In this document: one piece after another, positions 1 to 64,000 of the stretch | Numbering within the stretch: position 1 is the first letter of the stretch | Layout: each line of letters opens with the position of its first letter | Assembly (NCBI GenBank): GCA_036259535.1 | Contig: DATABO010000065.1 | Span: 13,624 to 77,623, forward strand | Reading direction: 5' to 3' | Source: Thermoleophilaceae bacterium | GTDB taxonomy: Bacteria > Actinomycetota > Thermoleophilia > Solirubrobacterales > Thermoleophilaceae | Length of the DNA: 64,000 nt | Program-made: the position numbers and the translations under genes | Notes under the pieces: generated by a model | The model's input: the letters and a program-made list of their open reading frames with translations, nothing else | The model's database searches: none | What the model was told of the DNA's origin: nothing

Positions 1-75
1 GGTGGTCAGCAGCAGCTTCTCCGCGGCGCGCAGCTCCTCGACGACCTGGTCGAGCTCGGTGCCGACTCCGCTCAC
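1..75 (-). CDS. First 25 codons of a DHH-family phosphoesterase (NrnA-like); gene runs off the window
   Basis: Reverse strand reads [27 protein letters not shown], a typical DHH/NrnA N-terminus and a usual neighbour downstream of rbfA. The GTG overlaps the rbfA stop (GTGA). Too short for certainty. Confidence 0.4.
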   Translation of the reverse strand, partial: MSGVGTELDQVVEELRAAEKLLLTT

Positions 76-428
76 GAGCGCGGTTCCTCTCCGTCGGCCT
101 CGTCGAGCAGCTGCGAGATCCGCATCCCCCGCTCGAGCGCCTCGTCGTGCATGAACCGCAGTGCGGGAGTGTGCTTGATCCGCAGCTCGCGGGCGATGCC
201 GGCTTGCAGGAAGCCGCGCGAGGACTCGAGCCCCGCGAGCGTGTCGGCGCGCTCCTCGTCGTCGCCGAGCACGCTGACATAGACGCGTGCGTGGCGGAGG
301 TCTGGGCTCGTGTCGACGGCTGTCACGGTGACGAATCCAACGCGGGGGTCTTTGAGGCCCCCTGCGATCCGGGCGGAAAGGACCTCCCTCAAGGCCTCGT
401 TCACGCGCCGCATGCGGTCGGCGGGCAT
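72..428 (-). CDS. rbfA: Ribosome-binding factor A
   Basis: MPADRMRRVNEALREVLSARI...VTVTAVDTSPDLRHARVYVSV is a classic RbfA sequence. I moved the start to the ATG at 428, 24 nt after the infB stop. The track ORF (to 545) overlaps infB. Confidence 0.9.
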   Translation of the reverse strand: MPADRMRRVNEALREVLSARIAGGLKDPRVGFVTVTAVDTSPDLRHARVYVSVLGDDEERADTLAGLESSRGFLQAGIARELRIKHTPALRFMHDEALERGMRISQLLDEADGEEPRS

Positions 429-451
429 CCTACTGCCCCAGGCCCGAATGC

Positions 452-2764
452 CTACTGAAGCGTCTTCTCGACCTGCCGGGTCTCGTAGACCTCGAGCACG
501 TCGCCCTCCTTGACGTCGGCGAAGTTCTCGAGCACGATCCCACACTCCATACCGGTCGTGACCTCACGGACGTCCTCCTTGAAACGGCGCAGAGAGCCGA
601 TCCGACCGTCGTAGACGATCGTCCCGTCGCGGACGAGCCTCACGGTAGCGCCCCGGCGCACCGATCCGTCGGTGACCATCGAGCCGGCGATCGTGCCGAC
701 GCGCGAGGCCCGGAAGATCGCACGAATCTCGACGGTGCCGACGGTCTCCTCGACGTCCTCGGGCTCGAGCATGCCCTCCATCGCGGCGCGCAGCTCCTCG
801 ACGACCTTGTAGATGACCGAGTAGCCGCGGATCTCGACGCCCTCGCGATCGGCGACCGCTCGCGCGTCGCCCACAGGGCGGACGTTGAAGCCGATGATCA
901 CGGCGTTCGAGGCCGACGCGAGCATCACGTCGGACTCGCTGATGCCGCCGACGCCGGTATGGATCAGGTTCACCGCGACCTCGTCCTGAGGCAGCTTGGC
1001 GATCTCGTCGGCGAGCGCCTCGAGCGAGCCGGCGACGTCGGCCTTGACGATCAGCGCCAGCTCGTTGATCTCACCCTTCTGCGCCCGCGCGAGGACGTCC
1101 TCGAGCGACACCTTGACGCCGGCCCGGCGCGCCAGCGCCTCGGTCTTGAGCCGGTTGGCGCGCTCGCCGGCGATCCGGCGCGCCTCACGCTCGTTGCCGA
1201 CCACGCGAAACTGCTCGCCGGCCTCGGGGACGCCGTCGAAGCCGAGGATCTCCACCGGGGTACCGGGCGTCGCCGCCTTGATCCGCTCTCCGCGGTAGTC
1301 GTGCATCGCGCGGGCACGGCCCGGATGCTCGCCGGCGACGATCGCGTCGCCGACCTTCAGGGTGCCGCGCGAGATCAGCACGGAGACGACGGGGCCGCGG
1401 CCCGGGTCGAGCCGCGACTCGATCACGACGCCGGAGGCCTCGGTGTTCGGGTTCGCCTTGAGCTCCTGGATGTCGGACAACGTCGTCAGCGTCTCGAGCA
1501 GCTCGTCGAGGTTCTGGCGCGTCTTGGCCGAGACGTCGACGAACTCGGTGTCGCCGCCCCAGTCCGCCGGCGTCAACTCGTGCTGGGCGAGCTCGCCGCG
1601 GACCCGCTGCGGATCGGCGCCCTCCTTGTCGATCTTGTTGACGGCCACGACGATCGGGACCTCGGCGGCCTTGGAGTGGTCGATCGCCTCGACGGTCTGC
1701 GGCATGACGCCGTCGTCGGCGGCGACGACGACGACGGAGATGTCGGTGACGCTCGCGCCGCGGGCCCTCATCGCCGTGAAGGCGGCGTGGCCCGGGGTGT
1801 CCAGGAAGGTGATCACGTGGTCGCCGTGGTGGACCTGGTAGGCGCCGATGTGCTGGGTGATCCCGCCAGCCTCCCCCGCGGCGACCTCGGCCTCGCGGAT
1901 CGCGTCGAGCAGCGAAGTCTTGCCGTGGTCGACGTGTCCCATCACGGTCACGACAGGCGGACGCTCGACGAGGTCGGCGTCCTCGTCCTCGAAGACGACG
2001 TCGTCGGTCACCTCGTCGGCCGCGCGAACGATCTGGATCTTCTTCTCGAACCCGTCGGCGAGGATCTCGATCGCCTCGTCGGAGAGCGTCTGGGTCAACG
2101 TCGCCATCTCGCCGAGCTCCATCAGCTTCTTGATCACATCGGGAGCGGAGAGGCCTAGCGACTCGGCGACCTCCTTGACCGTGGCGCCCGACTTGATGTC
2201 GGTGATCTGCTCCTCCTGCGGCTTCTCCTCCTGCTGGCTGAAGTCCGGCTCGACCCACGGCGTGCGGCGGCGACGGCCGCGGCGACGCGGCGGCGTCTGC
2301 TGCTGGGGGGGCGGGCCGGGCGCACGGCGCGATGCCTGGGAGTCGATCACGACGCGCCGCCGCCGCCCGCCGGCGGCGCTACCGCCACCGCCGTCGCGCG
2401 TAGGACGTGCCGATCGTTGGGATGACCCCGGGGCGCTCGCGCCCCCCGCGCCCCCCGCTGCGCCCTGGCTGGCTTGGGAACGGCTGGCGCCGCCCGTGCC
2501 CTTGCCGGCCTGCTGACCGGCTTGGCGAGGGGTCGACGCGGCGGGCTTGCCGTTGCCCGGGCGCGCGGTACCGGACTGGCGTCCGCCGCGGCCGTCCTCG
2601 GCCGGCGCCTTCTTGCCGCCGCTGAACGCGAGCTCGATGTCGGCCTCGTCGACGCTGGAGGCGGCGGCCTTGACGTTGAGGCCGGCGGCTTGGAGCTTGG
2701 CGATCACCTCCTTCGAGGGGATCCCCTTCTCCTTGGCTATTTCATGGACGCGCTTCTTAGCCAT
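452..2764 (-). CDS. infB: Translation initiation factor IF-2
   Basis: 770 aa with GTPase motifs [17 protein letters not shown] and NKID. Low-complexity Gly/Ala/Arg N-terminal region. Position after nusA. Confidence 0.97.
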
Positions 2765-4064
2765 CCACCGGAGCCTCCTCGACGACGTCGACGGCCGGCG
2801 GCTCGCCGGTCACGTAGTCGTTGTCGGTGTCGGTCAGCGCCTGATGCGCCGGCAGGCCGCAGTAGCGCGAGGCCGGGATCGACGCGTTCGGACAGCGCTT
2901 GCCGTTCGAGAGGATCGCGGCGCAGCGGCCCGCGGTCTCCTCCTCGTCGAGGCCGAGCGTCTCCTCCTCCTGCGCGAACTCGGTCTCCGAGCGGATGTCG
3001 ACGCGCCAGCCGGTCAGACGCGCTGCCAGCCGCGCGTTGAGCCCGTCCTTGCCGATCGCCAGCGACAGCTGGTCGTCGGGGACGATCACGGTCGCCTGCT
3101 TGGCGTCGTCGTCGACGAGAACCTCGCGGACGCGCGCCGGCGACAGCGCCTTGGCGACGAAGCGGGCCGGCTCGTCGTTGAAGGGGATGATGTCGATCTT
3201 CTCGCCGCGCAGCTCGGAGACGACCATCCGCACGCGCGACCCGCGCGGGCCGACGCAGGCGCCGACCGGGTCGACCCCGTTGGTGTGCGAGACGACCGCG
3301 ATCTTCGAGCGGTAGCCCGGCTCGCGCGCGACGTTCTGGATCTCGACCAGACCGTCGGCGATCTCCGGCACCTCGAGCTCGAATAGCGCGCGGATCAGCT
3401 CCGGCGAGCGGCGCGAGACGATGATGCGCGGGCCCTTCGACTCCGACGAGACGTCGGTGATGATCGCCTTCACGCGCGCGCCGTGGTCGTAGCGCTCGCC
3501 GGGCACCTGCTCGGAGCGCGGCAGCAGCGCCTCGACGCGCTCGCGCAGCTGGACGAGCGTGTAGCGAGAGTCGGACTGCTGGACGAGGCCGGTGATCAGC
3601 TCGCCGACGCGGTCCTGGTACTCGTCGAACATCATGTCGCGCTCGGCCTCGCGGACCCGCTGCAGGATCACCTGCTTGGCCGTCTGGGCGGCGATCCGGC
3701 CAAAGTCGCTCGGCGTGACGTCGCGCTCCTCGATCTGGTCGCTGTACTCGGCGAGGACGTCCGGATCGAGCTCCGGCTCCTCGGGCTCGCGCAGCTCACC
3801 GGTCTCGGGGTCGATCTCCGGCTCCTCCTGGGCCTCCTCGGCCTCGGCGAGCAGCCGCTCCTCGAGCTCAGGCGGCAGGATCAGCTCGTAGACGGTGAAA
3901 TCGCCGCTGTCGTGATCGATGTCGACGCGGGCGTACTTCGCGGAGCCGGGGCTCTTCTTGTAGGCCGAGAGCAGCGCATCGGCGAGCGCATCCATCAGCG
4001 TGTCGGTGGCGATGCCCTTCTCCTGGCCAAGCGCCCCGATCGCCTCGACGATCTCCTTGCTCAT
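2757..4064 (-). CDS. nusA: Transcription termination/antitermination factor NusA (435 aa) with Cys-rich C-terminal tail
   Basis: Starts MSKEIVEAIGALGQEKGI. S1 and KH regions present (VDPVGACVGPRGSRV). ATG at 4064 overlaps the rimP stop (ATGA). The track ORF to 4946 is a spurious N-terminal extension. Confidence 0.95.
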   Translation of the reverse strand: MSKEIVEAIGALGQEKGIATDTLMDALADALLSAYKKSPGSAKYARVDIDHDSGDFTVYELILPPELEERLLAEAEEAQEEPEIDPETGELREPEEPELDPDVLAEYSDQIEERDVTPSDFGRIAAQTAKQVILQRVREAERDMMFDEYQDRVGELITGLVQQSDSRYTLVQLRERVEALLPRSEQVPGERYDHGARVKAIITDVSSESKGPRIIVSRRSPELIRALFELEVPEIADGLVEIQNVAREPGYRSKIAVVSHTNGVDPVGACVGPRGSRVRMVVSELRGEKIDIIPFNDEPARFVAKALSPARVREVLVDDDAKQATVIVPDDQLSLAIGKDGLNARLAARLTGWRVDIRSETEFAQEEETLGLDEEETAGRCAAILSNGKRCPNASIPASRYCGLPAHQALTDTDNDYVTGEPPAVDVVEEAPVDG

Positions 4065-4543
4065 CCCGTTGCCTCCATTCCCGTGTCGTCGTCGGTTCGA
4101 TCGCCTGCCGCGCCGGCGCCGTCGACCAGATGGCTGCGCGCGATCTCGGTATACGGGATCGTCACCACTCCCGTGCCGGCGGCGACGGTCACCTCGGCGT
4201 CCGAAGCGCCGACCAGCTCGCCGGTGAAGTTGCGGTGGCCGTCGCGCGGCTCGCGAGTGCGCACGCGCGCCCGGCGACCGAGGAAGCGACGGAAGTGGTC
4301 GGGCTTGACCAGCGGACGCTCCGGCCCGGGCGAGGAGACCTCGAGCCCGTAGTCGACGAGCAGGCCCGCGAGCTCGTGGGTGACCTGCTCGCAGAGTCCG
4401 AGGTCGACGCCGTCGGGATGGTCGATCGTCAGACGCAGCCGCTCGGCGCCGATGCGCTCGCAGGACAGCAGCTCGACGAGCGGCAGCGGACCCGCCAGGC
4501 GGGCCTCGATGTCGCTGTGGAGCTGGTCGGTGTTGGTCGTCAT
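4061..4543 (-). CDS. rimP: Ribosome maturation factor RimP
   Basis: MTTNTDQLHSDIEARL...LEVSSPGPERPL (the SSPG motif is typical of RimP). Lies immediately upstream of nusA. ATG at 4543. Confidence 0.85.
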   Translation of the reverse strand: MTTNTDQLHSDIEARLAGPLPLVELLSCERIGAERLRLTIDHPDGVDLGLCEQVTHELAGLLVDYGLEVSSPGPERPLVKPDHFRRFLGRRARVRTREPRDGHRNFTGELVGASDAEVTVAAGTGVVTIPYTEIARSHLVDGAGAAGDRTDDDTGMEATG

Positions 4544-4550
4544 CAGGTCG

Positions 4551-4577
4551 AAAAAAAGGTGGGCTGCGAAGCCCACC
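4551..4577 (-). terminator. Intrinsic terminator/attenuator in the rimP-nusA-infB leader
   Basis: On the minus strand, GGTGGGCT-TCGC-AGCCCACC is a perfect 8-bp stem with a tetraloop, followed directly by TTTTTTT. It ends 8 nt before the rimP ATG. Confidence 0.6.
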
Positions 4578-4692
4578 TCCAGGCGCGACCGGAGGTCGCG
4601 GTACGTCTGAAAGTCCTAGCAGCGGACCAGTATAGACGGGCTTCCCGCGCCGATGTGGACGCCCGCGAGCGCCGAGCCCTAGTGTCCTCGGG

Positions 4693-5118
4693 GTGCCCGC
4701 AGCAGTCGAGGTCATAGACGCGTACATAGAGGCGCTTCCGGGCGAACGGCGACGGATAGCGCACGCCGAGTGGGGCCTCACGCTGTCGGCCGAGCAGGCC
4801 GGCGGGTGGCCGCTGGACGTCGGACTGCGCCTCGCCGACGGCCTGCTGACCGTAAAGGCGCACGCTCTGACCGATTCTGAGCACGTCGACCCGTGGATGC
4901 TGCTGTGGTGGAACCGCTCGACGCGGATGGCGCGCTTCAGCGCCAACCAGGGACAGGAGATCTGGGTTCACGGCGATCTGCCTGCGGCGGCGGTCGACGA
5001 GCTGGCGCTCGACCGCCTGCTCGGCCTCGTCGTCGAGGGCGCGATCGCGGTGCGCGACTTCCAACGCGCCAAGCGCGAGCCGCCCGCCGCCCAGGGCGGC
5101 TGGCTCAGCGTGGACTGA
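4693..5118 (+). CDS. Hypothetical protein, YbjN-like (putative sensory transduction regulator fold)
   Basis: 141-aa ORF with high third-position GC and a plausible globular sequence (LLTVKAHALTDSEHVDPWMLLWWNRSTRMARF...). GTG start without a clear SD. Family call is by eye only. Confidence 0.55.
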   Translation: MPAAVEVIDAYIEALPGERRRIAHAEWGLTLSAEQAGGWPLDVGLRLADGLLTVKAHALTDSEHVDPWMLLWWNRSTRMARFSANQGQEIWVHGDLPAAAVDELALDRLLGLVVEGAIAVRDFQRAKREPPAAQGGWLSVD

Positions 5119-5485
5119 GCCGGTCGCGCAGGTTACGGTAGTCGGCACGGTCGGGGCGCATCCCGGCGGCGAGCATCGCGTGGCGCCGAGCCTCCCTGAC
5201 GCGACCGGTCTTGACGAGCGCCTTGCCGAGGCAGAAGTGGGCGAAGTCGTTGACCGGGGCACGCTCCACGACGGCCTCGAACTCCTCTGCCGCCGGGCCG
5301 AAGCGGCCCGAGCGGAAGTAGGCCCGCCCGAGCGCCTCGCGAATCGAGGTCTTGTCCGGCTCGAGCTGGCGCGCCCGCTCGAGCGGGATCGCCGCCGCGG
5401 CGAAGTCCCCGCGCTCGAGCAGCTCACTGCCGCGCTTGTACAGGTCGTATACGCGCTCGCCCCGCTCCTCTGGCGTCTCGCTCAC
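5105..5485 (-). CDS. Tetratricopeptide-repeat protein (126 aa)
   Basis: VSETPEERGERVYDLYKRGSELLERGDFAAAAIPLERARQLEPDKTSIREALGRAYF has TPR-like repeats. The GTG at 5485 overlaps the coaBC stop (GTGA). The track ORF to 6337 is an out-of-frame extension over coaBC. Confidence 0.7.
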   Translation of the reverse strand: MSETPEERGERVYDLYKRGSELLERGDFAAAAIPLERARQLEPDKTSIREALGRAYFRSGRFGPAAEEFEAVVERAPVNDFAHFCLGKALVKTGRVREARRHAMLAAGMRPDRADYRNLRDRLSPR

Positions 5486-6744
5486 TGCGTCACCTCGCTT
5501 TGCGTCTTCCTGAGCGACTCGACGCAATCGAGTATGGCGGACGCCACGGCCCGCTTCGACGCGCGCGGGACCGGGTGCTCGCCGGCGGCCGTGAGCACTG
5601 TCACCTCGTTCTCGAGGCTGTCGAAGCCGATCCCCGGCTGGGAGACGTCGTTGAGGACGACGGCGTCGAGTTGCTTGCGCTCGAGCTTCTCGCGCGCGCT
5701 CTCGAGCGCCCCATCGCCGTGCTCGGCCGCGAAGCCGACGAGCGTCTGCCCGGGCCGCCGCTCGAGGGCGACGGCGGCGAGGACGTCGGTCGTGGGCTCG
5801 AGGCGGATCGTCAGGTCGTCGCGTCCGCCCTTCTTGATCTTGCCCGGCGCCGTCTCGGCGGGACGGAAGTCCGCGACGGCGGCTGCCATCAGCAGCACGT
5901 CGGCGCTTTCGAACTCGGCTTGCGTCGCCCGCTCGAGCTCGGCCGCGGTGGTCACCTCGACCAGCCGCACGCCGGGCGGCGGCTGGACCGCGAGGTTGGC
6001 GCCGAGCAGCGTCACGTGCGCTCCCCGCCGTGCCGCCTCGACGGCGAGCGCGACACCCATCCGCCCCGACGATCGGTTGCCGACGTAGCGCACGGCGTCG
6101 ATCGGCTCGCGCGTCCCGCCGGCGGTGACGAGCACGCGCAGGCCACGCAGCTCGCCGGCGTCCCAGCCGGCCGGCGCGATCGCTCGCTCGACGGCCGCGA
6201 GGACGTCGGCCGGGTCGGCTAGACGACCGGTGCCCCACTCGCCCTTGGAAGCGAGCTCTCCCGTTCCCGGCTCGACGATCTCGGCGCCGCGGGCGCGCAG
6301 CACGTCGAGGTTGGCGACCGTCGCGGGGTGTGCCCACATGGCGCCGTTCATCGCCGGCGCCAGGACGAGCGGCGCCGTGCAGGCGAGCGCTGCGCTCGTG
6401 AGCAGGTTGTCGGCCTGACCGGCGGCAAGCTTGGCGAGGGTGTTCGCCGACGCGGGCGCCACGACGTAGGCGTCGCAGTTGCGCACGAGCTCGAGGTGCG
6501 AGATCGGATCGTGGCCCGGCGCCGAGTCGCCGGGGAACGCTCCCCGTGCGGGGTCGCGCTCGAACTCCTCGACGAGGACCGGGGCGCCGGTCACGGCCTC
6601 GAACGTGGCCTTGCCGACGAAGCGCAGGCTGGTCGGCGTCTGGACGACGCGCACGGCGTGGCCGGCCTTCGTCGCCAGCCGCACGAGCTCGACGGCCTTG
6701 TAGGCCGCGATCCCCCCGGAGAGTCCGATCAGTAGGCGGGCCAT
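5482..6744 (-). CDS. coaBC: Bifunctional phosphopantothenoylcysteine decarboxylase / phosphopantothenate-cysteine ligase
   Basis: MARLLIGLSGGIAAYKAVELVR is the flavoprotein N-terminus. A CoaB half follows (GNRSSGRMG). Conserved position after rpoZ. Confidence 0.93.
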   Translation of the reverse strand: MARLLIGLSGGIAAYKAVELVRLATKAGHAVRVVQTPTSLRFVGKATFEAVTGAPVLVEEFERDPARGAFPGDSAPGHDPISHLELVRNCDAYVVAPASANTLAKLAAGQADNLLTSAALACTAPLVLAPAMNGAMWAHPATVANLDVLRARGAEIVEPGTGELASKGEWGTGRLADPADVLAAVERAIAPAGWDAGELRGLRVLVTAGGTREPIDAVRYVGNRSSGRMGVALAVEAARRGAHVTLLGANLAVQPPPGVRLVEVTTAAELERATQAEFESADVLLMAAAVADFRPAETAPGKIKKGGRDDLTIRLEPTTDVLAAVALERRPGQTLVGFAAEHGDGALESAREKLERKQLDAVVLNDVSQPGIGFDSLENEVTVLTAAGEHPVPRASKRAVASAILDCVESLRKTQSEVTQ

Positions 6745-6773
6745 CGGCTCGAGCTTCGCCGCCGGCCGGAACG

Positions 6774-7004
6774 CTAGTCCCGGTAGCGGTACTTGATCTT
6801 GCCCTGAGCGATCTCCTCGAGCGCGATGCCGAGGTAGTTCTTCGATCCGGTCTCGACCATCGGCGGCGGGTACTCGTCGAAGGTTCCCTCGCCGAGGTTG
6901 TGGTAGTAGCTGTTGATCTGGCGAGCGCGCTTGGCCGCGACGAGAACGCACGCGTAGTGAGAGTCGACGTGCTCGAGCAGCGTGTCCAGGCGAGGGTTGA
7001 TCAA
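6774..7004 (-). CDS. rpoZ: DNA-directed RNA polymerase subunit omega
   Basis: 76 aa. LLEHVDSHYACVLVAAKRARQI is the RpoZ core motif. Lies between gmk and coaBC. Confidence 0.9.
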   Translation of the reverse strand: MINPRLDTLLEHVDSHYACVLVAAKRARQINSYYHNLGEGTFDEYPPPMVETGSKNYLGIALEEIAQGKIKYRYRD

Positions 7005-7576
7005 GGTTCGTTCCTGACTTCGGGGGCACAGATGGTAGCGGCGAGGCCGATCAGCTCCCGCGTTGCCTGTTCGGCGTCGTCGTTGACGATCCTGTGACGG
7101 AACTCGTCCTGGGCCGCGAGCTCCTGGCGCGCGACGGCGAGCCGGCGCTCGATCTGCTCGCGGCTCTCGGCCCCGCGCGCGATCAGCCGCCGCTCGAGCT
7201 CACCGAGGTCGTCGCCCGGCGGAGCGATGAAGACCTGCTCCGCCTCCGGCATCGCGCCGCGGACCTGCCGCGCCCCTTGGAGATCGATCTCGAGGACGAT
7301 CAGCCGGGCGGGCCGCTGAAGCTCGCTACGCAGCGTCCCGTAGCGATTGCCCGCGTACTCGGCGTGCTCGACGAACTCACCCCGCGCGACTCGCTCATCG
7401 AATTCCTCGGCGCCGAGGAAGTGATAGTCGCGGCCGTTCACCTCTCCGTCTCGGGGATCGCGGGTCGTCGCCGAGACCGACAGCTCGGCGCCCGGGAAGC
7501 CGTCCAGCAGGCGGCGGATCAGCGTCCCCTTGCCGACGCCCGACGGGCCGGTGATCACCAGGACCGGTGTGTCCAC
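7001..7576 (-). CDS. gmk: Guanylate kinase
   Basis: P-loop GPSGVGKGT and SATTRDPRDGEVNGRDYHF. Stop/start overlap with rpoZ. Confidence 0.95.
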   Translation of the reverse strand: MDTPVLVITGPSGVGKGTLIRRLLDGFPGAELSVSATTRDPRDGEVNGRDYHFLGAEEFDERVARGEFVEHAEYAGNRYGTLRSELQRPARLIVLEIDLQGARQVRGAMPEAEQVFIAPPGDDLGELERRLIARGAESREQIERRLAVARQELAAQDEFRHRIVNDDAEQATRELIGLAATICAPEVRNEP

Positions 7577-7589
7577 GACCGCCTTCCGG

Positions 7590-7970
7590 CTAGCGCCTGA
7601 GGTAGGAGACCAGCTCGTTGCGCTGGCGCTCCGAGAGGCCGCCGATCGTCTTGCTCGGCGAGATGCGGCAGTGAGTGAGGATTCGGTTCACCTTGACGCG
7701 CCCGTACTTCGGGACCGCGAGCAGCAGGTCGAAGACCTTCGCCGTCGCCAGGTAGTCGGGCGGATCGAGCAGCAAGCCGTGGATCTGGATCCGTCCGGCC
7801 TTCAGATCCCGCTTCAAGCGCGCCCGCTCGGTGCGGATCTCGTTGGCGCGCTTGAGGGCGTCCATGCGCTGGGTAAGCGAGCGCTCGGGCGTGATCCCGG
7901 CCTGCCCATTGCGGGAGTCGCCGCCGCCCTTGGCCTGGGTCTGGGCGAGCGATTCGGGCGCGACCGGCAT
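7590..7970 (-). CDS. mihF: Actinobacterial integration host factor mIHF
   Basis: RMDALKRANEIRTERARLKRDLKAG...GLSERQRNELVSYL resembles mycobacterial mIHF. Conserved position directly upstream of gmk. The true start may be internal. Confidence 0.8.
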   Translation of the reverse strand: MPVAPESLAQTQAKGGGDSRNGQAGITPERSLTQRMDALKRANEIRTERARLKRDLKAGRIQIHGLLLDPPDYLATAKVFDLLLAVPKYGRVKVNRILTHCRISPSKTIGGLSERQRNELVSYLRR

Positions 7971-8083
7971 GGGCGGCGACTATACAGACGGATCGACGCA
8001 GTGGCGGTCCGAGAGGGCCATTTTTGAGGGAATTCACCTCGACCTCGACTCGAGCTTCAGGAAGCTTGCGCTTCCTTGACCCT

Positions 8084-8965
8084 TTAGGTGGCTTTGCAGG
8101 CACTTTGGAAGGCGGCGAGCTCGTCCCCGATCCGTCGACCCGCGGCAGGATCGCGAAAGCTCTCGGTGCCAACCGCGACTGCCGTAGCCCCGGCAGCCAG
8201 CAGGTCCGCCGCGTCGCGCCCGCAGGCGACGCCGCCCATTCCGATCACCGGTATGGCGACCCGCGCCGCTACCGAGGCGACCTGCTCGACCGCGACCAGC
8301 CTCACTGCCGGGCCCGACAGACCGCCGGTACGCGCCCCCAGCCACGGCTGATGCGTGCCGGGATGCAGCGGCATCCCCTTGAGGGTGTTGATCAGCGAGA
8401 CCGCGTCCGCGCCCGCGCCCTGGGCGGCCGCCGCGACGCCGGCCGGATCGGCCGCACTCGGCGTCAGCTTCGCGATCAGCGGCTTGTCGGTCGACGCCCG
8501 CGCCGCTCGCAGCGCAGCGGCCGTCTCGTCGGGATCGGCGCCGACCAGCGTGCCGGTCTCGACATTCGGGCACGAGAGGTTGAGCTCGACGAGCGACACC
8601 TCGTCGAACGCTCCCACCGCTTCGACGAGCGCGGCCAGCTCCTCGTGGCTGAAACCCATCACCGACACGCACAGCGGCACCGGCAGCTCAGCGAGCGACG
8701 GCAGGTCGAGCTCGAGAAAGCGAGCCAGGCCCTTGTTCGGCAAGCCGATCGAGTTGACCAGCCCGCTGGCGGTCTCCCACAACCGCGGCGGCGGGTTGCC
8801 CTCGCGTGGCTGAAGCGTGATCGTCTTCGAGACGAAGCAGTCGAAGGGGAACCGCTCCAGCAGCGCGTCGCCGAAGACCCGTCGGGCAGCGATCGCGTCG
8901 AAGGTGCCGGAGCCGTTGAGAATCGGCCCGCGCAGGGTGACGCCGCAGAGATCGACCTCGCTCAT
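8084..8965 (-). CDS. pyrD: Dihydroorotate dehydrogenase, class 1B catalytic subunit
   Basis: [31 protein letters not shown] and GGLSGPA motifs. ATG at 8965 overlaps the pyrK stop (ATGA). Confidence 0.9.
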   Translation of the reverse strand: MSEVDLCGVTLRGPILNGSGTFDAIAARRVFGDALLERFPFDCFVSKTITLQPREGNPPPRLWETASGLVNSIGLPNKGLARFLELDLPSLAELPVPLCVSVMGFSHEELAALVEAVGAFDEVSLVELNLSCPNVETGTLVGADPDETAAALRAARASTDKPLIAKLTPSAADPAGVAAAAQGAGADAVSLINTLKGMPLHPGTHQPWLGARTGGLSGPAVRLVAVEQVASVAARVAIPVIGMGGVACGRDAADLLAAGATAVAVGTESFRDPAAGRRIGDELAAFQSACKAT

Positions 8966-9783
8966 GCGAGCGCCTCGGCGGCGAACACCGGGCCGTCCAC
9001 GCAGACGCGGGCATAGCCGTCGGCGGTCGCGACCACGCAGCCGAAGCAGGCGCCGTAGCCGCAGGCCATGCCCGCCTCCAGCGCGAGCTGGGCCGGAACG
9101 CCCAGTGCGCTGCAGAGCTCGCGCACCGCGTCGAGCATCGGCTCCGGGCCGCATGCGTAGACGATCGCCCGCGGGTCGCGCTCGAGCTCGGCACGCAGCG
9201 GCTCGGTGACGAGCGCACGACGGCCCGTGGACCCGTCGTCCGTCGAGACGTCGGGCGAGCCGGCGAACAGCGCGGCCGCCTCTGCATGCCGCGCGGAGCG
9301 GAAGCCGAGCAGCACCGGGGCCTCCACAGCGTCGGCGCGAAGCTCGTCGTCCCAGCAGAGGATCGGCGCCACCCCGATCCCGCCGCCGACCAGCAGCGCG
9401 CGCTGGTCCTGTCGCGGTCGCGTGAAGCCGACGCCGAGCGGGCCAAGCAGCGCCAGCGGCTCGCCGGCCGCCAGCTCGCCCAGCCGGTGCGTGCCGGGGC
9501 CGACGTCCTCGAGCAGGAACGACAGGTCGACGCCCTGTCCGCCGGGCAGCGGCCGGGCGCGGGCGAAGGAGAAGGCGCGCGGTAGGTAGGGGCGCTCGCG
9601 ATCGCCCCCGCCCCAGCGCTCGCCGGCAGCCAGCATGTAGAACTGGCCGGGCCGCGGGTCGGCCGGGCCGATCGGGTCGCGGGCGACGATCAGGTCATAG
9701 GCGCCGACGCGCTCGACGCCCTTGACCTCGGCGATCCGTCGCTCGGGCGGTGCGAGCGTGCGGGGCTCGGTGGCCACGCTCAC
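8962..9783 (-). CDS. pyrK: Dihydroorotate dehydrogenase electron-transfer subunit (FAD/2Fe-2S)
   Basis: 273 aa. C-terminal cluster motif [13 protein letters not shown] and an FNR-like fold. Overlaps the carB stop. Confidence 0.9.
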
Positions 9784-12700
9784 TCCGCGGCTCCGCCCCC
9801 TGTGCCCGTCAGGGTGACTCGCTGGCCGCGCCCCCCAGGCTCGCCCGACGACGCGCCGGCGTGGAGCTCCTGGAGCGAGATCGGCTCGTCCTGACCGCCG
9901 AGCCGCGAGCGGATCGCGCGCTGGGCGGCCGAAGCGCCGCTCATCGTCGTGATGCAGGGGATCCCGCGCCCGACGGCCGCGCGGCGGATCTCGTAGCCGT
10001 CGGCGCGGGCGCCCGAGCCGGTGGGCGTGTTGATCACGAGATCGACCTCGCCGGCCTCGATGCGCTCGACGACGTTCGGCGAGCCTTCGCTGAGCTTGCG
10101 GATCCGCTCGACCGGCACGCCCATCCGGCGGATCGCCTGAGCGGTCCCGCCGGTCGCGAGGACCTCGAAGCCAAGGTCGTGGAGCGAGGCGGCGAGCTGC
10201 GTCGCGCTCGACTTGTCGCCGTCGGTGACGCTGATGAAGACGGTCCCGCCGCTCGGCAGCTCGGCGCCGGCGGCGGCCTGCGCCTTGCCGAAGGCCGCCG
10301 GGTAGTCGGCGGCGATGCCCATCACCTCGCCGGTCGACTTCATCTCGGGCCCGAGCCTGGCATCGGCGAGCGGGAAGCGGCCGAACGGCAGCACCGCCTC
10401 CTTGACCGCTACGTGCCCGGGATGGGCGGGCAGCGCAAGCTCCATGTCGGCCAGCCGCTCGCCCAGCATCAGGCGGCAGGCGATCTTCGCCAGCGGCACG
10501 CCGACCGCCTTCGAGACGAACGGCACCGTGCGCGAAGCGCGCGGGTTGGCCTCGATGACATAGAGCTCGTCGTTGCCGAAGACCGCGAACTGGATGTTGA
10601 TCAGGCCGACGACGCCGAGGCTGAGCGCGATCCGCCGCGTCGCGTCCTCGACCTGGGCGAGCATGTCCGGGCCCAGCGACATCGCGGGGATCACGCAGGC
10701 CGAGTCGCCGGAGTGCACGCCGGCCTCCTCGACGTGCTGCATGATCGCGCCGATCTGCGCGGTCTCCCCGTCGCAGAGCGCGTCGACGTCGACCTCGATC
10801 GCGTCCTCCAAGAAGCGATCCAGGAAGATGTCGCCCTCCGGCCGCTCCCCGTCGGCGGTGCGCTCGAGGTAGTCGTCGAGCGCGTCGCGGGAGTAGCAGA
10901 TCTCCATCGCGCGGCCGCCGAGCACGTAGCTCGGCCGGACGAGCAGCGGGTAGCCGACCCGGTCGGCTGCGGTCAATGCCTCCTCGGGCGAGGTGGCTGT
11001 GGCGTAGGGCGGGCTCTTGAGCTCCAGCTCCTCGAGCAGGGCCCCGAAGCTCGGGCGGTCCTCGGCGCGGTGGATCGACTCGACCGGAGTGCCGAGCAGC
11101 TTCACGCCGGCGTCGGCGAGCCCCTGCGCGAGCTTCAGCGGCGTCTGGCCACCGAACTGGACGATCACGCCCTCCGGCTGCTCGAGCTCGATCACGCCGA
11201 GCACGTCATCGAGCGTCAGCGGCTCGAAGTAGAGCCGGTCGGAGGTGTCGTAGTCGGTCGAGACGGTCTCCGGGTTGCAGTTGACCATCACGGCGTCGCG
11301 GCCGGACGCGCGCACGGTCATCGCGGCGTGCACGCAGCAGTAGTCGAACTCGATCCCCTGGCCGATCCGGTTAGGGCCGGAGCCGAGGATCACGACCGAG
11401 GGGTTGTCCCCGCGGCGCACCTCGTGACGCGGGCCATCGCGCCCGGGGCGCTCCCAGCCCGAGTAGTAGTAGGGCGTCGCGGCCTCGAACTCGGCGGCGC
11501 AGGTGTCGACGGCTTTGAAGGTGCGAACGAGGCCCGCCTCGGGGTCCTCGCCGCGGGCGATCGTCGTCATCTCCGCCATGTACCAGGGATCGATGTTGGT
11601 CCGAGCGCACAGCTCCTCGTCGGAGACCCCGCGCCGCGCCGCCTCGAACAGCAGCTCGTAGCGGTCGTGGCTCGGCACCTCGAGCGCCGCCAGCAGCTCC
11701 GCGGTGTCGTCGGGCGGCGACGGCACGACGTCGATCTCGCGCGAGCGCATCGCCTTGACGAAGGCCTGCTTGAAGGTGCGCCCGATCGCCATCGCCTCGC
11801 CGACCGACTGCATGTAGGTCGAGAGCGCGCCGTCGGCGCCGGGAAACTTCTCGAACGCGAAGCGCGGCCACTTCACGACGACGTAGTCGATCGTCGGCTC
11901 GAAGCTCGCCGGCGTGACGCGCGTGATGTCGTTGTCGATCTCCTCGAGCGCGTAGCCGACGGCCAGGCGCGCGGCGATCTTGGCGATCGGGAAGCCGGTC
12001 GCCTTCGAGGCGAGCGCGGAGGAGCGCGAGACGCGCGGGTTCATCTCGATCACGACGATCTCGTCGGTCTCGCGGTTGACCGCGAACTGGATGTTCGAGC
12101 CGCCGGTCTCGACGCCGACCGCTCGGATCACCGCTATCGCCTGGTCACGCAGCAGCTGATACTGGCGGTCCGAGAGCGTCTGCTGCGGCGCCACTGTCAC
12201 CGAGTCGCCGGTGTGGACGCCCATCGGGTCGATGTTCTCGATCGAGCAGACGATCACGACGTTGTCGTTGTGGTCGCGCATCACCTCGAGCTCGAACTCG
12301 CCCCAGCCGATCACCGACTCCTCGACCAGCACCTGACCGATGGGGCTCGCCGCGAGCCCCTCCCCCACGACCTGCTGGTACTCGGCCTCGGTGCGCGCGA
12401 TCCCCCCGCCCTCGCCGCCCATCGTGAAGCCCGGCCGAACGATCGCCGGCAGTCCGATGTCGGGCAGCGCGTCGACGGCCTCCTGGATCGAGGAGACAGC
12501 GGCCGAGCGGGCGGTGCGCAGGCCGGCCTTGGCCATCGTCTCCTTGAACAGGTCGCGGTCCTCGGCGCGCTGGATCGCGTCGTAGTCGGCTCCGATCAGC
12601 TCGACGCCGAAGCGCTCGAGCGTGCCGTCGTCGGTCAGGTCGCGGGCCAGGTTGAGCGCCGTCCCGCCGCCGAGCGTCGGCAGCAGCGCGTCCGGACGCT

Positions 12701-12941
12701 CGCGCTCGATCACGCGCGCCACCGACGCCGGCAGCAGCGGCTCGATGTAGGTCGCGGTGGCGAACTCGGGGTCGGTCATGATCGTCGCCGGGTTCGAGTT
12801 GACCAGCACGACCTCGTAGCCCTCCTCGAGCAGCACCTTGCAGGCCTGCGCGCCGGAGTAGTCGAACTCGGCCGCCTGGCCGATCACAATCGGCCCGCTG
12901 CCGATCACGAGGATCTTGCGGATGTCGTCGCGCCGTGGCAT
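9780..12941 (-). CDS. carB: Carbamoyl-phosphate synthase large subunit
   Basis: 1053 aa with duplicated ATP-grasp halves. N-terminus [30 protein letters not shown]. Confidence 0.98.
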
Positions 12942-14068
12942 CAGACCCGCTCGACCATCCGCAGGAAGCGATCGAAGATGTGGAAGCTGTCATGTGGCCC
13001 AGGCCCGGCCTCCGGGTGGTACTGGACGGTCGCCCCGGGCACGTCGCGCAGCACCAGCCCCTCGACCGTGCGGTCGTAGAGGTTGATCTGCGAGAGCTCG
13101 GCAGCGCCGAAGTCGGTCTCCCAACGGACCGGCTCGTCGGTCTCGATCGTGTTCGCGCCGTCGGGGCCGACGACCGCGAAGCCGTGGTTCTGGCTGGTGA
13201 TGTCGATGCGGCCGGTCTCGAGGTCCTTGACCGGGTGGTTGGCGCCGCGGTGGCCGAACGGCAGCTTGGTCGTCTCGAGGCCGACGGCGCGGCAGAGCAG
13301 CTGGTGGCCGAGGCAGATCCCGAACACCGGCCGCTTGCCGATCAGCTCACGGACGGTGTCCACCACGTAGCCGAGCGCCGCCGGATCGCCGGGCCCGTTG
13401 GCGAGGAAGAAGGCGTCGGCATCGCGCGCGAGCAGGTCGTCCGCGCTCGTGGTGCAGGGATGCAGCTCGATCCGCGCCCCGCGCTCGCGCAGGTGACGGA
13501 CGATCGAGTCCTTGATCCCGGTGTCGATCGCGACGATCGTCGGCCCCGCCGCGTCGGTCAGCGGGTCCAGCAGGACCGGCTCTTCCGGCGTGACCTCGCG
13601 GGCGAGGTCCGCCCCGGCCATCGCCGGCTCGCCGCGAACTCGCTCCATCGCCTCGGCCTCCGCGAGATCGCCCGGGAAGACGCCGCCGCGCATCGCGCCG
13701 CGGTCGCGGATGTGGCGCACCAGCGCGCGCGTGTCGACGCCTCCGATCGCCGGAATGCCGCAGTCCGCCAGCCAAGTCAGCCAGCCGCCCTCGGCGTGTG
13801 GGGCGTCCTCGCGATCGCCGCCCTCGCGCATCACGACCGCGCGCGCGTGGACCGCGTCGGACTCCATGTTCTCGGTTGCGACGCCGTAGTTGCCGATCAG
13901 CGGATAGGTGAAGACGATGATCTGCCCGCGGTAGCTCGGATCGCTGACCGACTCCTGGTAGCCGGACATCGCCGTGTTGAAGACGACCTCGCCGGTCGCG
14001 GCGATCGGGGCCCCGACGGCCTCACCGTCGAAGCGCGTGCCGTCCTCGAGCAGCAGGTAGGCGCTCAC
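12941..14068 (-). CDS. carA: Carbamoyl-phosphate synthase small (glutaminase) subunit
   Basis: 375 aa. GICLGHQLL catalytic Cys motif. Directly upstream of carB. Confidence 0.97.
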
Positions 14069-15486
14069 TGGACCGCCTCGATCGCGAACGAACGCTCGCG
14101 GAAGGCGACCGCGCCCGCGGCCACGGTCATGCGAACGCGGCCGGTCAGCCGCCGCCCCCCGAACGCGCAGTTCGCCGAGCGGCTCTCGTAGCCGGCCTCA
14201 CCGACCTCCCAGACCGCGTCGAGGTCGACCAGGCAGACGTTCGCCGGCGCGCCCTTGGCGAGCGTCGGCACGATCAGGCCGAACGGCTCGCAGCCGGCCG
14301 TCATCCGCTCGACGACCAGCCCAAGGTCGAGCACGCCGGGCAACACGAGGTCGGTGTGGATCGCCGCGAAGGCGGACTCCAGGCCCGTCACGCCCATCGG
14401 CGCCAGCTCGAACGGCTCCTCCTTCTCCTCGCGCGAGTGCGGCGCGTGGTCGGTCGCGACGCAGTCGAGCACGCCCGAGCGCAGCCCGTCGATCAGCGCC
14501 TGGCGGTCGTCCTCGGTGCGCAGCGGCGGATTCATCTTGTAGTGGGTGTCGAGCGAGCGGACGGCGTCGTCGGTCAGGAGCAGGTGGTGTGGCGAGGCCT
14601 CTGCGGTCACCTCGACGCCGGCCGCCTTCGCGCGGGCGAGCACCTCGACGGTTCGCCGCGCCGAGACGTGCTGGACGTGAATGCGCCCGTCCTCGTAACC
14701 GGCGAGCTCGCAGTCGCGCGCGACCATCGTCGACTCCGAGACCGACGGGATCCCGGCGAGGCCGAGCATCGCCGACACCTCGCCCTCGTGCATCACGCCG
14801 CCGGCCGACAGCGTCGGGTCCTCCTCGTGCAGGGCCAGGACACAGCCGCTCAATCGCTGGTAGCGCAGGGCGTGGCGCATGATCCCGGCCGAGCGCACCG
14901 GGAGGCCGTCGTCGGTGAACGCGGTCGCGCCGGCATCGGCCAGCTCCGCCATCTCGGTGAGGCGCTCGCCCTGCATGCCCACCGTGATCGAGGCGGTGAA
15001 GCCGGTCGGGATACGCGCCTCCGCGCGGGCCCGCTCGCGCAGCGAGCGCAGGACCGGAGCCGAGTCGACCACCGGGTCGGTGTTGGGCATCGCCAGGATC
15101 GCGCAATAGCCGCCGGCGGCTGCTGCGCGCGTGCCGGTCTCGATGTCCTCCTCGTCCTCGCGGCCCGGCGTTCGCAGGTGGACGTGCGGGTCGACGAAGG
15201 CCGGGAACGCATGCAGCCGCTCGGCCTCGACGACCTCGGCGCCATCCGGGGCGACCAGCGAGCCTGGAGCGCCGATCTCGGCGATCTCGCCGTTGCGGAT
15301 CAGGAGGTCACCGGGCTGGTCGAGGCCCAGCCGCGGGTCGAGCAGCTGGGCGCTGCGAATCAGGACCGTGGCGTCCGGGACAGGCGCTCGATCCAACCGA
15401 CCGGACTCGGATGCCGTCGGGGGGCTCCCGCCCCCCGGACCCCCCGCGGAGCCGTGGCCGCGCGCGGTGCTCATACGGCTCGTCAT
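14065..15486 (-). CDS. pyrC: Dihydroorotase
   Basis: FVDPHVHLRTPG metal-binding motif and a DHAPH motif. I set the start at the ATG at 15486, overlapping the pyrB stop (ATGA). The ATG at 15474 is an alternative. The track ORF to 15897 overlaps pyrB. Confidence 0.9.
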   Translation of the reverse strand: MTSRMSTARGHGSAGGPGGGSPPTASESGRLDRAPVPDATVLIRSAQLLDPRLGLDQPGDLLIRNGEIAEIGAPGSLVAPDGAEVVEAERLHAFPAFVDPHVHLRTPGREDEEDIETGTRAAAAGGYCAILAMPNTDPVVDSAPVLRSLRERARAEARIPTGFTASITVGMQGERLTEMAELADAGATAFTDDGLPVRSAGIMRHALRYQRLSGCVLALHEEDPTLSAGGVMHEGEVSAMLGLAGIPSVSESTMVARDCELAGYEDGRIHVQHVSARRTVEVLARAKAAGVEVTAEASPHHLLLTDDAVRSLDTHYKMNPPLRTEDDRQALIDGLRSGVLDCVATDHAPHSREEKEEPFELAPMGVTGLESAFAAIHTDLVLPGVLDLGLVVERMTAGCEPFGLIVPTLAKGAPANVCLVDLDAVWEVGEAGYESRSANCAFGGRRLTGRVRMTVAAGAVAFRERSFAIEAVQ

Positions 15487-16448
15487 GCGGGCTGGCGCTC
15501 CGTCGGGTCGTCGGTGGTGAGGCGCTGGCCGGCGGCGGGGCCGCCGCCCTGGCCGGCGGTCAGCAGCTCGTAGAGGACTGCCATCCGGACGACGACGCCC
15601 GACTCGACCTGCTCGGCGATCAGCGCCTGCGGCGAGTCGATCACCTCGGCCGACAGCTCGACGCCGCGGTTGACGGGGCCCGGGTGCATCAGCAACTGTC
15701 CCGGGCCCAGCCGGCGGCCGTTGATCTGGTAGCGCGCGGCGTACTCGCGCAGCGACGGGACCAGTTCGCCGGTCATGCGCTCCTGCTGCATGCGCAGCGC
15801 GTAGACGACGTCGGCCTCGCCGAGCTCGTCGAGCGTGTGACGGACCTCGCAGCCGAGCGCCTCGATCCCGCGCGGGATCAGCGTCGGCGGGCCGCACACG
15901 GTGACCCTGCAGCCCATGCGCGCGAACGCCAGCACGCCCGACCGCGCGACGCGGCTGTGCAGCACGTCGCCGACGATCCAGACGCGCAGGCCGTCGAGCG
16001 AGCCGGTGCGGCGGCGCAGCGTGTAGAGGTCGAGCAGCGCCTGGGTCGGGTGCTCGTGCTTGCCGTCGCCGGCGTTGATCACCGAGGCGCGCGTCCAGCG
16101 GGCGACGAGCGCCGCTGCGCCGACGTTCGGCGAGCGGATAACGATCGCCGCGGGGTCGTAGGCCGACAGCGTCTGCACCGTGTCCTTGAGCGACTCGCCC
16201 TTGTCGACCGACGACCCCTGCGCCTTGATCGACACGAGGTCGGCCGAGAGCCGCTTGGCCGCCAGCTCGAACGACGAGCTGGTGCGCGTGGAGGACTCGT
16301 AGAAGAGGTTGACGATGGTCCGTCCACGCAGCGTCGGCACCTTCTTGATCTCGCGCCCGGACACCTCGGCGAAGCTCTCGGCCCGGCGCAGGATGCGCTC
16401 GATGTCCTCGCGCGAGAGCCCGTCGATCGACAGCAGGTGGCGCTTCAC
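15483..16448 (-). CDS. pyrB: Aspartate carbamoyltransferase catalytic subunit
   Basis: 321 aa with STRTSSSFE and HPTQALLD motifs. Confidence 0.97.
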
Positions 16449-17023
16449 GGATCGGTCCTCCTGATCGTGATGTCGATGGCCGAGACGATCGTCACCTCGT
16501 CCTCGCCGTCGAGCTCCTCGACGTGGACGTTGACCCGCTCGCTGCGCGCCGTCGGCAGGTTCTTGCCGACGTAGTCCGGACGGATCGGCAGCTCGCGGTG
16601 GCCGCGATCGGCGAGCACGGCGAGCTGCACGCGCCGCGGCCGGCCGTAGTCGAAGAGAGCATCGATCGCCGCGCGCACCGTGCGGCCGGTGAACAGCACG
16701 TCGTCGACGAGGACGACCGTCGTCTCCTCGACGGGGAAGTCGACGTGCGACGCGTGGACCACCGGCCCGGTCGGGTCGTCGGAGCCGGAGCCGCGGAGCC
16801 CGACGTCGTCGCGGTAGAAGGAGATGTCGACGTCGCCGAGTGGCACCGGCTCGCCGACGAGCTCGGCCACCTGATCGCGCAGGCGGGCGGCGAGCAGCGC
16901 GCCACGGCGGTGGATGCCGACGATCGCGAGTGGATCGCCGCCGTTGCGCTCCACGATCTCGTGAGCGATGCGGACCAGGGTTCGCCGTACGTCATCGCGG
17001 TCGAGGACGACCTTGTGGCTCAC
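16445..17023 (-). CDS. pyrR: Pyrimidine operon regulator / uracil phosphoribosyltransferase PyrR
   Basis: PRPP motif [17 protein letters not shown]. The GTG at 17023 is preceded by GAAGGGG. The track start (GTG at 17050) falls inside the candidate PyrR-binding loop, so it is less likely. Confidence 0.88.
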
Positions 17024-17042
17024 TGCTGTCTTGCCCCTTCCT

Positions 17043-17056
17043 GGCCTCACGGGACC
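17043..17056 (-). promoter_or_regulatory. Candidate PyrR-binding loop in the pyr leader
   Basis: The minus-strand RNA reads GGUCCCGUGAGGCC just 5' of the AGGAAGGGG SD. Compare the PyrR box consensus ARUCCAGAGAGGYU (about 10/14 match by hand). A TACATT -10-like hexamer lies at 17079-17084. Confidence 0.4.
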
Positions 17057-17108
17057 GGGTTAAAGAGACTGCGCCGCGAATGTAGCAGGACGCTTGGATG
17101 ACTCGGGC

Positions 17109-18044
17109 CTACTCGGCCCTGACGTGGACCGGCTCGCCGCGCTCAGGGAACGGGATCTCGATGCGGTCGAAGTCACGCGGGACGATCGTCGCTTCGAACT
17201 CCGCACGCGCCTCCTCGCGCAGCAAGCCGACCGGATAGCGAGTCGAGACGTGGGTCAGCGCGAGCAGCGCGACGTCGGCATCGGCCGCGAGCATCGCCGC
17301 CTGACGAGCCGTCGAGTGGCCGGTCTCACGCGCCCGGTCGAGATCCTCGTGCATGAACGTCGCCTCGTGGACGAGCACGTCGGCGCCGTGGGCCTCGCCG
17401 CGCGTCATGTCGCAGGGCGCGCTATCGCCGGAGAAGACGATCTTGCGCCCGAGGCGGGTCTCGCCGAGCACCTGCTCCGGCCTCACCTCGCCGGCCGATC
17501 CCTGAACGGGCTCGCCACGCTGCAGGCGCCCGAAGTCCGGGCCGGGTGTGACGCCGAGCTCGCGCGCCCGCGCCTCGTCGAAGCGTCCGGGCCGGTCGTC
17601 CTCGACCAGCGCGTAGCCGTGTGCCGGGACCCGGTGTGCCACCGAGAATGCCGCGATCGAGTAGCCGTCACGCTCGAGGTCCTCCCCGCTCTCGAGCTCG
17701 ATCGTCCGCACGTCGAAGCCCGGCTTGCCGATCAGCGGCGCGAGCACCCTGAAGAGCTGGCGCAGCCCGGGCGGGCCGTAGACGTTGAGCGGACGCTCGC
17801 GGCCCTGGAGCCCGAACGTCTTCAGCATCCCGGGCAAGCCGAGCACGTGGTCGGCGTGGAAGTGCGTGATGAACACGTCGTCGAGGTCGACGAGCCCGAC
17901 AGAGCGGATCAGCTGGCGCTGCGTGCCCTCGCCGCAGTCGATCAGCAGCCGCTCTCCCCCGCGCCGGATCAGCGTCGCGGGCAGGCCGCGGCGCGCGGTG
18001 GGCGTCGAGCCCGCCGTGCCGATGAAGACGACGTCGAGGTCCAT
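17109..18044 (-). CDS. rnz: Ribonuclease Z (tRNA 3' endonuclease, MBL fold)
   Basis: 311 aa. MDLDVVFIGTAGSTPTARRGLPATLI...ITHFHADHVLGLPG is typical of RNase Z. Confidence 0.9.
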   Translation of the reverse strand: MDLDVVFIGTAGSTPTARRGLPATLIRRGGERLLIDCGEGTQRQLIRSVGLVDLDDVFITHFHADHVLGLPGMLKTFGLQGRERPLNVYGPPGLRQLFRVLAPLIGKPGFDVRTIELESGEDLERDGYSIAAFSVAHRVPAHGYALVEDDRPGRFDEARARELGVTPGPDFGRLQRGEPVQGSAGEVRPEQVLGETRLGRKIVFSGDSAPCDMTRGEAHGADVLVHEATFMHEDLDRARETGHSTARQAAMLAADADVALLALTHVSTRYPVGLLREEARAEFEATIVPRDFDRIEIPFPERGEPVHVRAE

Positions 18045-18081
18045 GAGGCCGCGTATCTTCGCGGGCCGGCCGCGCAGCCGC

Positions 18082-18570
18082 TCAGTCGAGCGCGATCAGC
18101 TCGAACTCGACGCGGCCGCCGTCGACGTGCGCGAGCCCCATCGTGTGCACCGGCGAGCGCCGCCGCTCGGTCGGGCTGCCCGGGTTGAAGATCTGGAACT
18201 CGTCCGTCTGCTCGTGCAAAGGGACGTGCGAGTGGCCGAAGACGACGGCTGCCGCCGTAGGGAACCTGCGCCGCATCCGCGCCAGACGGCCGCGCGCCGG
18301 GCCGGCGTCGTGGACCATCGCGACCTCCGTCCCGCCGGCGTCGACCTTCGCTTGGGCTGGAAGCATCCGTCGCAGCTCGGGGCTGTCGACGTTTCCGCAG
18401 ACCGCCACCACGGGCGGTCCGAGCGCCTCCAGCTCGGCAAGCACCGCCTTCGTGCTCAGGTCGCCGGCATGCAGGATGCGGTCGGCGCCGCGCAGCAGCT
18501 CCACGCAGCGCGCCGGCAACCTCCGCGCACTTTTCGGCAGATGCGTGTCCGAGATGATCGCGAGCAGCAT
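18082..18570 (-). CDS. YfcE/MJ0936-family metallophosphoesterase
   Basis: 162 aa with the motifs ISDTHLP, HAGDL, GNVD and GHSHVP. Confidence 0.85.
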   Translation of the reverse strand: MLLAIISDTHLPKSARRLPARCVELLRGADRILHAGDLSTKAVLAELEALGPPVVAVCGNVDSPELRRMLPAQAKVDAGGTEVAMVHDAGPARGRLARMRRRFPTAAAVVFGHSHVPLHEQTDEFQIFNPGSPTERRRSPVHTMGLAHVDGGRVEFELIALD

Positions 18571-18593
18571 CGGTCTAGACTGACGTCTCCCCC

Positions 18594-18631
18594 GCGCCCG
18601 TAGCTCAGTGGATAGAGCGCTTGCCTCCGGA
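18594..18631 (+). pseudogene. 5' half of the host tRNA-Arg(CCG) gene (attL junction); downstream 18632-18666 is a decayed 3'-half-like sequence
   Basis: GCGCCCG TA GCTC AGTGGATA GAGC G CTTGC CTCCGGA. The following CCAGG..CAAGG CTCCAAT CGAGC CGGCCGT cannot form the anticodon stem, T stem or acceptor stem. The matching 3' half is at 38231-38273. Confidence 0.8.
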
Positions 18632-18727
18632 CCAGGAGTGCCAAGGCTCCAATCGAGCCGGCCGTTTCAAGCCAGGAGCGGGATTGCCCTGGTTGCGCCT
18701 GTTGCCCTGACGGGCTGAAACAGGGCT

Positions 18728-18751
18728 TCTGGCCAAAACTCTGGCCAAAAC
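18728..18751 (+). repeat. Tandem 12-nt repeat TCTGGCCAAAAC x2 (candidate integrase arm-type sites, P' arm)
   Basis: A perfect tandem copy 97 nt right of the attL core. A near-identical pair (GCTGGCCAGAAC TCTGGCCAAAAC) lies at 38102-38125, 106 nt left of the attR core. Confidence 0.5.
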
Positions 18752-18828
18752 CCCCGGCGATCGCCGGGGGTCGCCGGGCATCCGGCGATGCCGGCGCGGC
18801 GGTGTGGCGACCGGCGGAGGCCGGTCGC
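18751..18828 (+). promoter_or_regulatory. Palindrome/hairpin cluster upstream of xis (operator candidates)
   Basis: CCCCCGGCGATCGCCGGGGG is a perfect 20-nt palindrome (18751-18770). GCGACCGGC-GGAG-GCCGGTCGC is a 9-bp stem (18807-18828), 20 nt before the xis ATG. Confidence 0.35.
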
Positions 18829-18847
18829 GTCTTCTTGGGCACGGCCG

Positions 18848-19195
18848 ATGCAGCGTGTCGTCGACACCCCCGCCCCACTCTCAGAAGACCGCTTGGCGGA
18901 GGCGATCGCCAGCAAGGTCGTCGCGATGGTCCGCGACGAGCTGGGCTGGGCGCGCGACGAGGAGTGGATCGACGCCAAGGAGGTCGCGCGACGCTTCGGG
19001 CTGTCGCGCTCCTGGGTCTACGAGCACTCGGGGCTGCTCTGCGCACGACGTGCCGGGACTGGCAAGCGGCCGCGGCTGCGGTTCGAGCCGAGCGTTGTCG
19101 CCGCCGCCCTGCGCGACGCGCAGGCGGCTGCGGAGCGCGAGCCGGACCTCGGCGACCTGGAGATCCACGTTCCTCGGGTGCGCTCCAAGGCGTGA
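18848..19195 (+). CDS. xis: Excisionase / MerR-like HTH DNA-binding protein (Xis-type)
   Basis: WIDAKEVARRFGLSRSWVYEHSG...KRPRLRFEPSVV is a typical excisionase-family HTH. Lies immediately upstream of the integrase. ATG at 18848. Confidence 0.75.
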   Translation: MQRVVDTPAPLSEDRLAEAIASKVVAMVRDELGWARDEEWIDAKEVARRFGLSRSWVYEHSGLLCARRAGTGKRPRLRFEPSVVAAALRDAQAAAEREPDLGDLEIHVPRVRSKA

Positions 19196-19230
19196 GCGGC
19201 GCCCGCACTTCTTGAAGTTCGGAGGCAGGC

Positions 19231-20706
19231 ATGGCACGACCCAAGACAGGCAACGTCCGCACGACGGTCCGGACGGACGGCACTAGCTACTACTCGGCGC
19301 GGATCACCGTGGACGGCGATCGGGTGCCGTTGGAGCTCGGCGACGAGCGCGACGGTGTGACGAAGCTGATGGCCGAGGCCAAGCTCGACCGCATCCTCGA
19401 GCAGGTCCGGCTCGGGACGTGGGACGGCGAGGGCCGCAAGGGCGGCCCTCCCGGCCGCGAGCCGGAGCCGCTGATGGTCGGCGCGGCGGCGCGGTTCCTC
19501 GACTACAAGCGTGGCTGTCAGCTGCGCGACTCGACGATCGAGCGGATCACCTGGGCGCTTGACGGCCACCTCGTTCCGTTCTTCGGCAAGAAGCGGCCGA
19601 GCCAGATCACGCCGGAGCTGGTGGAGCGCTACGCGGCCCATGAGGTCGCCCAGCGCACACGGATCGCGGAGCTGCGCGAGGACGGGAAGTACCTGACCGG
19701 GCCGCGCGGCGGCGCGATGCGCGAGATGTCGAACGTGTCGATCAACCGGACGCTGACACTGCTCGCCGAGCTGCTGGAGTGGACGCGCGGCAAGGGCTGG
19801 GTCCGCGGCGCCAACGCGGCCGTGGGCTACCGGCTCAAGGAGGCGCAGCGGATCACCTTCGCCTTGGAGCCCGACGAGCTGGCCGACCTCCTGGCGGCCG
19901 TGGCGACGCCACGGCCGGCGCGTCGGCCGAGCGCTCGCACGGCCGCGCTGATGGAGACGTGCGTGCGGCTCCGCGACGAGGACTGCCTGGAGTGGAAGGC
20001 GATCGGGCGGCTGCTGGAGATCGCGCCCAGCACCGCCCACTACCACTACACGCGTGCGAAGTCGGCGGCCGAGCGAGTCGACGTCCGCCGCGCGGAGGTC
20101 GATCACATCTTCCTCTCGGTGCTGGCCGGCTCGGGCGCGCGAGTGACCGAGCTGTGCAAGCTCGACGTCGAGGACGTCGACCTCCCCCACTCCAAGTTCC
20201 TGATCGCTGACTCCAAGACGCCGACGGGCATCCGCGAGGTCAAACTGACCCCGGCGCTGGTCGAGCTGGTGCGGCGCTACTTCGCGTCGCGGCACGACCT
20301 CGCTCCGAACCAGCCGGCGTTCCCGACCTCCAGGGGCACGCGACGCACGAAGGACAGCGTGAACAAGCAGGTGCTTGCGCCTGCGATCGGGCTCGCGAAC
20401 GAGCTGCGCGCCGAGCGCGGCGAGCGCAAGCTGCCGCACGTGACGCCTCACGTCATGCGCCACACCTACATCACCCTCGCCTTCGAGGCCGGCTACTCGG
20501 TGCCGTATGTGATGCAGCAGGTCGGTCACCGTGAGCCCGGCACGACGATGAAGATCTACGCCAAGGTCTCCGCGCGGCGGGACCGCGAGGTCCACGACAC
20601 GGCGTTCGACCAGCTGCTCGTCGACGCGGCGCAGCCGCGCCCGGTCGAGCCGGAGGTCGAGATCGAGTCGATCGAGCCGATCGGGCGAGAGCTGGTAGCG
20701 GCGTAG
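19231..20706 (+). CDS. int: Tyrosine-type site-specific integrase (491 aa)
   Basis: Catalytic-domain motifs GARVTELCKL (Arg), HVMRHTYIT (H-x-x-R) and GHREPGTTMKIYAKV (His/Tyr). Adjacent to the tRNA junction. Confidence 0.95.
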   Translation: MARPKTGNVRTTVRTDGTSYYSARITVDGDRVPLELGDERDGVTKLMAEAKLDRILEQVRLGTWDGEGRKGGPPGREPEPLMVGAAARFLDYKRGCQLRDSTIERITWALDGHLVPFFGKKRPSQITPELVERYAAHEVAQRTRIAELREDGKYLTGPRGGAMREMSNVSINRTLTLLAELLEWTRGKGWVRGANAAVGYRLKEAQRITFALEPDELADLLAAVATPRPARRPSARTAALMETCVRLRDEDCLEWKAIGRLLEIAPSTAHYHYTRAKSAAERVDVRRAEVDHIFLSVLAGSGARVTELCKLDVEDVDLPHSKFLIADSKTPTGIREVKLTPALVELVRRYFASRHDLAPNQPAFPTSRGTRRTKDSVNKQVLAPAIGLANELRAERGERKLPHVTPHVMRHTYITLAFEAGYSVPYVMQQVGHREPGTTMKIYAKVSARRDREVHDTAFDQLLVDAAQPRPVEPEVEIESIEPIGRELVAA

Positions 20707-20739
20707 GTTCGTCCGACCGAACGCCTACGGTGCTGGGCC

Positions 20740-20970
20740 ATGCCTGATGCGGAGCTAGTGGCTGCGGTGATCGAGTCGTCGAAGCGGCTGATCGACTTGA
20801 GCCCTCACGGAGAGACGTCCGGCGCTGAGGTCGCGGCCGATCTCGGCCGGTCAGTCGAGGACGACGGGCTTGTGCACGCCTTCAACGAGGCCGAGCGCCG
20901 GGGCGACCTCAAGATCTTCTACGCGGGCGGCGGCGAGCTGCCGGAGTCCGTGTCCTTGCCGGGCTTCTAA
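20740..20970 (+). CDS. Hypothetical protein (76 aa)
   Basis: ATG start, good third-position GC and no recognisable family. Confidence 0.45.
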   Translation: MPDAELVAAVIESSKRLIDLSPHGETSGAEVAADLGRSVEDDGLVHAFNEAERRGDLKIFYAGGGELPESVSLPGF

Positions 20971-21290
20971 GCAGCCAGCGCCTCGCGCGGCACCGCATAG
21001 AACTCGGCACCGGTGTCGACGACCTGGCCGTAGCGGCGTCCGAGGCTGCGCGAGCGGATCGGGTCGGTCTGTCCGAGATAGCCGCCCGGGCTGCGATCCA
21101 GCGGGCAGCGGCGTCTGGGTCGACCGCGCTGTCGACACGGGAGCGCAGCAGCGCGACCATGCCCGGCTCGGTCGGGATCATGCTTGACGGGTCGACGGCT
21201 CTCAACGCGACTGCGATCTCGTCGTCAGAGGTCACGCAGAGAGCGTAGGCGGCGTGCCGGTCGTTGAGCTGAGCTGCGGACCGGGAGCCA
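20967..21290 (-). pseudogene. Decayed/frameshifted gene remnant
   Basis: Coding-like codon bias runs in one frame (..CVTSDDEIAVALRAVDPSSMIPTEPGMVALLRSRVDSAVDPDAAARW). Near 21090-21110 it switches to another frame (LDRSPGGYLGQTDPIRSRSLGRRYGQVVDTGAEFYAVPREALAA-stop at 20967). No clean start. Confidence 0.25.
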
Positions 21291-21317
21291 TCCTGACGGC
21301 GCGCGACACTCCTGGGG

Positions 21318-22634
21318 ATGGATCGGATCCCGACTGACTCGTTCTGCGAGGTCGCCCAGGTCGATCTCAGCACGGGCGAGCGACGATCCCTGCTTGCTGG
21401 CGACGAGCCCTTCGACGAGGACGCTGGCGGGATAGCTCGGATCGTCGTTCCTGGTGGCATCACGGTTCACGCCCTTGAGGTCTCCGCGTTCGAGGACTCG
21501 ATGGCCGTGTTGTTGATCCCGACGGCCGACGTCGACGGCGATGAGCTGTTCAAGGTGCGCCTCGACTTCTACACGGGCAGGCGTCCCGTGGTGACCATTG
21601 CGGCACGCGAGCCGTTGCCGCGTGCGGTTGTCGAGTTCGTGGCAGGGCGCATCGCTGTGTTGCTACTCGAGACGCCGCTCGACGAGAGCTCGCGATACCC
21701 CGACTTGGCCTTCAAAGCTGAGGGCATCGGAATCAAGATGCTCAGGAGCCGGATTCGCCGTGTCGAGCAGTCGGTGCGCGATGCCTTGGCTGACGAGCAG
21801 TTGACGACGGCCGACTACCGAGCGCTTCGGGAGTACCCCGCACGGCTGGCGCGAGTGGAGCACCTAGCCGCTGAGATGGCCGACTCCGAGCCTGAGATGC
21901 ACTCGTTCGAGCCAGTGTCCCAGTCCGGGTTCCCGACTCCCGTCGGTCCAGTTGGGCACGTGAGCTTCTACGGCAAGTGGGTCAACGACGCAGCCGCCGA
22001 TGCGCGCGACGCGGTGACCCGGATGTCGGGATTGCTGTCCAGTCAGCAGATCGTGTTGACGCAGAAGCAGGCGGAGGACGCGGCGCGCTTCCAGCGTCTC
22101 GTGACGATCGTCGGCGCGGCCGTGCTGGTGCCCGGTCTTGTAGCAGCGATCTTCGGAGCCAACGTGGGATTCCGCGGCCGGGACAGCGCCGAGGCGTTCT
22201 GGGCGATGATCGTGCTGATGATCGGGAGCGGCGTCGCGTCCTACGCGGTGATCCGCTCCTTTGAGCTCCCCGTGTGGGGGCGTTTGGCCGAACACGGCCC
22301 GCTGGCGAGCCTGTCGCGATGGTCAGGCGAACGGCGGCTGGCTGTGCTGGGAGTCGTGGCGCTGGCACTCATCGCGGTGGGCTTCGGCATGTTGGCCATC
22401 AGTGACAACGACTCGCAGGTGCGCCGGCCACAGTCGCAGGCTCCTTCTAGTGAGCGCGACACGAGGAACGCTGATCTACAAGGGGCGGCCGATGGTCCCC
22501 GGCCAGCTCTAGTTCCAGGTGAGTCCCAGCTCGATGCGCCGCTGGACGACCTGCTCGGTGGGCACCTTGAAGATGAGGGCGAGCGCTCGCGCGGTCATGC
22601 CGGCGTGCCCGACGAACAGGTGGACCGGAAGTAG
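21318..22634 (+). CDS. CorA-like membrane protein with degenerate signature (GANV instead of GMN)
   Basis: 438 aa with a soluble N-domain and long helices. TM1 is LVTIVGAAVLVPGLVAAIFGANVGF and TM2 is AFWAMIVLMIGSGVASYAVI. There is an extra TM, LAVLGVVALALIAVGFGMLAI. The last 126 nt overlap a convergent gene. Confidence 0.72.
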   Translation: MDRIPTDSFCEVAQVDLSTGERRSLLAGDEPFDEDAGGIARIVVPGGITVHALEVSAFEDSMAVLLIPTADVDGDELFKVRLDFYTGRRPVVTIAAREPLPRAVVEFVAGRIAVLLLETPLDESSRYPDLAFKAEGIGIKMLRSRIRRVEQSVRDALADEQLTTADYRALREYPARLARVEHLAAEMADSEPEMHSFEPVSQSGFPTPVGPVGHVSFYGKWVNDAAADARDAVTRMSGLLSSQQIVLTQKQAEDAARFQRLVTIVGAAVLVPGLVAAIFGANVGFRGRDSAEAFWAMIVLMIGSGVASYAVIRSFELPVWGRLAEHGPLASLSRWSGERRLAVLGVVALALIAVGFGMLAISDNDSQVRRPQSQAPSSERDTRNADLQGAADGPRPALVPGESQLDAPLDDLLGGHLEDEGERSRGHAGVPDEQVDRK

Positions 22635-22841
22635 GACGTCGCGGGCGAACTCGGCTGCGTGGTCGGGGGTGTACGGGCCGGGCTCGTCGCCTGTCTCGAT
22701 CAGGCAGGCGAACGTGGCGAGCGCCATCGCCCAGCGGCGGTCTGGATGGTCGGGCGCAAGCGCGGCGAGGTCGGGGTCGAGCTTGATCCTCGGCCCCTGG
22801 GCGAAAGCGACGAGCTGGCCATTGTGGAGGATCGCCTTCAC
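22509..22841 (-). CDS. Hypothetical protein resembling the C-terminal part of ImmA/IrrE-type proteins, no HExxH (110 aa)
   Basis: DHAAEFARDVLLPVHLF...ARALALIFKVPTEQVVQRRIELGL resembles the FAAELLMP...RLxxLGL end of ImmA/IrrE proteins. No HExxH is visible. GTG at 22841. High third-position GC. Confidence 0.5.
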   Translation of the reverse strand: MKAILHNGQLVAFAQGPRIKLDPDLAALAPDHPDRRWAMALATFACLIETGDEPGPYTPDHAAEFARDVLLPVHLFVGHAGMTARALALIFKVPTEQVVQRRIELGLTWN

Positions 22842-22850
22842 GGGACTGCC

Positions 22851-22877
22851 AGGGGCAGGGTCCTCAGCCCTGCCCCT
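22851..22877. repeat. Perfect 10-bp inverted repeat (hairpin) between two co-oriented genes
   Basis: AGGGGCAGGG-tcctcag-CCCTGCCCCT lies between the stop at 22900 and the GTG at 22841. No U-tract follows. Confidence 0.5.
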
Positions 22878-22899
22878 GCTCGGATCGAAGGCACCGTTC

Positions 22900-23238
22900 T
22901 CATGTGGCGTCGCGCAGATGCTCCAGGTCGGAGAGCAGATCGCCGAGGCGGTCGAGGCCGTGCATGACCAGCGCACGCGCCGACTCGGGAGAGTTGAGCG
23001 CGGCCATGATCGCGCGGATGCCATCTGCGATCCGGCCGTGGGTGTAGACGCCGCCGAACTCGAAGGCGAGACACTCGATGCACCGCTCGCCGATGAACTC
23101 GCGTTTGCTGACGGGGATGCCGCAGCCGTCGCACTTCGTGACCTCCTTCTCCTTCTCGTCGCCCTCGCGGAAATGGGCCTCCTGCTCGAGGCGGCGGGCG
23201 ATCCACTCCTTGTAGTCGGGTCGATCCTGTAGTGGCAC
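22900..23238 (-). CDS. Zinc-ribbon protein (112 aa), unknown function
   Basis: CDGCGIPVSKREFIGERCIECL (CxxC..CxxC). The GTG at 23238 is preceded by GAAGGGAGA. The track ORF to 23361 is over-extended. Confidence 0.65.
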   Translation of the reverse strand: MPLQDRPDYKEWIARRLEQEAHFREGDEKEKEVTKCDGCGIPVSKREFIGERCIECLAFEFGGVYTHGRIADGIRAIMAALNSPESARALVMHGLDRLGDLLSDLEHLRDAT

Positions 23239-23439
23239 GTGTCTCCCTTCGGGTAGAGACACCCGGGGTCCGTGCTCACGTGGCAGGCGATAACTTCCGT
23301 GCCGCGTCCGAGCTTCGGGTCGGGCGCCACGCCCCCGGCCGTTCGCGCGGTGCGGGGGCACTTACTTATTCGGTTGTCGCGGGCGATGCTACGACGCGAA
23401 TCGCCTGCTGTGGGCGATTTCGGCGAATCGTTACGTTCG

Positions 23440-23955
23440 TTACCGAGCGGGGTCGACCAGGCGCTCGATGGTGAGCATTGGGACCATCAGCTTGCGACGG
23501 TCAACGTCGAGCGCGTCGAAGCCGAAGTGGCTGTAGAAGTCGGCAGCGTTGGCGTCGATCGCGCTGACGGCCAGGCCGCGGATGCCGATGTGCTGGTTGG
23601 CGCGCAGGACGCGCTCAAGCGCGTGCGCCAGCAGCTTGGCGCCGATCTTGCGGCCCTGGTGCTGGCGATCGACGGCGAGACGGGTGAGCAGGCACGCCGG
23701 GATCGGGAAGTGCGGCGATGTGCCGCTCCTGAGCGCGGCCGTCGCCTCGGCCTGTCTGATCTCGCTGGCGACGAGCGAGTAGTACCCGACGACAACGTCG
23801 CGGTCGTCTACCGCGAGGTAGGTGCGTGCGGTGTCACGACGCTCGTTCTGGCCTGCGTATTGGATGAGCCATCGGTCAAGCGCTGGCTGCCCGCTGTCGA
23901 AGCCGCGGACGGTGTAGCGCTTGTCGTAGGGCTCAATCCGCTCAGGCGCGCTCAA
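23440..23955 (-). CDS. GNAT-family acetyltransferase toxin (TacT/AtaT-like)
   Basis: 171 aa. FDSGQPALDRWLIQYAGQNERRDTARTYLAV...RLAVDRQHQGRKIGAKLL is typical of GNAT toxins paired with DUF1778. TTG start overlaps the antitoxin by 14 nt. Confidence 0.85.
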   Translation of the reverse strand: MSAPERIEPYDKRYTVRGFDSGQPALDRWLIQYAGQNERRDTARTYLAVDDRDVVVGYYSLVASEIRQAEATAALRSGTSPHFPIPACLLTRLAVDRQHQGRKIGAKLLAHALERVLRANQHIGIRGLAVSAIDANAADFYSHFGFDALDVDRRKLMVPMLTIERLVDPAR

Positions 23956-24238
23956 GGCTCTGCCTGCCGGCGCTCGCCATCAGGCGGCGCAGGCCGTCCT
24001 CGTAGCGCTCGGGATGGTCGAGCGCATCGAGAACCCGCTCGGCGTGGTCGTCGTCGACGACGATCTCCTGCGGCTCGCCAGGCTCGTCGCTCGTGTTGGA
24101 GACGAGCAGCTCGAGCGCGGTGTCGAGCTCGGCCTCGGGGAGGTCGTCAATGACGCGATGTAGCTTCTCGCGGGTCGTCACGGTGTCCCCCAGTCTATCT
24201 GCTGTGGCCGCCATCGGCGACTCTTTCACAATGGGCAT
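23942..24238 (-). CDS. DUF1778-like antitoxin (98 aa) with atypical acidic N-terminal half
   Basis: The C-terminus VVDDDHAERVLDALDHPERYEDGLRRLMA resembles the DUF1778/TacA C-terminus. ATG preceded by AAAGGAGA. Directly upstream of the GNAT toxin. Confidence 0.7.
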   Translation of the reverse strand: MPIVKESPMAATADRLGDTVTTREKLHRVIDDLPEAELDTALELLVSNTSDEPGEPQEIVVDDDHAERVLDALDHPERYEDGLRRLMASAGRQSLERA

Positions 24239-24250
24239 GTCGTTCTCCTT

Positions 24251-24508
24251 TCAGTCGGTCCAGCGGCAGCCGGGGAGCATCGGCACGCAGCCGATCTGCG
24301 CGGCCTTGGCGATGTAGTCGGCGACCACGGCGTCCACCTCGGCCTGGGTGTCGAGCTGCGGCTCGATGACCATGCCGCCGGTCCCGTCGCTGGCGATGTC
24401 GCTGAGATGGGTGCCGTCGGCGGTGCGCGCGGCGACGATGATGCGGGCGCCGTCCTCGTACTCGGTGATCGCCTGGCACTGGCCGTTGGGCTGCTGGGTG
24501 GTGGTCAT
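24251..24508 (-). CDS. Hypothetical protein (85 aa)
   Basis: MTTTQQPNGQCQAITEYEDGARIIVAARTADG... ATG at 24508 is preceded by ACGGAGGA. The track ORF to 25360 is a multi-gene read-through artefact. Confidence 0.6.
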   Translation of the reverse strand: MTTTQQPNGQCQAITEYEDGARIIVAARTADGTHLSDIASDGTGGMVIEPQLDTQAEVDAVVADYIAKAAQIGCVPMLPGCRWTD

Positions 24509-24753
24509 CGGCTTGTCCTCCGTGTTGGTCGCTTGACGGGTAGGCGCAACACGGCCGCTTGAGGCGCAAGGGCGGAACCCGAAGCCCGTAGGGCGAGGGC
24601 GCGTCAGCGAGGCCGGCCCCGGCAGGGGGCGCCCGCAGGGCGACACGAAGTGCCGGCCTTGAAGCCCGGCGCCGCGGCCGTAAAGTGCCGACCGGCAAGC
24701 GACCGGCGGCGGAGGTCTCGATCGCGACCCCCGCCCCGGATCGTCAGGTGCGG

Positions 24754-25218
24754 CTAGGGCGTTTGCCTGGCGGCGATGGCCGACCGGACCTCCCTCAGCG
24801 GCTTCGGCTCGAAGTAGAGATCGCGCTCGGGCGGAAGTCCCATCGCGCGCACTCCTGCGAACTCGTCGAGGGATTGGTCGCCGAACTCGTCGCAGTCGGG
24901 GCCGAGGGCGGACAGGCAGAAGCCGGTCATGACCGGCATGTCGTCGTACTCGGTGATGGCGACGACGTAGTAGGTCCATCGTCCGGCCGGCACGAACAGC
25001 TTGACCTTGCAGACCATCTCGTCGTCGCCGTCGGGCAACTCGCGGTAGGTCGGCAGCTCGTCGGCGGTGAGGATGTAGTCGTAGGCCGGTCCCTGGAACT
25101 CGGGGAGCAGGCTGTTGAGGCGCCAGCGGATCGTCGGTACGCGCTCGCGCAGTCCGGGGCCTACACCGCCGGGGAGCTTGGCCAGCTCGTCGCCGGTGAT
25201 GAGTGTCGGATTGGACAT
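24754..25218 (-). CDS. DUF2958-domain protein (154 aa)
   Basis: KVKLFVPAGRWTYYVVAITEYDDMPVMTGFCLS...ERDLYFEPKPL matches the DUF2958 pattern common on plasmids and ICEs. ATG at 25218 with a GGAG SD. Confidence 0.75.
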   Translation of the reverse strand: MSNPTLITGDELAKLPGGVGPGLRERVPTIRWRLNSLLPEFQGPAYDYILTADELPTYRELPDGDDEMVCKVKLFVPAGRWTYYVVAITEYDDMPVMTGFCLSALGPDCDEFGDQSLDEFAGVRAMGLPPERDLYFEPKPLREVRSAIAARQTP

Positions 25219-25308
25219 GGGTTCTCCAATGGGTCGTGGCTCGCCGGATGCGGGCCGATCCCCTTCCGCCTGCACGCGCAGCGTGCGACTCTGGAAGGGG
25301 TCGGGCCG

Positions 25309-25524
25309 TCAGCCGGCGGCGTCGGTCTTCTCGCGCGCGACGAGGACGCTCAACGCCCATGAGGCGGTCTTGGCCTTCGAGGGGGCGTCGTCGCCGAGGT
25401 AGCTGATGAGCGATTGGCCGACCTCCGGCACGGTGAGCGCGTCGGCCGAGACCTGGCGCGCGAGGACGAGACCGTCGGCGCAGACGGCGACCATGTAGAA
25501 GGCGTCTTGTCCCTGGTCGTCCAT
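25309..25524 (-). CDS. Hypothetical protein (71 aa)
   Basis: ATG start 7 nt after the upstream stop. Strong third-position GC bias. No family recognised. Confidence 0.5.
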   Translation of the reverse strand: MDDQGQDAFYMVAVCADGLVLARQVSADALTVPEVGQSLISYLGDDAPSKAKTASWALSVLVAREKTDAAG

Positions 25525-25531
25525 GCCAGCA

Positions 25532-26038
25532 TCAGTCGTCGGGGAGTTCCACCTCGAAGCCGCAGACGCAAAGCTCGGCGGCGAGTGGCCGCAGCCGGCG
25601 GTAGTTCGGCGGGCGGTTGGCAGACCCGGGCTCGTACCAGCGTCCGAGCTGCGGCGACCAGCGAAAGCCGTAGTGCTCCGCCGCGCCGTCCCCGGCAGTC
25701 GTTCCGTCGAGCGTGGTGCCGGCCTCGCGGGAGTGGAGAACCGTCAGTAGCGGGCGGGTCTCCGACGACCAGGCGGCGGTCGATCCGTGGCCGTCGAGCT
25801 CGTCGGATCGAGGCGTGGCCGCGCCGCCACGCTTGGTCGCCATGTCGGCGGCGATCTCTCGACGCTCCCGCGCGATGTCGGTGTCAGGCGTGCGCTGGCG
25901 GTCTAGCAAGCGCCGGATCTGAGCTCCCGCGTCGGCCGCGGTGCGCGGCGTCGGGAAGGACTCGCCGCGCTCCATCGCAAGGTTGCGGAGCAACCGCTCC
26001 TGGGCCTGGGAGGGCTTGGTGTGTCGGGAATTGGGCAT
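25532..26038 (-). CDS. Hypothetical protein (168 aa); N-terminus resembles the DUF3072-type motif
   Basis: PSQAQERLLRNLAMERGESF...AGAQIRRLL fits the pattern xQxxxLxxLxxExGExF...IxxL. The resemblance is by eye only. Confidence 0.55.
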   Translation of the reverse strand: MPNSRHTKPSQAQERLLRNLAMERGESFPTPRTAADAGAQIRRLLDRQRTPDTDIARERREIAADMATKRGGAATPRSDELDGHGSTAAWSSETRPLLTVLHSREAGTTLDGTTAGDGAAEHYGFRWSPQLGRWYEPGSANRPPNYRRLRPLAAELCVCGFEVELPDD

Positions 26039-26172
26039 GGCCCGCCATCAGCAGCGCCGCGCCAGCGGTCTGCTAGGCGTGAAGGCCAGGGCCAATTTCC
26101 GGCACCTGCCCGCAGGGGCGCCCCGTCCTGGGGAGGACTGGACGAAGCGGCCCCGCGAGGCAGTCGGTGCGG

Positions 26173-27696
26173 CTAGTCCTGCGGTGCCGCGTCGTCGGGC
26201 GAAACGGCCTTGATGTCGGCCGACAGCAGCTCGACCGCCTCGCGCATCGCGTAGTTGCTCCACTTGACGCGCTTGTACTGCGGCAGCTCCCGCTCGTCGG
26301 CGAGATATGCCGCGACCAGGGCCTCGCCGAGCAGCTCCAGCACCTCGTTGGCGGACTTCGCTCGCTCGATAGCGCCCTTGAGATAGTCGAGCGCCCTCTG
26401 CGAGTCGGCGTACTCGACGTCCTCACGGGTCTCGTTGCGCGTCTTGAGCTTGCGCACCGTCACCTCCTGCAACTGCGGGAGGACGAGGCGCAGGCCGTCG
26501 GCAGGCATGTCCTGGTTGTCGTGGAGCACGATCGCCGCGATCGCCTTGGCGCGGGCGAGCGCCTGGGAGCTGCGAACCTTGCCGCCACGGCGTCCGATCA
26601 GCTTGTTGCCAAGCGTGAGGTTCCCCGGTCGAGCGGCCTTGGCGTCCTCGCGGGCCTGCGCGCGGCGCTCGCGCTCGACGTCGTTGCCGGCGCCGGAGGG
26701 CGAGTCCGACGGATCCGGCGCGATGCGCTCCGGGCTGGTCGCCTCCGCGCACTCCCGCTCGACGCGCTCGACGATCCGCTCTGCGAGATCGGCGAGGAAC
26801 TCGCGGTCGGTGACGAACATCCTGGTGTCGTCGCTCCACTGGCTCTCGGTGGTGTGCTCGAGCAGGCAGCCAGCGGCGCGGGTGGCGTCGACGTCGGCCT
26901 CGTCGATGTCGACCCACGGGTCGTCGCCCTCCTGGGGCGAGTCTCCGTAGGAGGGGTCGAGCGCCTTCTGCACGCGAACGATCAGCGCATCGCGATTCTC
27001 CCCCGGCTCCACGAGCTCGCTGAGGGGCATCGACCAGTCCAGCTCGATCATCGTCGGCGCGGGGTCGAAGGACTCCGACGCGGTGGAGACGAGGATGTCG
27101 CCGAAGCGGTTGAGCACGTCGCGGCCGTCGATCTCCTTGCGGACGACGTACTCGCACATGCACTCCGCGATCCGCGGCGAGACCTTGGCGACCTCGCGCA
27201 GGTCGCGCTCGGCGGCGACCGGCACGTGGCCAGCGGCGATGTGGCGCTGGACGCCAGCGGGCAGCTTGAGCAGGCGAAGCCGCTCACTGACCCAGTTGGC
27301 GGACTTGCCCACGCGGGCGCCGATCGCCTTGTGAGTGGTCAGGTTCTCGGCCTTGGCGAGGCGGGTCAACGCCTCGGCCTCCTCGATGACGTCGAGGTCG
27401 CGTCGGATCAGGTTCTCCGCGATCGCGGCGGCGAGCGCGTCGTCGCCGGGCCGGATCAGTACCGGCACGCGCGTCAGGCCGGCGCCCTTGGCCGCGAGCA
27501 GCCGTCGCTCGCCCGCTACGACGATGTAGCCGCCGTCGCCGTCCTCGCGGACGGTCAGGGCGGTGACGACACCCTGCTTGCGGATGCTGGCCTCCAGCTC
27601 CGCGAGCGAGGCGTCGTCGAAGCTCGAGCGCGGGTTGTGCCTGTCCTCGACGGTGATCTTGTCGATGTCGACCACTGCGGTCGTGTCGTCGCTCAT
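26173..27696 (-). CDS. ParB/Srx N-terminal-domain protein (507 aa), plasmid/ICE type
   Basis: VDIDKITVEDRHNPRSSFDDASLAELEASIRKQGVVTALTV...YIVVAGERRLLAAKGAGLTRVPVLI is a ParB-like domain. Strong SD (AAGGAGGAAA). The long C-terminal region is unassigned. Confidence 0.85.
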   Translation of the reverse strand: MSDDTTAVVDIDKITVEDRHNPRSSFDDASLAELEASIRKQGVVTALTVREDGDGGYIVVAGERRLLAAKGAGLTRVPVLIRPGDDALAAAIAENLIRRDLDVIEEAEALTRLAKAENLTTHKAIGARVGKSANWVSERLRLLKLPAGVQRHIAAGHVPVAAERDLREVAKVSPRIAECMCEYVVRKEIDGRDVLNRFGDILVSTASESFDPAPTMIELDWSMPLSELVEPGENRDALIVRVQKALDPSYGDSPQEGDDPWVDIDEADVDATRAAGCLLEHTTESQWSDDTRMFVTDREFLADLAERIVERVERECAEATSPERIAPDPSDSPSGAGNDVERERRAQAREDAKAARPGNLTLGNKLIGRRGGKVRSSQALARAKAIAAIVLHDNQDMPADGLRLVLPQLQEVTVRKLKTRNETREDVEYADSQRALDYLKGAIERAKSANEVLELLGEALVAAYLADERELPQYKRVKWSNYAMREAVELLSADIKAVSPDDAAPQD

Positions 27697-27870
27697 GGAC
27701 GTTTCCTCCTTGGTGCGGTTCCCCCTGCGGGAGTCCGCTTGGGGCGCTCGCCCGATGCGAGAGCCGGTGCCCCCGCTACCGCGCGCGGAGCGTGCGAAAA
27801 TGCGGGGTGCCGGTGACGCGAGGGTGAGGGCCGAACGGCGCCGGGATCGCGTGTCGCCCGCCGTCTGCGC

Positions 27871-28656
27871 TTAGGCCGCTGCATCGGGCTGGGGCGCGTC
27901 GTCGAGGCTGTCGATGAGGCGGTAGCCGACCCCGCGCACCGAGACGACCCATCCGGTCGCGCCGGCGGCGGCGAGCTTGCGGCGCAGCCGGCAAGCGTGA
28001 GCGTCGACCGTGCGGGTCTGACCGATCGTGCGGTAGCCCCAGACGTCGCGCAGCAGCTCGTTCTTGGTCTTCACGCGTGCCGGCTCGACGGCGAGCGCGG
28101 CGAGCAGCGCGAGCTCCATCCGCGTGAGGTTCAGCGGCTTGCCATCGAACGCCGCGGTGAGCGCGGCCTTGTCGATCGTCAGCGCCTCGCAGTCGATGGT
28201 CGCCGGGGCCGGGGCCGGGTCGACGGGCGCGGGGTCAGCCCTCGGGGCGTCGGTGTCGGCCGGTGCGAGGCGTGGCCCGCGGCGCAGGATGGCGAGCAGG
28301 CGGGCGGTGAGCTCGGCCTGTCCGATCGGCTTCGCGCGGAAGTCGTCAGCGCCTACGAGAAAGCAGCGCGTCAGGGCAAGCGCGTCGTCGTCCTCGGCGA
28401 GTACGAGCACTGGCGTCGCGTCGGGCTGCCCGGTGATCTCGCCACGGCGAAGCTGCTCGATCAGGCGTGCGTTGGTGCCGGCGCCGGGGAGGTCGCCGAG
28501 CACGATGATGTCGGGGCTGGCGACCCGGATGCCGGAGCGGAGTCGGTTCTCGGTCGAGGCGCCCGCGACGGCGAAGCCGTCGGTGATGAGGAAGCGGGCG
28601 AGCTGCTGGCGCAGGTTGCGGTCAGCGTCCGCGATCAGCACGGTTGCGCGGTTCAT
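27871..28656 (-). CDS. OmpR/PhoB-type response regulator (261 aa), orphan
   Basis: Receiver domain (VLIADADRN...DDFRAKP) plus a winged-helix output (LTRMELALLAAL...TVDAHACRLRRKL...VRGVGYRL). ATG at 28656 with a GAAGGAGAAG SD. No histidine kinase on the element. Confidence 0.85.
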   Translation of the reverse strand: MNRATVLIADADRNLRQQLARFLITDGFAVAGASTENRLRSGIRVASPDIIVLGDLPGAGTNARLIEQLRRGEITGQPDATPVLVLAEDDDALALTRCFLVGADDFRAKPIGQAELTARLLAILRRGPRLAPADTDAPRADPAPVDPAPAPATIDCEALTIDKAALTAAFDGKPLNLTRMELALLAALAVEPARVKTKNELLRDVWGYRTIGQTRTVDAHACRLRRKLAAAGATGWVVSVRGVGYRLIDSLDDAPQPDAAA

Positions 28657-28750
28657 CGAGTCTTCTCCTTCGGGAGTGGCCCCGCCCGTCGCGGGGCCGT
28701 CCCGCCGCCGTCCGCACCCCTTGGGTGCGAAAATCAAGGCGGGCGGACGC

Positions 28751-28776
28751 GGGCCGGGCGTGCTCGTGCCCGGCCC
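28751..28776 (-). terminator. GC-rich hairpin downstream of the 62-aa ORF (weak terminator candidate)
   Basis: GGGCCGGGC-N8-GCCCGGCCC is a perfect 9-bp stem. A T-rich run (TTGATTTTC) follows only about 15 nt further on the minus strand, so it is not canonical. Confidence 0.3.
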
Positions 28777-28788
28777 TTGGTCAGCAGG

Positions 28789-28977
28789 TCACTCGGCCTC
28801 GACCTGGGCGGGCACCTGGACGACCCCGGCGTCCTCGCAAGCGCGCAGGCGCTTGGCGCCGTCGACCAGCAGCTCACCTGGGGCCGGGCCCTGGTGGTGT
28901 CGGGATCGCTGCCGCCGGCCGTGGTGCGCTTCCACCCTCACTGGCGCGACCCGCAGCTGCAAGCGGCGTAGTTCCAC
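28789..28977 (-). CDS. Short ParB-N-domain-like ORF (62 aa), possibly a remnant
   Basis: The C-terminal half ELLVDGAKRLRACEDAGVVQVPAQV matches the xxDGxxRxxAxxxxG motif of ParB/Srx domains. GTG start. The protein is shorter than a full domain. Confidence 0.3.
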   Translation of the reverse strand: MELRRLQLRVAPVRVEAHHGRRQRSRHHQGPAPGELLVDGAKRLRACEDAGVVQVPAQVEAE

Positions 28978-28997
28978 GGCAACTCTCGGAGCCGTCG

Positions 28998-30410
28998 ATG
29001 AAATGCCGTGCGGACTGCAATCCTCACGTCATGGCATCGACGGCTCCGATCCCCGCTTCAAAGCTGTGCTGGTGGTGCAAGGATCCGGCGAACTCGCGCG
29101 AGCACAAGTTCAAGCGCAGCGATGTCGTTCGGGAGCACGGCAAGGGGCCGTACACCGGAGACGCGAAGCTCGTCCGCGTGACTGGCGAGGGCCGGTGGGA
29201 GATGCGCAGCAGCAAGAGCGGTCCGCTGAAGTTCGAGACCTCTCTGTGCGTTCGGTGTAACGACACGCGAAGCCAGCCCTTTGACGCGGCCTACGACAAG
29301 TTCATCGCCTGGCTGCTCGCGAACGAGGAGCTGGTGCTCAAGCAGCGGAAGTTCGATCTTCGCGCGATCTTCGGCGCCGATTGGGAGGCGGACGCGCTCA
29401 ACGTCTACCGCTTCTTGGTCAAGCACATCGGCTGTCGTCTCGCCGATGCCGACGACGGACTACTTCCGCCGAACGGCGTCATGGACGAACTGATCGCCTG
29501 CCTCGATGGCGGTGGTCCGGTCGAGTCGCTGGAGTGCAGCTTCTTCGTCGAGTCGGCGATGTTGCGGTGGTGTCAGATGCGGGACGACGACCCCCTGTGG
29601 GTTCGTCCGTTCGCGGTCGACACGATGCCGTTCACAAAGTCCAACGGCCAGCTCGAGGCCGTGTGGTCGACTTGGCGTTACGGCTGGATCACCTTCGCGT
29701 GGACGCTCGGCCCTGGAGCCTCGAAGCACTATCCGTTTCGCGACCGGGAAGTGCCGATGCCGATCGTGGCTGCGGCGACTGCATGGGATCCCTGGTTTGA
29801 GTTCGCGCTCGCCTGGGATCCCGCTCGGGGCGCCGAGGATGTCGGCGACGATGAGCCCCACCCGAACGACCAGATCGACCCCGAGAGTGCGCTCGATAGA
29901 TCGCCCGTCGCGCTCGCGTTCGCCGTCGGGGCGCTTGACTTCGAGGCTACGACTCGGCATGTCGGTCCAGACGAGCGCACCAACGGGTACGTTGAGGACG
30001 AGTCGTTGGTCGAACCTGAGCTGGAGCTCCAGCGTGCCGCGATGCTCGTCGCGGCCTGCCGCGGATGGGCCGAGGGTGACCTCGATGACGGCCGCGCGCG
30101 TCGAGTTGCCGAGAACGCCGAGCTGTCCGAGGCTGCAGCCCTCAAGGCTGAGAGCGATCGAATGCACGCGGCCCAAAGCGATGATCGGGCGGAGTCCCTG
30201 CGAACCGCCTTTGCGTGCATGGCGACCCTGAAGCTGTCCGAGGCGATTCTCGCGGACTTGCACTCCCAAGAGGGACAAGATGCGTTGGTTGACGTTGGCC
30301 GGTTCGCGGGATGCAGCGTGATGTCGGCGGCCTTCGCCGTGAGTGACATCGCGCGGGGATTCGAGAACGTCGCGGCTGTTGTCGCCGCACTTGCTCGCGC
30401 GGAACTTTGA
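28998..30410 (+). CDS. HNH-type (HNH_5-like) nuclease-domain protein with a large unassigned C-terminal region (470 aa)
   Basis: CWWCKDPANSREHKFKRSDV...SLCVRCNDTRSQPFD fits the pattern CxxC..EH..CxxCN. The ATG at 28998 has GGAG 6 nt upstream. The track ORF from 28644 is over-extended. Confidence 0.7.
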   Translation: MKCRADCNPHVMASTAPIPASKLCWWCKDPANSREHKFKRSDVVREHGKGPYTGDAKLVRVTGEGRWEMRSSKSGPLKFETSLCVRCNDTRSQPFDAAYDKFIAWLLANEELVLKQRKFDLRAIFGADWEADALNVYRFLVKHIGCRLADADDGLLPPNGVMDELIACLDGGGPVESLECSFFVESAMLRWCQMRDDDPLWVRPFAVDTMPFTKSNGQLEAVWSTWRYGWITFAWTLGPGASKHYPFRDREVPMPIVAAATAWDPWFEFALAWDPARGAEDVGDDEPHPNDQIDPESALDRSPVALAFAVGALDFEATTRHVGPDERTNGYVEDESLVEPELELQRAAMLVAACRGWAEGDLDDGRARRVAENAELSEAAALKAESDRMHAAQSDDRAESLRTAFACMATLKLSEAILADLHSQEGQDALVDVGRFAGCSVMSAAFAVSDIARGFENVAAVVAALARAEL

Positions 30411-30417
30411 TGCGCGG

Positions 30418-31185
30418 CTAGCTCGGCGGGCGGCCGATGACGCCGGTGACGTAGAGCTGGTCGAAGGTCTCGACCACTTCCTCCATGCGCTTGGCCATCG
30501 GCCGGAGCTGCTCGACGTAGAACCCGCTGTTGGGACCGTAGAGGAAGCTGAGCGCGTCACCGACGAGCAGCAGGACCTCTTGGAGGATCGGCCCGACGGC
30601 GGCGAGGTAGTCGACGCGGCGATGGATGCGCGGGTCGGGTCCGTAGACCATCGTCCGCGCCTCGAAGTCGACCGCCTCGTCTACGACCTGGCGGTAGTGG
30701 TGGGGTCCTTTGGAGAGGCGGCCGTAGATCGTGCGTGACAGCTCGGCGACGTTCTCGATGTTGCCGGGATCTATGCCTGCCTCACGCATTTCGGCGGCGA
30801 CGCGCTTGGCCTCGCGCTCCTGCGCCTTGCGGAGCTCGGACTGCTTGATCTCCTTGTTCGCCAGCCAGCTGCGGAGGATGGCGTCTTCCTCGGGATTGGC
30901 CAGGACGGCTACTAGCCGGCTGCCCTCGTGGATGCTGCGGATGAGAGGGAGCGTCTGTTGGGTGTAGCCATCCTCAAGCTGGTCGACGAGGGCGGTCGCC
31001 TGAGCGATCACGTCGCCGGCGACCTTCCAGACGGCCGGCTCGCGGTCCTCGCTGTCGATGCCAGGCGGCGTGTCTATCCCCCAGGTGGCGTGGCGGTCTG
31101 CGAGCCAGCCGATCGCATCTCGGTAGAAGTCGAGCGTCGAGGCGATCGCCTTCTGGCTGCGCTCAGGCTCGGGATCGAGGGCCAT
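30418..31185 (-). CDS. Hypothetical helical protein (255 aa), 25 nt downstream of the relaxase gene
   Basis: Clean ATG ORF with good codon bias. It faintly resembles DUF5677/AbiV-like helical proteins by eye (unverified). Confidence 0.6.
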   Translation of the reverse strand: MALDPEPERSQKAIASTLDFYRDAIGWLADRHATWGIDTPPGIDSEDREPAVWKVAGDVIAQATALVDQLEDGYTQQTLPLIRSIHEGSRLVAVLANPEEDAILRSWLANKEIKQSELRKAQEREAKRVAAEMREAGIDPGNIENVAELSRTIYGRLSKGPHHYRQVVDEAVDFEARTMVYGPDPRIHRRVDYLAAVGPILQEVLLLVGDALSFLYGPNSGFYVEQLRPMAKRMEEVVETFDQLYVTGVIGRPPS

Positions 31186-31210
31186 CGCGCAAGCCTACGG
31201 CCGGCGCCTG

Positions 31211-34200
31211 TCAGCGCGAGAGGCCGGGCGCCTCGGGCTGAGGCGTGAGGTCGGGTGTCGGGTCGACGTCGGGTGTATCGAACAGCAGCTCGGCGAGCTT
31301 GTGGGTGTGCTGCCAGTCAGCTGCTTGGCGGCCGGTGAGGCTGGTGGGGTCGTGGTCGTGCGGGTATTCGCCGTATTGGAGGCGGTAGGACTCTTGAGCG
31401 GCGACGGCTTGCTCCCAGCGCTCGCGGTCGGTGGGCGCCTCGGGCCGCTGGCCGAGCTGGCGCTCGATGGCGGGGTCGGTGTCGAGCGCGGCGATCCGTG
31501 TCGCACGCCAGTGGGCGTGCGCGCGGCGTGCGGCTAGCTCGCGCTCGGCGGCGGTGGCGTCGACGATCTCCATTTCGTGCTGGTCGATGACCGTGGCGGG
31601 ATCGACGGAGGCGGTGTCTGTGCGGTCAGCGACCTCGGCGCGGGCGGCGGTGAGCGCATGGTCGAGCTGGTGGATGCGCTGGTTGAGGGTGGCGCGGCGG
31701 TCGCGGTCGCGGCGGGCGAGCCCGTCGCGCTCCTGGCGGGCGTTCGCGAGCAGTCCGTCAAGGTGGGCGGCGTTGGCGGCGGCGCGCTCGAGCAGCTCGG
31801 CGTCGCGGGCGCGGCGAGCATGACGTGGGATCGTGGAGAGGATTCGCTCGCCGCGGTCGCGGATCTCGATGAGCTGGGCGGTGGTGAGCTGGCCGAGGTC
31901 GGCGTCGATCTCGCTGACGTCGACCGCGAGCTGCTTGGCGCGCTCGACGCCGAGGGCTCGCTCTAGCTCGTCGTAGAGGGGCTGGTCTTGCAGGCCGGGG
32001 AGCTGCGCACGGTCGAGGTCTGCGTCCTGGCCGACGTTGATGTAGAAGCGCGAGCTGTCGGTGTGACGCGACGAAGCGACGTAGCCGAGCTCGCGGGCGA
32101 GGTCGGGCGAGCCCAAGACGAAGGTGTCGCCGATCGTCATGCCCTGGGACTTGTGGACGGTCTGGGCGTAGCCGTGGCTGAGATGGCCGTCGGCGAGGTA
32201 GTCGGCGGGCAGGATCACCTCGGGGCCGGCGTCGAGTGCGGCGTGCAGCTCGCCGGCCTGGTGGTCGGTGCGGGTGACGGTGGCGCGGTTGCCGTTTCGC
32301 AGCCTGTGGCTGCCCTCGTCGGTCGTCGCGACCCACTGGTTGCGCAAGGCGAGCACGCGATCGCCTTCGGCGAACAGCCGGTCGCCGACGACGAGGGCGG
32401 TGCTGTCGTCGAGGTCGCCGGCCGCGACACGCGCCTGGCGGGCGAGGTCATTGAGGGCGTGGGCCTCGTCGCGGGTGGCGGTGAGCATCTGCGTCTCGAC
32501 CTGCCCATGCTCGCGGGCGGCGACGAACCAGTCGGCGACGAGCTGATGGAGCTGGTCGTCGGCGCCCTGGCATGGGACGAGCCGGCCGTGCTGGTCGTAG
32601 GCGGCGACCCACTCGGAGATGTCGCCGTGGCGGAGCTGGTCGAGCGCCTCGCGGTCCCAGGCGTGCTGTTGGCGGTAGACCTCCGTCAGCTCGATCGTGC
32701 CGAGCCGGTCGGCGAGAGCGGCGAAGCCGCCGCCGGCCTCGACGGCGGCTAGCTGGCGCTCGTCGCCGATCAGCACGACCTTGGCGTTGGCCTGGGCCGC
32801 GTGGTCGAGCAGCCGGGCCATGCGGCGGGTGTCGACCATCCCGGCCTCATCGACGACGAGGACGGTGCGCGCACCGAGTGTCCAGTCGCCGCCGCGGTCG
32901 AGGTCTTGGAGCAGTCCGTGGACTGTGTAGCTGTCGATCCCGCCACGGGCGCGCAGCTCGTCGGCGGCCCGGCCGGCGAGCGCGGCGCCGACGACGCGGT
33001 GCCCGGCCTGCTCCCACAGCTCGCGCGCCGCGTCGATCGCCGTCGTCTTGCCGGTCCCGGCCCTGGCGCGCACGACCTCGACCCCGTGACCGGACGCGAC
33101 GAGCGATCGGACCATCCGCTGCTGCTCGTCGGAGAGCACTAGCCCGCCGGGCCGCCGCGCGAACAGGTCGTCGCCATCGGCGAGCCGGACGACTCCCGCT
33201 CCCTCCCCCACCCTGCCGAGGGCCTGGTCGACCATCGCGGCCTCCACGGAGAGCATGTCCGCCGTGGTCAGCGCGGCCTCTCTGCCCGCTCCGGCAGCCC
33301 GGCCGCGCACCCGTGGCCCGGCGGCCTGCTCACCGTCAACGACCACGACCTGATCGGAAGCGATCAGCCGATCGGCGATGTCCTCGATCCTCTCGATCGA
33401 CCCGCCCCGGCCATGTGCGGCGGCGAGGTTCTGGACGACCTGGCGGCGGTGGAAGGTCGACCGCTCGCTGGTCAGTCCCTCGGCGGCGATCAGCTCGCCG
33501 ATGGTCTCGCCGATCTCCAACCGGTCGAGGTCGCGGAACTCGCCACGGCCGATCGCGCCGGCCAGCTCGTCGGGTCCGAATCCGTGCTCTTGGGCGACGG
33601 CCCGCCACTGGTCGCGCTGCTCGGCGAGGTCGAAGGACTCCTTGCCCTTGCGTGTCGACAAGGCGGCGATCTCGGCCTCGCGGGCACTCGTCCGGCCGGC
33701 TCGGTCGAGGGTGTCGAGGATCTGCTTGCGGCGCTTGGACAGCGCGAGCGCGAGCGGCCGGGGAACCCCAGCGATCTCGGCGGCGCCCTTGTGGACATCG
33801 GTCCACTGGACGCCGAGCTCGCGGGTCAGCCGCTCGCGCAGCTCGGCTTGGAAGACGTAGCCGGCGGCCATCCGGTGCTGGTAGAGGTCGCGGGCGTCGA
33901 GGGTCCGCCAGGCGTCCTCGACGCCTTGGGCGGGGTCGCCGCAGCGGGTCATGTTCGCGACGAGGAAGTGGACGTGGATGTGCGGGTCGCCCTCGCGGGA
34001 GAAGCGGTGCGGGAACGCCGCGCCGATGAACCCCTCCCCCTCCAGCGGGATGTGTCCGCCGCGCCCGGCGCGCGATGTGCAGGCGTGCCGCTCGAGGTAG
34101 CCGAGCGCGGCCCGGCCGGCTCCGTGGGTGGCCTCCCACACCGCCTCGGCGACCTGCGGCTGGCCGTACTCGTCGGCGAGCGCCCAGAGCGTCGAGACCG

Positions 34201-34492
34201 ACTTCGGGACGGCCATCTGGAGGTCGATGCCCTTGACTGCGTGCTCGCCGGGAGGGCGGCCGAGCTGGTCGCCGCTGACCGGGTGGCGGCACTCGAACAG
34301 GGCTTGCAGCTCGCCGTCTTGGACCTGTCCGGCAAGGCCGAGGTTCGCGGCTCCCCGGCCGGTCCAAGTGCCGGGCGCCTCGCCCTTGCCGGAGTAGTAG
34401 TCCTCGGCGCCCTGGGCGACCTGCTGGGTGTAGTAGTCGGGGGTGCGCCAGTGGCCTCCCCCGCGTCCTCCGATCTTGCCGATGGTGAGCAT
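31211..34492 (-). CDS. MobF-family relaxase/helicase (TrwC/TraA-like, 1093 aa)
   Basis: MLTIGKIGGRGGGHWRTPDYYTQQVAQGAEDYYSGKGE is a TrwC-type N-terminus with catalytic Tyr candidates. His triad in REGDPHIHVHFLVAN. RecD-like helicase Walker A in RARAGTGKTT. The track ORF to 34699 has a Pro-rich false extension. Confidence 0.93.
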   Translation of the reverse strand: MLTIGKIGGRGGGHWRTPDYYTQQVAQGAEDYYSGKGEAPGTWTGRGAANLGLAGQVQDGELQALFECRHPVSGDQLGRPPGEHAVKGIDLQMAVPKSVSTLWALADEYGQPQVAEAVWEATHGAGRAALGYLERHACTSRAGRGGHIPLEGEGFIGAAFPHRFSREGDPHIHVHFLVANMTRCGDPAQGVEDAWRTLDARDLYQHRMAAGYVFQAELRERLTRELGVQWTDVHKGAAEIAGVPRPLALALSKRRKQILDTLDRAGRTSAREAEIAALSTRKGKESFDLAEQRDQWRAVAQEHGFGPDELAGAIGRGEFRDLDRLEIGETIGELIAAEGLTSERSTFHRRQVVQNLAAAHGRGGSIERIEDIADRLIASDQVVVVDGEQAAGPRVRGRAAGAGREAALTTADMLSVEAAMVDQALGRVGEGAGVVRLADGDDLFARRPGGLVLSDEQQRMVRSLVASGHGVEVVRARAGTGKTTAIDAARELWEQAGHRVVGAALAGRAADELRARGGIDSYTVHGLLQDLDRGGDWTLGARTVLVVDEAGMVDTRRMARLLDHAAQANAKVVLIGDERQLAAVEAGGGFAALADRLGTIELTEVYRQQHAWDREALDQLRHGDISEWVAAYDQHGRLVPCQGADDQLHQLVADWFVAAREHGQVETQMLTATRDEAHALNDLARQARVAAGDLDDSTALVVGDRLFAEGDRVLALRNQWVATTDEGSHRLRNGNRATVTRTDHQAGELHAALDAGPEVILPADYLADGHLSHGYAQTVHKSQGMTIGDTFVLGSPDLARELGYVASSRHTDSSRFYINVGQDADLDRAQLPGLQDQPLYDELERALGVERAKQLAVDVSEIDADLGQLTTAQLIEIRDRGERILSTIPRHARRARDAELLERAAANAAHLDGLLANARQERDGLARRDRDRRATLNQRIHQLDHALTAARAEVADRTDTASVDPATVIDQHEMEIVDATAAERELAARRAHAHWRATRIAALDTDPAIERQLGQRPEAPTDRERWEQAVAAQESYRLQYGEYPHDHDPTSLTGRQAADWQHTHKLAELLFDTPDVDPTPDLTPQPEAPGLSR

Positions 34493-34824
34493 CGGAGGGG
34501 TAGACGCAACCTTGGTGCAAGTGTGTGATCCGTTGGGCGGTCCCGTAGGGAGCGGCTGCTGTTGTGGAGGGGTGGGAGCCGAGCGGAGCGAGGCGAGCGG
34601 GCCGGTCAGAAGTGGTGTCGTGCTGTGGCGGTGAGGGTGCGGACGGTTCTGAAGCGGTGCGGTGGAGCTGGCGGGTGGGCGCGTCAGACTGGGGAACAAG
34701 TGTTCGTGTCGTGGTCGACAGTCGAGCCGGTCCGGAGCCGGTGAGCCGCCATCCCGATCCGGTGGACGCGTACCGCCAGGCAGTCGCCGAGAACCGGCCG
34801 CCGGCTCAGATGTCAGGCCGGCTT

Positions 34825-34938
34825 CCTCGGCCGCGCAAGATCGGCGCCAGCATCGCCCGCGCAGACATCGCCCACTTCCTCCTGTCCCAAGTAGATGATC
34901 GGCGCTTCACTCGAGCGGCACCCGCGATCAGCGGGTGA
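34825..34938 (+). pseudogene. 3' fragment of an NAD(P)H-binding (NmrA/flavin-reductase-like) oxidoreductase gene
   Basis: Only the C-terminal ..PRKIGASIARADIAHFLLSQVDDRRFTRAAPAISG-stop is protein-like. It resembles the C-terminus of NAD(P)H-binding SDR-like proteins. The upstream part of the ORF is non-coding-like. Confidence 0.4.
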
Positions 34939-35006
34939 CAGCCCCCGCGCTTGGCCCGAGCATGTGCTGAGAGGACGGCGCGGGCGATCCGAGAAGCCCT
35001 GTCCTC

Positions 35007-35044
35007 GGCAGGACAAGCGCCCGTAGCTCAGTGGATGGAGCGCC
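35007..35044 (+). pseudogene. Third tRNA-Arg(CCG) 5'-half copy (internal att-like junction)
   Basis: GCGCCCGTAGCTCAGTGGATGGAGCGCCGCC CTCCGGA, then GCAGCAGCGCC..., which cannot pair with it. It shares the CCTCCGGA core with 18624, 37997 and 38231. Confidence 0.6.
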
Positions 35045-35556
35045 GCCCTCCGGAGCAGCAGCGCCTGTCGCCTGCGGCGGGCGTCGGGCCTCAGTGATCG
35101 GCTACCTCGAGGCTCACTCCGGTCTCGCTCCCAGCGCTTGGCATGGCATTCGGTGCAGGCCGAGCATCGGTATGGGGAAGGACTACCGGCTCCGTGGGAG
35201 GTATGTCGCTTTCGAGCATCGAGGTTCTCCTCTCCGCTTCTGGCCTCGTTGTCCCAACGAACACCACCAGCCGGCGCATCGGGTCTCCCATCGCTCTCTT
35301 CGCTCGCTGACTTGGCTCCTACCCTTGGCCGGTCGAAACGACGCATTCTCGTTCCGCCGCCACGCGTCTCCCCGATGTCGGGAGGTCGTCCGACGAACGA
35401 GCGGCGGATTGCTCTAGTCGACTGAGTCGCCAGCGAAGACGCTGAGATCGGTGCTCACGACGGAGCGGTGGGTCGTCTGGACCTTGATCTGCCCGTGCCC
35501 AGTCCGCGACCCCGTGCCAGGACAACACGGAAGCGTCTACACTCGTGCGACGTGGC

Positions 35557-35675
35557 TTGACGCTGGACCCTTGCTCTTGGGGCACTTTGCCGGATCACGG
35601 GTCGCCTGCGAATCGTCCGTTTCCTTCTTCGCATCGCGGTCCTCATTTGAGGGAGGCGGAGGAAGGCGGCTCGCC
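35557..35675 (+). promoter_or_regulatory. Conserved promoter/structured 5' leader of DUF2294 gene (copy 1)
   Basis: TTGACG -35-like hexamer plus a leader alignable nearly base-for-base with 39099-39214. Stem GGGTCGC..GCGGTCC (35599-35605 / 35636-35642) plus an inner GCGAA/TTCGC stem. The loop is CCGUUUCCUUC. Confidence 0.5.
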
Positions 35676-36077
35676 ATGACTGGCAGCCACACGGCGGAGC
35701 ATCCATCTGGAGGCGTTACTGCCTCAGCTGTCTCCAACGGGGTCGTGCGCCTGCTCAGGGAGTACACCGGCCGCGGCCCCACGCGGGCGCGTACCCATCT
35801 CAACGACGATCTCGTGACCGTCGTGTTGGAGGACACCCTGACCAAGGGGGAGCGGAGCCTCGTCGCCGATGGCGAGACGGCCCTCGTCCTCCAAGCACGC
35901 CAGGCGTACCAGCGGACGATGAAATCCGACCTGATCGACCTCGTCGAGCAGGCGACTGGCCGCAAGGTCCGCGCATTCCTCAGCGCCAACAACGTCGATC
36001 CCGACGTTGCGGTCGAGTCGTTCGTCCTCGAGCCGAGCGCGACTGCTTCGGTCAGCCAAGACGGATACTCCGACTAG
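35676..36077 (+). CDS. DUF2294-domain protein (133 aa), paralogue of 39215-39616
   Basis: SNGVVRLLREYTGRGPTRARTHLNDDLVTVVLEDTLTKGERSL...GRKVRAFLSANNVDPDVAVESFVLEP fits the DUF2294 pattern. ATG at 35676 after GAGGGAGGCGGAGGAAGG. Confidence 0.85.
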   Translation: MTGSHTAEHPSGGVTASAVSNGVVRLLREYTGRGPTRARTHLNDDLVTVVLEDTLTKGERSLVADGETALVLQARQAYQRTMKSDLIDLVEQATGRKVRAFLSANNVDPDVAVESFVLEPSATASVSQDGYSD

Positions 36078-36090
36078 CTGGCCTCGCGGG

Positions 36091-36468
36091 TCAAGCCGCG
36101 TTTGGGGACTCTGTGGTGTCGGCGTGAGAGGCCGTGTGAGCCTTTCCGTTGCCCGGGTCGATGAACGTGACCTGGCGGTCGATCTGGCAGACCTCGAACG
36201 GCCGCCATGCTGGGCCGGTCGGGCGCACGACTAGGAATCGGATGCCGCGCCCCGCCGCGCGCCGATGGTTGCAGACCACCATGTGGATGCCCGACGAATC
36301 GCAGAAGGCGACCTCGCTCAGGTCGAGGACGATGGTCTCGGGACAGCGCGAGAAGGCTCCGTCCAGGGCGTGGCGAACGGTCTCCACGGACGCCAGATCG
36401 ATCTCGCCTCGAATGGCCACGATCTGGGTCGTACCGAGAACATCTGACTGAACGTCTACAAGCGGCAT
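36091..36468 (-). CDS. STAS-domain protein (anti-sigma-factor antagonist family, 125 aa)
   Basis: IVAIRGEIDLASVETVRHALDGAF...IVLDLSEVAFCDSSGIHMVV is a SpoIIAA/RsbV-like motif with the DSSG phospho-Ser site. ATG at 36468 with a GAGGAG SD. Confidence 0.85.
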   Translation of the reverse strand: MPLVDVQSDVLGTTQIVAIRGEIDLASVETVRHALDGAFSRCPETIVLDLSEVAFCDSSGIHMVVCNHRRAAGRGIRFLVVRPTGPAWRPFEVCQIDRQVTFIDPGNGKAHTASHADTTESPNAA

Positions 36469-36655
36469 GCCGGCTCCTCGAAGATCCTGTTCTCCGAGGG
36501 ACCGACGCACCCATCGACTGCGCCCGGCCGTCCTCGTGCACTGCGTGAGCCGCACAGCTCTCGTCTGCTGAGCCCGTACGTCGATATTAGCGCCGGCTCG
36601 GCCTTTCCGACCAGAGCAACCACGGTTGTTCCGGCATCCGCCGCAAGGGGAAGCG

Positions 36656-37330
36656 CTAGCCGGTCACGCCGGTGTGATCGTGCGCCTCGCCGACGGGCTT
36701 GGACTCGGGAGAGCCGCGCTGGCGCAGGTAGACGGCGAGGATCGCCATCGAGCCGACCGCGAGGAACTCGGACTGCCAGTTCTGCAGCGTCCGCTCCCAG
36801 AAGTCGGCGCTGCCGAGGTACTGCACGAAGTCGAGCCCAGACTGGTGGTGCTCGAGCCGCTCCTCGTTGTAGGCGACGCGGCCGGTGATCGCCTGGCCGA
36901 GCCAGGACAGCAGCCAGATCGCGCCCATTACGATCAGCAGCGAGTTCGAGAACGCGCGCGTGCGCAGGCCGCCGGCGCGAGCCCACAGCGGCGAGTCCTC
37001 ATCGGCGTGGCGACCAACCTTCTGCTCCTCGTCCGACTCGCCGCCGGCCTGGTCGAGCTCCTTGGACTCCGGCGACCCGCGCTGCAGGAACCAGACCGTG
37101 GCGGTGGTGTAGAGCGCAAACTGGAGGTACTCCGACTGCCAGTTCTCGAGCATCGCGACGCCGAACTCCGACGACAGCAGGTAGCGGCCGTAGCCGATCG
37201 ACTCGCCGTCGTGGCGCAGCTGGCTGTTGTTGAAGTCCTGCCAGCCGGCCAGCGACTGCAGGCCCAGCGCGATCAGGAAGATCGTGAGGAAGAAGATCGA
37301 CAGGCTGTTCTCGCGCAGGAACCGCTTCAC
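36656..37330 (-). CDS. DUF6766-family membrane protein (224 aa, internal duplication)
   Basis: Two repeats of NWQSE(Y/F)L...(FL/YL)(Q/R)QRGSPESK. The GTG at 37330 overlaps the stop of a 27-codon micro-ORF (GTGA). Confidence 0.8.
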   Translation of the reverse strand: MKRFLRENSLSIFFLTIFLIALGLQSLAGWQDFNNSQLRHDGESIGYGRYLLSSEFGVAMLENWQSEYLQFALYTTATVWFLQRGSPESKELDQAGGESDEEQKVGRHADEDSPLWARAGGLRTRAFSNSLLIVMGAIWLLSWLGQAITGRVAYNEERLEHHQSGLDFVQYLGSADFWERTLQNWQSEFLAVGSMAILAVYLRQRGSPESKPVGEAHDHTGVTG

Positions 37331-37410
37331 TGGCCTATCAGCCCGATCACGATGTAGAGGGCCAGGCCGAGCGCGATGATCGCGGTGTAGGTCCAGAACA
37401 TCACCCTCAT
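37327..37410 (-). CDS. Hydrophobic micro-protein (27 aa), not in the ORF track
   Basis: ATG AGG GTG ATG TTC TGG... encodes MRVMFWTYTAIIALGLALYIVIGLIGQ-stop. Strong third-position GC. Its ATG overlaps the lipoprotein stop (TGATG). Its stop overlaps the next GTG (GTGA). Confidence 0.45.
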   Translation of the reverse strand: MRVMFWTYTAIIALGLALYIVIGLIGQ

Positions 37411-37820
37411 CAGGACTCGACCTCGCAGTCATAGGGCGCTTCCTGATCGGGCACCGGCCGGCATCCGGCGGCCGTCACCAGCCAGCCGTGCTCGCCGGTC
37501 TCCTCGACGAAGACGCTGTCGCCGCCGTCGATCTCGACCTTCGCCTCGGTGACATAGGCCTGCTCGCCGGTAACGCGCGTACCGGACAGGTCGAGCGCAA
37601 GCACCGCCTCGGGGCACGGCTTGCGCTCGTCCTTCTCCAGCTGCTCGCGTGTGTCGTCGCTGAACTGCGCGCAGGCGGTCTCGCCGTCCTGGTCGGCGTA
37701 GGCGGCGTAGAGCCGCTCAGCGGCGCCGGCGGCCCCGTCCGAGTCGGTCGCCCCGCAGCCACCCAGCACGAGTGCGAGTGTCGCGGCTACCAGGACGGCG
37801 CGGTACGGGAACGCCGCCAT
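37410..37820 (-). CDS. Putative lipoprotein (136 aa)
   Basis: MAAFPYRAVLVAATLALVLGGCGATD is a signal peptide with an LVLGGC lipobox. ATG at 37820. Confidence 0.75.
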   Translation of the reverse strand: MAAFPYRAVLVAATLALVLGGCGATDSDGAAGAAERLYAAYADQDGETACAQFSDDTREQLEKDERKPCPEAVLALDLSGTRVTGEQAYVTEAKVEIDGGDSVFVEETGEHGWLVTAAGCRPVPDQEAPYDCEVES

Positions 37821-37966
37821 GCCACTTCTGTTCCCCGTGGCATGCCACGGGCAAACCACGCCTGGCCACTCAAGCTCCGTGCCGCGGATCCCACACAGCT
37901 GGCCAAGCCTTCGCTTCGATCCCGCCTGAGTAGGACAGCGCGGAATCCCTATCCTCTACGACCTAA

Positions 37967-38039
37967 GCGCCCGTAGCTCAGAGGATAGAGCGTCCGCCTC
38001 CGGAGCGGAAGGTCGCTGGTTCGACTCCAGCCGGGCGCG
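37967..38039 (+). tRNA. tRNA-Arg (anticodon CCG), intact, carried inside the insertion
   Basis: GCGCCCG TA GCTC AGAGGATA GAGC G TCCGC CTCCGGA GCGGA AGGTC GCTGG TTCGACT CCAGC CGGGCGC G. All four stems pair perfectly. 73 nt, CCA not encoded. Confidence 0.95.
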
Positions 38040-38101
38040 TTTCCGGGCGGGCTCTCGGCGGTCGTGAGGGCGTTGTCACGGCCGCCGGGAGGCCGGAAAT
38101 C

Positions 38102-38125
38102 GCTGGCCAGAACTCTGGCCAAAAC
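38102..38125 (+). repeat. Tandem 12-nt repeat GCTGGCCAGAAC TCTGGCCAAAAC (candidate arm-type sites, P arm)
   Basis: Matches 18728-18751 (22/24 by hand), including the trailing CCCC(C)G. Lies 106 nt left of the attR core. Confidence 0.5.
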
Positions 38126-38230
38126 CCCCGTAAACGCCGTCGATCCGACGCGATATGATGGCCGGACGATGACACTGAGCGCCTCCGATTTGCCTGCAAA
38201 TCGGCGCGATTCGAACCTAGCTGACGCGGT

Positions 38231-38273
38231 CCTCCGGAGCAAGAGGTCGCTGGTTCGAATCCAGCCGGGCGCG
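38231..38273 (+). pseudogene. Displaced 3' half of the host tRNA-Arg(CCG) gene (attR junction)
   Basis: C CTCCGGA GCAAG AGGTC GCTGG TTCGAAT CCAGC CGGGCGC G. GCAAG complements the CTTGC of the 5' half at 18594-18631. Upstream of the core there is no D arm or acceptor. Confidence 0.8.
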
Positions 38274-38278
38274 TCGGG

Positions 38279-39010
38279 TCAAACGGCTCGCGCCAGATAC
38301 TTCGCGAAGATCTGGTCCTCGGAGTGCTCGGCCTCGACGATCTCGAAGCCGGCGCGGCGGATCATTGGCTCGAGCAGCCAGGTGAAGGTGGAGTGCTCGT
38401 CCCGGACGTGCTCCTCGAGCTCGGCGCGACTCCACTCGGCCTCGATGGCGTCGCCTCCGGTGGCGCACCACGCCTCGATGCGGTCCTCGGCCGCGGAGGG
38501 GTCGAAGTCGTAGACGACGTCCCACAGGCGCAGGAGGCCGCCGGACGCGAGCGTGCGGCGAGCGCGATCGAGCGCGACTGCCTTCCAGAAGTCGGGTAGG
38601 TGGTGCAGCGCGAAGCGAGAGTAGACGAAGTCGGCCGCGGCACCGAGGTGCTCGTAGGTCAGAAAGCCGGCTCGGACGACCTCGACGTTGCTCAGCCCGA
38701 TGGAGGCGACCTTCGCCTCGAGCTGCCTCAGCATGACCGGCGAGACGTCGACGGCGATCACGCGGGCGCCGGCCCGCGCAACCTCGACGGTGAACTGGCC
38801 CGTACCCGCCCCGAGCTCGACCACGATCGACTCCGGAGTCAAGCCGTGGCCGGCAAGCAGCGCTACCTCGGCTGCGGCATCCGCGTCCTCCTTGGCGTCG
38901 TAGCGCGTGGCATGGCTGGCGTCGAGGTTCTCCCGACCGGCGTAGTCGAGCTCGTCGACGAACCAAGTGGGCGCGGATCTAGGCGCACCGCCCGAGTCCA
39001 TGTCGACCAT
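38279..39010 (-). CDS. Class I SAM-dependent methyltransferase
   Basis: 243 aa with the SAM motif VVELGAGTGQFTVEVARAGARVIAVDVS. Confidence 0.9.
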   Translation of the reverse strand: MVDMDSGGAPRSAPTWFVDELDYAGRENLDASHATRYDAKEDADAAAEVALLAGHGLTPESIVVELGAGTGQFTVEVARAGARVIAVDVSPVMLRQLEAKVASIGLSNVEVVRAGFLTYEHLGAAADFVYSRFALHHLPDFWKAVALDRARRTLASGGLLRLWDVVYDFDPSAAEDRIEAWCATGGDAIEAEWSRAELEEHVRDEHSTFTWLLEPMIRRAGFEIVEAEHSEDQIFAKYLARAV

Positions 39011-39098
39011 CGTGGCAGCCTAGAGGGGCCGCCTAGGCGCCGGTCCGAGCAAGGGTTCGCGCTCAGTGCCCAACCCGGCTAAACTGCGTAGACGTGGG

Positions 39099-39214
39099 TT
39101 GACGCTGGACCGCCGCCGGTCGGGACTGCTGCCAGATCACGGACCGCCTGCGAATCGCCCGTTTCCTTCTTCGCTCGCGGTCCAGGCTCGAGGGAGGCGG
39201 AGAAAGCGGCGAGC
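39099..39214 (+). promoter_or_regulatory. Conserved promoter/structured 5' leader of DUF2294 gene (copy 2)
   Basis: Same architecture as 35557-35675. Stem GGACCGC (39141-39147) / GCGGTCC (39177-39183), inner GCGAA/TTCGC stem, loop CCGUUUCCUUC, then GAGGGAGGCGGAG. Confidence 0.5.
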
Positions 39215-39616
39215 ATGTCAAGCAGTCAGATCGAGCACCCCCTCGGAGGAGAGCTGGCGTCTGGGATCTCCAACGGCGTAGTGCGCCTGCTCAGGGATTA
39301 CACGGGCCGCGGCCCTACTCGCGCGCGCACCTACATCACAGGAGATCTGGTTACCGTCGTCCTGGAGGACACACTCACCAAGGGTGAGCGGAGCCTCGTC
39401 AAGGACGGTGAGACTGCACTCGTTCTCACCGCCCGCCACGCTTACCAGCGCACGATGGGCCCCGACCTGATCGCCCTGGTCGAGAGGCTGACCGGGCGCA
39501 AGGTACGCGCGTTCCTCAGCGACAACCACATCGAGCCCGATGTCGCGGTCGAGTCCTTCGTCCTGGAGCCCGACGGGTACGAGCGGGCCAGCCACAACGG
39601 GCACTCGGCTCGCTAG
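39215..39616 (+). CDS. DUF2294-domain protein (133 aa)
   Basis: ISNGVVRLLRDYTGRGPTRARTYITGDLVTVVLEDTLTKGERSL...GRKVRAFLSDNHIEPDVAVESFVLEP. Confidence 0.88.
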   Translation: MSSSQIEHPLGGELASGISNGVVRLLRDYTGRGPTRARTYITGDLVTVVLEDTLTKGERSLVKDGETALVLTARHAYQRTMGPDLIALVERLTGRKVRAFLSDNHIEPDVAVESFVLEPDGYERASHNGHSAR

Positions 39617-39625
39617 GGCGTCGGC

Positions 39626-40036
39626 TCAGCCGAGCGGCTTGCGCTCCGCGTCGCCGCCCGGCTGGACCGGCCACTCGTAGCGAGTGACGACGTCCGTCCC
39701 GGCGTAGAGCGCGAGGAAGCGCAGCGGCTCGTCGCCGCCATTGCGCACCTCGTGCGGGACGTCCTTGGGAACCAGAGCCAGGCCGTTGACCGCGACGGCC
39801 GCGACCTCGTCGCCGACGGTCACCTCGGCCCGCCCAGCAAGGACGACGATGACCTCCTCCGCGCTGTCGGTGTGGCGCGGCAGGCGGCACCCGGGCGCGA
39901 CCTCGAGCAGCGAGCTTCCGCTCGACCGGGCGCCGTGCGTGGCGGCATGGGCCGTTGCCGACCGCCACACCGCCGTCGGGTCGCCCTCGATCCAGGCATC
40001 CTCGAGCTCCAGCTCGTCGAGGGGGATCGAAGCCAT
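39626..40036 (-). CDS. Cupin-domain protein
   Basis: 136 aa. LPRHTDSAEEVIVVLAGRAEVTVGDE...VPKDVPHEVRNGG is a cupin-fold motif. Confidence 0.85.
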   Translation of the reverse strand: MASIPLDELELEDAWIEGDPTAVWRSATAHAATHGARSSGSSLLEVAPGCRLPRHTDSAEEVIVVLAGRAEVTVGDEVAAVAVNGLALVPKDVPHEVRNGGDEPLRFLALYAGTDVVTRYEWPVQPGGDAERKPLG

Positions 40037-40082
40037 GGATGGGCGCTTACCCGCAAGCGCGGCGGCTGGAACGGATCGCCGG

Positions 40083-41380
40083 TCAGCGCATCGAGTCCGG
40101 CGCCGGCATCCGGGCGAGCAGCGAGCGGTAGCGCAGCATCGTGGAGGGTGCGAAGTCGCCGTGCGTCTGGCTCCGAAGGCGCGCCACCCGCTCGCGGTGG
40201 AACGGGCTCGAGAGGCTCTCAGCGTGACCGATCACGTTGGGTGTCGCGATCCGGTGACGGCCCTGCAACATGCGCGTGAGCCTCAGCGACGCGGCGCGCT
40301 GCAGACGGTTGCCCATCACCTGGGCGTCGCTCACGCCGACGTGCTCGATCCCGATCGCCGTCCAGTTCAGCCCGACGGTGTGACGGCACATGATCGACGT
40401 CGGCACGAGCTGATGGATCGTGCCGTCGCGATCGATCAGGTAGTGGGCGCAAACGCCGGGCAGCTCGCCGAGCTCGACGTCGGGCACGTCGGCGGCGAAC
40501 GTGTTGAACGCCGACGCGAAGCTGCTCGAGGCGGTGTAGTGCTCGACGATCACGCGCGGTCGGCGCAGGCGGTGGTCGTCGATCCCATAGTGGCGGTTCG
40601 CATAGGCGCGCGTCTCGCGGCGGCGGCGCGGGCCGAAGGGGATCGGCGTCCGGACGACGCGCGGCGGCGCAACGGCGCTTGCGATGGCGAGGACCGCCTC
40701 CGCGTGGCGCTCCGTCGCGCGCCTGCTGAGGCGACCGGGCGGCAGCTCGACCACGAAGGCGCTGTCGCGCGGAAAGGCATGGTTCTGCCAGCTCGTCGCG
40801 GTGCCTGGCAACGGTGCGATCGCCTTGTACGGAAGTCCCGAGCGACGCGCGTAGAGACGCTCCAGGTATGGGTCGCCGCCGGATCGGTCGACGAGCCGCA
40901 GCTGCTGGTGGTACCAGACGGTCACGCGGGGACGGACACGCCGGATCAGCGCCGAGAGCGCGACGGTCTCGGGCTCTGAGACCGGTGTTGGCCCCGAGTG
41001 GTAGGTGCCGAACGGCGCGTCGATCGGTCGCCAGCCGAACGGGAAGTTGCGATTGAGGTCGACCCCGCGGGCGTTCCAGCGCGTGCCGGCACGTCCGCCG
41101 TCTGGATTGGCGCTGTCGACGAGCAGCAGGGCCACGCCGCGCGGCGTGGCGGCCGAGCGCAGGCGTCGCACGACCGCGCGACCCGCCGGCTCGGTCCCGT
41201 GGATCTCGCCGACGACGAGCACGACGCGGTCGGCACGCGCGGGCCCCACGCGCCAGGCCTGGATCGGGGAAGCCCCTCCACCGACCGCCCGACCACCTCG
41301 GCCGCGACGGGCGGCTGTGGAGCGGCCGCCGTCAGGCCGATCGCGACCAGCGCAGTTCGGAGGACCGCCGTGACACCCAC
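40083..41380 (-). CDS. Secreted M14 zinc-carboxypeptidase-like + N-acetylmuramoyl-L-alanine amidase (Amidase_2) fusion; apparent frameshift near 41265-41281
   Basis: The main frame (40083-~41272) has VVGEIHGTEPAG..NPDG..VDLNRNF (M14) and VIVEHYTAS...HTVGLNWTAIGIEHVG...IGHAE (amidase_2). The signal peptide MGVTAVLRTALVAIGLTAAAP..EVVGRSVEG sits in another frame (GTG at 41380). Confidence 0.7.
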
Positions 41381-41663
41381 TCAGCGCACGGTAACCGGCC
41401 CGCTGAGATACCTGCGCGAGAGTACTCTCGCGCAGGTATTGCCAGTAGCCCTGTCGGGCTCTAAGTTGCAAGGGCGTGACGGAGGGACGTGGCGTTCCAT
41501 CTGCGAAGCCTCCGTCGTCGGCGAGGCCCCCACTCCCCTCCAACGGTGGGCAGGCCGGCCGGGCGCGAAGAGGGGAGGTCGATGCGCTGGAGCGCGCCAG
41601 ACGCTCGCGCATCGCACCTCCCCTCGATGTTGAGCGTTCGATCAGCTAGCGCGAGGAGGGTTC

Positions 41664-42398
41664 GTGTCGCTGCTTCGCCTGCAATCGGTCACCAAGTCGT
41701 ACTGGCGCGGGCCGCGCGAGCTGCGCGTGCTGCGCGCAGTCTCCCTGGAGGTCCCCGCCGGCGCGCTCGTGTCCGTCTACGGCCAGCGCAACGCGGGCAA
41801 GACGGCGCTGCTGGAGATAGCGGCGGGCTTCCAACGGCCCAGCGCCGGCAAGGTGACGTTCGACGGAGCCGATCTCGCGGCCCTCTCGCCGCGTCAGCTC
41901 GCGCGGGTCCACCGCGAACGAATCGGCTGGGTCGAGCGGGCCGGCCCGCAGCTGCCCGACCTCACGGTCGAGGACTACGTCGCGCTTGGCCTATATCGCG
42001 ACCTCGGCCCGAGCCGCGCGCACCGACGCGCGTCGGAGGCCCTCCACGCATACGACGTCGGGAGCTGCGCGGGCGAGCGCTGGAGCGATCTCTCCGACGC
42101 GGCGCGGATCCTCTGCGCGATCGCGCAGGCAACGGTCCGCGGCCCCAAGCTGCTGATCGCCGACGACCCCACCGCCGGGCTTGGGATCCTCGACCGCGAG
42201 CGAGTCTGCTCCGTCCTGCGCGCGGAGGCCGAGCAGCACGGTCGCGCCGTCCTGACGGCCGTGCCGGACATGTCGGCGATGCTTCAGGCGCACGAGGTGC
42301 GGCTGCTGACCCGCGGTCGCCTGCTTGCTCCCGCTGAGCGGCCTCTGGAGACGGGCGCGACGGTGCTCGAGTTCCCGGACGGCCGGCGCTCGGCCTGA
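41664..42398 (+). CDS. ABC-transporter ATP-binding protein, orphan, degenerate signature motif
   Basis: Walker A is GQRNAGKT and Walker B is LLIADDPTAGL. LSDAARILCAIAQA sits in place of LSGGQ. GTG at 41664 after GAGGAGGG. No permease gene adjacent. Confidence 0.8.
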   Translation: MSLLRLQSVTKSYWRGPRELRVLRAVSLEVPAGALVSVYGQRNAGKTALLEIAAGFQRPSAGKVTFDGADLAALSPRQLARVHRERIGWVERAGPQLPDLTVEDYVALGLYRDLGPSRAHRRASEALHAYDVGSCAGERWSDLSDAARILCAIAQATVRGPKLLIADDPTAGLGILDRERVCSVLRAEAEQHGRAVLTAVPDMSAMLQAHEVRLLTRGRLLAPAERPLETGATVLEFPDGRRSA

Positions 42399-42402
42399 GC
42401 GG

Positions 42403-43377
42403 TCAAGGCAGACGCCGCGCGTACCAGTCGTAGGTGCGACGCAGGCCCGCGTCGAGCGCGACGCGCGGCTCCCAGCCGAGCTCGGCGCGAATCGCGCTCG
42501 AATCGAGGTACTGACGGTCGATCTCACCGTGCGGCGTGCCGTCGCCCTGGACGTCGGGTGTCGCCTCCAAGCCGGACACGGCGATCAGCCGATCGACGAT
42601 CTCGCGCACGGCGAGCGGCGATCCCCAGCCCGCGTTCCAGGCCCGTCCGCGCAGCGACTCGTCGTCGAGCGAGCGCGCGACCGCCAGGTAGGCCTCGACG
42701 GCGTCCTCGACGTAGAGATAGTCGCGCTCCGGCGTGCCGTCCGAGCGGATGACCGGTGCGTCGCCCCTGGCCAACGCGCGACAGCTGTCGGGGACGATCC
42801 GCGACCAGTTCAAATCGCCGCCGCCGTAGACGTTGGCCAGGCGCGTCACGCCGACGGGCATCCCGTAGGTCGCGGCGAAGCTGCGCGCGATCATGTCCGT
42901 GCAGGCCTTCGAGACGTCGTAGGGGAACGTCGGCTGGAGCGCGAAGTCCTCGCGGTACGGCAGCTCGTCGTGCGAGCCATAGGCCTTGTCCGACGAGGCC
43001 ACGACGATCCGCGTCGCCGTCCCCGCAACCCGGCACGCCTCCAGCAGCACGTAGGTGCCGCGAACGTTGGCCTCGAACGTCGACAGCGGCGAGCGGTTGG
43101 CGGTCCCGACGATCGTCTGGGCGGCGAGGTGGAAGACGGCGTCGACGGCGTGCTCGTTGAGCACGCGCGTCAGGGCCTCGTAGTCCTGGACGTCGGCGGC
43201 CACGATCACGCACCGCTCCTCGATCCCGTCGGTGCGAAAGCGGGCGTCGGGCTCGAAGTCGCGCCGCGGCACCACCACCCGCGCGCCCTCCTCGAGCAGC
43301 CGCTCGGCGAGCCACGCCCCGATGAACCCCTGGGCGCCCGTCAGGAGGACGGTCGAGCCCGCCGGATCCCAACTCAC
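42403..43377 (-). CDS. NAD-dependent epimerase/dehydratase (CDP-glucose 4,6-dehydratase-like)
   Basis: 324 aa. Rossmann motif LLTGAQGFIGAWL and catalytic YDVSK. Confidence 0.9.
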   Translation of the reverse strand: MSWDPAGSTVLLTGAQGFIGAWLAERLLEEGARVVVPRRDFEPDARFRTDGIEERCVIVAADVQDYEALTRVLNEHAVDAVFHLAAQTIVGTANRSPLSTFEANVRGTYVLLEACRVAGTATRIVVASSDKAYGSHDELPYREDFALQPTFPYDVSKACTDMIARSFAATYGMPVGVTRLANVYGGGDLNWSRIVPDSCRALARGDAPVIRSDGTPERDYLYVEDAVEAYLAVARSLDDESLRGRAWNAGWGSPLAVREIVDRLIAVSGLEATPDVQGDGTPHGEIDRQYLDSSAIRAELGWEPRVALDAGLRRTYDWYARRLP

Positions 43378-43394
43378 TGTGGAGCGGCGCAGGC

Positions 43395-43670
43395 TCAGCC
43401 GCCGGCGACGGCCGGCAGGATGGTGACCTCGTCGCCGTCGTCGACGGCGGTGTCGAGGCCATCGAGGAAGCGGATGTCCTCCCCGCCGACGTAGACGTTG
43501 ACGAAGCGGCGCAGGCCGCCGTCCTCGGCGATCCGGTCGCGCAGGCCGTCGAAGCGGTCGTAAAGACCGTCGAGCACCTCGCCGACCGTGGTCGCCTCGT
43601 CGACGGCCGTCTCGGCCTCGCCGCCGGTGACGCTGCGTAGCTGCGTTGGAATCTTGACCGTGACGCTCAT
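43395..43670 (-). CDS. ThiS/MoaD-family sulfur-carrier protein (C-terminal Gly-Gly)
   Basis: 91 aa ending ..EVTILPAVAGG-stop. Lies 25 nt downstream of the thrC-like gene. Confidence 0.85.
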   Translation of the reverse strand: MSVTVKIPTQLRSVTGGEAETAVDEATTVGEVLDGLYDRFDGLRDRIAEDGGLRRFVNVYVGGEDIRFLDGLDTAVDDGDEVTILPAVAGG

Positions 43671-43695
43671 ATCTCGGCGCGCGAGTCTACAGCCG

Positions 43696-44931
43696 CTAGG
43701 CGACGGCTCCGACGCCCGCCGCGCTGGCGAACGACTCGGCCGTCGGGTCGACGTCGATCGTCTGGAAGCTGCCGCGCACCGCGTCGAGCGTCTTCAGGCC
43801 CTCGCCGGTGATCACCAGGACGACGCGCTCGTCGCGGCCGATCTCGCCACGCTCGGCGAGCTTCGCCAGCGTCGCGGTGGTCACCCCGCCCGCCGTCTCG
43901 GTGAAGATCCCGGTCGTCTCGGCGAGCAGCCGGATGCCGGCGCGGATCTCGTCGTCGGTCACGGAGTCGACGCCCCCCTCGGTGCGCCGGGCGAGGTCGA
44001 GCGCGTACGGGCCATCGGCGGGGTTGCCGATTGCCAGCGACTTGGCGATCGTCTCGGGCTTGACCGGAGCGCAGAAGTCGCGCCCGGCCTCGTAGGCCTG
44101 GGCGACCGGCGAGCAGCCCTCGGCCTGCCCGCCGTTGAACTTCGGCAGCTCGCCCTCAACCAAGCCGACCTCGCCCCACTCCTCGAAGCCGCGGGCGATC
44201 TTCGTGAACAGCGAGCCGGAGGCGACGGGCACGACCACGCGGTCGGGCAGCTCCCAGCCGAGCTGCTCGGCGATCTCGTAGCCGACCGTCTTCGACCCCT
44301 CGGAGTAGTACGGCCTCATGTTGACGTTGACGAACGCCCAGTCGCGCTCGCCGGAGAGCTCGGTGCAGAGCCGGTTGACGTCGTCGTAGTTGCCGTCGAC
44401 GGCGACGAGGTTGGTGCCGTAGACGCCGGTCGCGAGGATCTTCTGCTCCTCGAGGTCTGCCGGCACGAAGACATAGGACTCCAGGCCCGCTGCGGCCGCA
44501 TGGGCGGCGACGGCGTTGGCGAGGTTGCCCGTCGACGCGCAGGCGACGACCTCGTAGCCGAGCTCCTGCGCCTTCGCCAGCGCAACCGTCACGACGCGGT
44601 CCTTGAACGAGTGGGTCGGGTTGGCGGCGTCGTTCTTGACCCAGACCTCGCCGAGGCCGAGGCGCTCGGCGAGCCGGTCCGCGCGTACCAGCGGCGTCAC
44701 CCCGGCGGCCAGCGCCGTGCGCGGCTGCGACTCGAACGGCAGGAAGTCCGAGTAGCGCCAGATCGACTGGGGGCCCGCCTGGATCTTGCGCCGCGTCTCG
44801 GCGGCGTCGAGCCCGGAGAAGTCGTACGCCACCTCGAGCGGCCCGAAGCAGTCGTCGCAGACGTAGCGCGCCTCGAGCGGATAGGTGGTCCCGCACTCCT
44901 TGCACTTCAGCGCTTCTAGAGCCATGCCCAT
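43696..44931 (-). CDS. Threonine-synthase-family PLP enzyme with N-terminal zinc ribbon (MetM/homocysteine-synthase candidate)
   Basis: MGMALEALKCKECGTTYPLEARYVCDDCFGPLEV is the Zn ribbon. PLP lysine motif NPTHSFKDR. ATG at 44931 after GAAGGGA. The track ORF to 45000 is over-extended. Confidence 0.9.
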   Translation of the reverse strand: MGMALEALKCKECGTTYPLEARYVCDDCFGPLEVAYDFSGLDAAETRRKIQAGPQSIWRYSDFLPFESQPRTALAAGVTPLVRADRLAERLGLGEVWVKNDAANPTHSFKDRVVTVALAKAQELGYEVVACASTGNLANAVAAHAAAAGLESYVFVPADLEEQKILATGVYGTNLVAVDGNYDDVNRLCTELSGERDWAFVNVNMRPYYSEGSKTVGYEIAEQLGWELPDRVVVPVASGSLFTKIARGFEEWGEVGLVEGELPKFNGGQAEGCSPVAQAYEAGRDFCAPVKPETIAKSLAIGNPADGPYALDLARRTEGGVDSVTDDEIRAGIRLLAETTGIFTETAGGVTTATLAKLAERGEIGRDERVVLVITGEGLKTLDAVRGSFQTIDVDPTAESFASAAGVGAVA

Positions 44932-44992
44932 GGTCCCTTCAATGTCGAAAGCCTCCGCCGCGTTGCTCGTGACGGAGGCCTCTGAAGGGCTT

Positions 44993-45112
44993 CGCCACAT
45001 CTTTCAGGCCCGTGGGCCTGATGGACTTGGCACCTTTCCCTGCGACCTTGGTCGCCTGGATGGTTGCCGGGGTTTCGTAGGGCCATTTCCCTCCACCCCT
45101 CTGGATGCGTGC
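44993..45112 (-). promoter_or_regulatory. SAM-I (S-box) riboswitch aptamer
   Basis: The minus strand reads CAUCCAGAGGGGUGGAGGGAAAUGGCCCUACGAAACCCCGGCAACC...AAAGGUGCCAAGUCCAUCAGGCCCACGGGCCUGAAAGAUG. This matches the SAM-I core almost position for position. CCCUUCA downstream (44983-44989) can pair with the UGAAGGG SD. Confidence 0.88.
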
Positions 45113-45217
45113 GGCTATGTCAGTGCAAGCAGGATAGCGAGCGCGAGGATGGATGCAAGGCCGGGGGTAGAATCAATCCCGTGACGGCCCCCAGCGAAGA
45201 CCCGCTTAGTCCGAGCC

Positions 45218-46243
45218 ATGCCGAGCATTCCCAGGCCACGCCTGCGGCGAACGCCGCGCATCGGACCCGACTCCGGGCCGTCGACCGCTGCTCCTGAGCC
45301 GAACGTAGAGATCGTCGAGTGGAGCGGCGGCGGCGCTGTCGACGTCCCCGCGCGCCCGCTGCGCTGGATCAACATCGAGCGTCCCGGCCCGGTCGACCGC
45401 GCCTGGCTGCAGGAGCACTTCGACTTCCACCCGCTCGACTACGAGGACGTCGCCTCGCGCAACCAGCGGCCGAAGATCGACGAGTACCCCGACTACCTGT
45501 TCATCGTCCTGCACTTCCCCGTCTACGACAAGTCGGTCGGCCGCCTGAACACCGCCGAGCTGGACATGTTCGTCGGGCCGGACTTCCTGATCACGCTGCC
45601 GAACCGTCCGATCCCGCCCGTCGAGTACCTCTTCGAGCGCTGTCGCAGCTCCGACGAGATGCTCGAGCAGCTGCTCTCCAAGGGGCCCGGCTACCTGCTC
45701 TACAAGATCGTCGACGACTCCTTCGACTACTGCTTCCCGATGCTGCGCAAGATGGGCAACAAGCTCGAGCAGGTCGAGGAGGACATCTTCCTCGGCCGTT
45801 CCGAGGAGCTGGTGCGCGACATCTCCAACGTCAAGCAGGAGATCATCAACTTCCGCAAGATCATCCGGCCGCAGCGCTCGACGCTGCGCGACCTCGAGCG
45901 GACCAAGCAGCGCTACATGGCCGCCGACCTCGACGTCTACTTCGACGACATCCAGGACGCCTCAGAGCGGATCTGGGACATGCTCGAGAACTACAAGGAG
46001 GTCGTCGAGGCGCTCGAGGACTCGAACGAGTCGGTGATCTCGCACCGCGTCAACGACATCCTGCGCGTGCTGACCTCGATCAGCGTCATGGTGCTGCCGT
46101 TGACGCTGGTGGCGAGCCTCTGGGGAATGAACGTCGGCGTGCCGGGCGAGGGATCGAACGCGGCCTTCTGGGTCGTGCTGGGCGCGATGGTCGCGCTGCT
46201 GCTCGGGATGCTGGGCTACTTCCGGCGGCGGGGCTGGCTGTAG
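45218..46243 (+). CDS. corA: Magnesium/cobalt transporter CorA
   Basis: 341 aa. C-terminal LTLVASLWGMNVGVP (GMN signature) plus two TMs. The N-terminal 30 aa are uncertain. Confidence 0.9.
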   Translation: MPSIPRPRLRRTPRIGPDSGPSTAAPEPNVEIVEWSGGGAVDVPARPLRWINIERPGPVDRAWLQEHFDFHPLDYEDVASRNQRPKIDEYPDYLFIVLHFPVYDKSVGRLNTAELDMFVGPDFLITLPNRPIPPVEYLFERCRSSDEMLEQLLSKGPGYLLYKIVDDSFDYCFPMLRKMGNKLEQVEEDIFLGRSEELVRDISNVKQEIINFRKIIRPQRSTLRDLERTKQRYMAADLDVYFDDIQDASERIWDMLENYKEVVEALEDSNESVISHRVNDILRVLTSISVMVLPLTLVASLWGMNVGVPGEGSNAAFWVVLGAMVALLLGMLGYFRRRGWL

Positions 46244-46254
46244 CCTCTCGCCGC

Positions 46255-47631
46255 GTGACCGAGATAGACGCAGGGATCTTCAAGGCCTACGACGTCCGTG
46301 GCCTCTACGGCTCCCAGATCGACGAGGCCACCGCATACGCCATCGGACGCGGCTTCGCCCGTGTCCTGGCCGGGATGTACGACACCCAGCCACGCGCGCT
46401 GCGCCTCGCGCTCGGGCGCGACATGCGCCTGACGGCGCCCGCCCTGGCCGCCGAGTACGCGCGCGGAATGAGCGACGAGGGGGCCGCGGTGCTCGACATC
46501 GGGATGGTCGGCACCGAGATGCTCTACTGGACGGTCGGCTCGCGCGAGCTCGACGGCGGCCTGATGTGCACCGCCTCGCACAATCCCAAGGCCTACACCG
46601 GGGCGAAGCTGGTCGGTCGCGGCGCGCTGGCGCTGTCCGGCGATGCAGGGATCGGCGAGCTGCGCGAGCTGCTGACCGGCGTCGCGCTCGGCGAGCCGGA
46701 CGGCCCCTCGGGGACGATCGAGCGCGAGGACGTCTACGACCGGTTCGGCCGCGACGCGCTCGCCTGGATCGATCCCGACGCCGTCGCACCCCTGAGGGTC
46801 GTGCTCGACGGCGGCAACGGGATGGCCGGGCCGCTCTGCGGACCGCTGCTGGATGCTCTCCCGATCGATCAGGTGCAGCTGTACTGGAAGCCCGACGGCG
46901 AGTTCCCAGATCACGAGCCGAACCCGTTGCTCGAGGAGAACCGGCGCTTCATCGTCGACAAGGTGCGCGCCGAGGGCGCCGACCTCGGCATCGCCTGGGA
47001 CGGGGACGCCGACCGCTGCTTCTTCATCGACGGAAGCGGGACGTTCGTAGACGGTGACTTCCTGACCGTACTGCTCGCGAAGTCGATCCTCGAGCGCGAG
47101 CCCGGCGCGACGATCCTCTACGACGTGCGAGCCAGTCGCGCGGTACGAGACGTCGTCGAGCAGGCCGGCGGGACGGCGCGCGTGAACCGCGTCGGCCACG
47201 CGTTCTTCAAGACGCGGATGCGCGACGAGGGAGCCGCCTTCGGCGGCGAGGTATCGGGCCACTACTACTTCCGCGACTTCTACTGCGCCGACTCCGGGAC
47301 CTTGCCGGCGCTGCTGATCCTCGAGCTGCTCTCGAAGGAGGGTCGGACGCTGGCGGAGCTGCTCGCCGACCTGCGCGACCGGTACTTCATCTCTGGCGAG
47401 ATCAACTCCGAGGTCGCCGACCAGTGGGCGAAGATGGACGAGATCGCCGCGCGCTACTCCGACGGCGAGGTCTCGTGGCTCGACGGGGTGTCGGTCGACT
47501 ACGACGACTGGCACTTCAACGTGCGCCCGTCGAACACCGAGCCGCTGCTGCGGCTCAACCTCGAGTCGCTCGTCTCCCCCGAGCACATGGCAGCCAAGCG
47601 CGACGAGCTGCTCGGGCTGATCAGGTCGTGA
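46255..47631 (+). CDS. Phosphomannomutase/phosphoglucomutase
   Basis: VTEIDAGIFKAYDVRGLYG... Active-site loop CTASHNPKAYTGAK. Metal loop AWDGDADRC. GTG at 46255. The track ORF from 45319 is an out-of-frame extension over corA. Confidence 0.92.
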   Translation: MTEIDAGIFKAYDVRGLYGSQIDEATAYAIGRGFARVLAGMYDTQPRALRLALGRDMRLTAPALAAEYARGMSDEGAAVLDIGMVGTEMLYWTVGSRELDGGLMCTASHNPKAYTGAKLVGRGALALSGDAGIGELRELLTGVALGEPDGPSGTIEREDVYDRFGRDALAWIDPDAVAPLRVVLDGGNGMAGPLCGPLLDALPIDQVQLYWKPDGEFPDHEPNPLLEENRRFIVDKVRAEGADLGIAWDGDADRCFFIDGSGTFVDGDFLTVLLAKSILEREPGATILYDVRASRAVRDVVEQAGGTARVNRVGHAFFKTRMRDEGAAFGGEVSGHYYFRDFYCADSGTLPALLILELLSKEGRTLAELLADLRDRYFISGEINSEVADQWAKMDEIAARYSDGEVSWLDGVSVDYDDWHFNVRPSNTEPLLRLNLESLVSPEHMAAKRDELLGLIRS

Positions 47632-48647
47632 GCACCGCGACCGAGCCAGCCGGCTTCGCCGCGGCAGCCGCGGCCGGCGTCCACCGTCTCTCGATCCCGA
47701 CCCCGTTCGCAGTCGGACGGGTCAACTGCTACCTGGTGGACGACGAGCCGCTGACGCTCGTCGACGCCGGCCCGAACTCCGGTACATCGTTCGACGAGCT
47801 GACCCAGGGCCTCGCGGCGCTCGGGAGGTCGCTCGAGGAGATCGAGCTGGTGGTCATCACCCACCAGCACATCGACCACCTCGGGCTGGTCGGGCTGGTC
47901 GCCGCGCGCTCGGGCGCCGAGGTGGCGACGATCGACCGCGCCGTGCCGATGGTCGAGCGCTTCGCCGAGGAGATGCAGGCCGACGACGACTTCGCGACCG
48001 CCACGATGCTCCGCCACGGGATCCCGGAGGACGTAGTGCGCGCGCTGCAGTCGGTCTCGCGCGCGTTCCGGGCCTGGGGCGCGGCGGCGAGGGTGACCCG
48101 CGTGCTGCACGACGGTGACGAGCTGGCGTTTAGGGACCGCACGTGGAAGGTCCACTGGCGTCCCGGGCACTCCCCCACCGACACCGTCTTCGAGGACGCC
48201 GAGCGGCGAACGCTGATCGCCGCCGACCACCTGCTCGGTCACATCTCGTCCAACCCGCTGATCACGCGACCGCTCGACGGAGGCGCCGAGCGCCCGCAGG
48301 CGCTGGTGACCTATCTCGACTCGCTGACCAAGACGCGGGCGATGGACGTCGACCTGGTCCTTCCCGGTCACGGCGACCCGGTCACCGACCACCGCGCGCT
48401 GATCGACGAGCGCTTCGCCCTCCACCGCCGCCGCGCCGACAAGCTCCACCGGCTGATCCACGAGCGGCCGCGCAGCGCCTACGAGCTGGCGCAGGCGCTG
48501 TGGGGGAACATCGCCGTGACCCAGGCCTACCTGACGCTCAGCGAGGTCCTCGGGCACACCGACCTGCTGCTCAACGAGGGTCGCGTTCGCGAGGCCGAGG
48601 AGGGCGACACTGTCCGCTTCGAGTCGTTGAGCGCTCCCGGGCCGTAA
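47628..48647 (+). CDS. MBL-fold metallo-hydrolase (339 aa)
   Basis: VITHQHIDHLGL is the HxHxDH motif. The GTG at 47628 overlaps the upstream stop (GTGA). Confidence 0.85.
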   Translation: MSTATEPAGFAAAAAAGVHRLSIPTPFAVGRVNCYLVDDEPLTLVDAGPNSGTSFDELTQGLAALGRSLEEIELVVITHQHIDHLGLVGLVAARSGAEVATIDRAVPMVERFAEEMQADDDFATATMLRHGIPEDVVRALQSVSRAFRAWGAAARVTRVLHDGDELAFRDRTWKVHWRPGHSPTDTVFEDAERRTLIAADHLLGHISSNPLITRPLDGGAERPQALVTYLDSLTKTRAMDVDLVLPGHGDPVTDHRALIDERFALHRRRADKLHRLIHERPRSAYELAQALWGNIAVTQAYLTLSEVLGHTDLLLNEGRVREAEEGDTVRFESLSAPGP

Positions 48648-48680
48648 CCGCGCGCAGGGGGCGGGGTTAGCGTTTAGCGC

Positions 48681-49688
48681 ATGCCCTCCGTGGACCCGTC
48701 GCCGACCGCCGCCAGCGAGGCCCGCGCCGAGGAGCTGGCGCAACGCCTGTCGTCGACCAGCGCCGAGAAGAAGCGGATGCTGGTGATCGTCAACCCGTAC
48801 GCGACGACCGTCTCGGACCGGCTGCGCAACCTCGTCGTCTACGCGCTGCAGGCGCGCTACGACGTCGAGGCCGTCGACACCGAGCGCCGCGATCACGCGA
48901 CCCAGATCTGCCGCGAGGCGGCCCGCGAGGGCTACGACCTCGTCGTCGCCTTCGGCGGCGACGGCACGGTCAACGAGGCGGCCAACGGGCTGCTCGGCTC
49001 CGACACGCCGCTGAGCTGCCTGCCCGGCGGGGCGACCAACGTCTTCCACCGCACGCTCGGCATCCCCGCCGACGTGGTCGACGCGACCGAGTACCTGCTG
49101 GCGCTCGCCGACGACTTCCGACCGCGCAAGGTCGATCTCGGGCTGGTCAACGGACGAGCGTTCGTCTTCTCCTCGGGAGTCGGCCTCGACGCCAGCGTCG
49201 TCGAGCGTGTCGACGCCCACCCGCGGCTCAAGGCGCGCCTGGGGCCCTACTACTACTCGTGGGCGGCCATCTCGACCTTCAACCGCCGCTACCTCGTCAA
49301 GCCGCCGCGGATGTGCGTCACCGTCGCCGGCGAGAGCGTGGACGCGGTCACGGTGATCGCCCAGAACTCCGATCCGTTCACCTACTTCGGGCCGCGCCCG
49401 ATCCGGGTCTGCGAGGGCGCGGGCCTCGACACCGGATCGCTCGGCGTCGCCGTCCTGCGCAAGGCGACACCACTCGAGCTGCCGACGCTGATCCCACGCC
49501 TCTTCTCAGGAAGCGCGCGGACCGTCTCCAAGCACCGCCAGATCACGCCCTTCCCAGCCGTCGCCGAGGCGCTCGTCGAGAGCGCCGACGGTCGCCCGCT
49601 GCCGGTCCAGGTCGACGGCGACTACATCGGCGAGGAGCAGTCGGTCCGCTTCAGCGCCGCCCCGCACGCGCTGACGGTCGTGTCCTGA
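48681..49688 (+). CDS. Diacylglycerol-kinase-family lipid kinase (YegS/BmrU-like)
   Basis: 335 aa. The motif VVAFGGDGTVNEAANGL is typical of DAGK_cat. Confidence 0.88.
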   Translation: MPSVDPSPTAASEARAEELAQRLSSTSAEKKRMLVIVNPYATTVSDRLRNLVVYALQARYDVEAVDTERRDHATQICREAAREGYDLVVAFGGDGTVNEAANGLLGSDTPLSCLPGGATNVFHRTLGIPADVVDATEYLLALADDFRPRKVDLGLVNGRAFVFSSGVGLDASVVERVDAHPRLKARLGPYYYSWAAISTFNRRYLVKPPRMCVTVAGESVDAVTVIAQNSDPFTYFGPRPIRVCEGAGLDTGSLGVAVLRKATPLELPTLIPRLFSGSARTVSKHRQITPFPAVAEALVESADGRPLPVQVDGDYIGEEQSVRFSAAPHALTVVS

Positions 49689-49715
49689 GGCGCCAGAGGC
49701 GCCGGCTATAGGGCC

Positions 49716-52016
49716 TCAGGCGGGGGTGACGCGGTAGGCGTCGAAGACGCTGTCGATGTTGCGCAGGCGCTGGATGCAGCTCTTCAGCGCGGCGGTGTCG
49801 CCGACCTCGACGACGAAGCGGTTCTTGATCATCGGGTGGACCGTCGTGCAGCGCGCCTCGAGGATGTTGACGCCGGCCTCGGCGAAGCAGCGCGACAGGT
49901 CCTCGAGCAGGCGGTGGCGGTCGTAGCCGTCGATCTCGATCTCCGCGCGGAACGACGAGCCGGCCGTGTCGCCCTCCCACCAGACCTTCGTGAAGCGCTC
50001 CGGGTTGCGCTGCAGGGCGATCGCGTTCGAGCAGCCCTCGTGGTGGATCGTAATCCCCTTGCCGAGCGAGATGTAGCCGACGATCGGGTCCCCGGGCACG
50101 GGGCGGCAGCACTTCGCGAGGCGCAGCATCACGTCGTCGATGCCGTCGACGACGATGCCGTAGGCCGAGGCGTTGCCGGTCGAGCGGCTGCGCTCCTTCT
50201 TGCGCTCGAGCAGCTGCGCGGCGGCGCCGTCATGGTCGACGGCGGACTCGCCCTGGCGCAGCTTCTGCATGATCTTCTGGGTGGCGACCTTCGCCGAGAC
50301 CTTGGCCTGGCCGAGCGCGACGTAGAAGTCGTCGCCCTTGCGAAAGCCCATCTCGCGGATCACGTCGGCGAGCAGCGGCGAGCCGGCGATCTTCTGTGGT
50401 GGCAGCCCCTGACGGCGCAGGTTCTCCTGCAGGATCTCGCGACCGGTGCGCTCGGAGTCCTCGCGCCGCTCGCGCTTGAACCAGGCCCGAATCTTGGACT
50501 GGGCGCGCGTCGTCTTGGCCAGCGAGAGCCAGTCGCGCGACGGGCCGCGCTCCTTCTTCGAGGTCAGCACCTCGCAGATGTCGCCCGACTGCAGCTCGTA
50601 GTGCAGCGGCACGATCTTGCCGTTGACCTTCGCGCCGACGCAGCGGTGGCCGACGTCGGTGTGGACGGAGTAGGCGAAGTCGAGCGGCGTGGCGCCGGCC
50701 GCGAGCGACTTGACCTCGCCCTTCGGGGTGAAGACGAAGACCTCGTCCTCGAACAGGTCGGCGCGCAGCGTCTCGGCGAACTCCTGCGGGTCCTGCAGCT
50801 CCTTCTGCCAGTCGACGAGCTGCTTGAGCCACTCGACCTTGTCCTCGGGCCGGCGCTTGCCGTCCTTGTAGATCCAGTGCGCGGCGATGCCGTACTCGGC
50901 GGTGTCGTGCATCTCCTGGGTGCGGATCTGGATCTCCAGCGGCCGTCCCTCGGGCCCGATCACCGTCGTGTGCAGCGCCTGGTACATGTTGAACTTCGGC
51001 ATCGCGACGTAGTCCTTGAAGCGGCCGGGCAGCGGCTTCCAGAGCGAGTGGATGACGCCGATCGCGCCGTAGCAGTCCTTGACCGAGCCGACCAGGACGC
51101 GCATCGCGGTCAGGTCGTAGATCTCGTTGAACTCGCGGTCCTTCTTGGTCATCTTCGAGTAGATGGAGTAGAAGTGCTTCGCGCGGCCGGAGATCTGGGC
51201 GTCGATGCCGACTGCCTGGAGCTCCTTGCCGAGGTACTCGCCGGCACGCGTCACGTAGCCCTCGCGCTCGTCGCGCTGCTGGTTGACGAGGCCCTTGATC
51301 TCGGTGAACTTGCGCGGGTGCAGCGTTGCGAACGCGAGATCCTCCAGCTCCCACTTGATCGCGTGGATGCCGAGCCGGTGGGCCAGCGGAGCGAAGATGT
51401 CGAGCGTCTCGCGGGCCTTGTCGTGCTGCTTCTGCTTCGGCATCGCGTCGATCGTGCGCATGTTGTGCAGGCGGTCGGCGAGCTTGATCAGGATGACCCG
51501 GATGTCAGAGGCCATCGCGACCATCATCTTGCGGTAGTTCTCGGCCTGGCGATCGTCGCGGCTCTGGAATGTGATCCCGGTCAGCTTGGTGACGCCGTCG
51601 ACGAGCTGGGCGACCTCGTCGCCGAACTGGGCGCGCACCTCATCGAGCGAGGCGCTGGTGTCCTCGACGGTGTCGTGGAGCAGCGCCGCGCAGAGCGTCG
51701 GTGTGTCGAGCCGCATCCCCGCGCAGATCTTTGCGACGCTGACCGGGTGGACGATGAAGTCGTCGCCCGAGGCGCGCCGCTGGTCAGCGTGCCGCTCGCA
51801 GGCGAACACGAAGGCCTCCTCGACCTTCGCGCGGTCGACCGGCTCGGCGGCCGCGTCGGCGTGCTCCTCGACGACGGCGAACAGATCGCCGAGCAGCACG
51901 CGCTCGTTCGCCGCCAGGCGGTCGACCGGCCCCGCGGGCGCGGGACTCGCCGCCTGGTCGACAGGATCGTGCGCGAACGCCGGGTCGACGACCCCGGTTT
52001 GCCGCTCATTGGCCAT
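49716..52016 (-). CDS. relA: Bifunctional (p)ppGpp synthetase/hydrolase RelA/SpoT
   Basis: 766 aa with an HD domain (LLHDTVEDT), a synthetase domain, and TGS and ACT regions. Confidence 0.97.
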   Translation of the reverse strand: MANERQTGVVDPAFAHDPVDQAASPAPAGPVDRLAANERVLLGDLFAVVEEHADAAAEPVDRAKVEEAFVFACERHADQRRASGDDFIVHPVSVAKICAGMRLDTPTLCAALLHDTVEDTSASLDEVRAQFGDEVAQLVDGVTKLTGITFQSRDDRQAENYRKMMVAMASDIRVILIKLADRLHNMRTIDAMPKQKQHDKARETLDIFAPLAHRLGIHAIKWELEDLAFATLHPRKFTEIKGLVNQQRDEREGYVTRAGEYLGKELQAVGIDAQISGRAKHFYSIYSKMTKKDREFNEIYDLTAMRVLVGSVKDCYGAIGVIHSLWKPLPGRFKDYVAMPKFNMYQALHTTVIGPEGRPLEIQIRTQEMHDTAEYGIAAHWIYKDGKRRPEDKVEWLKQLVDWQKELQDPQEFAETLRADLFEDEVFVFTPKGEVKSLAAGATPLDFAYSVHTDVGHRCVGAKVNGKIVPLHYELQSGDICEVLTSKKERGPSRDWLSLAKTTRAQSKIRAWFKRERREDSERTGREILQENLRRQGLPPQKIAGSPLLADVIREMGFRKGDDFYVALGQAKVSAKVATQKIMQKLRQGESAVDHDGAAAQLLERKKERSRSTGNASAYGIVVDGIDDVMLRLAKCCRPVPGDPIVGYISLGKGITIHHEGCSNAIALQRNPERFTKVWWEGDTAGSSFRAEIEIDGYDRHRLLEDLSRCFAEAGVNILEARCTTVHPMIKNRFVVEVGDTAALKSCIQRLRNIDSVFDAYRVTPA

Positions 52017-52121
52017 CGACTCAGTTTAGACCGGCCGATGGTCGGAGCTGCGGCACTCGCCGTACCTCGCCCAAGCTAGCTGGAGACCGGATCGAGGGGA
52101 TCGGCCCCCCTCCGCCCTCCG

Positions 52122-54596
52122 CTATACAGCGGCCGCTCGCGGGACATCGCGCTCAGCACCTGAGAGGTAGCGCTCGGTGGCGGCCAGGCGGGCGGCATAG
52201 GCGCGGTTGGCATGCGAGTTGCTGAGATCGGTTCGCTCGACATGGCCGCGCAGCAGGCGCGGCCCGGCCGACGAGTCCCACCTGGCGAGGCCGAGCTCGC
52301 CGAGGACGCGGACCAGCCGACCGCAATGGCGAGCGTCGCGCGGATGCTGTCCGCCTCCTCGCAGAGCCACCTCGAGGTCTCGGCCGGCCAGCTCCCCGGC
52401 CGCGTCGAGAGCGCGCCAGAGGTCGACCAGCGCCGGGCGTATCTGGAGACGGTCGCGCCAGCTGGCGAGGGTGAAGGCGCGCTCGGGAGCCCCCCACGCG
52501 AGATGCGTCGTGGCCGACATGCGACCAAGCAACGCGAGGCCGTCGGGGGTTGGCGGGGGATCGAGAGCGATGACGTGCTCGAGCTCTGCCGCCACCCCGG
52601 GCGCGGCGCCGAAGGCCTCCCACGCCAACACGGGCAGCGGCCCGGTCGCCATGCCGGCGACCATCGCCTCTAGCCCCGCGCGCCGCCGAGCGACGTCGGT
52701 GACGAGGATGGCGACGCTCTCGCCGCTGGTCAGCAGGTCCCCGGCGAGGCCAGCCAGGCCCTCGCCGCGCCGGTCGCTCGTTGCGGGACCGCTGAGCCCC
52801 GCGCTGTCCTGGCCAGCCGCGACGGGCCACCAGCTCCCCGGATCTGCGCTGAGCTCCTGCTCGACGGCGCTGGCGAGGCTCGGCTCGGGGGCCAGGTCCT
52901 CGATGACTCCAGGACGCGTCGGGCAGAGGCTGCGGAGCACCACGCGGGCCTCGACCGAGCCGTTCCAGCGGTTGCGCTCGAGCGCCACGGCGACGTCGTG
53001 GTCGGCGGCGCCCGCGTCGGCGAGGTCGCGCTGCGACGTGCGGAACGCGACGCCGCGGGCCCGTGCGGCGCCGCCGGTAAGCGTGAAGCGGGCGTGGTCG
53101 CCCTGCTCGCCCATCGCCGTCACGTGCTCGACGCGGCCCGCAGGGACCATCAGCACAGGCGCTGGATTGCCGGCCCCGAACGGCGCGAGCCGGTCGAGCT
53201 CCTCGGCCAAGCCGAGTGTCAGCGCACCCGCCGGGACGACCGCATGGGCCTCCTGGATGGGCAGCAGGTCACCGGGAGCGAGCGCCTCCCCCGCATGCCT
53301 TGCGAGCGCCGCGCGGAAGGCATCGACGCTGTCCGCCGCGATCTCCAAGCCGGCGGCCATCCGGTGGCCGCCGTGGCGCAGCAGGTGCTCGCTCGCGGCG
53401 CCGAGGCCGGCGTGCAGGTCGTAGGGGTCGATGCTGCGACCCGAGCCACGCCCACGCTCGCCGTCGAGCGCGATCGCCACGCACGGCCGCCGGTGCCGCT
53501 CGACCAACCGCGAGGCGACGATGCCGACTACGCCCGGATGCCAGCCCTCTCCCGCGACCACGATCGCGGCGGCGGCGAGCTGGGGCAGGCAGAGTCGCTC
53601 GGCCTCGCCGAGGATCCGCTGCTCGGCCTCCCGGCGGTCGTGGTTGAGGCCGTCGAGCTCGCGCGCGATCTCGTCGCCGCGCTCGCGATCCTCGGTCAGC
53701 AGCAGCTCGAGTGCCGCGTCGGCGCGCTTCAGCCGGCCGGCGGCGTTGATCCGCGGGCCCAGCCGGAAGCCGGCCGCACGCTCGTCGAGATCGGCCGGGT
53801 CGAGCTGTGCCACGGCCATCAGAGCGCGCAGGCCCTGCTTGCGCGTCCGGGCCAGCTCGGCGAGGCCCGCGCGTGCGATGCGCCGGTTCTCGCCGACCAG
53901 CGGAACCATGTCGCAGAGCGTCGCGAGGCCCGCGAGGTCGAGGTCCCGGTCGGCACCGGCCGGGTCGAGCCCGGCGGCGCGTCGCAGCGCCTCTGACAGC
54001 TTGAGCGCCACGGCGGCACCGCAGAGGTGCTCGAACGGATAGCCGCCGAGCGCCGGGTGGACGACCGGACAACCGGGCAGCGTCGCGCCCGGCCGATGGT
54101 GATCGGTGACGACGACCTCGACGCCCAGCTCCTGCGCCAGCTCGACCTCGGCCACCGCCGTCACGCCGCAGTCGACCGTGACGATCAGCCCCGCGCCCTG
54201 GCCGACCAGCTCGCGGACGACCTCCGCCGACAGGCCGTAGCCCTCGTCGCGGCTCGGCAGTCGCCATGCGGGATCGGCGCCGATCGCGCGCAACGCCCGG
54301 AGCACGATCGCCGTCGAGCAGACCCCGTCGACGTCGTAGTCGCCGAACACGACCACGCGCGAGCCCGTCTCGACGTGACGCCGGATCGCCGCGCACGCCT
54401 CCCCCATCCCGGCCAGCAGCTCCGGCGCATGTCGCTCGTCGGCAGCCAGGAACCGCCGCGCCGCCTCCGCGTCGCCCAGCCCCCGCCGGCTCAAGATGGC
54501 TGCGGCGTGCGGCGACAGGCCGAGCTCGGCCGCGAGCGCGACGCTCTCCCCCGCCTTGTACGGCGCGCAGGCCCAGCCGGATACCTCGGGAAGCAC
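52122..54596 (-). CDS. recJ: Single-stranded-DNA-specific exonuclease RecJ with a roughly 250-aa C-terminal extension
   Basis: DHH motifs VVFGDYDVDGV, TVDCG and VTDHH. 824 aa. GTG start. Confidence 0.9.
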   Translation of the reverse strand: MLPEVSGWACAPYKAGESVALAAELGLSPHAAAILSRRGLGDAEAARRFLAADERHAPELLAGMGEACAAIRRHVETGSRVVVFGDYDVDGVCSTAIVLRALRAIGADPAWRLPSRDEGYGLSAEVVRELVGQGAGLIVTVDCGVTAVAEVELAQELGVEVVVTDHHRPGATLPGCPVVHPALGGYPFEHLCGAAVALKLSEALRRAAGLDPAGADRDLDLAGLATLCDMVPLVGENRRIARAGLAELARTRKQGLRALMAVAQLDPADLDERAAGFRLGPRINAAGRLKRADAALELLLTEDRERGDEIARELDGLNHDRREAEQRILGEAERLCLPQLAAAAIVVAGEGWHPGVVGIVASRLVERHRRPCVAIALDGERGRGSGRSIDPYDLHAGLGAASEHLLRHGGHRMAAGLEIAADSVDAFRAALARHAGEALAPGDLLPIQEAHAVVPAGALTLGLAEELDRLAPFGAGNPAPVLMVPAGRVEHVTAMGEQGDHARFTLTGGAARARGVAFRTSQRDLADAGAADHDVAVALERNRWNGSVEARVVLRSLCPTRPGVIEDLAPEPSLASAVEQELSADPGSWWPVAAGQDSAGLSGPATSDRRGEGLAGLAGDLLTSGESVAILVTDVARRRAGLEAMVAGMATGPLPVLAWEAFGAAPGVAAELEHVIALDPPPTPDGLALLGRMSATTHLAWGAPERAFTLASWRDRLQIRPALVDLWRALDAAGELAGRDLEVALRGGGQHPRDARHCGRLVRVLGELGLARWDSSAGPRLLRGHVERTDLSNSHANRAYAARLAATERYLSGAERDVPRAAAV

Positions 54597-54627
54597 AGCC
54601 GCATCTTCGCGGCCGTGCCGGACGGCC

Positions 54628-54906
54628 CTACAGGACCTCTGGCCGGTGCTCTCCCTCGGTCTTCGAGCCGTACCACCAGGAGATCGCCAGCGCGATCAGC
54701 GTGCCTGGGATCGCGATGAACGCCGACAGGAGATCGGTGTCGTTCTGACCGGGGACCGTGAAGCCCGAGACGACGAAGCCGAAGATCGCCGAGCCGAGGA
54801 TCGCCGCGCCGAACGCGCCGACGATGCCGCCGTAGAAGCGGTCGGGCACGAAGATCGCGAAGTGCCAGAGCGCGATGCCCATCATCACCCACACGACCAT
54901 GCTCAT
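54628..54906 (-). CDS. GlsB/YeaQ/YmgE-family (transglycosylase-associated) membrane protein
   Basis: 92 aa with three hydrophobic segments. GGIVGAFGAAILGSAIFG is typical of the family. Confidence 0.85.
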   Translation of the reverse strand: MSMVVWVMMGIALWHFAIFVPDRFYGGIVGAFGAAILGSAIFGFVVSGFTVPGQNDTDLLSAFIAIPGTLIALAISWWYGSKTEGEHRPEVL

Positions 54907-54908
54907 CC

Positions 54909-57900
54909 TCAGTGCCTCCCGTGCTTCTTGCGGGCTCGGTTGCGGGCGCGCTGCGCCTTGCGCTCGGCGGAGCGGACGTCGGCCTCGCTCGTCGCCCCGT
55001 TGCCGTCGCCATCGCCGTCGCCGCGCGACGTCGACTCGACCGGCGGCACAGGTGGCGGCGCGGTCGCCGCGGGCGCACCGCCGGTGGCCGCCGCCGGCGT
55101 CGCTGCCGGCACGGGTGCGCGCCGCTGCGGCTTCCGCCGCGCGGGAGCGGTAGCCGCACCGTCGTCGCCGCCGATCACCCCTGAGGGGAACGGCGGAACG
55201 ACCCCGTCGTTCTCCTCGAGGATGATCCTTCGCCGGCGCACGTAGACGGGCTCGCGCTCCTTCCAGAGCGTCAGCACGGGCGCGGCGATGAAGATCGACG
55301 AGTAGGCGCCGGAGGCGACGCCGACCAGCAGCGCGAAGGCGAAGTCCTGCAGCGTCTCACCGCCGAAGAACATCAGCGCGCCGACCGGCATCAACGTAGA
55401 GAAGCTGGTCGCGAGCGAACGCGTCAGCACCTCGGACATCGACCGGTTGACGATCTGGGAGAAGGTCGCGCGCGGCATCCGCGGCACGTTCTCGCGGATG
55501 CGGTCGAACACGATGATCGTGTCGTAGAGCGAGTAGCCCAAGATCGTCAGCAACGCCGCGACGGTCGACGTGGTCACCTCCCGGCCGAGCAGGGCGTAGA
55601 CGCCGCCGGTGATCAGGATGTCGTGCGCGATCGCGATCAGGACCGGGATGACGAACTTCGCCTCGAAGCGCAGCGCCATGTAGATCGAGATCAGCAGCAG
55701 CGAGGCGATCACGGCGATCAGGGCGGTCCGCGCAACCTGGGCGCCGAAGGTCGGTCCGATCGAGTTGACCGAGAAGTCCGCCCGCTCGACCCCGAACTCG
55801 CCGTCGAGGGTCTCGCGCACCTCGCTGACCTCGGGGCCGCTGAGCGTCTCGGTGGAGATCTGGAAGACGTGCGCTCCCAGCTCGGGCTCGTCGACCTCCT
55901 GGATCTCGGCGTCCTCGTGGCCGATCGGCGCGAGCGCGTCGCGGATGTCCTCGACGCTGGCCTCCTGCGCGACCGGCGTCTTCATCCGGGTGCCGGACTC
56001 GAAGTCGATGCCGAACTTCAAGCCGATGCCCGCGATCGCGAGCGCCCCGACCACGAGGATCAGGCCGGAGCCGGAGAAGAACCACTTCGACTTGCCGACG
56101 AAGTCCCAACGCCAGCGCGGCCCCTCGCGGTCGTCCTTGCCGACGCCGAGCGCGAAGCGCGAGCCGATCAGCTTGGTCCGGCTCATCGCGCCGAGGATCG
56201 CCGAGGTCGCGAGCACGGCCGTGAACAGCGAGACGATCGTGCCGACGCCCATCGTGAAGGCGAAGCCCTTGACGCCGGACGTCGCGAGCGTGAAGAGGAT
56301 GAAGGCGACGCCGATCGTGACGACGTTCGCGTCGATGATCGTGCGCAGCGCCTTCTGGTAGCCGTTCGAGATCGCCGCGGGTATCGACGAGCCCGCGCGC
56401 GCCTCCTCCTTGATGCGCTCGAAGATGACGATGTTCGCGTCGGCCGCGACGGCGAGCGTCAGGATCATGCCGGCGATGCCCGGCAGGGTCAGCGTGATCG
56501 GGATCAGCTTGACCAGGGCGAAGAGGAATACGGCGTAGATGATCAGCGTGACCGCCGCGACCACGCCGAGCACGCGGTAGAAGGTGATCAGGAAGATCAG
56601 CGTCAGGAGAAGGCCGACTCCTCCGGCGAGCAGGCCCTGGTCGAGCGCCTGCTGGCCGAGCGTCGCCGATACCTGAGTCTGGGAGACGAGCTTCAGCTCG
56701 ATCGGCAGCGCGCCGATGCGCAGGCTCTCGGCGAGGTCCTGGGTCTCCTGCAGGCTGCCGATCCCGTTGATCTGAGCGCCGGTGCGGCCGTCGATCCCCT
56801 CGGGGTTCTCGCGGTAGTCGATCGTCGCCAGCGAGACGATCTCGTCGTCGAGCGTGATCGCGAAGCGCTGCAGCGTCTGCTCGCGGTCGGTCCCGGGCGG
56901 GACGATGATCTCCGAGCCGCGCTGGGCGATTCGCTTGGTGACGGCGGCGAACGCCTCACGGCCGTCGTCGCTGAACTCCATCGTCACGATCGGCTCGTTG
57001 GTGCGCTGATCGGTGTTCTGCTCGGGGTTCTTGATGTCGGCGCCCGAGAGCTCCGAGTCGTCCTCGATGACGAAGTAGTTCTGGACGTCCTCGGGCTGGT
57101 TGGGCGCGCGCGTCGCCTCGATCACGACGACGCCGCGCGGCACCTCGAGGACCTCCGAGCCGGCTGGGAAGCCGCTCTTCGGCGTCGCCGTCGACTCCTC
57201 GGCGCCACCCTCGTGGTTGCCGACCGGGATCGCCGCGAGCTGCTCGCGGCACTCGCTGCCCTTCGGGATCTGACCGGGCCGCCGCTCGGGACCGCGCTCG
57301 ACGCCCTCGTAGTCGGAGAGCAGCTCCTTGCAGTTGGAGTCCGGCCCCGCGATCAGGTCCTTGTCCGGGCCGAAGAGGTAGTAGCGGCCGCTGTGACTGT
57401 CGTTGCGCTCGTCGTAGTAGCGCTGGATCTCCTTGCGGTCGCCCTCGAAGCGCCGCTCCACCTCGTCCTCCACCCCGTCGGGCGGGATGTCGGTCGGCTC
57501 GGAGCGCGGTTTCTGCTCGGCGGCGACCTCGACCGCGTCGTAGAGTGACGTGCGGCCGGCGTAAGGGGCGTCGGGGCCCTGATCGCCGAGTATGTTCGGC
57601 TCCCAATCGTAGAACTGGAGCTGGGCGGTCGTCCCAACCTGCTCTATCGCCCGGTCGGCGTTGTCGACGTCCGGCAGCCCGATCGAGATCTGGTTCTCGC
57701 CGGCGCGCTGGATCTCGGGCTCGGAGACGCCGAGCGCGTCGGTCCGCTTGCGGATCGTCTCGATCGCGTCGTCGATCGCCTGCGCCGTGACCTCCGGTAC
57801 CTGCGGCGTCGGGCGCCCCTCGTAGACCAGCTCGACGCCGCCACGCAAGTCGAGCCCGAGCACCGTCTCCTTGCTCGTGATCACGTAGCCCGACAGCGCC

Positions 57901-57953
57901 AGCAGGACCAGCACCAAGCCGATGATCGAGAGGTTGCGCTTGCGGGAAGTCAT
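54909..57953 (-). CDS. secDF: Fused protein-export membrane protein SecDF with a Pro/Ala-rich basic tail
   Basis: 1014 aa. SecD-type N-terminus (LGLDLRGGVELVY) with 6 TMs, then a SecF half with 6 TMs. Confidence 0.95.
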   Translation of the reverse strand: MTSRKRNLSIIGLVLVLLALSGYVITSKETVLGLDLRGGVELVYEGRPTPQVPEVTAQAIDDAIETIRKRTDALGVSEPEIQRAGENQISIGLPDVDNADRAIEQVGTTAQLQFYDWEPNILGDQGPDAPYAGRTSLYDAVEVAAEQKPRSEPTDIPPDGVEDEVERRFEGDRKEIQRYYDERNDSHSGRYYLFGPDKDLIAGPDSNCKELLSDYEGVERGPERRPGQIPKGSECREQLAAIPVGNHEGGAEESTATPKSGFPAGSEVLEVPRGVVVIEATRAPNQPEDVQNYFVIEDDSELSGADIKNPEQNTDQRTNEPIVTMEFSDDGREAFAAVTKRIAQRGSEIIVPPGTDREQTLQRFAITLDDEIVSLATIDYRENPEGIDGRTGAQINGIGSLQETQDLAESLRIGALPIELKLVSQTQVSATLGQQALDQGLLAGGVGLLLTLIFLITFYRVLGVVAAVTLIIYAVFLFALVKLIPITLTLPGIAGMILTLAVAADANIVIFERIKEEARAGSSIPAAISNGYQKALRTIIDANVVTIGVAFILFTLATSGVKGFAFTMGVGTIVSLFTAVLATSAILGAMSRTKLIGSRFALGVGKDDREGPRWRWDFVGKSKWFFSGSGLILVVGALAIAGIGLKFGIDFESGTRMKTPVAQEASVEDIRDALAPIGHEDAEIQEVDEPELGAHVFQISTETLSGPEVSEVRETLDGEFGVERADFSVNSIGPTFGAQVARTALIAVIASLLLISIYMALRFEAKFVIPVLIAIAHDILITGGVYALLGREVTTSTVAALLTILGYSLYDTIIVFDRIRENVPRMPRATFSQIVNRSMSEVLTRSLATSFSTLMPVGALMFFGGETLQDFAFALLVGVASGAYSSIFIAAPVLTLWKEREPVYVRRRRIILEENDGVVPPFPSGVIGGDDGAATAPARRKPQRRAPVPAATPAAATGGAPAATAPPPVPPVESTSRGDGDGDGNGATSEADVRSAERKAQRARNRARKKHGRH

Positions 57954-57954
57954 G

Positions 57955-58419
57955 TCAGTTCTCGTTGCCGCCGGGCTGGCGCGGCGTCAGCACCAGGAGC
58001 AGCCCACCGTCGTCGTCATAGGCGGGGAAGATGTCGGCCACGGCGGTCTCTGGCCGGTCTCCCTCCGCATTGACCACAACCGGCTTTCCGAGAACCCTAA
58101 CGCCCCACTCAAGTGCCGTGGCGAGGTGGTCGCTGCCGTTTTCGAACTGGAGGCCGAGAACCTCGTGCGCCGGCCGGCCGATCACGTCGAGGTCGCCGAG
58201 CCCGGTCAGCTCACGCGCGCCGCGCCCGGCGCCGATCAGACGTCCCTCGCGGTCGCAGAGGAAGAAGGCCGCGGTGGGCGCCGGGTAGTAGTCGTCGAGC
58301 AGCTCGAAGAGGAAGCCGAAGCCGCACTCCTTGCAGCCGCGCGCCCGGCTCTGGAAGCCGGCGGTGCGCTCGGTCGAGACGCTGCGGTTGCCGCAGTTCG
58401 GGCAGATGAAGTTCGGCAC
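57955..58419 (-). CDS. Zinc-ribbon + PAS-like small protein (154 aa)
   Basis: MPNFICPNCGNRS...CKECGFGF (CxxC..CxxC) followed by a PAS-like core (CDREGRLIGAGRGARELTGLGDLDVIGRPAHEVL). Its stop lies 1 nt before the secDF start. Confidence 0.65.
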   Translation of the reverse strand: MPNFICPNCGNRSVSTERTAGFQSRARGCKECGFGFLFELLDDYYPAPTAAFFLCDREGRLIGAGRGARELTGLGDLDVIGRPAHEVLGLQFENGSDHLATALEWGVRVLGKPVVVNAEGDRPETAVADIFPAYDDDGGLLLVLTPRQPGGNEN

Positions 58420-58442
58420 GGGAGGCGGAGATTAGCGGCGCC

Positions 58443-59483
58443 TCAGAAGAGGCGAGCCCCTTCGCTCGGCGGCTCGAGCCCGAGGTGGGAGAAGGCCGCC
58501 GGCGTCGCCACGCGGCCGCGCGGCGTGCGCATGATCAGGCCCTGCTGGAGCAGGTAGGGCTCGTAGACGTCCTCGATCGTGTCCTGCTCCTCGCTGACCG
58601 CTACGGCGAGCGTCGACAGGCCGACGGGCCCGCCGCCGAACTTCGAGCAGATCGCGGCCAGGATCTCCCGGTCGAGGCGGTCGAGCCCGGCGCGGTCGAC
58701 GTCGAGCAGCTCGAGCGCCTCGGTCGCGACGGCCGCGTCGATCGTCCCCGCCCCGCGCACCTCGGCGTAGTCGCGCACGCGCTTGAGCAGGCGGTTGGCC
58801 ACCCGCGGCGTCCCGCGGGAGCGGCTGGCGATCGCCTCCGCGCCGGCGCTGTCGATCTCGACGCCCAGGATCCCCGCCGAGCGGCGAACGATCAGGCCGG
58901 GGTCGACCGGGTCGTAGAGCTCGAGCCGCGGCGCGACGCCGAAGCGATCGCGCAGCGGCGTGGTCAGCAGCCCGGCACGCGTCGTCGCGCCGATCAGCGT
59001 GAACGGCGGCAGGTCGAGGTTGACCACGCGGGCGCCGGCCCCTTGGCCGACGGTGATCGGCAGGCGGCGATCCTCCATCGCGGGGTAGAAGGTCTCCTCG
59101 AGCGCGCGCGGCAGCCGGTGGATCTCGTCGACGAAGAAGACCGAGCGCGGCTCGAGCGACGACAGGTAGGAGGCGACATCGCCCTTGCGCTCCAGCGCCG
59201 GCGCCGCGGTCGCGACGAGCCCGACTCCGAGCTCGTTCGCGACGATCTGGGCCAGCGAGGTCTTGCCGAGGCCGGGCGGCCCGGCGAGCAGCACGTGGTC
59301 GAGTGCCTCGCCGCGGGCGCGCGCGGCCTCGATGAAGACGCCGAGCTGGGCCTTGACCTGCTCCTGGCCGACGAAGTCGGCGAGCAGCTTCGGTCGCAGC
59401 GAGCGATCGAGCTCCTCCTCCGCCCCACCCTCGGCCTCCGGCGCCTGCAGCCGCTCCACGTTGGGGGTCCGGATCCCCTTCAC
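58443..59483 (-). CDS. ruvB: Holliday junction branch-migration helicase RuvB
   Basis: 346 aa. Walker A is GPPGLGKTS. Confidence 0.97.
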
Positions 59484-60055
59484 CGGGCCGCCTTCAGCGC
59501 CTCGGAGATCAGCTCCTCCGGCGTGTCGCCGTCGGCCTCGGCGAGCAGCGCCTCCGCCTCCGGCAGCGCGTAGCCTAGTCCGACCAGTGCCTCGCGGGCG
59601 AGTCCACGCGGGTCGTCCGGCGCACGGCTGACGACGATCTCGTCGGCGACCGCGCCGGCGACCTTCTCGCGCAGCTCGACGATGATCCGCTCGGCCGTCC
59701 GCTTGCCGATCCCCGGCACGGCCTGGAAGCGAGCTGCGTCCCCGTTGGCGATCGCGCCCAGCAGCTCGCGCGACTGGCCGCCGGAGAGGACCGCCTGGGC
59801 GACCTTCGGCCCGACTCCCTGGACGCCGATCAGCATCAGAAAGAGATCGCGCTCGACCTCGGTGGAGAACCCGAAGAGGTGGATTCCGTCGTCGCGCAGG
59901 ACGAGATGAGCGTGCAGCAGCACTTCGCGCCCGGCACCCGGGACGTCCTCGAGCGTCACCGCCGACACCGCCAGGCGGTAGCCCACCCCGGCGGACTCGA
60001 CGACGACCTCGCCGGGCCGGCGGACCAGCACCTCGCCTCTAACTGAAGAGATCAC
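59480..60055 (-). CDS. ruvA: Holliday junction DNA helicase RuvA
   Basis: 191 aa. [10 protein letters not shown]... with HhH motifs ([21 protein letters not shown]). Confidence 0.95.
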
Positions 60056-60575
60056 GACTCGTGATTCTGCGCTCGGCGCCGGACGCCGCCAGGCCGGCCC
60101 GCAGGCTCGCTCCGTTGGCGTGGCAGATGGCTACCGCGAGCGCGTCGGCGGCGTGGTCGGGCTTCGGCGCCTCGGGGAGCTCGAGCAGCGCGCCGACCAT
60201 CCGCTGGACCTGGTCCTTGGCGGCCGCGCCCGAGCCGCAGACCGCCTGCTTGATCTGCTGCGGCGTGTAGGAGAAGCACGGCAGCCCGGCCTGGCCGGCC
60301 GCCAGCAGCACCGCGCCGCGCGCCTGGCCGACCGCCAGCGCGGTGCGCACGTTCTGGCCGAAGTAGAGCTGCTCGATCGCGACGGCCTCTGGCTCGTGCT
60401 CGGCGATCAGGTCGAGGACGCGCTCGTGAATCCGCACCAGCCGCTGCTCGAGCGGGCTGCCCGCGGCCGTCTCGATCGTGCCGCCGTCCAGCGCTCCGAG
60501 CTTCGGCCCGCGCGCGACCACCACGCCGAAGCCGGTGTTCGCGGTGCCGGGATCGATGCCGAGGACGACCACCAC
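60039..60575 (-). CDS. ruvC: Crossover junction endodeoxyribonuclease RuvC
   Basis: 178 aa. LGIDPGTANTGFGVV is the N-terminal catalytic motif. Confidence 0.95.
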   Translation of the reverse strand: MVVVLGIDPGTANTGFGVVVARGPKLGALDGGTIETAAGSPLEQRLVRIHERVLDLIAEHEPEAVAIEQLYFGQNVRTALAVGQARGAVLLAAGQAGLPCFSYTPQQIKQAVCGSGAAAKDQVQRMVGALLELPEAPKPDHAADALAVAICHANGASLRAGLAASGAERRITSRDLFS

Positions 60576-60618
60576 CCGCCTGATTCTGCGTCCGCGCGCG
60601 GACGCCTGCCCGGCGCCG

Positions 60619-61371
60619 CTAGTTGGCCAGGACCCGCTCGAGAACCTCGGCGTCCACGTCGAAGTTGGCGTGGACGGCCTGGACGTCGTCGCTCTCCTCG
60701 AGCACGTCGAGCAGCCGCATCAGGGTGGCGGCCTGGCTCTCGTCCACCTCGACCCGGTTCGTCGGCCGCATCACCTGCTCCGCCGACTGGATCTCGACGC
60801 CTGCCTGCTCGAGCGCGCCGCGGACGGCGGCGAGGTCGGTCGGCCCGGTGACGACCTCGAGCACGTCGCCGTCCTCGGTGACGTCCTCGGCCCCGGCGTC
60901 GACAGCCGCCATCAGGTCGTCCTCGTCGTAGCGGGCGGCGTCGACGACGATCTGCCCCTTCTTCTCGAAGATCCACGCGACCGACCCGGGCTCGCCGAGG
61001 TTGCCGCCGTGCTTGGAGAAGGCGTGGCGGACGTCGGAGCTCGTGCGGTTGCGGTTGTCGGTCAGAGCCTCTACCAGCACCGCGACGCCGCCGGGGCCGT
61101 AGCCCTCGTAGGTGACCGTCTCGAACGCCTCGGCGTCCTGGTCGGCGCCGCTGCCCTTGGCGACCGCCCGCTCGATGTTGTCCTTGGGCATGCTCGCGTC
61201 CTTGGCCTTCTGGATCGCGAGCGCGAGCGCCGGGTTTCCGTCGGGGTCACCCCCGCCCTCACGCGCGGCGACCGTGATCGCCCGCGTCAGCTTCGTGAAG
61301 AGCGCGCCCCGCTTGGCGTCGGTCGCCTTCTTCTTGTGCTTGATCGACGCCCATTTGGAGTGACCGGCCAT
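60619..61371 (-). CDS. YebC/PmpR-family DNA-binding transcriptional regulator
   Basis: MAGHSKWASIKHKKKATDAKRG is the hallmark N-terminus. 250 aa. Confidence 0.95.
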   Translation of the reverse strand: MAGHSKWASIKHKKKATDAKRGALFTKLTRAITVAAREGGGDPDGNPALALAIQKAKDASMPKDNIERAVAKGSGADQDAEAFETVTYEGYGPGGVAVLVEALTDNRNRTSSDVRHAFSKHGGNLGEPGSVAWIFEKKGQIVVDAARYDEDDLMAAVDAGAEDVTEDGDVLEVVTGPTDLAAVRGALEQAGVEIQSAEQVMRPTNRVEVDESQAATLMRLLDVLEESDDVQAVHANFDVDAEVLERVLAN

Positions 61372-61447
61372 GGGGATGGGATTCTAGTGGCGGGTCTTGC
61401 CGCACCCCCTGCCCTCGGGTGCCTTCTCCTTGGCCGGTCCGCGGTTC

Positions 61448-62551
61448 TCAAACGACGAAGCGGCCGTCGCGTTGGAGCTCCGTGCCGTCGACGACGATCG
61501 AGCCGCCCTGGCGGAGATCGCAGATCATGTCCCAGTGGACGGCCGACTCGTTCGTGCCGCCCGACTCCGGATAGGCGGCGCCGATCGCCATGTGGACTGT
61601 GCCGCCGATCTTCTCGTCGAGCAGAATCTCCTTGGTGCCGGCGGTGATCCCGTAGTTGGTGCCGATGCCGAGCTCGCCGAGCGTGCGCGAGCCCTCGTCG
61701 GTGTCGAGCACCTCGATCAGGAAGTCCTCGCCCCGCTCGGCGGACGCGTCGACGACCTTGCCGCCCTCGAAGCGGAAGCGGACCCCGGAGACCTCGCGGC
61801 CGCCGTAGGAGGCCGGCAGCGAGAACGCGATCTCACCGTTGACGGAGTCCTCGACCGGGCCGGTGAAGAACTCGCCGTCGGGCATGTTGTGGGTCCCGAC
61901 GCAGGGGATCCAGTGGCGGCCGGCGACGCCGAGCGTGATGTCGGTGCCGGGCCCGGTGATGTGGACCTCCTCGCGTCCCTCGATCCAGTCGGCGAGCCGC
62001 AGGACCTCGTCGGACTGGCGCTGCCAGGCGGTGACCGGGTCTGGGTCGGTCGCCAGGCAGGCGTCGTAGAAGAACTGCTCGTAGGCGGACAGCGACATCC
62101 CGGCCTCGCCGGCGTAGGCGTGGGTCGGGAACAGCGTCAGCGACCAGCGGTGCTCGCCCTCGGCTGCGCGCCGCATCGAGGTCTCCATGATCTTGCGCCG
62201 CGCCCGCTGCGCGCGGGCCTGCTTGGCGGGGTCGACGCCCGAGAGCGCGCGCGGGTTGGCGTCGGCCATGACGACGATCCGAACGTCGGAGTGCTCGGCG
62301 GTCCACTCGGCCGGCGGCTGGACCCAGTCGAGCTGCTCGTCGCCGGCGAGCTCGAAGAACGCCGCCTGCGCCTGCTCGGTGGTCAGCTGCATGACCGGCA
62401 ACCCGCCGGCGCGCAGGACCTCCTCGTAGACGGCCTGGATCAGCGGCTCGCCGGTCGTCGTCCCCTGGATGACGCAGACGTCGCCCTTCCGCACCTTCGT
62501 CGAGTAGCGGACGAGGATCTGCGCAAGCGCCTCGACGCGTGAGTCCTTCAC
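61448..62551 (-). CDS. M29-family aminopeptidase (AmpS/PepS-like, 367 aa)
   Basis: [24 protein letters not shown]... and C-terminal HMAIGAAYPESGGTNESAVHWDMI are typical of M29. The GTG at 62551 overlaps the pdxT stop. The track ORF to 62893 is over-extended. Confidence 0.88.
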   Translation of the reverse strand: MKDSRVEALAQILVRYSTKVRKGDVCVIQGTTTGEPLIQAVYEEVLRAGGLPVMQLTTEQAQAAFFELAGDEQLDWVQPPAEWTAEHSDVRIVVMADANPRALSGVDPAKQARAQRARRKIMETSMRRAAEGEHRWSLTLFPTHAYAGEAGMSLSAYEQFFYDACLATDPDPVTAWQRQSDEVLRLADWIEGREEVHITGPGTDITLGVAGRHWIPCVGTHNMPDGEFFTGPVEDSVNGEIAFSLPASYGGREVSGVRFRFEGGKVVDASAERGEDFLIEVLDTDEGSRTLGELGIGTNYGITAGTKEILLDEKIGGTVHMAIGAAYPESGGTNESAVHWDMICDLRQGGSIVVDGTELQRDGRFVV

Positions 62552-63135
62552 TGGGCTTCTCCTCCGGTCGGGGTGGCGATCTCTGCGATACGAGCTAGCA
62601 GCCACTCGTGCAGGCGGGTCTCGCCGTTGAGCTCGGGATGGAAGGAGACGGCGAGCACCTCGCCCTGGCGGACGGCGACGGGATGGCCGTCGACGGCCGC
62701 CAGCACCTCCACGTCGTCGCCGACCTCGCGCGCCCACGGCGCACGGATGAAGATCGCCTCGACGTCGTCGCCGACGCCGGCGAGGTCGAGCTGCGCCTCG
62801 AAGCTGTGGACCTGGCGGCCGAAGGCGTTGCGCTCGGTCGCGACGTCGAGCACTCCGAGGTGGTCGCGGTCGAGCATGATCATGCCGGCGCACGTGCCGA
62901 GCACGGGGGCGCCGCCGGCGGCCAGCTCGCGCAGCGGCTCGGCGAGCTGCTCGCGCTCGATTCCGAGCGTCATCGTCGTCGACTCGCCGCCTGGGATCAC
63001 CAGGCCGTCGACGCCGTCGAGGTCGGCCGGCGTGCGCACCTCGCGGACGTTCGCGCCGAGTCCCTCGAGCACCTTGCGGTGTGCCTCGAAGTCGCCCTGC
63101 AGCGCCAGTACGCCGACCGTCCGGGCGGTCACCAA
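62548..63135 (-). CDS. pdxT: Pyridoxal 5'-phosphate synthase glutaminase subunit PdxT
   Basis: 195 aa with the motifs [15 protein letters not shown] and GTCAGMI. Confidence 0.95.
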
Positions 63136-64000
63136 CCGCGCTCTTGCAGCAGGCCGCCCTGCTCGGCGATCGCGTCCATGCCGATGCCGGTCATCGGCGC
63201 GCCGAGGTCGCGCGACGCGGCGGCGATCCGCTCGGCGTCCTCGAAGTGCGTGGTCGCCTCGACGACCGCGACGGCGGTGCGCTCGGGGTCCTCGGACTTG
63301 AAGATCCCCGACCCGACGAAGACGCCCTTCGCGCCGAGCCGCATCATCAGCGCGGCGTCGGCCGGAGTCGCGACGCCACCGGCGGAGAACATCACGACCG
63401 GCAGCCGGCCCGCCTCGGCCACGTCCCGGACGAGCGGCAGCGGCGCCTGGAGCTCCTTGGCGGCGGTCGGCAGCTCGGCGGCGTCGAGCGCGCCGAGGCG
63501 GCGGATGTCACCGCCGATCTGACGCATGTGGCGGACCGCCTCGACGACGTTGCCGGTACCGGCCTCGCCCTTGCTGCGGATCATCGCGGCGCCCTCGGCG
63601 ATCCGCCGCAGCGCCTCGCCGAGGTTCGTCGCGCCGCAGACGAAGGGCACCTTGAAGCCCCACTTGTCGATGTGGTTGGCCTCGTCGGCCGGCGTCAGGA
63701 CCTCGGACTCGTCGACGTAGTCGACCTCGAGCGCCTGCAGCACCTCCGCCTCGACGAAGTGGCCGATGCGCGCCTTGGCCATCACGGGGATGGTGACCGC
63801 CGCCTGGATCGCCTCGATCATCGTCGGATCGGACATCCGGGCGACGCCGCCGGCCACGCGGATGTCGGCCGGGACGCGCTCGAGCGCCATCACCGCGGCG
63901 GCGCCCGCGGACTCCGCGATCCGCGCCTGCTCGGCGGTCACGACGTCCATGATCACGCCGCCCTTGAGCATCTCGGCCAGGCCGGTCTTGACCGCGAAGG
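63129..64000 (-). CDS. pdxS: Pyridoxal 5'-phosphate synthase lyase subunit PdxS (5' end beyond the window)
   Basis: ..[40 protein letters not shown]. The reading frame stays open to the window edge (..[10 protein letters not shown]), so the true start is past 64000. Confidence 0.95.

Follow-up and report, generated by a model that had tools for sequence, protein, structure and literature searches.

A tRNA-Arg(CCG) gene split by a decayed integrative conjugative element, with an intact imported copy inside the insertion

tRNA genes of Nanoarchaeum and Caldivirga can be split, with the halves separated at the anticodon loop and joined in trans via complementary extensions. The anticodon loop is also reportedly (Williams, in 2002) a sublocation at which mobile DNA integrates into tRNA genes. 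In restoring tRNA islands and integrative conjugative elements (ICEs) of the Islander type, crossover occurs in this loop, the integrase lies by the tRNA-proximal junction, the island sequence restores the target, and the displaced 3' fragment is left at the far end (PMC4383910). A different outcome is tRNA-dependent lysogeny, found in the actinobacteriophages Fionnbharth, LeBron, and Gaia (Guerrero-Bustamante & Hatfull, mBio 2024, PMC10865867). In that paper, attL of such phages rebuilds no tRNA because the common core measures only 8–17 bp, phages without tRNA rebuilding that carry a cognate tRNA are documented, the disrupted host tRNA is unique or essential, and the integrants need the element tRNA. 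Prophage Lj965 of Lactobacillus johnsonii (cited in PMC10865867) and phage-related sequences of Sinorhizobium meliloti (PMC11476347) likewise substitute for the host tRNA gene at their integration site.

Here, we describe a locus from a Thermoleophilaceae bacterium, contained in a stretch of 64,000 nucleotides (the window), in which a single tRNA-Arg(CCG) gene is interrupted by 19.6 kb of integrated conjugative-element DNA (Table 1). The element works like tRNA-dependent lysogeny but is not lysogeny. As in the phages (PMC10865867), a tyrosine integrase flanked by arm-type sites is associated with an attB overlapping a tRNA gene, the core is short (8 bp here), neither junction holds a functional tRNA, the element contains a tRNA with the same anticodon (here J3), and close relatives rebuild the tRNA (at an integrase identity of 78% for the phages and 64% here). 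Unlike the phages, the element is of conjugative type, with a MobF relaxase and relatives carrying VirB4, coupling protein, and 3D hydrolase; no phage genes were found in the insertion. Its P' arm retains a recognisable remnant of the 3' half, and the imported tRNAs appear to have been re-targeted, giving nested generations. Such serial re-targeting is not described in the available text on Lj965 and S. meliloti, which are phage-related cases (PMC10865867, PMC11476347). Moreover, whereas the phage integrants need the element tRNA (PMC10865867), a need here is only plausible from CGG usage. The anticodon-loop crossover, the position of the integrase, and the displaced 3' fragment are shared with the restoring islands, and three relatives (L035, L003, and L004) behave exactly as these do, whereas in the clade of the window element the target is not restored.

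Table 1. Features of the interrupted tRNA-Arg(CCG) locus, in window coordinates
Feature	Position	Strand	Remarks
J1, native host tRNA-Arg(CCG) 5' half, host side of attL	18594..18631	+	anticodon-stem strand CTTGC; pairs only with 38239-38273
J1 crossover core CCTCCGGA, 8 bp, end of 5' half	18624-18631	+	
Degenerate tRNA 3' half, element-borne, start of P' arm	18632..18666	+	shifted hairpin GGCTC-CAATC-GAGCC
P'-arm direct repeats, 2 x CTGGCCAAAAC, putative arm-type integrase-binding sites	18729..18756	+	
Xis-like small HTH protein, putative recombination directionality factor	18848..19195	+	weak HTH_17 match
Tyrosine integrase, 491 aa, full length	19231..20706	+	PF00589, E = 4e-18
Window-specific cargo	20707..22509	.	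CorA-like ORF 21318-22634
ParB-like protein, backbone	26173..27696	-	syntenic in L001, L004, L032
T4CP (coupling-protein) gene 3'-end remnant, 85 bp	28866..28950	.	89% identity to L005 17331-17415
MobF/TrwC relaxase-helicase, about 1093 aa, apparently intact	31211..34492	-	TrwC E = 6e-78
Relaxase-upstream region (possible oriT) and truncated start of 127-aa gene	34493..34812	.	
J2, relic of imported tRNA-Arg(CCG), split and truncated	34992..35065	+	promoter-like flank AGAAGCCCTGTCCTCGGCAGGACAA, 5' half (35017-35054, CCGCC stem), core, 11 nt; truncated copy spans 35017-35065
Lower-GC cargo block	35066..37941	.	MpsC-like, DUF6766, 149-aa ORF (Pfam)
MpsC-like gene	35451-36077	+	Pfam
DUF6766 gene	36656-37432	-	Pfam
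149-aa ORF	37410-37859	-	
J3, intact imported tRNA-Arg(CCG), stem TCCGC/GCGGA	gene 37967-38039, with flank 37942..38039	+	promoter-like flank GGAATCCCTATCCTCTACGACCTAA
P arm of element	38072..38230	+	arm-type repeats 38103-38130
J4, attR	38231..38273	+	core CCTCCGGA (38231-38238) and native host 3' half (38239-38273), GCAAG strand

The split native gene and its left junction

The first-pass annotation had described a tRNA-Arg(CCG) gene split in its anticodon loop, and this description holds. Both halves are present where it placed them, and their in-silico join is called as tRNA-Arg(CCG) by ARAGORN and folds (minimum free energy) as a cloverleaf of −34.7 kcal/mol. Only cognate halves fit each other: the anticodon stem is lost on folding when the J1 5' half is joined to the J3 3' half, or the J2 or J3 5' half to the J4 3' half. 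For the 5'-half, 3'-half, and 28-nt arm-motif patterns, 100 shuffled versions of the window give an expectation of 0.00 matches each. attR is without any 5' half, and the core is the sole sequence common to the reconstructed attP and attB; no empty attB was found. The sequences support recombination by a tyrosine integrase between attP and an attB overlapping the host tRNA gene. A crossover of this kind had already been proposed, and it agrees with the integrase adjoining attL and with the recurrence of the arms in other elements.

The position of the split, in the anticodon loop, would also suit a functional split tRNA with separately transcribed halves joined in trans as in Nanoarchaeum. However, the complementary extensions of Nanoarchaeum and Caldivirga are absent here: the duplex energy between the stretch following the 5' half and that preceding the 3' half (−40.7) is no better than that of shuffles (−42.8 ± 4.7), and the flanks are integrase att arms common to other elements. 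Trans-joining is effectively refuted by these data, and its probability is negligible.

At the left junction, the element-borne sequence after the core is identical to the real 3' half at 22/35 positions in an ungapped alignment, a value that 0/5000 shuffles reach, which bears out the decayed half that had been aligned by hand (15/20). On the Rfam tRNA model, the chimera 18594-18666 reaches 23.5 bits, below the gathering threshold of 29 bits and with the T arm unaligned, and it receives no ARAGORN call. The int-proximal junction therefore rebuilds no tRNA and this gene copy is inactivated, as had been suggested before.

Whereas the degenerate half had been taken for decay confined to this genome, it is a fixed trait of the integrase clade (at least 90% identity; members' integrases are 90–95% identical), as the same degenerate half is present at 4/4 available left junctions (the window, L001, L032, and L076), where the preceding 5' halves are of three types and the flanks differ. 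In the P' arm of the clade, 22–24 of 35 positions still agree with the real 3' half, and attL is not a tRNA because this arm holds nothing but the degenerate version. Target restoration by the island sequence, as in the Islander definition (PMC4383910), fails at all four junctions. No relative was found with the sequence from 18632 onward directly after the 5' half but without the island genes. That the degenerate half is fixed across hosts with three tRNA variants implies that the clade has integrated successfully and repeatedly without tRNA rebuilding.

Integrase, attachment arms, and related elements

Residues R304, K329, H407, R410, H433, and Y443 of the integrase fall in invariant alignment columns, and the Xis-like gene upstream of int is kept in L001, L003, L004, L035, and L076. 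The P' arm belongs to the element, because together with xis and int it follows differing 5' halves and flanks in L001, L032, and L076. The P'-arm repeat motif lies at the same distance in these three, and an analogous motif is found in L035, 62 nt after an intact tRNA. The 28-nt arm motif occurs at 18729 in the P' arm and again at 38103 in the P arm. Homologues of both the P and the P' arm were found in other hosts; the P arm is 84% identical to the L031 attR (z = 23.7 downstream of the motif) and is homologous to the P arm of L006, a tRNA-Ala ICE.

Sister lineages (integrase identity of 51–65%) rebuild an intact tRNA. In L035 (64%), the target is restored as an intact tRNA-Arg(CCG) at a syntenic pyr-operon/Lactamase_B-like locus, and intact 3' portions are present in L003 (tRNA-Val), L004 (tRNA-Ala), and L044.

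Nested relics are found at three loci, namely the window, L076, and L032. In both L076 and L032, the tRNA-Arg gene that contains the active left junction lies within DNA from an older insertion. The native promoter of L076 is joined to internal P'-arm sequence, with element scraps after it, and the active attL lies 8.3 kb beyond, in a tRNA-Arg gene with a J2-like flank. In L032, a relic consisting of the core and 19 nt of the degenerate half lies 1.4 kb upstream of the active attL. Imported tRNA-Arg genes are present within the insertions at 3/3 loci with enough sequence. No intact tRNA was found over 21.4 kb of L076, nor any tRNA within 965 bp of the P arm at the L031 attR, which is at the same host locus; the right end with an intact tRNA comes from the window only, the other clade contigs ending before theirs.

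The integrase is 100% identical to P0276, a protein of a Thermoleophilaceae metagenome-assembled genome (MAG), and the window has repeats of 26–38 nt as well as the P/P' arm motif, all of which would be compatible with an assembly chimera in a MAG, with strains misjoined at repeated tRNA pieces. This is very improbable, as the repeats are short and mutually non-identical, the flanks are unique to each junction, the native halves fit together despite the whole insertion between them, and L076 and L032, two independent JGI assemblies, show comparable nesting.

A composite insertion with two imported tRNA-Arg copies

The inserted DNA represents a decayed ICE of Thermoleophilia with a MobF relaxase. 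Genes for the integrase, the Xis-like and ParB-like proteins, and the relaxase remain (the relaxase scores 221 bits on NCBIfam MobF, against a cutoff of 100, and is 92% identical to P0029), whereas the type IV secretion genes are lost. The window element lacks VirB4, 3D hydrolase, and SSB, all present in L001 and L004, which hold the full ICE set of integrase, relaxase, coupling protein, and VirB4-type secretion genes. The T4CP remnant marks the deletion that took out the type IV secretion module. With integrase and relaxase present, the coupling-protein gene reduced to this remnant, and VirB4 absent, the element falls short of a self-transmissible ICE; having lost its secretion genes, the window copy is at best mobilisable by a helper element.

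The 19.6 kb had been regarded as one simple element, but they are a composite that includes a relic junction (J2) and foreign cargo. Homology of the backbone to L036–L043 runs to about 34812 (to L076 as far as 34762), and its end there places a breakpoint at about this position. The cargo block that follows J2 has a GC content of 0.670, against 0.71 in the host flanks, and has no homologues in any fetched element. The cargo next to the integrase gene is absent from L001, and only its first ~570 bp are present in L032.

Both J2 and J3 are imported by definition, since they lie between the halves of the native gene. In J2, the 11 nt after the core look like the beginning of the degenerate half and give way to unrelated DNA; the relic is 89% identical to the L076 attL with its flank and 86.6% identical to the L032 attL. 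J3 is called by ARAGORN, scores 68.9 bits on Rfam tRNA, and folds as a cloverleaf (−36.7 kcal/mol). It differs from the native tRNA-Arg(CCG) and ends 190 bp before the right junction. Flanks similar to that of J3 are found at tRNA-Arg genes of L032, L035, and L076; no consensus sigma-70 promoter was detected for J3, and the 63-nt spacer that separates J3 from the arm motif has no significant match to either kind of arm. The intact tRNA, the third 5' half, and the arm motif common to both arms had been missed in the first-pass annotation.

CGG is read only by a CCG or UCG anticodon. It accounts for 22% of the Arg codons in host genes (17.5 per 1000 codons), so that a need for a CGG-decoding tRNA is plausible. 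The earlier reading was one of plain inactivation, in which the host tRNA-Arg(CCG) is destroyed and the loss of its function tolerated. That attL is not a tRNA agrees with this, but such an outcome is highly unlikely given the codon usage and the intact cognate tRNA so close to attR. In particular, the cell-wide loss of tRNA-Arg(CCG) that it implied does not stand, as a complete cognate gene with a promoter-like flank lies in the insertion.

Probable replacement of the host tRNA gene

We consider it probable that the locus, with its split native gene, imported J3, and composite structure, represents an ICE counterpart of phage tRNA-dependent lysogeny. On this reading, a MobF-family ICE split the native gene by tyrosine-integrase recombination at the 8-bp core, the degenerate 3' half on the P' arm leaves attL without a tRNA, and J3 most likely supplies CGG decoding. 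Because the insertion rebuilds no tRNA yet carries a complete tRNA-Arg, the element probably replaces the host gene, as known for some mycobacterial phages. Each arrival would split the working gene and bring a new copy; as the imported tRNA is a perfect attachment site, later arrivals would integrate into it, making the locus composite. The window would then hold three generations: the native gene (J1/J4), an earlier copy that was split and truncated (J2), and the current intact copy (J3). We infer that J3 is expressed and needed and that it travels with the element, and likewise the order of events. J3 may, however, have come with a different, now deleted, element, since the breakpoint at ~34812, the J2 relic, and foreign cargo separate it from the int backbone. 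Other CGG-decoding tRNAs may also lie outside the window.

The breakpoint and the lower-GC cargo between backbone and J3 also fit an incidental composite, with J2 and J3 as passive leftovers of tandem arrays, imprecise excision, or captured chromosomal DNA, on which the elements do not depend, the split being tolerated by the host because other tRNAs decode CGG. So do the spacer after J3 that fits neither arm, the L031 attR without an adjoining tRNA, and the decay of the window and L076 elements (secretion genes lost; relaxase truncated in L076). Nevertheless, we regard an incidental origin as rather unlikely: the degenerate half recurs at every available junction, in hosts with differing tRNA variants, the imported tRNA-Arg genes recur at each locus with enough sequence, and the sister lineages without the degenerate half retain an intact 3' half.

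Replacement of the host gene by the element can be extended to a "tRNA relay", which we put forward tentatively as a quite possible scenario. The clade would have given up rebuilding and bring a replacement gene instead; as this gene would serve the next arrival as its attachment site, the working tRNA-Arg(CCG) would pass from element to element. Nested split copies would be the traces of such a relay, and the host would come to depend on whichever element arrived last. The degenerate 3' half would suggest an intermediate caught in the act, with the restoring core lost after tRNA acquisition.

If confirmed, replacement of this kind would show that tRNA-dependent integration includes conjugative elements as well as phages, and would add Thermoleophilia to the mycobacteria and their relatives. 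The 2024 phage paper leaves open whether the restoring core is lost before or after tRNA acquisition (PMC10865867); the present locus would bear on this order, as the remains of the 3' half can still be seen and a sister lineage that restores its target occupies the same locus. The findings also suggest how mobile elements could take the place of core translation genes, become difficult to lose, and generate integration hot spots of their own. In annotation, island finders that rely on a regenerated tRNA and a displaced fragment will set the ends of such composites wrongly.

The native tRNA-Arg(CCG) gene and the left junction

An interruption at the anticodon loop splits the native tRNA-Arg(CCG) gene in two. 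The first-pass annotation had proposed this from two stretches of sequence, here called J1 and J4, and both were found at the positions it had given. Joining J1 to 38239-38273 yields a tRNA-Arg(CCG) by ARAGORN that folds as a cloverleaf. When halves are exchanged between the tRNA copies of the window, the computed fold loses its anticodon stem, and J1 and J4 are therefore the two halves of one gene. The number of such tRNA pieces and arm motifs expected by chance is 0.00 (100 shuffles), and the only sequence common to the reconstructed element site (attP) and empty host site (attB) is CCTCCGGA, of 8 bp. Trans-joining of the J1 and J4 halves was considered and rejected.

The left junction (attL), which lies near the integrase gene, cannot be a tRNA. 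ARAGORN makes no call on the chimera, and its Rfam score of 23.5 bits, in an alignment that leaves out the T arm, falls short of the 29-bit threshold, in line with the earlier description of this junction as decayed. The 35 nt that follow J1 are a diverged 3' half, identical to the real one at 22 of 35 positions, a value reached by none of 5000 shuffles. The earlier reading thus holds for the split gene and the non-tRNA left junction, but not for plain inactivation, as an intact cognate gene (J3) sits inside the insertion. J3, a truncated copy (J2) and a 28-nt motif present near both ends are features absent from the first-pass annotation.

Features of the split gene and the inserted DNA, in window order
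Feature	Position	Description
J1	18594-18631	5' half, anticodon-stem strand CTTGC, terminates in CCTCCGGA
P' arm		Leftmost part of inserted DNA, before the Xis-like gene
28-nt motif	18729 and 38103	2 x CTGGCCAAAAC
Xis-like HTH gene	18848-19195	
Tyrosine integrase	19231-20706	Full length
Cargo	20707-22509	Specific to window
GNAT, ParB-like and response-regulator-like genes		Between window-specific cargo and coupling-protein remnant
Coupling-protein gene remnant	28866-28950	85 bp
DUF5677 gene		Between coupling-protein remnant and relaxase-helicase
MobF relaxase-helicase	31211-34492	
Breakpoint	~34812	Between relaxase and J2
J2	35017-35054	Third 5' half, stem CCGCC
Lower-GC block		Between J2 and J3; GC 0.670 vs 0.71 in host flanks; MpsC-like, DUF6766 and 149-aa ORFs
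J3	37967-38039	Intact tRNA-Arg(CCG) by ARAGORN and Rfam (68.9 bits); 190 bp before J4
P arm	38072-38230	Between J3 and J4
J4	38231-38273	CCTCCGGA, then 3' half with strand GCAAG

The element and its relatives

The window derives from a metagenome bin. Its integrase has a 100% identical counterpart in a Thermoleophilaceae MAG, and other homologues were found in metagenome bins of Solirubrobacterales and Thermoleophilaceae. VirB4, a 3D-domain hydrolase, SSB and a coupling protein are present in the relatives L001, L004 and L005 (L-numbers denote related loci or contigs); the family is therefore an ICE family, and the window copy a deletion derivative. Sequence comparison assigns the two arms to the mobile element. 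The P' arm, xis and int recur in L001, L032 and L076 behind other tRNA-Arg 5' halves and other flanks, while the P arm, core and a GCAAG-type 3' half recur in L031, whose host flank and window 40085-43077 share 78% identity. The P arm can likewise be aligned to that of L006, a tRNA-Ala ICE. A whole tRNA carried in the attP of this family was rejected as an explanation: the 'tRNA-Ala' called at the right end of L006 is incomplete, and its 5' portion is of unrelated sequence.

The right end is visible in one case only, the window. No tRNA lies within 965 bp of the P arm in L031, no intact tRNA in the 21.4 kb of L076, and no att site within 2.1 kb on contigs of the same sequencing project that carry the relaxase P0032. 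VirB4 homologues and clusters followed from the 24-kb L001 contig led to other ICEs and not to its far end. A scan of genome contigs with the arm motif gave, among the matches listed, only chance ones in unrelated phyla. Viral contigs gave 0 matches to the arm motif or the degenerate half, and only distant catalytic-domain matches to the integrase alignment. No empty attB was found, including at the pyr operon/tRNA-Arg site in four related hosts, and exact look-up of the metallophosphoesterase and DUF6766 proteins of the window returned no record.

The relaxase module is 88-92% identical in DNA and 89-92% in protein to those of L005, with a tRNA-His gene ~4.5 kb upstream of the relaxase, and L006, which ends at a tRNA-Ala site; the integrase module is nearest to elements at tRNA-Arg. 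Elements therefore seem to have swapped integration and transfer modules among themselves. PADLOC found nothing in the cargo. Relatives carry defence-like cargo beside the integrase or relaxase, namely a ThsB-type TIR protein with a caspase-like peptidase, an Mrr-helicase fusion and an Mrr_cat protein (L003 14424-15784, L076 11482-14154 and L005 5554-7257). A tRNA-Sec-like match within CorA-like, window-specific cargo (21677-21768) is weak (24 bits, E = 0.8, far under the gathering score) and probably due to chance. Beside the scar left by loss of the secretion module lies a spacer-free, near-perfect palindrome of 64 bp (28986-29049), with 32-nt arms that are 84% complementary.

The degenerate 3' half as a clade trait

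The degenerate half opens the P' arm in each of the four left junctions with integrases of 90% identity or more (window, L001, L032 and L076), with 22-24 of 35 positions matching the real 3' half and three types of anticodon stem preceding it (CTTGC, TCCGC and CCGCC). It is a trait of this integrase clade and a derived state. Sister lineages rebuild the tRNA: L035 (integrase identity 64%) carries an intact tRNA-Arg(CCG), with an arm motif 62 nt downstream of it, at the chromosomal locus that it shares with the window, where the pyr operon and a Lactamase_B-like gene precede tRNA-Arg; the 3' portions are also intact in L003 (tRNA-Val), L004 (tRNA-Ala) and L044. The degenerate half retains a hairpin, GGCTC(G)-loop-(C)GAGCC, at window 18635-18664 and in the same stretch of the other three loci; its stem is conserved and its loop variable (CAATC, AAT, AAG). 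Rather than decaying neutrally, this stretch may have kept a structural or protein-binding feature.

Imported tRNA-Arg genes and proposed serial integration

The insertion contains an intact cognate tRNA gene. J3 is distinct from the native gene in its stem (TCCGC/GCGGA), D loop (AGAGGATA) and T loop (TTCGACT), and J2 is followed by the core, 11 nt similar to the start of the degenerate half, and then unrelated DNA. Both are imported by definition, because the native gene's two halves enclose them. A CCCTRTCCTC element is located ~11 nt before the tRNA start upstream of both copies, as in the tRNA-Arg genes of L032, L035 and L076. A sigma-70 consensus scan found no promoter, a weak test for an actinobacterium of 70% GC. 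The native tRNA in the window has a -10-like element TAGACT, unlike CTATCCTC at other loci. J3 could also be an old attL joined to the P arm through recombination between the two 28-nt motifs, an idea for which sequence comparison spoke neither for nor against. The 63 nt between J3 and the arm motif (38040-38102) resemble neither type of arm significantly.

The closest known system is tRNA-dependent lysogeny. As described in PMC10865867, the core is short, the tRNA is not rebuilt, and lysogens need the cognate tRNA that the phage carries in order to survive; phages closely related to these do restore the tRNA. Judged by its sequence, the window element shares three of the defining features; it differs in not being a temperate phage, because it is of conjugative type. 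A full-text literature search, whose incomplete coverage makes it no proof of novelty, found no ICE example.

Decoding of CGG, which makes up 22% of host Arg codons, requires a CCG or UCG anticodon by standard decoding rules, and J3 would supply this decoding. In the relay model that we propose, elements of this integrase clade would bring their own tRNA-Arg(CCG) gene and each newcomer would integrate into the sole intact copy, which would leave generations nested in the order native, J2 and J3. Arriving at the present window would take two integrations and two deletions, of the second element's interior and of one P arm from a pair in direct repeat. Alternatively, the integrase-bearing element may have come last, into an older left junction, an order that needs a similar number of steps.

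In L076, the native promoter comes after an orthologue of window gene 17109-18044 and is fused straight to the interior of a P' arm (17/18 identical to window 18687-18704). Scrambled fragments of the element and then 7.5 kb of other genes come next; beyond these lie a promoter-like flank nearly identical to that of J2, a CCGCC-type 5' half, core, degenerate half, xis and int. L032 keeps a relic, the core with 19 nt of the degenerate half attached, 1.4 kb upstream of its active left junction. With the window included, an active or relic junction within a tRNA-Arg gene in older inserted DNA is therefore present at each of the three loci where enough sequence lies upstream, and imported tRNA-Arg genes seem to serve again as targets. 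A recently described phage strategy probably has a new variant here, in a conjugative element, and there is evidence that imported copies were targeted serially; the window element is therefore of more interest than plain gene inactivation.

In L076 (1000-1600), the native tRNA-Arg 5' half is deleted outright, with shuffled element-gene fragments after the promoter/P'-arm fusion, and this host can never recover its native gene through excision. The site formed by the pyr operon, a Lactamase_B/Apyc1-like gene and tRNA-Arg(CCG) seems to act as a hot spot for integration, holding elements of the window's integrase family in 4/4 related hosts seen (window 9780-18044; L035 2-7868; L076 52-999; L031 3-2963, equivalent to window 43077-40085). 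A metallophosphoesterase gene (18082-18570) separates the Lactamase_B-like gene from the tRNA in the window; in L035 and L076 the two abut.

Follow-up and report, generated by a model that had tools for sequence, protein, structure and literature searches.

In the attP of phage lambda, whose target is not a tRNA gene, the arm sites differ from the core sites and lie on both sides of them, with a tandem P' set adjoining int and the xis gene adjacent. Lambda has five arm sites, of which P1 and P2 are not adjacent and P'1-P'3 follow one another with a period of 10-11 bp, and the orientations of the arm sites and the positions of the IHF, Fis and Xis sites have been mapped. Arm-site binding by the integrase has been shown experimentally for mycobacteriophage L5, whereas the sites described here are putative. 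Among Cluster K mycobacteriophages, pairs of putative arm-type sites of about 11 bp flank the attP core; the pairs of L5 and Giles are in direct orientation, and Pixie has a pair and a triple, also in direct orientation (PMC3203893). Such pairs are also present in phages that disrupt a host tRNA gene and supply a replacement tRNA, a lifestyle termed tRNA-dependent lysogeny (PMC10865867). We describe a similar layout in the window (the whole 64,000-nt stretch of DNA analyzed). As in L5, Giles, CrimD and Pixie, the integrase is a lambda-like tyrosine integrase with an N-terminal arm-binding domain (here predicted), and as in L5, Giles and Cluster K, attP lies just upstream of int, overlaps a tRNA and has its crossover in or near the anticodon loop. 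In contrast to the mycobacteriophages, the motif is GG(C)CAAAAC with a 12-bp period, which is also slightly longer than that of lambda P'1-P'3, and the carrier is a relaxase-bearing integrative mobilizable element of Thermoleophilia/Solirubrobacterales. A short core and pairs of arm-type sites are shared with the phages of tRNA-dependent lysogeny (Fionnbharth/K4, Cluster L; PMC10865867), and because the common core is so short (8-9 bp) the host tRNA is not rebuilt. Unlike those phages, this is a mobilizable element with its replacement tRNA beside the P arm and a site pair at P' distance from it.

The element spans ~19.6 kb between the two halves of a tRNA-Arg(CCG) gene and is inserted at the anticodon loop. 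The host 5' half, forming the B side of attL, is found at 18594..18631 on the plus strand and carries the anticodon-stem strand CTTGC (18620-18624), which pairs with GCAAG in the host 3' half on the B' side of attR (38239..38273, plus strand). Joining 18594-18631 to 38239-38273 gives exactly the intact tRNA-Arg found at the syntenic locus of a complete genome of the same genus (G015). The 8-bp common core in the anticodon loop, CCTCCGGA, is located at 18624..18631 in attL and 38231..38238 in attR, both on the plus strand, and is the sole sequence common to both junctions and the intact tRNA; in an independent integration (L136/L147, see below) the shared core is CCTCCGGAG. Eight base pairs are too few to rebuild the host tRNA, and the same is true of the related loci L082 and L136. 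What follows the attL core is instead a degenerate tRNA 3' half brought by the element (18632..18665, plus strand), which starts the P' arm and rebuilds no tRNA: it resembles a tRNA 3' half (z=3.0, p=0.006) and recurs in L082 and L136, and ARAGORN called no tRNA at the attL hybrid. We also considered the intact tRNA at 37967 as the true attR of a shorter element. This was rejected, since the CTTGC stem of the half at 18594 pairs only with GCAAG of the half at 38239 and the joined halves reproduce the G015 tRNA exactly. Just left of the attR core, the minus strand of 38198-38230 also resembles a tRNA 3' half (TCCGGAG...GCTAGGTTCGAATC), so that attP resembles a long but imperfect palindrome with the palindromic CTCCGGAG in its middle.

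Between these boundaries the element carries an xis-like ORF, a tyrosine integrase, a response regulator (Response_reg/Trans_reg_C, 27871-28737), a TrwC relaxase (1162 aa, 31211-34699, minus strand), a relic tRNA half and an intact tRNA-Arg. Encoding a TrwC relaxase, the element is integrative and mobilizable. The xis-like gene (18788..19195, plus strand, 135 aa) has a predicted excisionase-type HTH, as Pfam matches it weakly to HTH_17 (E=0.0011, short of the curated cut-off), and its true start codon may lie further downstream. The integrase of 491 aa is encoded at 19231..20706 on the plus strand (PF00589, E=4e-18).

Two tandem pairs of 12-mers are read on the plus strand at 18728-18751 and 38102-38125, as the initial annotation had claimed. 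We refer to them as candidate arm-type sites P'1 (18728..18739, TCTGGCCAAAAC) and P'2 (18740..18751, TCTGGCCAAAAC), which are unique in the genome and conserved in the family, and P1 (38102..38113, GCTGGCCAGAAC) and P2 (38114..38125, TCTGGCCAAAAC), whose counterparts are P-arm pairs in G015, L128, L147 and further relatives. The left pair begins 96 nt to the right of the attL core and the right pair ends 105 nt to the left of the attR core, bearing out the suggestion that the pairs bracket the core in direct orientation at similar distances. Compared with one another, the pairs form a direct repeat of 28 nt (CTGGCCARAACTCTGGCCAAAACCCCCG, 27/28 identical) that runs 5 nt past the 12-mers and takes in a downstream ACCCCCG. 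The motif CTGGCCARAAC has four exact copies in the window; allowing up to one mismatch, there are seven copies compared with 0.96 expected from shuffles, a number reached by 0/100 shuffled sequences. Throughout the 2.12-Mb, 120-contig assembly these four are the only exact copies, where base composition alone predicts ~1.9 scattered copies. The tandem pattern, CTGGCCRRAACTNNGGCCRRAAC, was identified in 2/211 genomes of the family, this genome (G000) and G015, in both cases at the tRNA-Arg locus. Since the only genomic copies of the motif are these four, the sites do not represent an abundant generic repeat, which the initial annotation had named as the outcome that would speak against its reading. 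A normal chromosomal trailer of tRNA-Arg was likewise rejected, as no repeats are present downstream of the unoccupied tRNA-Arg in the related genomes G014, G016, G017 and G005.

To place the repeats in a wider context, we collected 79 loci with relatives of the integrase from species-representative genomes. The 11 closest relatives in this collection (L003-L013; 51-56% identity) lie next to tRNA-Ala, -Val or -His. Upstream of xis/int, eight of them have a tandem pair of the form N3-4-GGCAAAAC with a 12-nt period, which precedes int by 165-525 nt and is followed by CC and GATCG-type repeats. The pairs read GTGGCAAAACCCGTGCCAAAAC in L004, L005 and L007, TTGTGGCAAAAC (two copies) in L006, CCGGCAAAACGCCTGGCAAAAC in L008, GGTGGCAAAACGGGTGGCAAAAC in L009, TTCCGGCAAAAC (two copies) in L011 and TCGGCAAAACCCCCGGCAAAAC in L013. 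A variant pair, CGGGCCTTTTCC CGGGCCTAAACC, is found in L003 and L010, and L012 has no clear tandem pair. Upstream of integrases less than 40% identical, consistent tandem pairs were not found. The far ends of the relatives' elements carry two to three copies of the same word on the same strand (for example, the word is found at 246484 and 258163 in G224:C1, at 22365 and 7370 in G225:C4, and at 199 and 10296 in G223:C102). Beyond each far-end pair come first a conserved P-arm block and next a tRNA fragment that starts in the anticodon stem-loop. In the relatives, tRNA identity starts 102-126 nt after the P pair ends (105 nt in the window), and the P' pair lies 133-155 nt beyond that start (104 nt in the window).

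Overall, the design recurs on both arms of at least eight related elements, with integrases 51-65% identical, tRNA-Ala, -Val, -His or -Arg as targets and two to three tandem copies that lie ~100-150 nt from the anticodon-loop crossover. The family keeps the word G-G/C-C-(C)-AAAAC together with its 12-bp period, its strand and its distance, while flanks vary and linkers differ from element to element (TCT, TTGT, GGGT, CCGT, TTCC, CCCC, GCCT). Conservation of an 8-9-nt word within varying linkers and flanks fits a protein-binding site and not descent alone. The search of related elements for the motif, which the initial annotation had proposed as a check, thus found the same word, period and strand with similar spacing at both ends.

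Closer relatives, with integrases 90%, 65% and 64% identical, and an independent integration have GGCCAAAAC or GGGGCAAAAC sites in the same place. At 90% identity, L082 has the same degenerate 3' half, a 62-nt spacer and two copies of TCTGGCCAAAAC; the contigs break before the far end of its element. L160 (65%) carries GGGGCAAAATC and two copies of GGGGCAAAAC, and L158 (64%), which restores tRNA-Arg(CCG), has GGGCCAAATC, GGGCCAAAAC and GGACCAAAAC. Scanning metagenome contigs for the pattern turned up, in a single metagenome, an attL (L136) and an attR (L147) of such an element, which are probably opposite ends of the same integration. The order in L147 is intact tRNA, 62-nt spacer, pair, 106 nt, CCTCCGGAG and host 3' half.

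Integrase-less remnants are present in G015 and in L128/L130, and keep the pairs at att junctions only. In G015 (L094, C1 minus strand, 19700 to 16780) an intact tRNA-Arg precedes a remnant of 2.9 kb. It contains three repeat pairs and an internal junction resembling attP, and 780 nt of it share 87% identity with window 23441-24220. This remnant ends with a P pair, 106 nt, CCTCCAGAG and the tRNA 3' half, and the metagenomic L128/L130 are laid out alike. At L110 (G223:C102) and L109 (G225:C28), attR is directly followed by a second P'-type arm consisting of a tRNA 3' part, a spacer and a pair, suggesting that tandem arrays or remnants at a single tRNA are common in the family. The tRNA-Ala element L009 (G224:C1, ~246650-248000) keeps both pairs, and its int looks frameshifted near the 5' end and is probably a pseudogene.

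We next describe the protein expected to read these sites. The integrase consists of a predicted N-terminal arm-binding-type domain (residues ~9-61), a core-binding region and a catalytic domain in which R304, K329, H407, R410, H433 and Y443 (R-K-H-R-H-Y) are invariant in 25 homologues. The N-terminus is among the best-conserved parts of the alignment (R14, G17, R24, G29, R31 and the motif LGDERDG). In AlphaFold models of this domain, strands 9-13, 19-27 and 30-38 pack on helix 45-61 (pLDDT 85-92), the three-stranded sheet plus helix of the P4-like integrases. When the 70-residue model was compared with the PDB using Foldseek, the top three matches by geometry were all arm-type binding domains, from the HAI7 (3ju0), P4-like with attP DNA (3rmp) and HPI (3jtz) integrases, with TM 0.62-0.65, rmsd 2.0-2.4 Å and Foldseek E-values that are weak (0.16-0.7), as is to be expected of a domain this small. 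Identity to these P4-like arm domains is 14-18% and, unlike them, the N-terminus has no Pfam-level membership: no Pfam arm-binding family was found in it, so that the fold is assigned from TM-score and rank. Matches to the full-length model include XerA, Tn1549 Int and lambda Int (1z1b, 1z1g, 5j0n). We therefore regard the N-terminal 70 residues as a predicted arm-binding-type fold. The N-domain varies with the motif groups, a covariation that is inseparable from shared ancestry.

Taken together, the uniqueness of the repeats in the genome, their recurrence in the family and in relatives lacking Xis, and the modeled fold of the N-domain point to the four 12-mers as putative arm-type binding sites of a lambda-like heterobivalent tyrosine integrase. 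This is the reading of the initial annotation, with P and P' sites in direct orientation, and we consider it likely to be correct. We infer that the integrase binds these sites and that they are needed for recombination. P'1-P'2 lie in attL beside xis-int and P1-P2 in attR. Once the element is excised as a circle, the CCTCCGGA crossover core would have one pair ~100 nt away on either side, both in direct orientation. In the arrangement we propose, the pairs would be contacted by the small N-terminal domain and the core by the core-binding and catalytic domains, allowing the integrase to bridge arm and core and build the recombinogenic complex (intasome). Integrase and Xis together would determine which way the reaction runs, Xis being the likely directionality factor.

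The repeats might instead belong to the excisionase (Xis, the recombination directionality factor) and not to the integrase. Xis proteins typically coat tandem direct repeats and bend one arm, and the repeats here are tandem, direct and adjoin an xis-like gene, whose homologue is conserved upstream of int in eight relatives. However, known Xis sites are confined to one arm, between the arm sites and the core, and here the sites occupy both arms at similar distances from the core. Five relatives (L004, L005, L007, L009 and L012) have no Xis homologue within 10 kb, and four of these, L004, L005, L007 and L009, nevertheless keep the repeat pairs at both ends. Assigning the repeats to Xis would also leave the predicted arm-binding-type domain of the integrase without a visible target, and we regard this explanation as improbable. 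We give even less credence to the repeats being operators or iterons of some other element protein (OmpR-type, ParB-like or a replication initiator) unrelated to recombination, which we hold to be very unlikely. Proteins of the OmpR-type family do bind direct repeats with a 10-12-bp period and the element in the window encodes the Response_reg/Trans_reg_C protein described above, but the 10-kb element L005 has repeats at both ends and no such regulator. It carries an integrase, a HerA/TrwB-like ATPase, a TrwC relaxase and otherwise only small ORFs, of which just the integrase and the TrwC relaxase are common to the element in the window. Whatever the cargo, the sites always bracket the crossover core at ~100-150 nt, and in the integrase-less remnants of G015 and L128/L130 it is at the att junctions that they persist. 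As relatives without Xis and without the regulator keep the repeats, the integrase is the sole DNA-binding recombination protein common to the repeat-bearing elements.

The remaining explanation is that a duplication, or recombination between tandem elements, left the two 28-nt copies behind without a function and that they are alike by descent only. The near identity of the pairs, which extends into the downstream ACCCCCG, would fit such an origin, as would the tandem arrays and remnants seen in the family. Against this, the word, period, strand and distance recur despite differing flanks, linkers and tRNA targets, and beyond the first bases (ACCCCCG) the surroundings of the two pairs in the window are unrelated. 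A purely passive origin thus appears very unlikely, and we retain the arm-type reading.

Several further features surround the candidate arm sites. The 20-nt perfect palindrome and the 9-bp hairpin pointed out in the initial annotation are both present. The palindrome (CCCCCGGCGATCGCCGGGGG, 18751..18770) adjoins P'2, and that it is a site for a regulator or for Xis is a guess. Past the P' pair, every relative has two to three GATCG/AATCG-type repeats with a period of ~10 nt, and the same place in the window (18751-18800) holds the palindrome together with GGTCGCC and CATCCGG, so this stretch is a possible binding site for a second protein. The hairpin, GCGACCGGC-GGAG-GCCGGTCGC, occupies 18807..18828 on the plus strand (18807..18833 with the box), its 3' arm entering a family-wide box, (C/T)GCGTCT(T/A)C. 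This box precedes xis or int in the window, in each of the eleven relatives L003-L013 and in L082 and L136, and may serve the xis-int operon as promoter or operator. In the window it reads GGTCGCGTCTTC (18822-18833), overlapping the 3' arm of the hairpin, and it is found whatever the tRNA target. On the other arm, between the P pair and the core, there is an AT-rich inverted repeat, GATTTGCCTGCAAATC (38188..38203), which we guess to be a candidate site for a bending protein or Xis. Located 27 nt ahead of the attR core, it has the same sequence in four independent P arms (window, G015/L094, L128 and L147); a comparable block, AATGCAAAGCAATGCGCG...GCGCATGGAT, is present in the Ala, Val and His elements.

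The split host gene is replaced by an intact tRNA-Arg(CCG) borne by the element (37967..38039, plus strand), the only credible tRNA-Arg(CCG) in the assembly, which is ~80% complete. ARAGORN made two further Arg(ccg) calls, at C45:3874-3948 and C113:11616-11704, which were set aside because their poor cloverleaves in GC-rich sequence look like false positives. A homologous tRNA module is present at attR of L147, an independent metagenome contig, and has the same D-loop (AGAGG) and T-loop (TTCGACT) peculiarities and the same promoter-like upstream sequence (signature CCCT(A/G)TCCTCGGCAGGACAA), indicating that the module does travel with the element. The L147 tRNA (reverse complement of 545-617) and that at 37967-38039 differ in their anticodon stems and variable regions. 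This central part of the tRNA matches the tRNA halves at the junctions of L147 in the L147 copy and the tRNA-Arg of G005 in the window; gene conversion may have taken place around the core.

According to the initial annotation, the repeats begin 134 nt from the tRNA start on the left (18594 to 18728) and 135 nt from it on the right (37967 to 38102), which it took to suggest that attP evolved from a duplicated tRNA-containing unit. The distances are as claimed, and the duplication is supported only in part: the sequence after the attL core is a degenerate tRNA 3' half, and no homology was detected between the two 62-nt spacers (p=0.64). We attribute the equal spacing to the P' design of the family (tRNA 3' part, 50-90 nt, pair) together with the attL-like layout of the right-hand unit. 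This unit, with its promoter-like sequence, intact tRNA, 62 nt and pair, has the attL layout of the tRNA-restoring relatives L158 and G015. Its pair is also at the P position of the family, and the P-arm block that follows is conserved in G015 without a preceding tRNA. With an attL-like layout before it and a conserved P-arm block after it, the join between the two parts falls within the right-hand pair itself, and we conjecture that the unit arose when a P' pair recombined with a P pair in a tandem array.

The right-hand pair lies 105 nt upstream of the attP core and 97 nt from an identical CCTCCGGAG that the tRNA-Arg of the element carries in its anticodon loop, and 97 nt is exactly the P' distance of the family. 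Being at P' distance from this CCTCCGGAG, the pair could do double duty and form, together with the tRNA, a ready-made attL/attB-like landing pad for sibling elements, of which the relic at 35017 would be a scar; we put this forward as a doubtful but conceivable reading. If it is true, tandem accumulations of sibling elements could arise through integration at this pad. The relic is the 5' half of another tRNA-Arg allele (35017..35055, plus strand, stem CCGCC) and ends at the same core. In the region 34993-35065 of the window, the relic is preceded by the promoter-like CCCTGTCCTCGGCAGGACAA, which is nearly the same before the element-borne tRNA of L147 and resembles the sequence upstream of the L136 tRNA half, and is followed by ~10 nt of a further copy of the degenerate 3' half. 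Its sequence fits the insertion of a sibling element into an earlier element-borne tRNA, which would have left the relic behind. A captured flanking gene linking L136 to the relic was also considered and dropped, Pfam being empty on the left flank of L136.

The layout described here is already known from lambda and the mycobacteriophages and reveals no new mechanism; it is the host class and the relaxase-bearing carrier that differ. We know of no experimentally characterised recombination system in Thermoleophilia/Solirubrobacterales, soil bacteria that have received little study. Our analysis provides an attP map for a family of tRNA-targeting mobilizable/conjugative elements, comprising the core, two pairs of putative arm sites, candidate accessory sites, xis and int. 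Within this family the arm word GG(C)CAAAAC and the N-domain are near-constant while the core is directed at different tRNAs (tRNA-Arg, -Ala, -Val or -His), making arm versus core specificity a clear natural case of modular evolution. The attP map could also help in the design of integration vectors for bacteria of the Thermoleophilia/Solirubrobacterales.

Follow-up and report, generated by a model that had tools for sequence, protein, structure and literature searches.

Two MpsC (DUF2294) genes in the window, the whole stretch of 64,000 nucleotides of Thermoleophilaceae DNA analysed here, are preceded by related copies of a long leader whose helices are kept by covariation in a family of about 90 sequences. 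The comparison strongly supports this leader as a real, so far uncatalogued cis-regulatory RNA that stands outside every filed family. Judging from its sequence and from those of its homologues, we consider it likely that the mpsC leader, a cis-acting 5' untranslated region (UTR) of ~125-140 nt, serves as a translational switch that is off by default and is opened by a trans-acting factor linked to SigB-type stress. The genome from which the window derives is an 80%-complete MAG of the Thermoleophilia (Solirubrobacterales).

The two leaders, copy A (35550-35675) and copy B (39092-39214), can be aligned with each other, and each of them lies directly before a PF10057 gene (Table 1). A previous reading of this DNA from its letters and open reading frames (the sequence-only reading) had described an almost base-for-base match between the two leaders next to coding regions that had diverged more. 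Neither statement holds as worded, since identity over the whole leader is 76% and only the core at 35600-35642 reaches 93%, while the coding regions, at 74% identity overall, are not more diverged than the leader, with only their third codon positions lower (59%). What it had said about pairing fared better. The two-part helix that it had proposed can be read with equivalent pairs in both copies, and the two wobble changes are exact: A-U (39143/39181) and C-G (39144/39180) in copy B stand against G-U (35601/35640) and U-G (35602/35639) in copy A. The noted helix corresponds to P3 of the family structure, which in copy A consists of the pairs G600-C641, G601-U640, U602-G639, C603-G638, G604-C637 and C605-G636 (35xxx numbering), whereas the 5' hairpin domain is a part of the leader that the sequence-only reading did not describe. 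Furthermore, both copies share an 11-bp complementarity between the CU-rich strand CCGUUUCCUUC and the downstream purine tract GAGGGAGGCGG, and the resulting CU:purine duplex is present in the MFE fold of copy A. The single-sequence folding energies of copies A and B are unremarkable (z = -1.6 and -0.1, respectively), so that the case for structure rests on the homologues.

Table 1 Positions of the leader elements and genes of copies A and B within the window
Feature	Copy	Position	Strand	Remarks
Predicted -10 box TACACT	A	35538-35543	+	TAnnnT position as in the family
5' hairpin domain	A	35550-35599	+	P1: CGUG 35551-35554 with CACG 35596-35599
P2	A	35568-35570 with 35580-35582	+	P1b is an irregular helix
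P3 stem	A	35600-35641	+	35600-35605 with 35636-35641; read from sequence
Inner extension of P3	A	GCGAA 35608-35612 with UUCGC 35628-35632	+	Encloses the CU-rich strand
CU-rich anti-SD strand CCGUUUCCUUC	A	35617-35627	+	Pairs with 35649-35659
Purine tract GAGGGAGGCGG	A	35649-35659	+	Read from sequence
Second, weaker SD-like patch GGAGGAAGG	A	35658-35666	+	Overlaps the purine tract; ATG at 35676
MpsC/DUF2294 gene, 133 aa	A	35676-36077	+	Pfam PF10057, E = 8e-20
Predicted -10 box TAAACT	B	39080-39085	+	Position as in the family
5' hairpin domain	B	39092-39141	+	P1 39093-39096 with 39138-39141; P2 39110-39112 with 39121-39123
P3	B	39142-39182	+	39142-39147 with 39177-39182; read from sequence
Inner extension of P3	B	GCGAA 39150-39154 with UUCGC 39170-39174	+	Encloses the CU strand 39159-39169
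Purine tract GAGGGAGGCGG	B	39190-39200	+	17 nt spacing; ATG at 39215
MpsC/DUF2294 gene, 133 aa	B	39215-39616	+	Pfam PF10057, E = 8e-21

A DNA match search with the leader across the genomes of relatives returned just one clear homologue, and a route through the protein was therefore needed. MpsC homologues were therefore sought, giving 36 loci at first and 80 in the end. Nearly all of these 80 closest homologues had a full-length match to a sequence profile of the leader; this placed the leader upstream of 75 of them and yielded 75 distinct leaders. These were aligned with MAFFT only (alignment A3), and a covariance model termed R1 was built on A3 with a hand-derived structure. The 90 matches of R1, 88 of them distinct, were fitted to the structure of the model to give alignment A4. 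Copy B itself (39089-39217) is matched by R1 with 62.7 bits.

The consensus opens at its 5' end with ACGYG. P1 is formed by CGYG with CRCG, P1b is irregular and contains internal loops rich in purines, and P2 is a YGG-flanked hairpin of variable length; single-sequence folds of 17 homologues have the same topology of this 5' domain. P3 abuts P1 without a linker and encloses P4 (GACGGA/UCCGUC) together with a single-stranded CU tract of the CUCCUUCCU type. In the window subtype, comprising copies A and B and the leaders L010-L013, an inner extension of P3 (GCGAA/UUCGC) takes the place of P4. The 3' part consists of a linker of 8-11 nt, the purine tract AGGAGGGAGGCG and AGAA.

On A3, 89.4% of the cells of P1, P1b, P2, P3 and the CU:purine duplex are paired as compared to 44-56% in slid controls, and the covariation score of this structure is 0.269 versus about 0.1 in the controls, a score reached by none of 500 shuffles, whose significance is overstated because the sequences are related. 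Similar numbers were obtained on A4, which is aligned to the model's own structure and whose pair counts are thus biased towards it: the nested structure has 89.3% of its cells paired (36-46% in slid controls) and a score of 0.344 (0.11 or less), and the structure with the CU:purine duplex in place of P4 has 91.6% paired (45-55%) and a score of 0.317 (0.095 or less), with 0 of 500 shuffles reaching either score under the same caveat of relatedness. Both caveats, relatedness and the fit to the model, are addressed by the result on A3 and by the slid controls. An independent RNAalifold run on A4 recovered the CU:purine duplex together with P1, P2 and some of P1b; given 17 leaders aligned plainly with MAFFT, the program predicted almost nothing.

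Looking at the individual helices, P1 is paired in 98%, and its pair 7-92 appears as U-A in 31, U-G in 32 and C-G in 25 of the 88 sequences. P1b and P2 are 81-83% paired family-wide and show double-sided changes. P3 is 92% paired with double-sided changes at all nine of its pairs, one of which occurs as C-G (42), G-C (23), G-U (6), U-G (5), A-U (3) and U-A (2). P4 covaries as do P1, P1b, P2 and P3; conserved unpaired nucleotides are few, and paralogues with short leaders lack the 5' domain. The CU:purine duplex alone is 95.9% paired across the 88 distinct sequences, with swaps from C-G to U-A and from C-G to A-U; as compensatory examples, CUCCCUCAU is found with AUGAGGGAG in L066 and L076, and U-A replaces C-G in L022. 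The anti-SD role that the sequence-only reading had suggested for the loop is thus borne out as a conserved pairing, and the comparison of homologous leaders for covariation that it had suggested found helix and anti-SD duplex alike kept by compensatory changes in ~88 distinct leaders. The same holds for its view of an RNA-level element, as several of the nine P3 pairs also occur as G-U. Such pairs are frequent, with U-G at P3 pair 98-157 in 13 and at duplex pair 134-183 in 67 sequences of A4, which together with the position of the helices downstream of the -10 box argues for selection on RNA and not on DNA. Rfam 15 holds no family overlapping either leader within 34000-41000 of the window (E <= 10) or the leader in 12 homologous loci (E <= 5), in agreement with the earlier failure to recognise a known class, and our literature search retrieved no paper joining DUF2294 or Solirubrobacterales to a riboswitch.

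Upstream of the leader, a TAnnnT motif lies 6-8 nt before the invariant A of the 5' ACGYG in 84 of 87 distinct upstream regions, among which no conserved -35 element was found. From this position we infer that the leader starts near the conserved A, with transcripts predicted to begin at ~35550 for copy A and ~39092 for copy B. The hexamer TTGACG (35557-35562) had been a candidate -35 box. It was rejected because the TAnnnT -10 box lies upstream of it, which places the hexamer inside the predicted transcript; its position reads GUUCGY in most homologues. At L015 (1480-1503), TACACT is found 7 nt upstream of the ATG of a close MpsC homologue that lacks the leader. The mRNA of this homologue is apparently leaderless, which supports TAnnnT as the -10 box. 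We also considered a leader peptide initiated at the GUG within ACGUG and dismissed it, because its middle base belongs to a covarying pair of P1 and is a C in 25 of 88 sequences.

In the ribosome-binding region, 16-18 nt separate the end of the purine tract from the start codon in 67 of 84 leaders (19 nt in copy A and 17 nt in copy B), a weaker SD-like patch is usually found 7-10 nt before the start, and the start codon is TTG in 44 of 84 leaders. As the tract is farther from the start than a normal SD, hiding it may not block initiation directly. Its spacing and the nearer, weak SD-like patch suggest that the sequestered tract would be a ribosome-loading or standby site more than a canonical SD. 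The CU strand has two conserved alternative partners, P4 or the purine tract, and these constitute mutually exclusive pairings of an expression platform. To compare the two conformers, each of the 88 leaders was folded twice, once with P3 and once with the duplex forced, and the nearest-neighbour energies turned out to be close (mean difference 2.4 kcal/mol, SD 6.9), with the duplex state better in 61 of 88. P3 and the duplex both covary, and loops of about 15, 6 and 8-11 nt are borderline for an H-type pseudoknot of 9 bp and 12 bp; the loop lengths may therefore just allow both helices to coexist in this form. In silico, the share of the tract left unpaired goes from 0.165 at 15 °C to 0.188 at 55 °C. 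The tract is thus ~83% paired throughout, which makes simple thermal melting unlikely and points to a hidden tract as the default. Neither P3 nor any other stem of copy A, copy B or the consensus is followed by a terminator-like U run, which argues that control would be translational and not by attenuation.

We propose the following sequence of events. A promoter consisting of a -10 box only would give rise to a transcript from the conserved ACGYG, and this RNA would fold into the 5' domain P1-P1b-P2 and the abutting P3 with its enclosed P4 (or inner P3 extension) and CU tract. The CU tract and the purine tract AGGAGGGAGGCG would then form a ~12-bp duplex 16-18 nt upstream of an often weak (TTG) start, thereby taking away the main ribosome-loading site and leaving translation off by default. 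The P3/P4 fold and the CU:purine duplex would compete with each other, or combine as a pseudoknot, and the switch would be opened in trans by a signal connected with the SigB-type stress network. As the trigger, we favour a protein, which might be MpsC itself, rather than a small molecule.

In a subgroup of leaders with an ATG start, a hairpin that involves codons 2-3 carries the start codon in its loop (35670-35690 in the window). Examples are GCUGGC-AUG-GCCAGC, CCGGC-AUG-ACCGG and UUGGC-UUG-UCCAA, and copy A reads GCCA-UGAC-UGGC. The first stem positions of this hairpin covary and it is clear in the ATG subgroup; family-wide it is weak, with 50% paired versus 46% in shuffles.

In the source genome, R1 matches the two window copies only. 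Matches were found in 6 of 151 genomes of the window's order, 4 of 151 of its class and 16 of 151 of the family f3, and in 22 of 41 genomes of the genus g10, with one to three copies each. MpsC/DUF2294 genes are present in 106 of 151 genomes of the order with up to 14 copies per genome and are thus far commoner than the leader, which indicates that the long leader is confined to one MpsC subclade. The hosts of the leader are soil Solirubrobacterales, in which it mostly precedes small DUF2294/MpsC genes and occasionally genes for stress sigma factors. Among 52 unbiased R1 matches, 51 were checked downstream: 45 are followed by MpsC genes and two by MpsC remnants, and the others (one each) by a SigB/F-type sigma factor (regions 2, 3 and 4), an ECF sigma factor and an RsbW-like HATPase anti-sigma kinase, the last match being probably spurious. 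The SigB/F-type sigma gene (270 aa) lies on the minus strand at 1870-2682 of L202 (G051:C46), and the ECF sigma factor gene (199 aa) at 1648-2247 of L183. In L201 (G359:C13:61000-65500, ~1564-3285), a STAS (RsbV-like) gene is followed by a leader and the RsbW-like HATPase kinase gene, while a second leader with its MpsC gene sits on the other strand, divergent from the STAS and kinase genes, to make up a compact partner-switching module. This arrangement, with the kinase gene 3' of the STAS gene and divergent from a leader-MpsC pair, ties the element to the partner-switching stress network. The decayed MpsC genes behind leaders are a 33-codon remnant and a frameshifted copy (L176, 1633-1734; L182), and thus leaders can outlive their gene.

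A further 20 high-scoring MpsC genes have no good R1 match. Many of these paralogues from the same order (upstream regions L137-L156) carry a short leader of ~80-90 nt, laid out as -10 box, P3-like stem, CGG(G/A)UUC, CU tract and matching purine tract (CCAUCCU/AGGAUGG or CGUCCUCUCU/AGAGAGGACG) with no 5' domain. The duplex energies of 16 of these short leaders were no better than those of composition-matched shuffles, so that their kinship with the long leader is qualitative. A model restricted to the 3' domain (R2), meant to capture the short leaders upstream of other MpsC paralogues, brought no widening of the family.

Several candidates can be considered for what opens the proposed switch. 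MpsC, or a partner from the stress network, might be a putative binder of the leader and thereby control its own mRNA and a few sigma and anti-sigma mRNAs. We regard such protein-dependent autoregulation as a tentative possibility. It would fit a leader that is nearly exclusive to MpsC genes (45 of 51 checked plus the 2 remnants) and whose exceptions are regulators, one of them adjoining a leader-MpsC pair, and the short leaders without a 5' domain speak against a complex aptamer. [quoted passage not shown] The protein itself is harder to reconcile with RNA binding. The PDB contains no sequence that matches an MpsC profile, and no solved fold matches the AlphaFold model (pLDDT 86; helix-strand-strand-helix-helix-strand-strand) significantly, the best hits being uL23-like with an E of about 0.04-0.1 and a TM of about 0.3. 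Moreover, MpsC is not basic, and its conserved residues, which are acidic, His and Asn, are more suggestive of a site for a ligand or metal. A metabolite or second messenger could instead bind an aptamer made of the 5' domain and P3/P4 and shift the balance between P3/P4 and the duplex. Several covarying helices, a conserved unpaired YGG before P2, G/A-rich internal loops, an obvious expression platform and two conformers close in energy are what a riboswitch would display, and sigma and anti-sigma neighbours would suit a signalling ligand. We nevertheless hold a riboswitch to be rather unlikely, because few unpaired positions are highly conserved and conservation resides mostly in the platform, P1b and P2 are highly variable, P4 is missing from the window subtype, many MpsC paralogues make do with a short leader of the 3'-domain type without the 5' domain, and the associated genes contain no pointer to a ligand. 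It is likewise doubtful, if conceivable, that DUF2294/MpsC proteins are RNA-binding or ligand-sensing regulators that act via the leader on the translation of their own genes and of SigB-type sigma and anti-sigma genes. That the leader is the RNA target of an undescribed signalling system, in which the name MpsC would mislead by referring to a transporter that the protein does not serve, is a reading we put forward with similar reserve.

The remaining explanations dispense with a trans-acting opener. A constitutive structural leader would not switch at all: with its 5' end paired in P1, it would stabilise the mRNA, and translation would be low at all times. The pairing of the 5' terminal nucleotides in P1, the weak start codons and a tract predicted to be paired under all modelled conditions agree with this, yet the two conserved alternative pairings of the CU strand (P4 and duplex) at near-equal energies are hard to explain without switching and render it improbable. 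An RNA thermometer, in which heat would melt the CU:purine duplex and free the ribosome-binding region, could draw on the SD-type sequestration before stress-related genes and on conserved G-U pairs in the duplex. It is quite improbable given a duplex of ~12 mostly G-C pairs and a tract whose unpaired fraction stays at 0.17-0.19 in silico from 15 to 55 °C; in addition, the leader matches neither ROSE, FourU nor any other Rfam thermometer family, and a simple zipper would need no conserved 5' domain. Finally, the inverted repeat is close to the promoter and might be a transcription factor site, that is, an operator or promoter element in DNA, an alternative that the sequence-only reading had itself raised. 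This we consider highly improbable, since 45-90 nt separate the helices from the conserved -10 box upstream of them, the stems have bulges and unequal arms, and pairing is kept via G-U, which is not complementary in DNA (P1 7-92, P3 98-157, duplex 134-183).

The proposed default-off switch has counterparts among known systems. The rpoS mRNA leader of E. coli is self-inhibitory and is opened by the sRNAs DsrA, RprA and ArcZ. In both systems, a gene from a stress regulon has a long 5' UTR with an upstream strand that base-pairs with the region where ribosomes bind, and in our proposal the mpsC leader would also be off by default and need a trans-acting factor. The two have no sequence or structural homology, however, and the mpsC leader differs from the rpoS leader in its additional conserved 5' hairpin domain, in having P4/P3 as a competitor in cis for the anti-SD strand, and in its main targets, DUF2294 genes. 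We know of no sRNA or Hfq partner in its host group. SAM-II, preQ1-II and guanidine-III are riboswitches that sequester the SD in a pseudoknot. As in these, a loop strand of the mpsC leader pairs with a downstream purine-rich tract and both helices covary; in contrast to them, its tract keeps a distance of 16-18 nt to the start, the conserved positions are concentrated in the platform and not in a binding pocket, Rfam provides no match and, to our knowledge, there is no known ligand. In ROSE and FourU thermometers, a pyrimidine-rich strand masks an SD-like sequence before stress genes. The mpsC leader shares this masking but has several domains and a long, G-C-rich duplex predicted not to melt below 55 °C.

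Thermoleophilia are an abundant but poorly studied class of soil bacteria, from which the leader adds an orphan RNA family of ~90 distinct members with strong covariation that is not in Rfam. It connects the widespread DUF2294/MpsC family, with up to 14 paralogues per genome, with the partner-switching network of the SigB type and with what would be post-transcriptional control. For a reporter, the compensatory pairs prescribe exactly which bases to mutate, and the leader could serve as bait for the triggering protein or ligand.

The list of open reading frames also contains a 208-aa GTG-initiated frame (35451-36077) that runs through leader A into the MpsC gene. In copy B and the homologues, this region is interrupted by stops or by indels that break the frame. 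We therefore rejected a real N-terminal extension and regard the frame as an artefact of G+C-rich DNA, in which frames stay open. The source genome has a third MpsC paralogue (G000:C96:24290-24643), which is without the leader, lies close behind an upstream ORF and carries an ordinary SD 7 nt before its GTG.

Follow-up and report, generated by a model that had tools for sequence, protein, structure and literature searches.

An element-borne tRNA-Arg(CCG) as a likely replacement for the host gene split by a relaxase-bearing element in a Thermoleophilaceae bacterium

Introduction

Genomic islands normally restore the tRNA gene that they target (Islander, anticodon-centred attP; PMC4383910). In tRNA-dependent lysogeny, which was described in actinobacteriophages (Fionnbharth K4, Cluster L, Gaia, and Gordonia CQ2/DL), the phage integrates in a tRNA gene through a core of 8–17 bp and the tRNA is not rebuilt (Guerrero-Bustamante & Hatfull, mBio 2024, PMC10865867). 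These phages bring a cognate tRNA, without which lysogens are not viable, whereas close phage relatives with cores of 43–50 bp rebuild the tRNA and have no tRNA of their own. The published targets of the tRNA-dependent phages are tRNA-Lys, tRNA-Ile2, and tRNA-Leu, and the relationship between the canonical, rebuilding mode and the tRNA-dependent mode was stated to be unclear. Anti-defence roles for phage tRNAs were also raised in that study.

A comparable arrangement was described in integrative and conjugative elements (ICEs) of the Pasteurellaceae (ICEPmu1/ICEMh1/ICEHin1056 type), in which the host tRNA-Leu is disrupted and an anticodon-loop remnant of 10–13 nt is found at each end (Beker et al. 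2018, PMC6028734). An intact tRNA-Leu at the element end was stated to be the replacement.

Here we analyzed a 64-kb stretch of Thermoleophilaceae DNA, the whole of which is referred to as the window. A first-pass annotation had proposed that an insertion in the window carries an intact tRNA-Arg(CCG) as a replacement for the host gene that the insertion disrupts. We characterized the tRNA pieces, the element that contains them, and its relatives in other genomes and metagenomes, and we weighed the replacement proposal against other histories of the locus.

Results

ARAGORN identified a single tRNA in the window, referred to as tRNA C (37967-38039, + strand). It is a tRNA-Arg(CCG) and scored 68.9 bits with the Rfam tRNA model (gathering cut-off, 29 bits). 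It lies inside the insertion, as first reported. The distance to the right end had been given as 192 nt; we measured 191 nt from the 3' end of tRNA C to the right-hand core. A pattern search for tRNA halves recovered this intact gene together with two 5' halves (A and B) and one 3' half (D). The four pieces each start or stop at the anticodon-loop octamer CCTCCGGA, the 8-bp core, which occurs four times in the window, always within a tRNA piece.

Halves A and D are the two parts of one gene. Half A (18594-18631, + strand) ends with the core at 18624-18631 and was assigned to the 5' half of the native host tRNA-Arg(CCG), at the attL junction, from the pattern search, the sequence, and synteny. 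Piece D (38231-38273, + strand), at attR, consists of the core at 38231-38238 followed by the native 3' half with the stem strand GCAAG. When half A and positions 38239-38273 were joined at CCTCCGGA, ARAGORN called a perfect tRNA-Arg(CCG) with the anticodon stem CTTGC/GCAAG, and the two host halves described earlier are thus real.

tRNA C has the same anticodon and a different sequence. Its anticodon stem is TCCGC/GCGGA rather than CTTGC/GCAAG, a difference of three compensated pairs, and it is one base apart from the host gene in the D loop (AGAGGATA in tRNA C, AGTGGATA in A + D) and one base apart in the T loop (TTCGACT in tRNA C, TTCGAAT in A + D). All the differences listed in the first-pass annotation were found in the sequence, and its conclusion that tRNA C is not a recombinant of the host halves proved right. 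The TCCGC/GCGGA stem type is also found in the native gene of a related metagenome locus (L030), and the 5' half at the sister element L001 has the same stem type. The T stem GCTGG/CCAGC is common to tRNA C and host half D (38239-38273); the other native alleles seen have GCAGG, GCAAG, or GTAGG. This common T stem suggests that tRNA C came from a very close relative of the host, or that gene conversion occurred between C and D.

Half B (35017-35054, + strand), found by the pattern search and absent from the first-pass annotation, is an orphan 5' half that represents a third allele of tRNA-Arg(CCG), with the stem CCGCC, as in the native gene of L025, and with a G at position 21 in the D loop. 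It ends exactly at the core CCTCCGGA, after which the sequence is unrelated. Tested as a decayed 3' half or as an element end, the sequence after B showed no similarity to either, and the window contains no matching 3' half. Half B may have been left behind by an integrase that acted on an earlier tRNA carried by the element.

To place the split gene in its chromosomal context, we compared the left flank of the element with related metagenome loci. Five of them (L025, L026, L028, L029, and L030) have an intact tRNA-Arg(CCG) exactly at the position of half A. The tRNA gene in these loci is divergent from a phosphoesterase gene whose product is 61–69% identical to that encoded in the left flank, and the next two genes are also syntenic. 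A TAGACT-type -10-like box lies at -16 to -18 of the native genes, and half A has TAGACT at -18; boxes of the forms TAGACT, TACCCT, and TAAGCT were seen upstream of half A in the window and of the genes in L025, L026, L028, and L029. By synteny with the five loci, the split gene (A + D) is the native chromosomal tRNA-Arg(CCG).

The closest relative of the host left flank was locus L027 (JGI Ga0190275_10000078), with 72–88% protein identity and the TCTAGACTGA box in common. At 5890-5975 (minus strand) of this locus, the native site contains only a decayed tRNA-Arg pseudogene, which adjoins a CNNM/CorC transporter gene. With the native copy reduced to a pseudogene, this lineage must have a gene at another site that reads CGG.

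The element that splits the gene occupies 18632-38230 (19.6 kb; 19,607 bp core to core). It interrupts the native tRNA-Arg(CCG) in the anticodon loop, at 18631/38231, and its ends have the 8-bp CCTCCGGA in common. Nearly identical tandem repeats are located ~100 nt inside both ends. Those of the P arm (18729-18756, + strand) consist of two copies of CTGGCCAAAAC followed by CCCCCG, and those of the P' arm (38103-38130, + strand) are identical to them at 27 of 28 positions. Equivalent repeats were found at an equal distance in every relative examined (including L001, L105, and L011-L018), and right-arm repeats of similar form were found in L006 and L012. The tandem repeats are likely arm-type integrase sites, and since matching arm repeats are present at both ends, both ends belong to one attachment site. 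Neither the GTDB representative genomes nor the viral contigs contained an exact copy of the arm-repeat motif GGCCARAACTCTGGCCAAAACCCC.

Behind the left arm lies a gene for an Xis-like helix-turn-helix protein (18788-19195, + strand), a candidate recombination directionality factor. Its match to Pfam HTH_17 was weak (E 0.0011; 19.6 bits, under the Pfam cut-off of 27), and its position upstream of int is conserved among relatives. It is followed by the gene for a tyrosine integrase of 491 aa (19231-20706, + strand; PF00589, E 4e-18), whose catalytic residues R304, K329, H407, R410, H433, and Y443 do not vary across the family alignment. We found ~28 homologues of the integrase, of which the named ones all belong to the Solirubrobacterales/Thermoleophilaceae. 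Likewise, the named homologues of the relaxase are all from Solirubrobacterales or Thermoleophilaceae.

Further inside, a conserved backbone on the minus strand (22509-28189) encodes, by Pfam, a GNAT protein, a DUF2958 protein, a ParB-like protein (26173-27696), and a response-regulator-like protein. It showed 83% nucleotide identity to L001 and L002. The gene for a TrwC (MOBF) relaxase-helicase of 1162 aa (31211-34699, minus strand; PF08751, E 6e-78, plus AAA_30) was 88–92% identical at the nucleotide level to relaxase genes in other Thermoleophilaceae elements. Two regions of the element, 20970-23400 and 28900-31200, have lower GC and a weak third-position GC bias. Their ORFs had no Pfam match above the gathering cut-off, with sub-threshold matches to CorA and DUF5677, and the two regions stand where the sister element L001 has genes for SSB, a 3D-domain protein, and a VirB4-like protein.

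The Pfam scans of the element ORFs detected no coupling protein (T4CP), VirB4-class ATPase, or other type IV secretion system (T4SS) genes, and coupling-protein and VirB4-type genes are present in the sister L001 and in the related locus L005. A self-transmissible ICE has a relaxase, a coupling protein, and a T4SS. With a relaxase and without T4CP or VirB4, the element is best named an integrative mobilizable element or a trimmed ICE. It is probably mobilizable and may be mobile today, or, lacking T4SS genes, it may be a decaying, immobile remnant. Nor is the element a prophage. It encodes a relaxase, a ParB-like protein, and a DUF2958 protein, its ORFs contained no phage structural domains in the Pfam scans, and neither an exact match to its arm-repeat motif nor a relative of its integrase was found in viral contigs. 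When the whole element was compared with plasmids using Megablast, only the tRNA itself matched.

Next to tRNA C, on the minus strand (36654-37859), are genes for a DUF6766 protein (Pfam, E 4e-92) and a protein of 149 aa. Similarity to the chromosomal loci L022-L024, at 87–88% nucleotide identity, was confined to the 1.1 kb with the two genes (36654-37777), and these loci have no tRNA nearby. Homologous loci were found in several Thermoleophilaceae MAGs, with a small protein of 135–149 aa across loci. By these matches, the DUF6766 pair is a conserved chromosomal cassette that was captured as cargo by the element, and the DUF6766 gene is not an element marker. We also considered whether tRNA C could be the host's own gene, its DUF6766 neighbour looking vertically inherited and chromosomal. 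This was ruled out by the synteny that places the native gene at half A, and the DUF6766 loci of the relatives, which have no tRNA, further speak against it. Outside the element, we observed a SAM (S-box) riboswitch at 44994-45111 (minus strand, 82 bits), upstream of a 434-aa gene (43696-45000) and unrelated to tRNA C.

We asked whether either junction could form a tRNA. ARAGORN called none in the attL hybrid, in attR, in half B, or in the reconstructed attP, and the attL hybrid, which is without a T arm, scored 23.5 bits with the Rfam tRNA model, under the cut-off of 29. The 35 nt after the left-hand core, in the integrase-proximal arm (18632-18666, + strand), are a decayed 3' half. In register, they matched real tRNA-Arg 3' halves at 20–24 of 35 positions (20–22 in the ungapped count for 18632-18666), compared with 10.5 ± 2.7 identities (maximum 21) for random 35-mers from the window. 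With an 8-bp core and a decayed 3' half, neither junction is a working tRNA, and the host gene is therefore inactive while the element stays integrated. An attP tDNA fragment that restores a functional gene, as in Islander, has its counterpart here in a fragment that is present and decayed.

The same relic was found at the junction of L001, an element from an independent metagenome whose integrase is 90% identical. There, a tRNA-Arg 5' half with a stem different from that of half A is followed by the core and then by a sequence identical to the decayed 3' half of the window at 33 of 35 positions. Because L001 has the same relic beside a different allele, the decay is placed in the attP of the element lineage and not in this insertion.

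The anticodon-loop core CTCCGGAG is a palindrome. In the reconstructed attP (38193-38238 with 18624-18666), an imperfect inverted repeat, CGATTcGAaCCTaG / CGATTgGAgCCTtG, is located on its two sides; part of this repeat is a T-loop-like GGTTCGAATCG (38207-38217, minus strand). The right arm of L006 has TTCGAA at a comparable distance. These inverted repeats may be core-type integrase sites.

Relatives of the integrase showed the conventional arrangement. All 11 family members from GTDB genomes (L010-L020, 51–56% identity) have an intact tRNA beside xis/int according to ARAGORN, for Val, Ala, or His. L012 is a complete conventional element of 10.4 kb, in which the tRNA-Ala is rebuilt with a 3' half supplied by the element. 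The identity between its two ends begins exactly at the anticodon loop, arm repeats are present in both arms, and no spare tRNA was found in the complete element. At 10296-10620 of L012, the tRNA-Ala(CGC) element is directly followed by a second copy of the 3' half and a left arm, so that two elements stand in tandem at a single tRNA. Closer to the window is L105, whose integrase is 64% identical. It adjoins an intact tRNA-Arg(CCG), from which an arm repeat of the same type is separated by 63 nt. Judged from its integrase-side end, L105 apparently rebuilds the same target tRNA-Arg(CCG).

L006, a right end recovered with a related relaxase module, contains no spare tRNA. At 8304-8500 (minus strand) it is the right end of a tRNA-Ala(CGC) element with the arm repeats GGGCCCAAATCGGGGCCCAAACCCC. 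The tRNA-Ala that ARAGORN called after these repeats has a 5' part that mispairs with the acceptor 3' strand, and it probably joins a pseudo-5' half from the element to a host 3' half. The relaxase search also retrieved elements at other tRNAs (His and Ala), indicating that the modules have been shuffled. In the tRNA-His(GTG) relatives (L004/L020, 9315-9389; L007/L008, 6842-6915), the tRNA is in the opposite orientation relative to xis/int, and an intact tRNA-His adjoins the integrase end in one element and the relaxase end in another. Some family members may thus supply the 5' half, or may carry a whole tRNA in attP. Compared with these relatives, the lineage of the window is read as a derived state, with decay of the half that rebuilds the tRNA and with a complete gene on the other arm. 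The decayed 3' half suggests descent from a conventional, gene-rebuilding ancestor.

Several features bear on whether the carried copy is functional. tRNA C retains every conserved tRNA position, and the changes in its stem are compensated. A sequence TATCCT (37950-37955, + strand), 12–17 nt upstream of tRNA C and with the spacing seen in the native genes, is a putative -10-like box; a scan for consensus sigma-70 promoters around tRNA C found nothing. Directly 3' of the gene is a strong hairpin (38040-38099, + strand; -41.3 kcal/mol, z -4.3), as well folded by none of 200 shuffled sequences. It has no U tract and was negative in the terminator scan, and it is a candidate terminator or processing signal. 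CGG accounts for 22% of Arg codons in the host genes, or ~20 per 1000 codons. tRNA C would be expressed, and the host may depend on it.

Discussion

We consider it probable that the element-borne tRNA C replaces the host tRNA-Arg(CCG) that was broken by integration of the element. The integrase would have recombined the attachment site of the element with the anticodon loop of the native tRNA-Arg(CCG). With only 8 bp in common and the integrase-side 3' half decayed, this exchange would produce no working junction tRNA, and the host gene would be off for the duration of integration. tRNA C would supply CGG decoding, with its own -10-like box and downstream hairpin. It lies on the other arm, at a distance of 63 nt from the arm-type integrase sites that follow it and of 191 nt from the crossover core. 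Precise excision would rejoin A and D.

The anatomy of the locus agrees with this reading at each point where the sequence allows a prediction: the native gene is split, the junctions are not tRNAs, and the inner copy is intact with its conserved features. The replacement proposed at first pass also gains from the contrast with integrase relatives that rebuild their target and have no spare, which was seen in L012 and, at its integrase-side end, in L105. It has precedents as well, since the same arrangement was experimentally shown in phages and described in ICEs.

Half B and the arm geometry around tRNA C hint at a history more complicated than that of one element with a purpose-carried gene, and at stacked integrations. 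The distance from the anticodon loop of tRNA C to the 38103 repeats is 98 nt and that from the left-arm core to its repeat is 97 nt, and the left arm, L105, and tRNA C also agree in the spacing between tRNA and repeat (61–63 nt). This geometry is what a collapsed conventional element would leave. It can be read, in an account that the first-pass annotation lacked and that we regard as unlikely, as the result of several accreted integrations in the order 5'A / E1 ... 5'B / remnant ... 5'C / collapsed element / 3'D. tRNA C would then be a junction product. One element would have contributed, from its end, the 5' half and the promoter; the 3' half, the 63-nt spacer, and the arm repeats would derive from the integrase-side arm of another, L105-like conventional element, which collapsed through recombination between its left- and right-arm repeats. 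tRNA C would still substitute for the host gene, as a by-product of accretion and not as carried cargo.

Besides the matching distances, the window has three 5' halves compared with two 3' halves, and tandem arrays are known in the integrase family (L012). Nevertheless, the accretion account needs a type of element that supplies the 5' half at this end, and none was observed in the lineage. Downstream of the 38103 repeats, the sequence is similar to the right arms of L006 and L012, but the repeats themselves are identical at 27 of 28 positions to those of the left arm beside the sole integrase, as expected of the arms of one element, and the similarity of the spacer after tRNA C to left-arm spacers was not significant. 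Upstream of B and C, an in-register block at -24 to -11 has 12 of 14 positions in common, and a weak CTGGCCAAgcC motif is present 98 nt upstream of the anticodon loop of tRNA C. However, the upstream similarity of B and C was not significant in a whole-region shuffle test, weak arm-type motifs upstream of the two pieces were at background level, and no arm repeats were found upstream of B. The sequence after B also resembles no element end. In either history, the native gene is now broken, and the one intact tRNA-Arg(CCG) observed lies between the arm-bearing cores.

It is also conceivable, at a still lower probability, that a second tRNA-Arg(CCG) or a tRNA-Arg(UCG) reads CGG in this host, and that tRNA C is dispensable, being retained because it adds to codon supply or acts as a decoy against defences that target tRNAs. 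Small actinobacterial tRNA sets, such as that of M. smegmatis, usually have one tRNA-Arg(CCG), which argues against such redundancy. Lineages can live without a copy at the native locus, as the pseudogene in L027 indicates, and anti-defence roles for phage tRNAs were raised in PMC10865867. Yet the anticodon of tRNA C is exactly that of the destroyed gene, and the tRNA sits on an arm of the attachment site. Moreover, decay of the rebuilding 3' half is confined to this lineage, and relatives without a spare keep theirs intact. Finally, a tRNA rebuilt at attL whose 3' half decayed in this chromosome once the element became immobile would fit the clearly decayed 3' half after the core and the lack of T4SS genes, but it is extremely improbable given that L001, from an independent metagenome and beside a different tRNA allele, has the same decayed half.

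Returning to replacement by tRNA C, the observations can be joined in a wider reading, which we put forward as doubtful. The integrase probably has core-type binding sites in the anticodon stem, and tRNA C would then be both a spare and a portable attachment site open to the family's own integrase. Half B would be what is left of an earlier spare that was attacked, and the three compensated stem changes of tRNA C would have been selected to hide it from the integrase yet keep its function. Together with the decayed 3' half and L105, the locus would record a conversion from the rebuilding to the tRNA-dependent mode.

Of the features that define tRNA-dependent integration in phages, the element has a tyrosine integrase at an attB in a tRNA gene, a short core, and a cognate tRNA inside the element. 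A further feature in the phages is a single-copy, essential host tRNA with a carried copy that integrants need for viability; for the present host, the frequency of CGG codons is indirect support for such a state. Like the tRNA-dependent phages, it combines this integrase with arm-type sites in an actinobacterial host, its core is short (8 bp here and 8 bp in Gaia), no tRNA is rebuilt, and the carried tRNA has the same anticodon as the target; relatives with integrases of the same family rebuild the tRNA and have no copy of their own. Unlike the phages, it encodes a TrwC relaxase and a ParB-like protein with no virion genes detected, it targets tRNA-Arg(CCG) with a crossover in the anticodon loop, and its attP retains an in-register decayed 3' half.

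By the published description, the Pasteurellaceae ICEs resemble the element in arrangement: both are conjugative-type elements with a disrupted tRNA and an intact copy. Those ICEs are found in gammaproteobacterial hosts at tRNA-Leu and are large and self-transmissible with a full transfer apparatus, whereas the element here is without T4SS genes. The conventional islands L012 and L105 have in common with the element the integrase family (51–65% identity), the anticodon-loop crossover, and the arm-repeat architecture, and L105 also has the same target. However, the attP 3' half is functional and attL is rebuilt in L012 and apparently in L105, and L012 has no spare, while the element combines a decayed half with a complete gene.

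The replacement logic is not new, because it was described for actinobacteriophages (PMC10865867) and Pasteurellaceae ICEs (PMC6028734). The mechanism is already published, and the locus is a new example rather than a new mechanism. Searches of the open-access literature yielded no description of such an arrangement, either in Thermoleophilia or at tRNA-Arg(CCG). The locus adds to a known strategy a relaxase-bearing element that is not a phage, the target tRNA-Arg(CCG), and the little-studied soil class Thermoleophilia. Island finders that seek an intact tRNA plus a displaced fragment would misplace such elements. The evolutionary value of the locus lies in its decayed, in-register 3' half, considered together with an apparently rebuilding sister, L105, with a 64%-identical integrase and the same target. 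This combination points to a change from canonical to tRNA-dependent integration, at least in this lineage.
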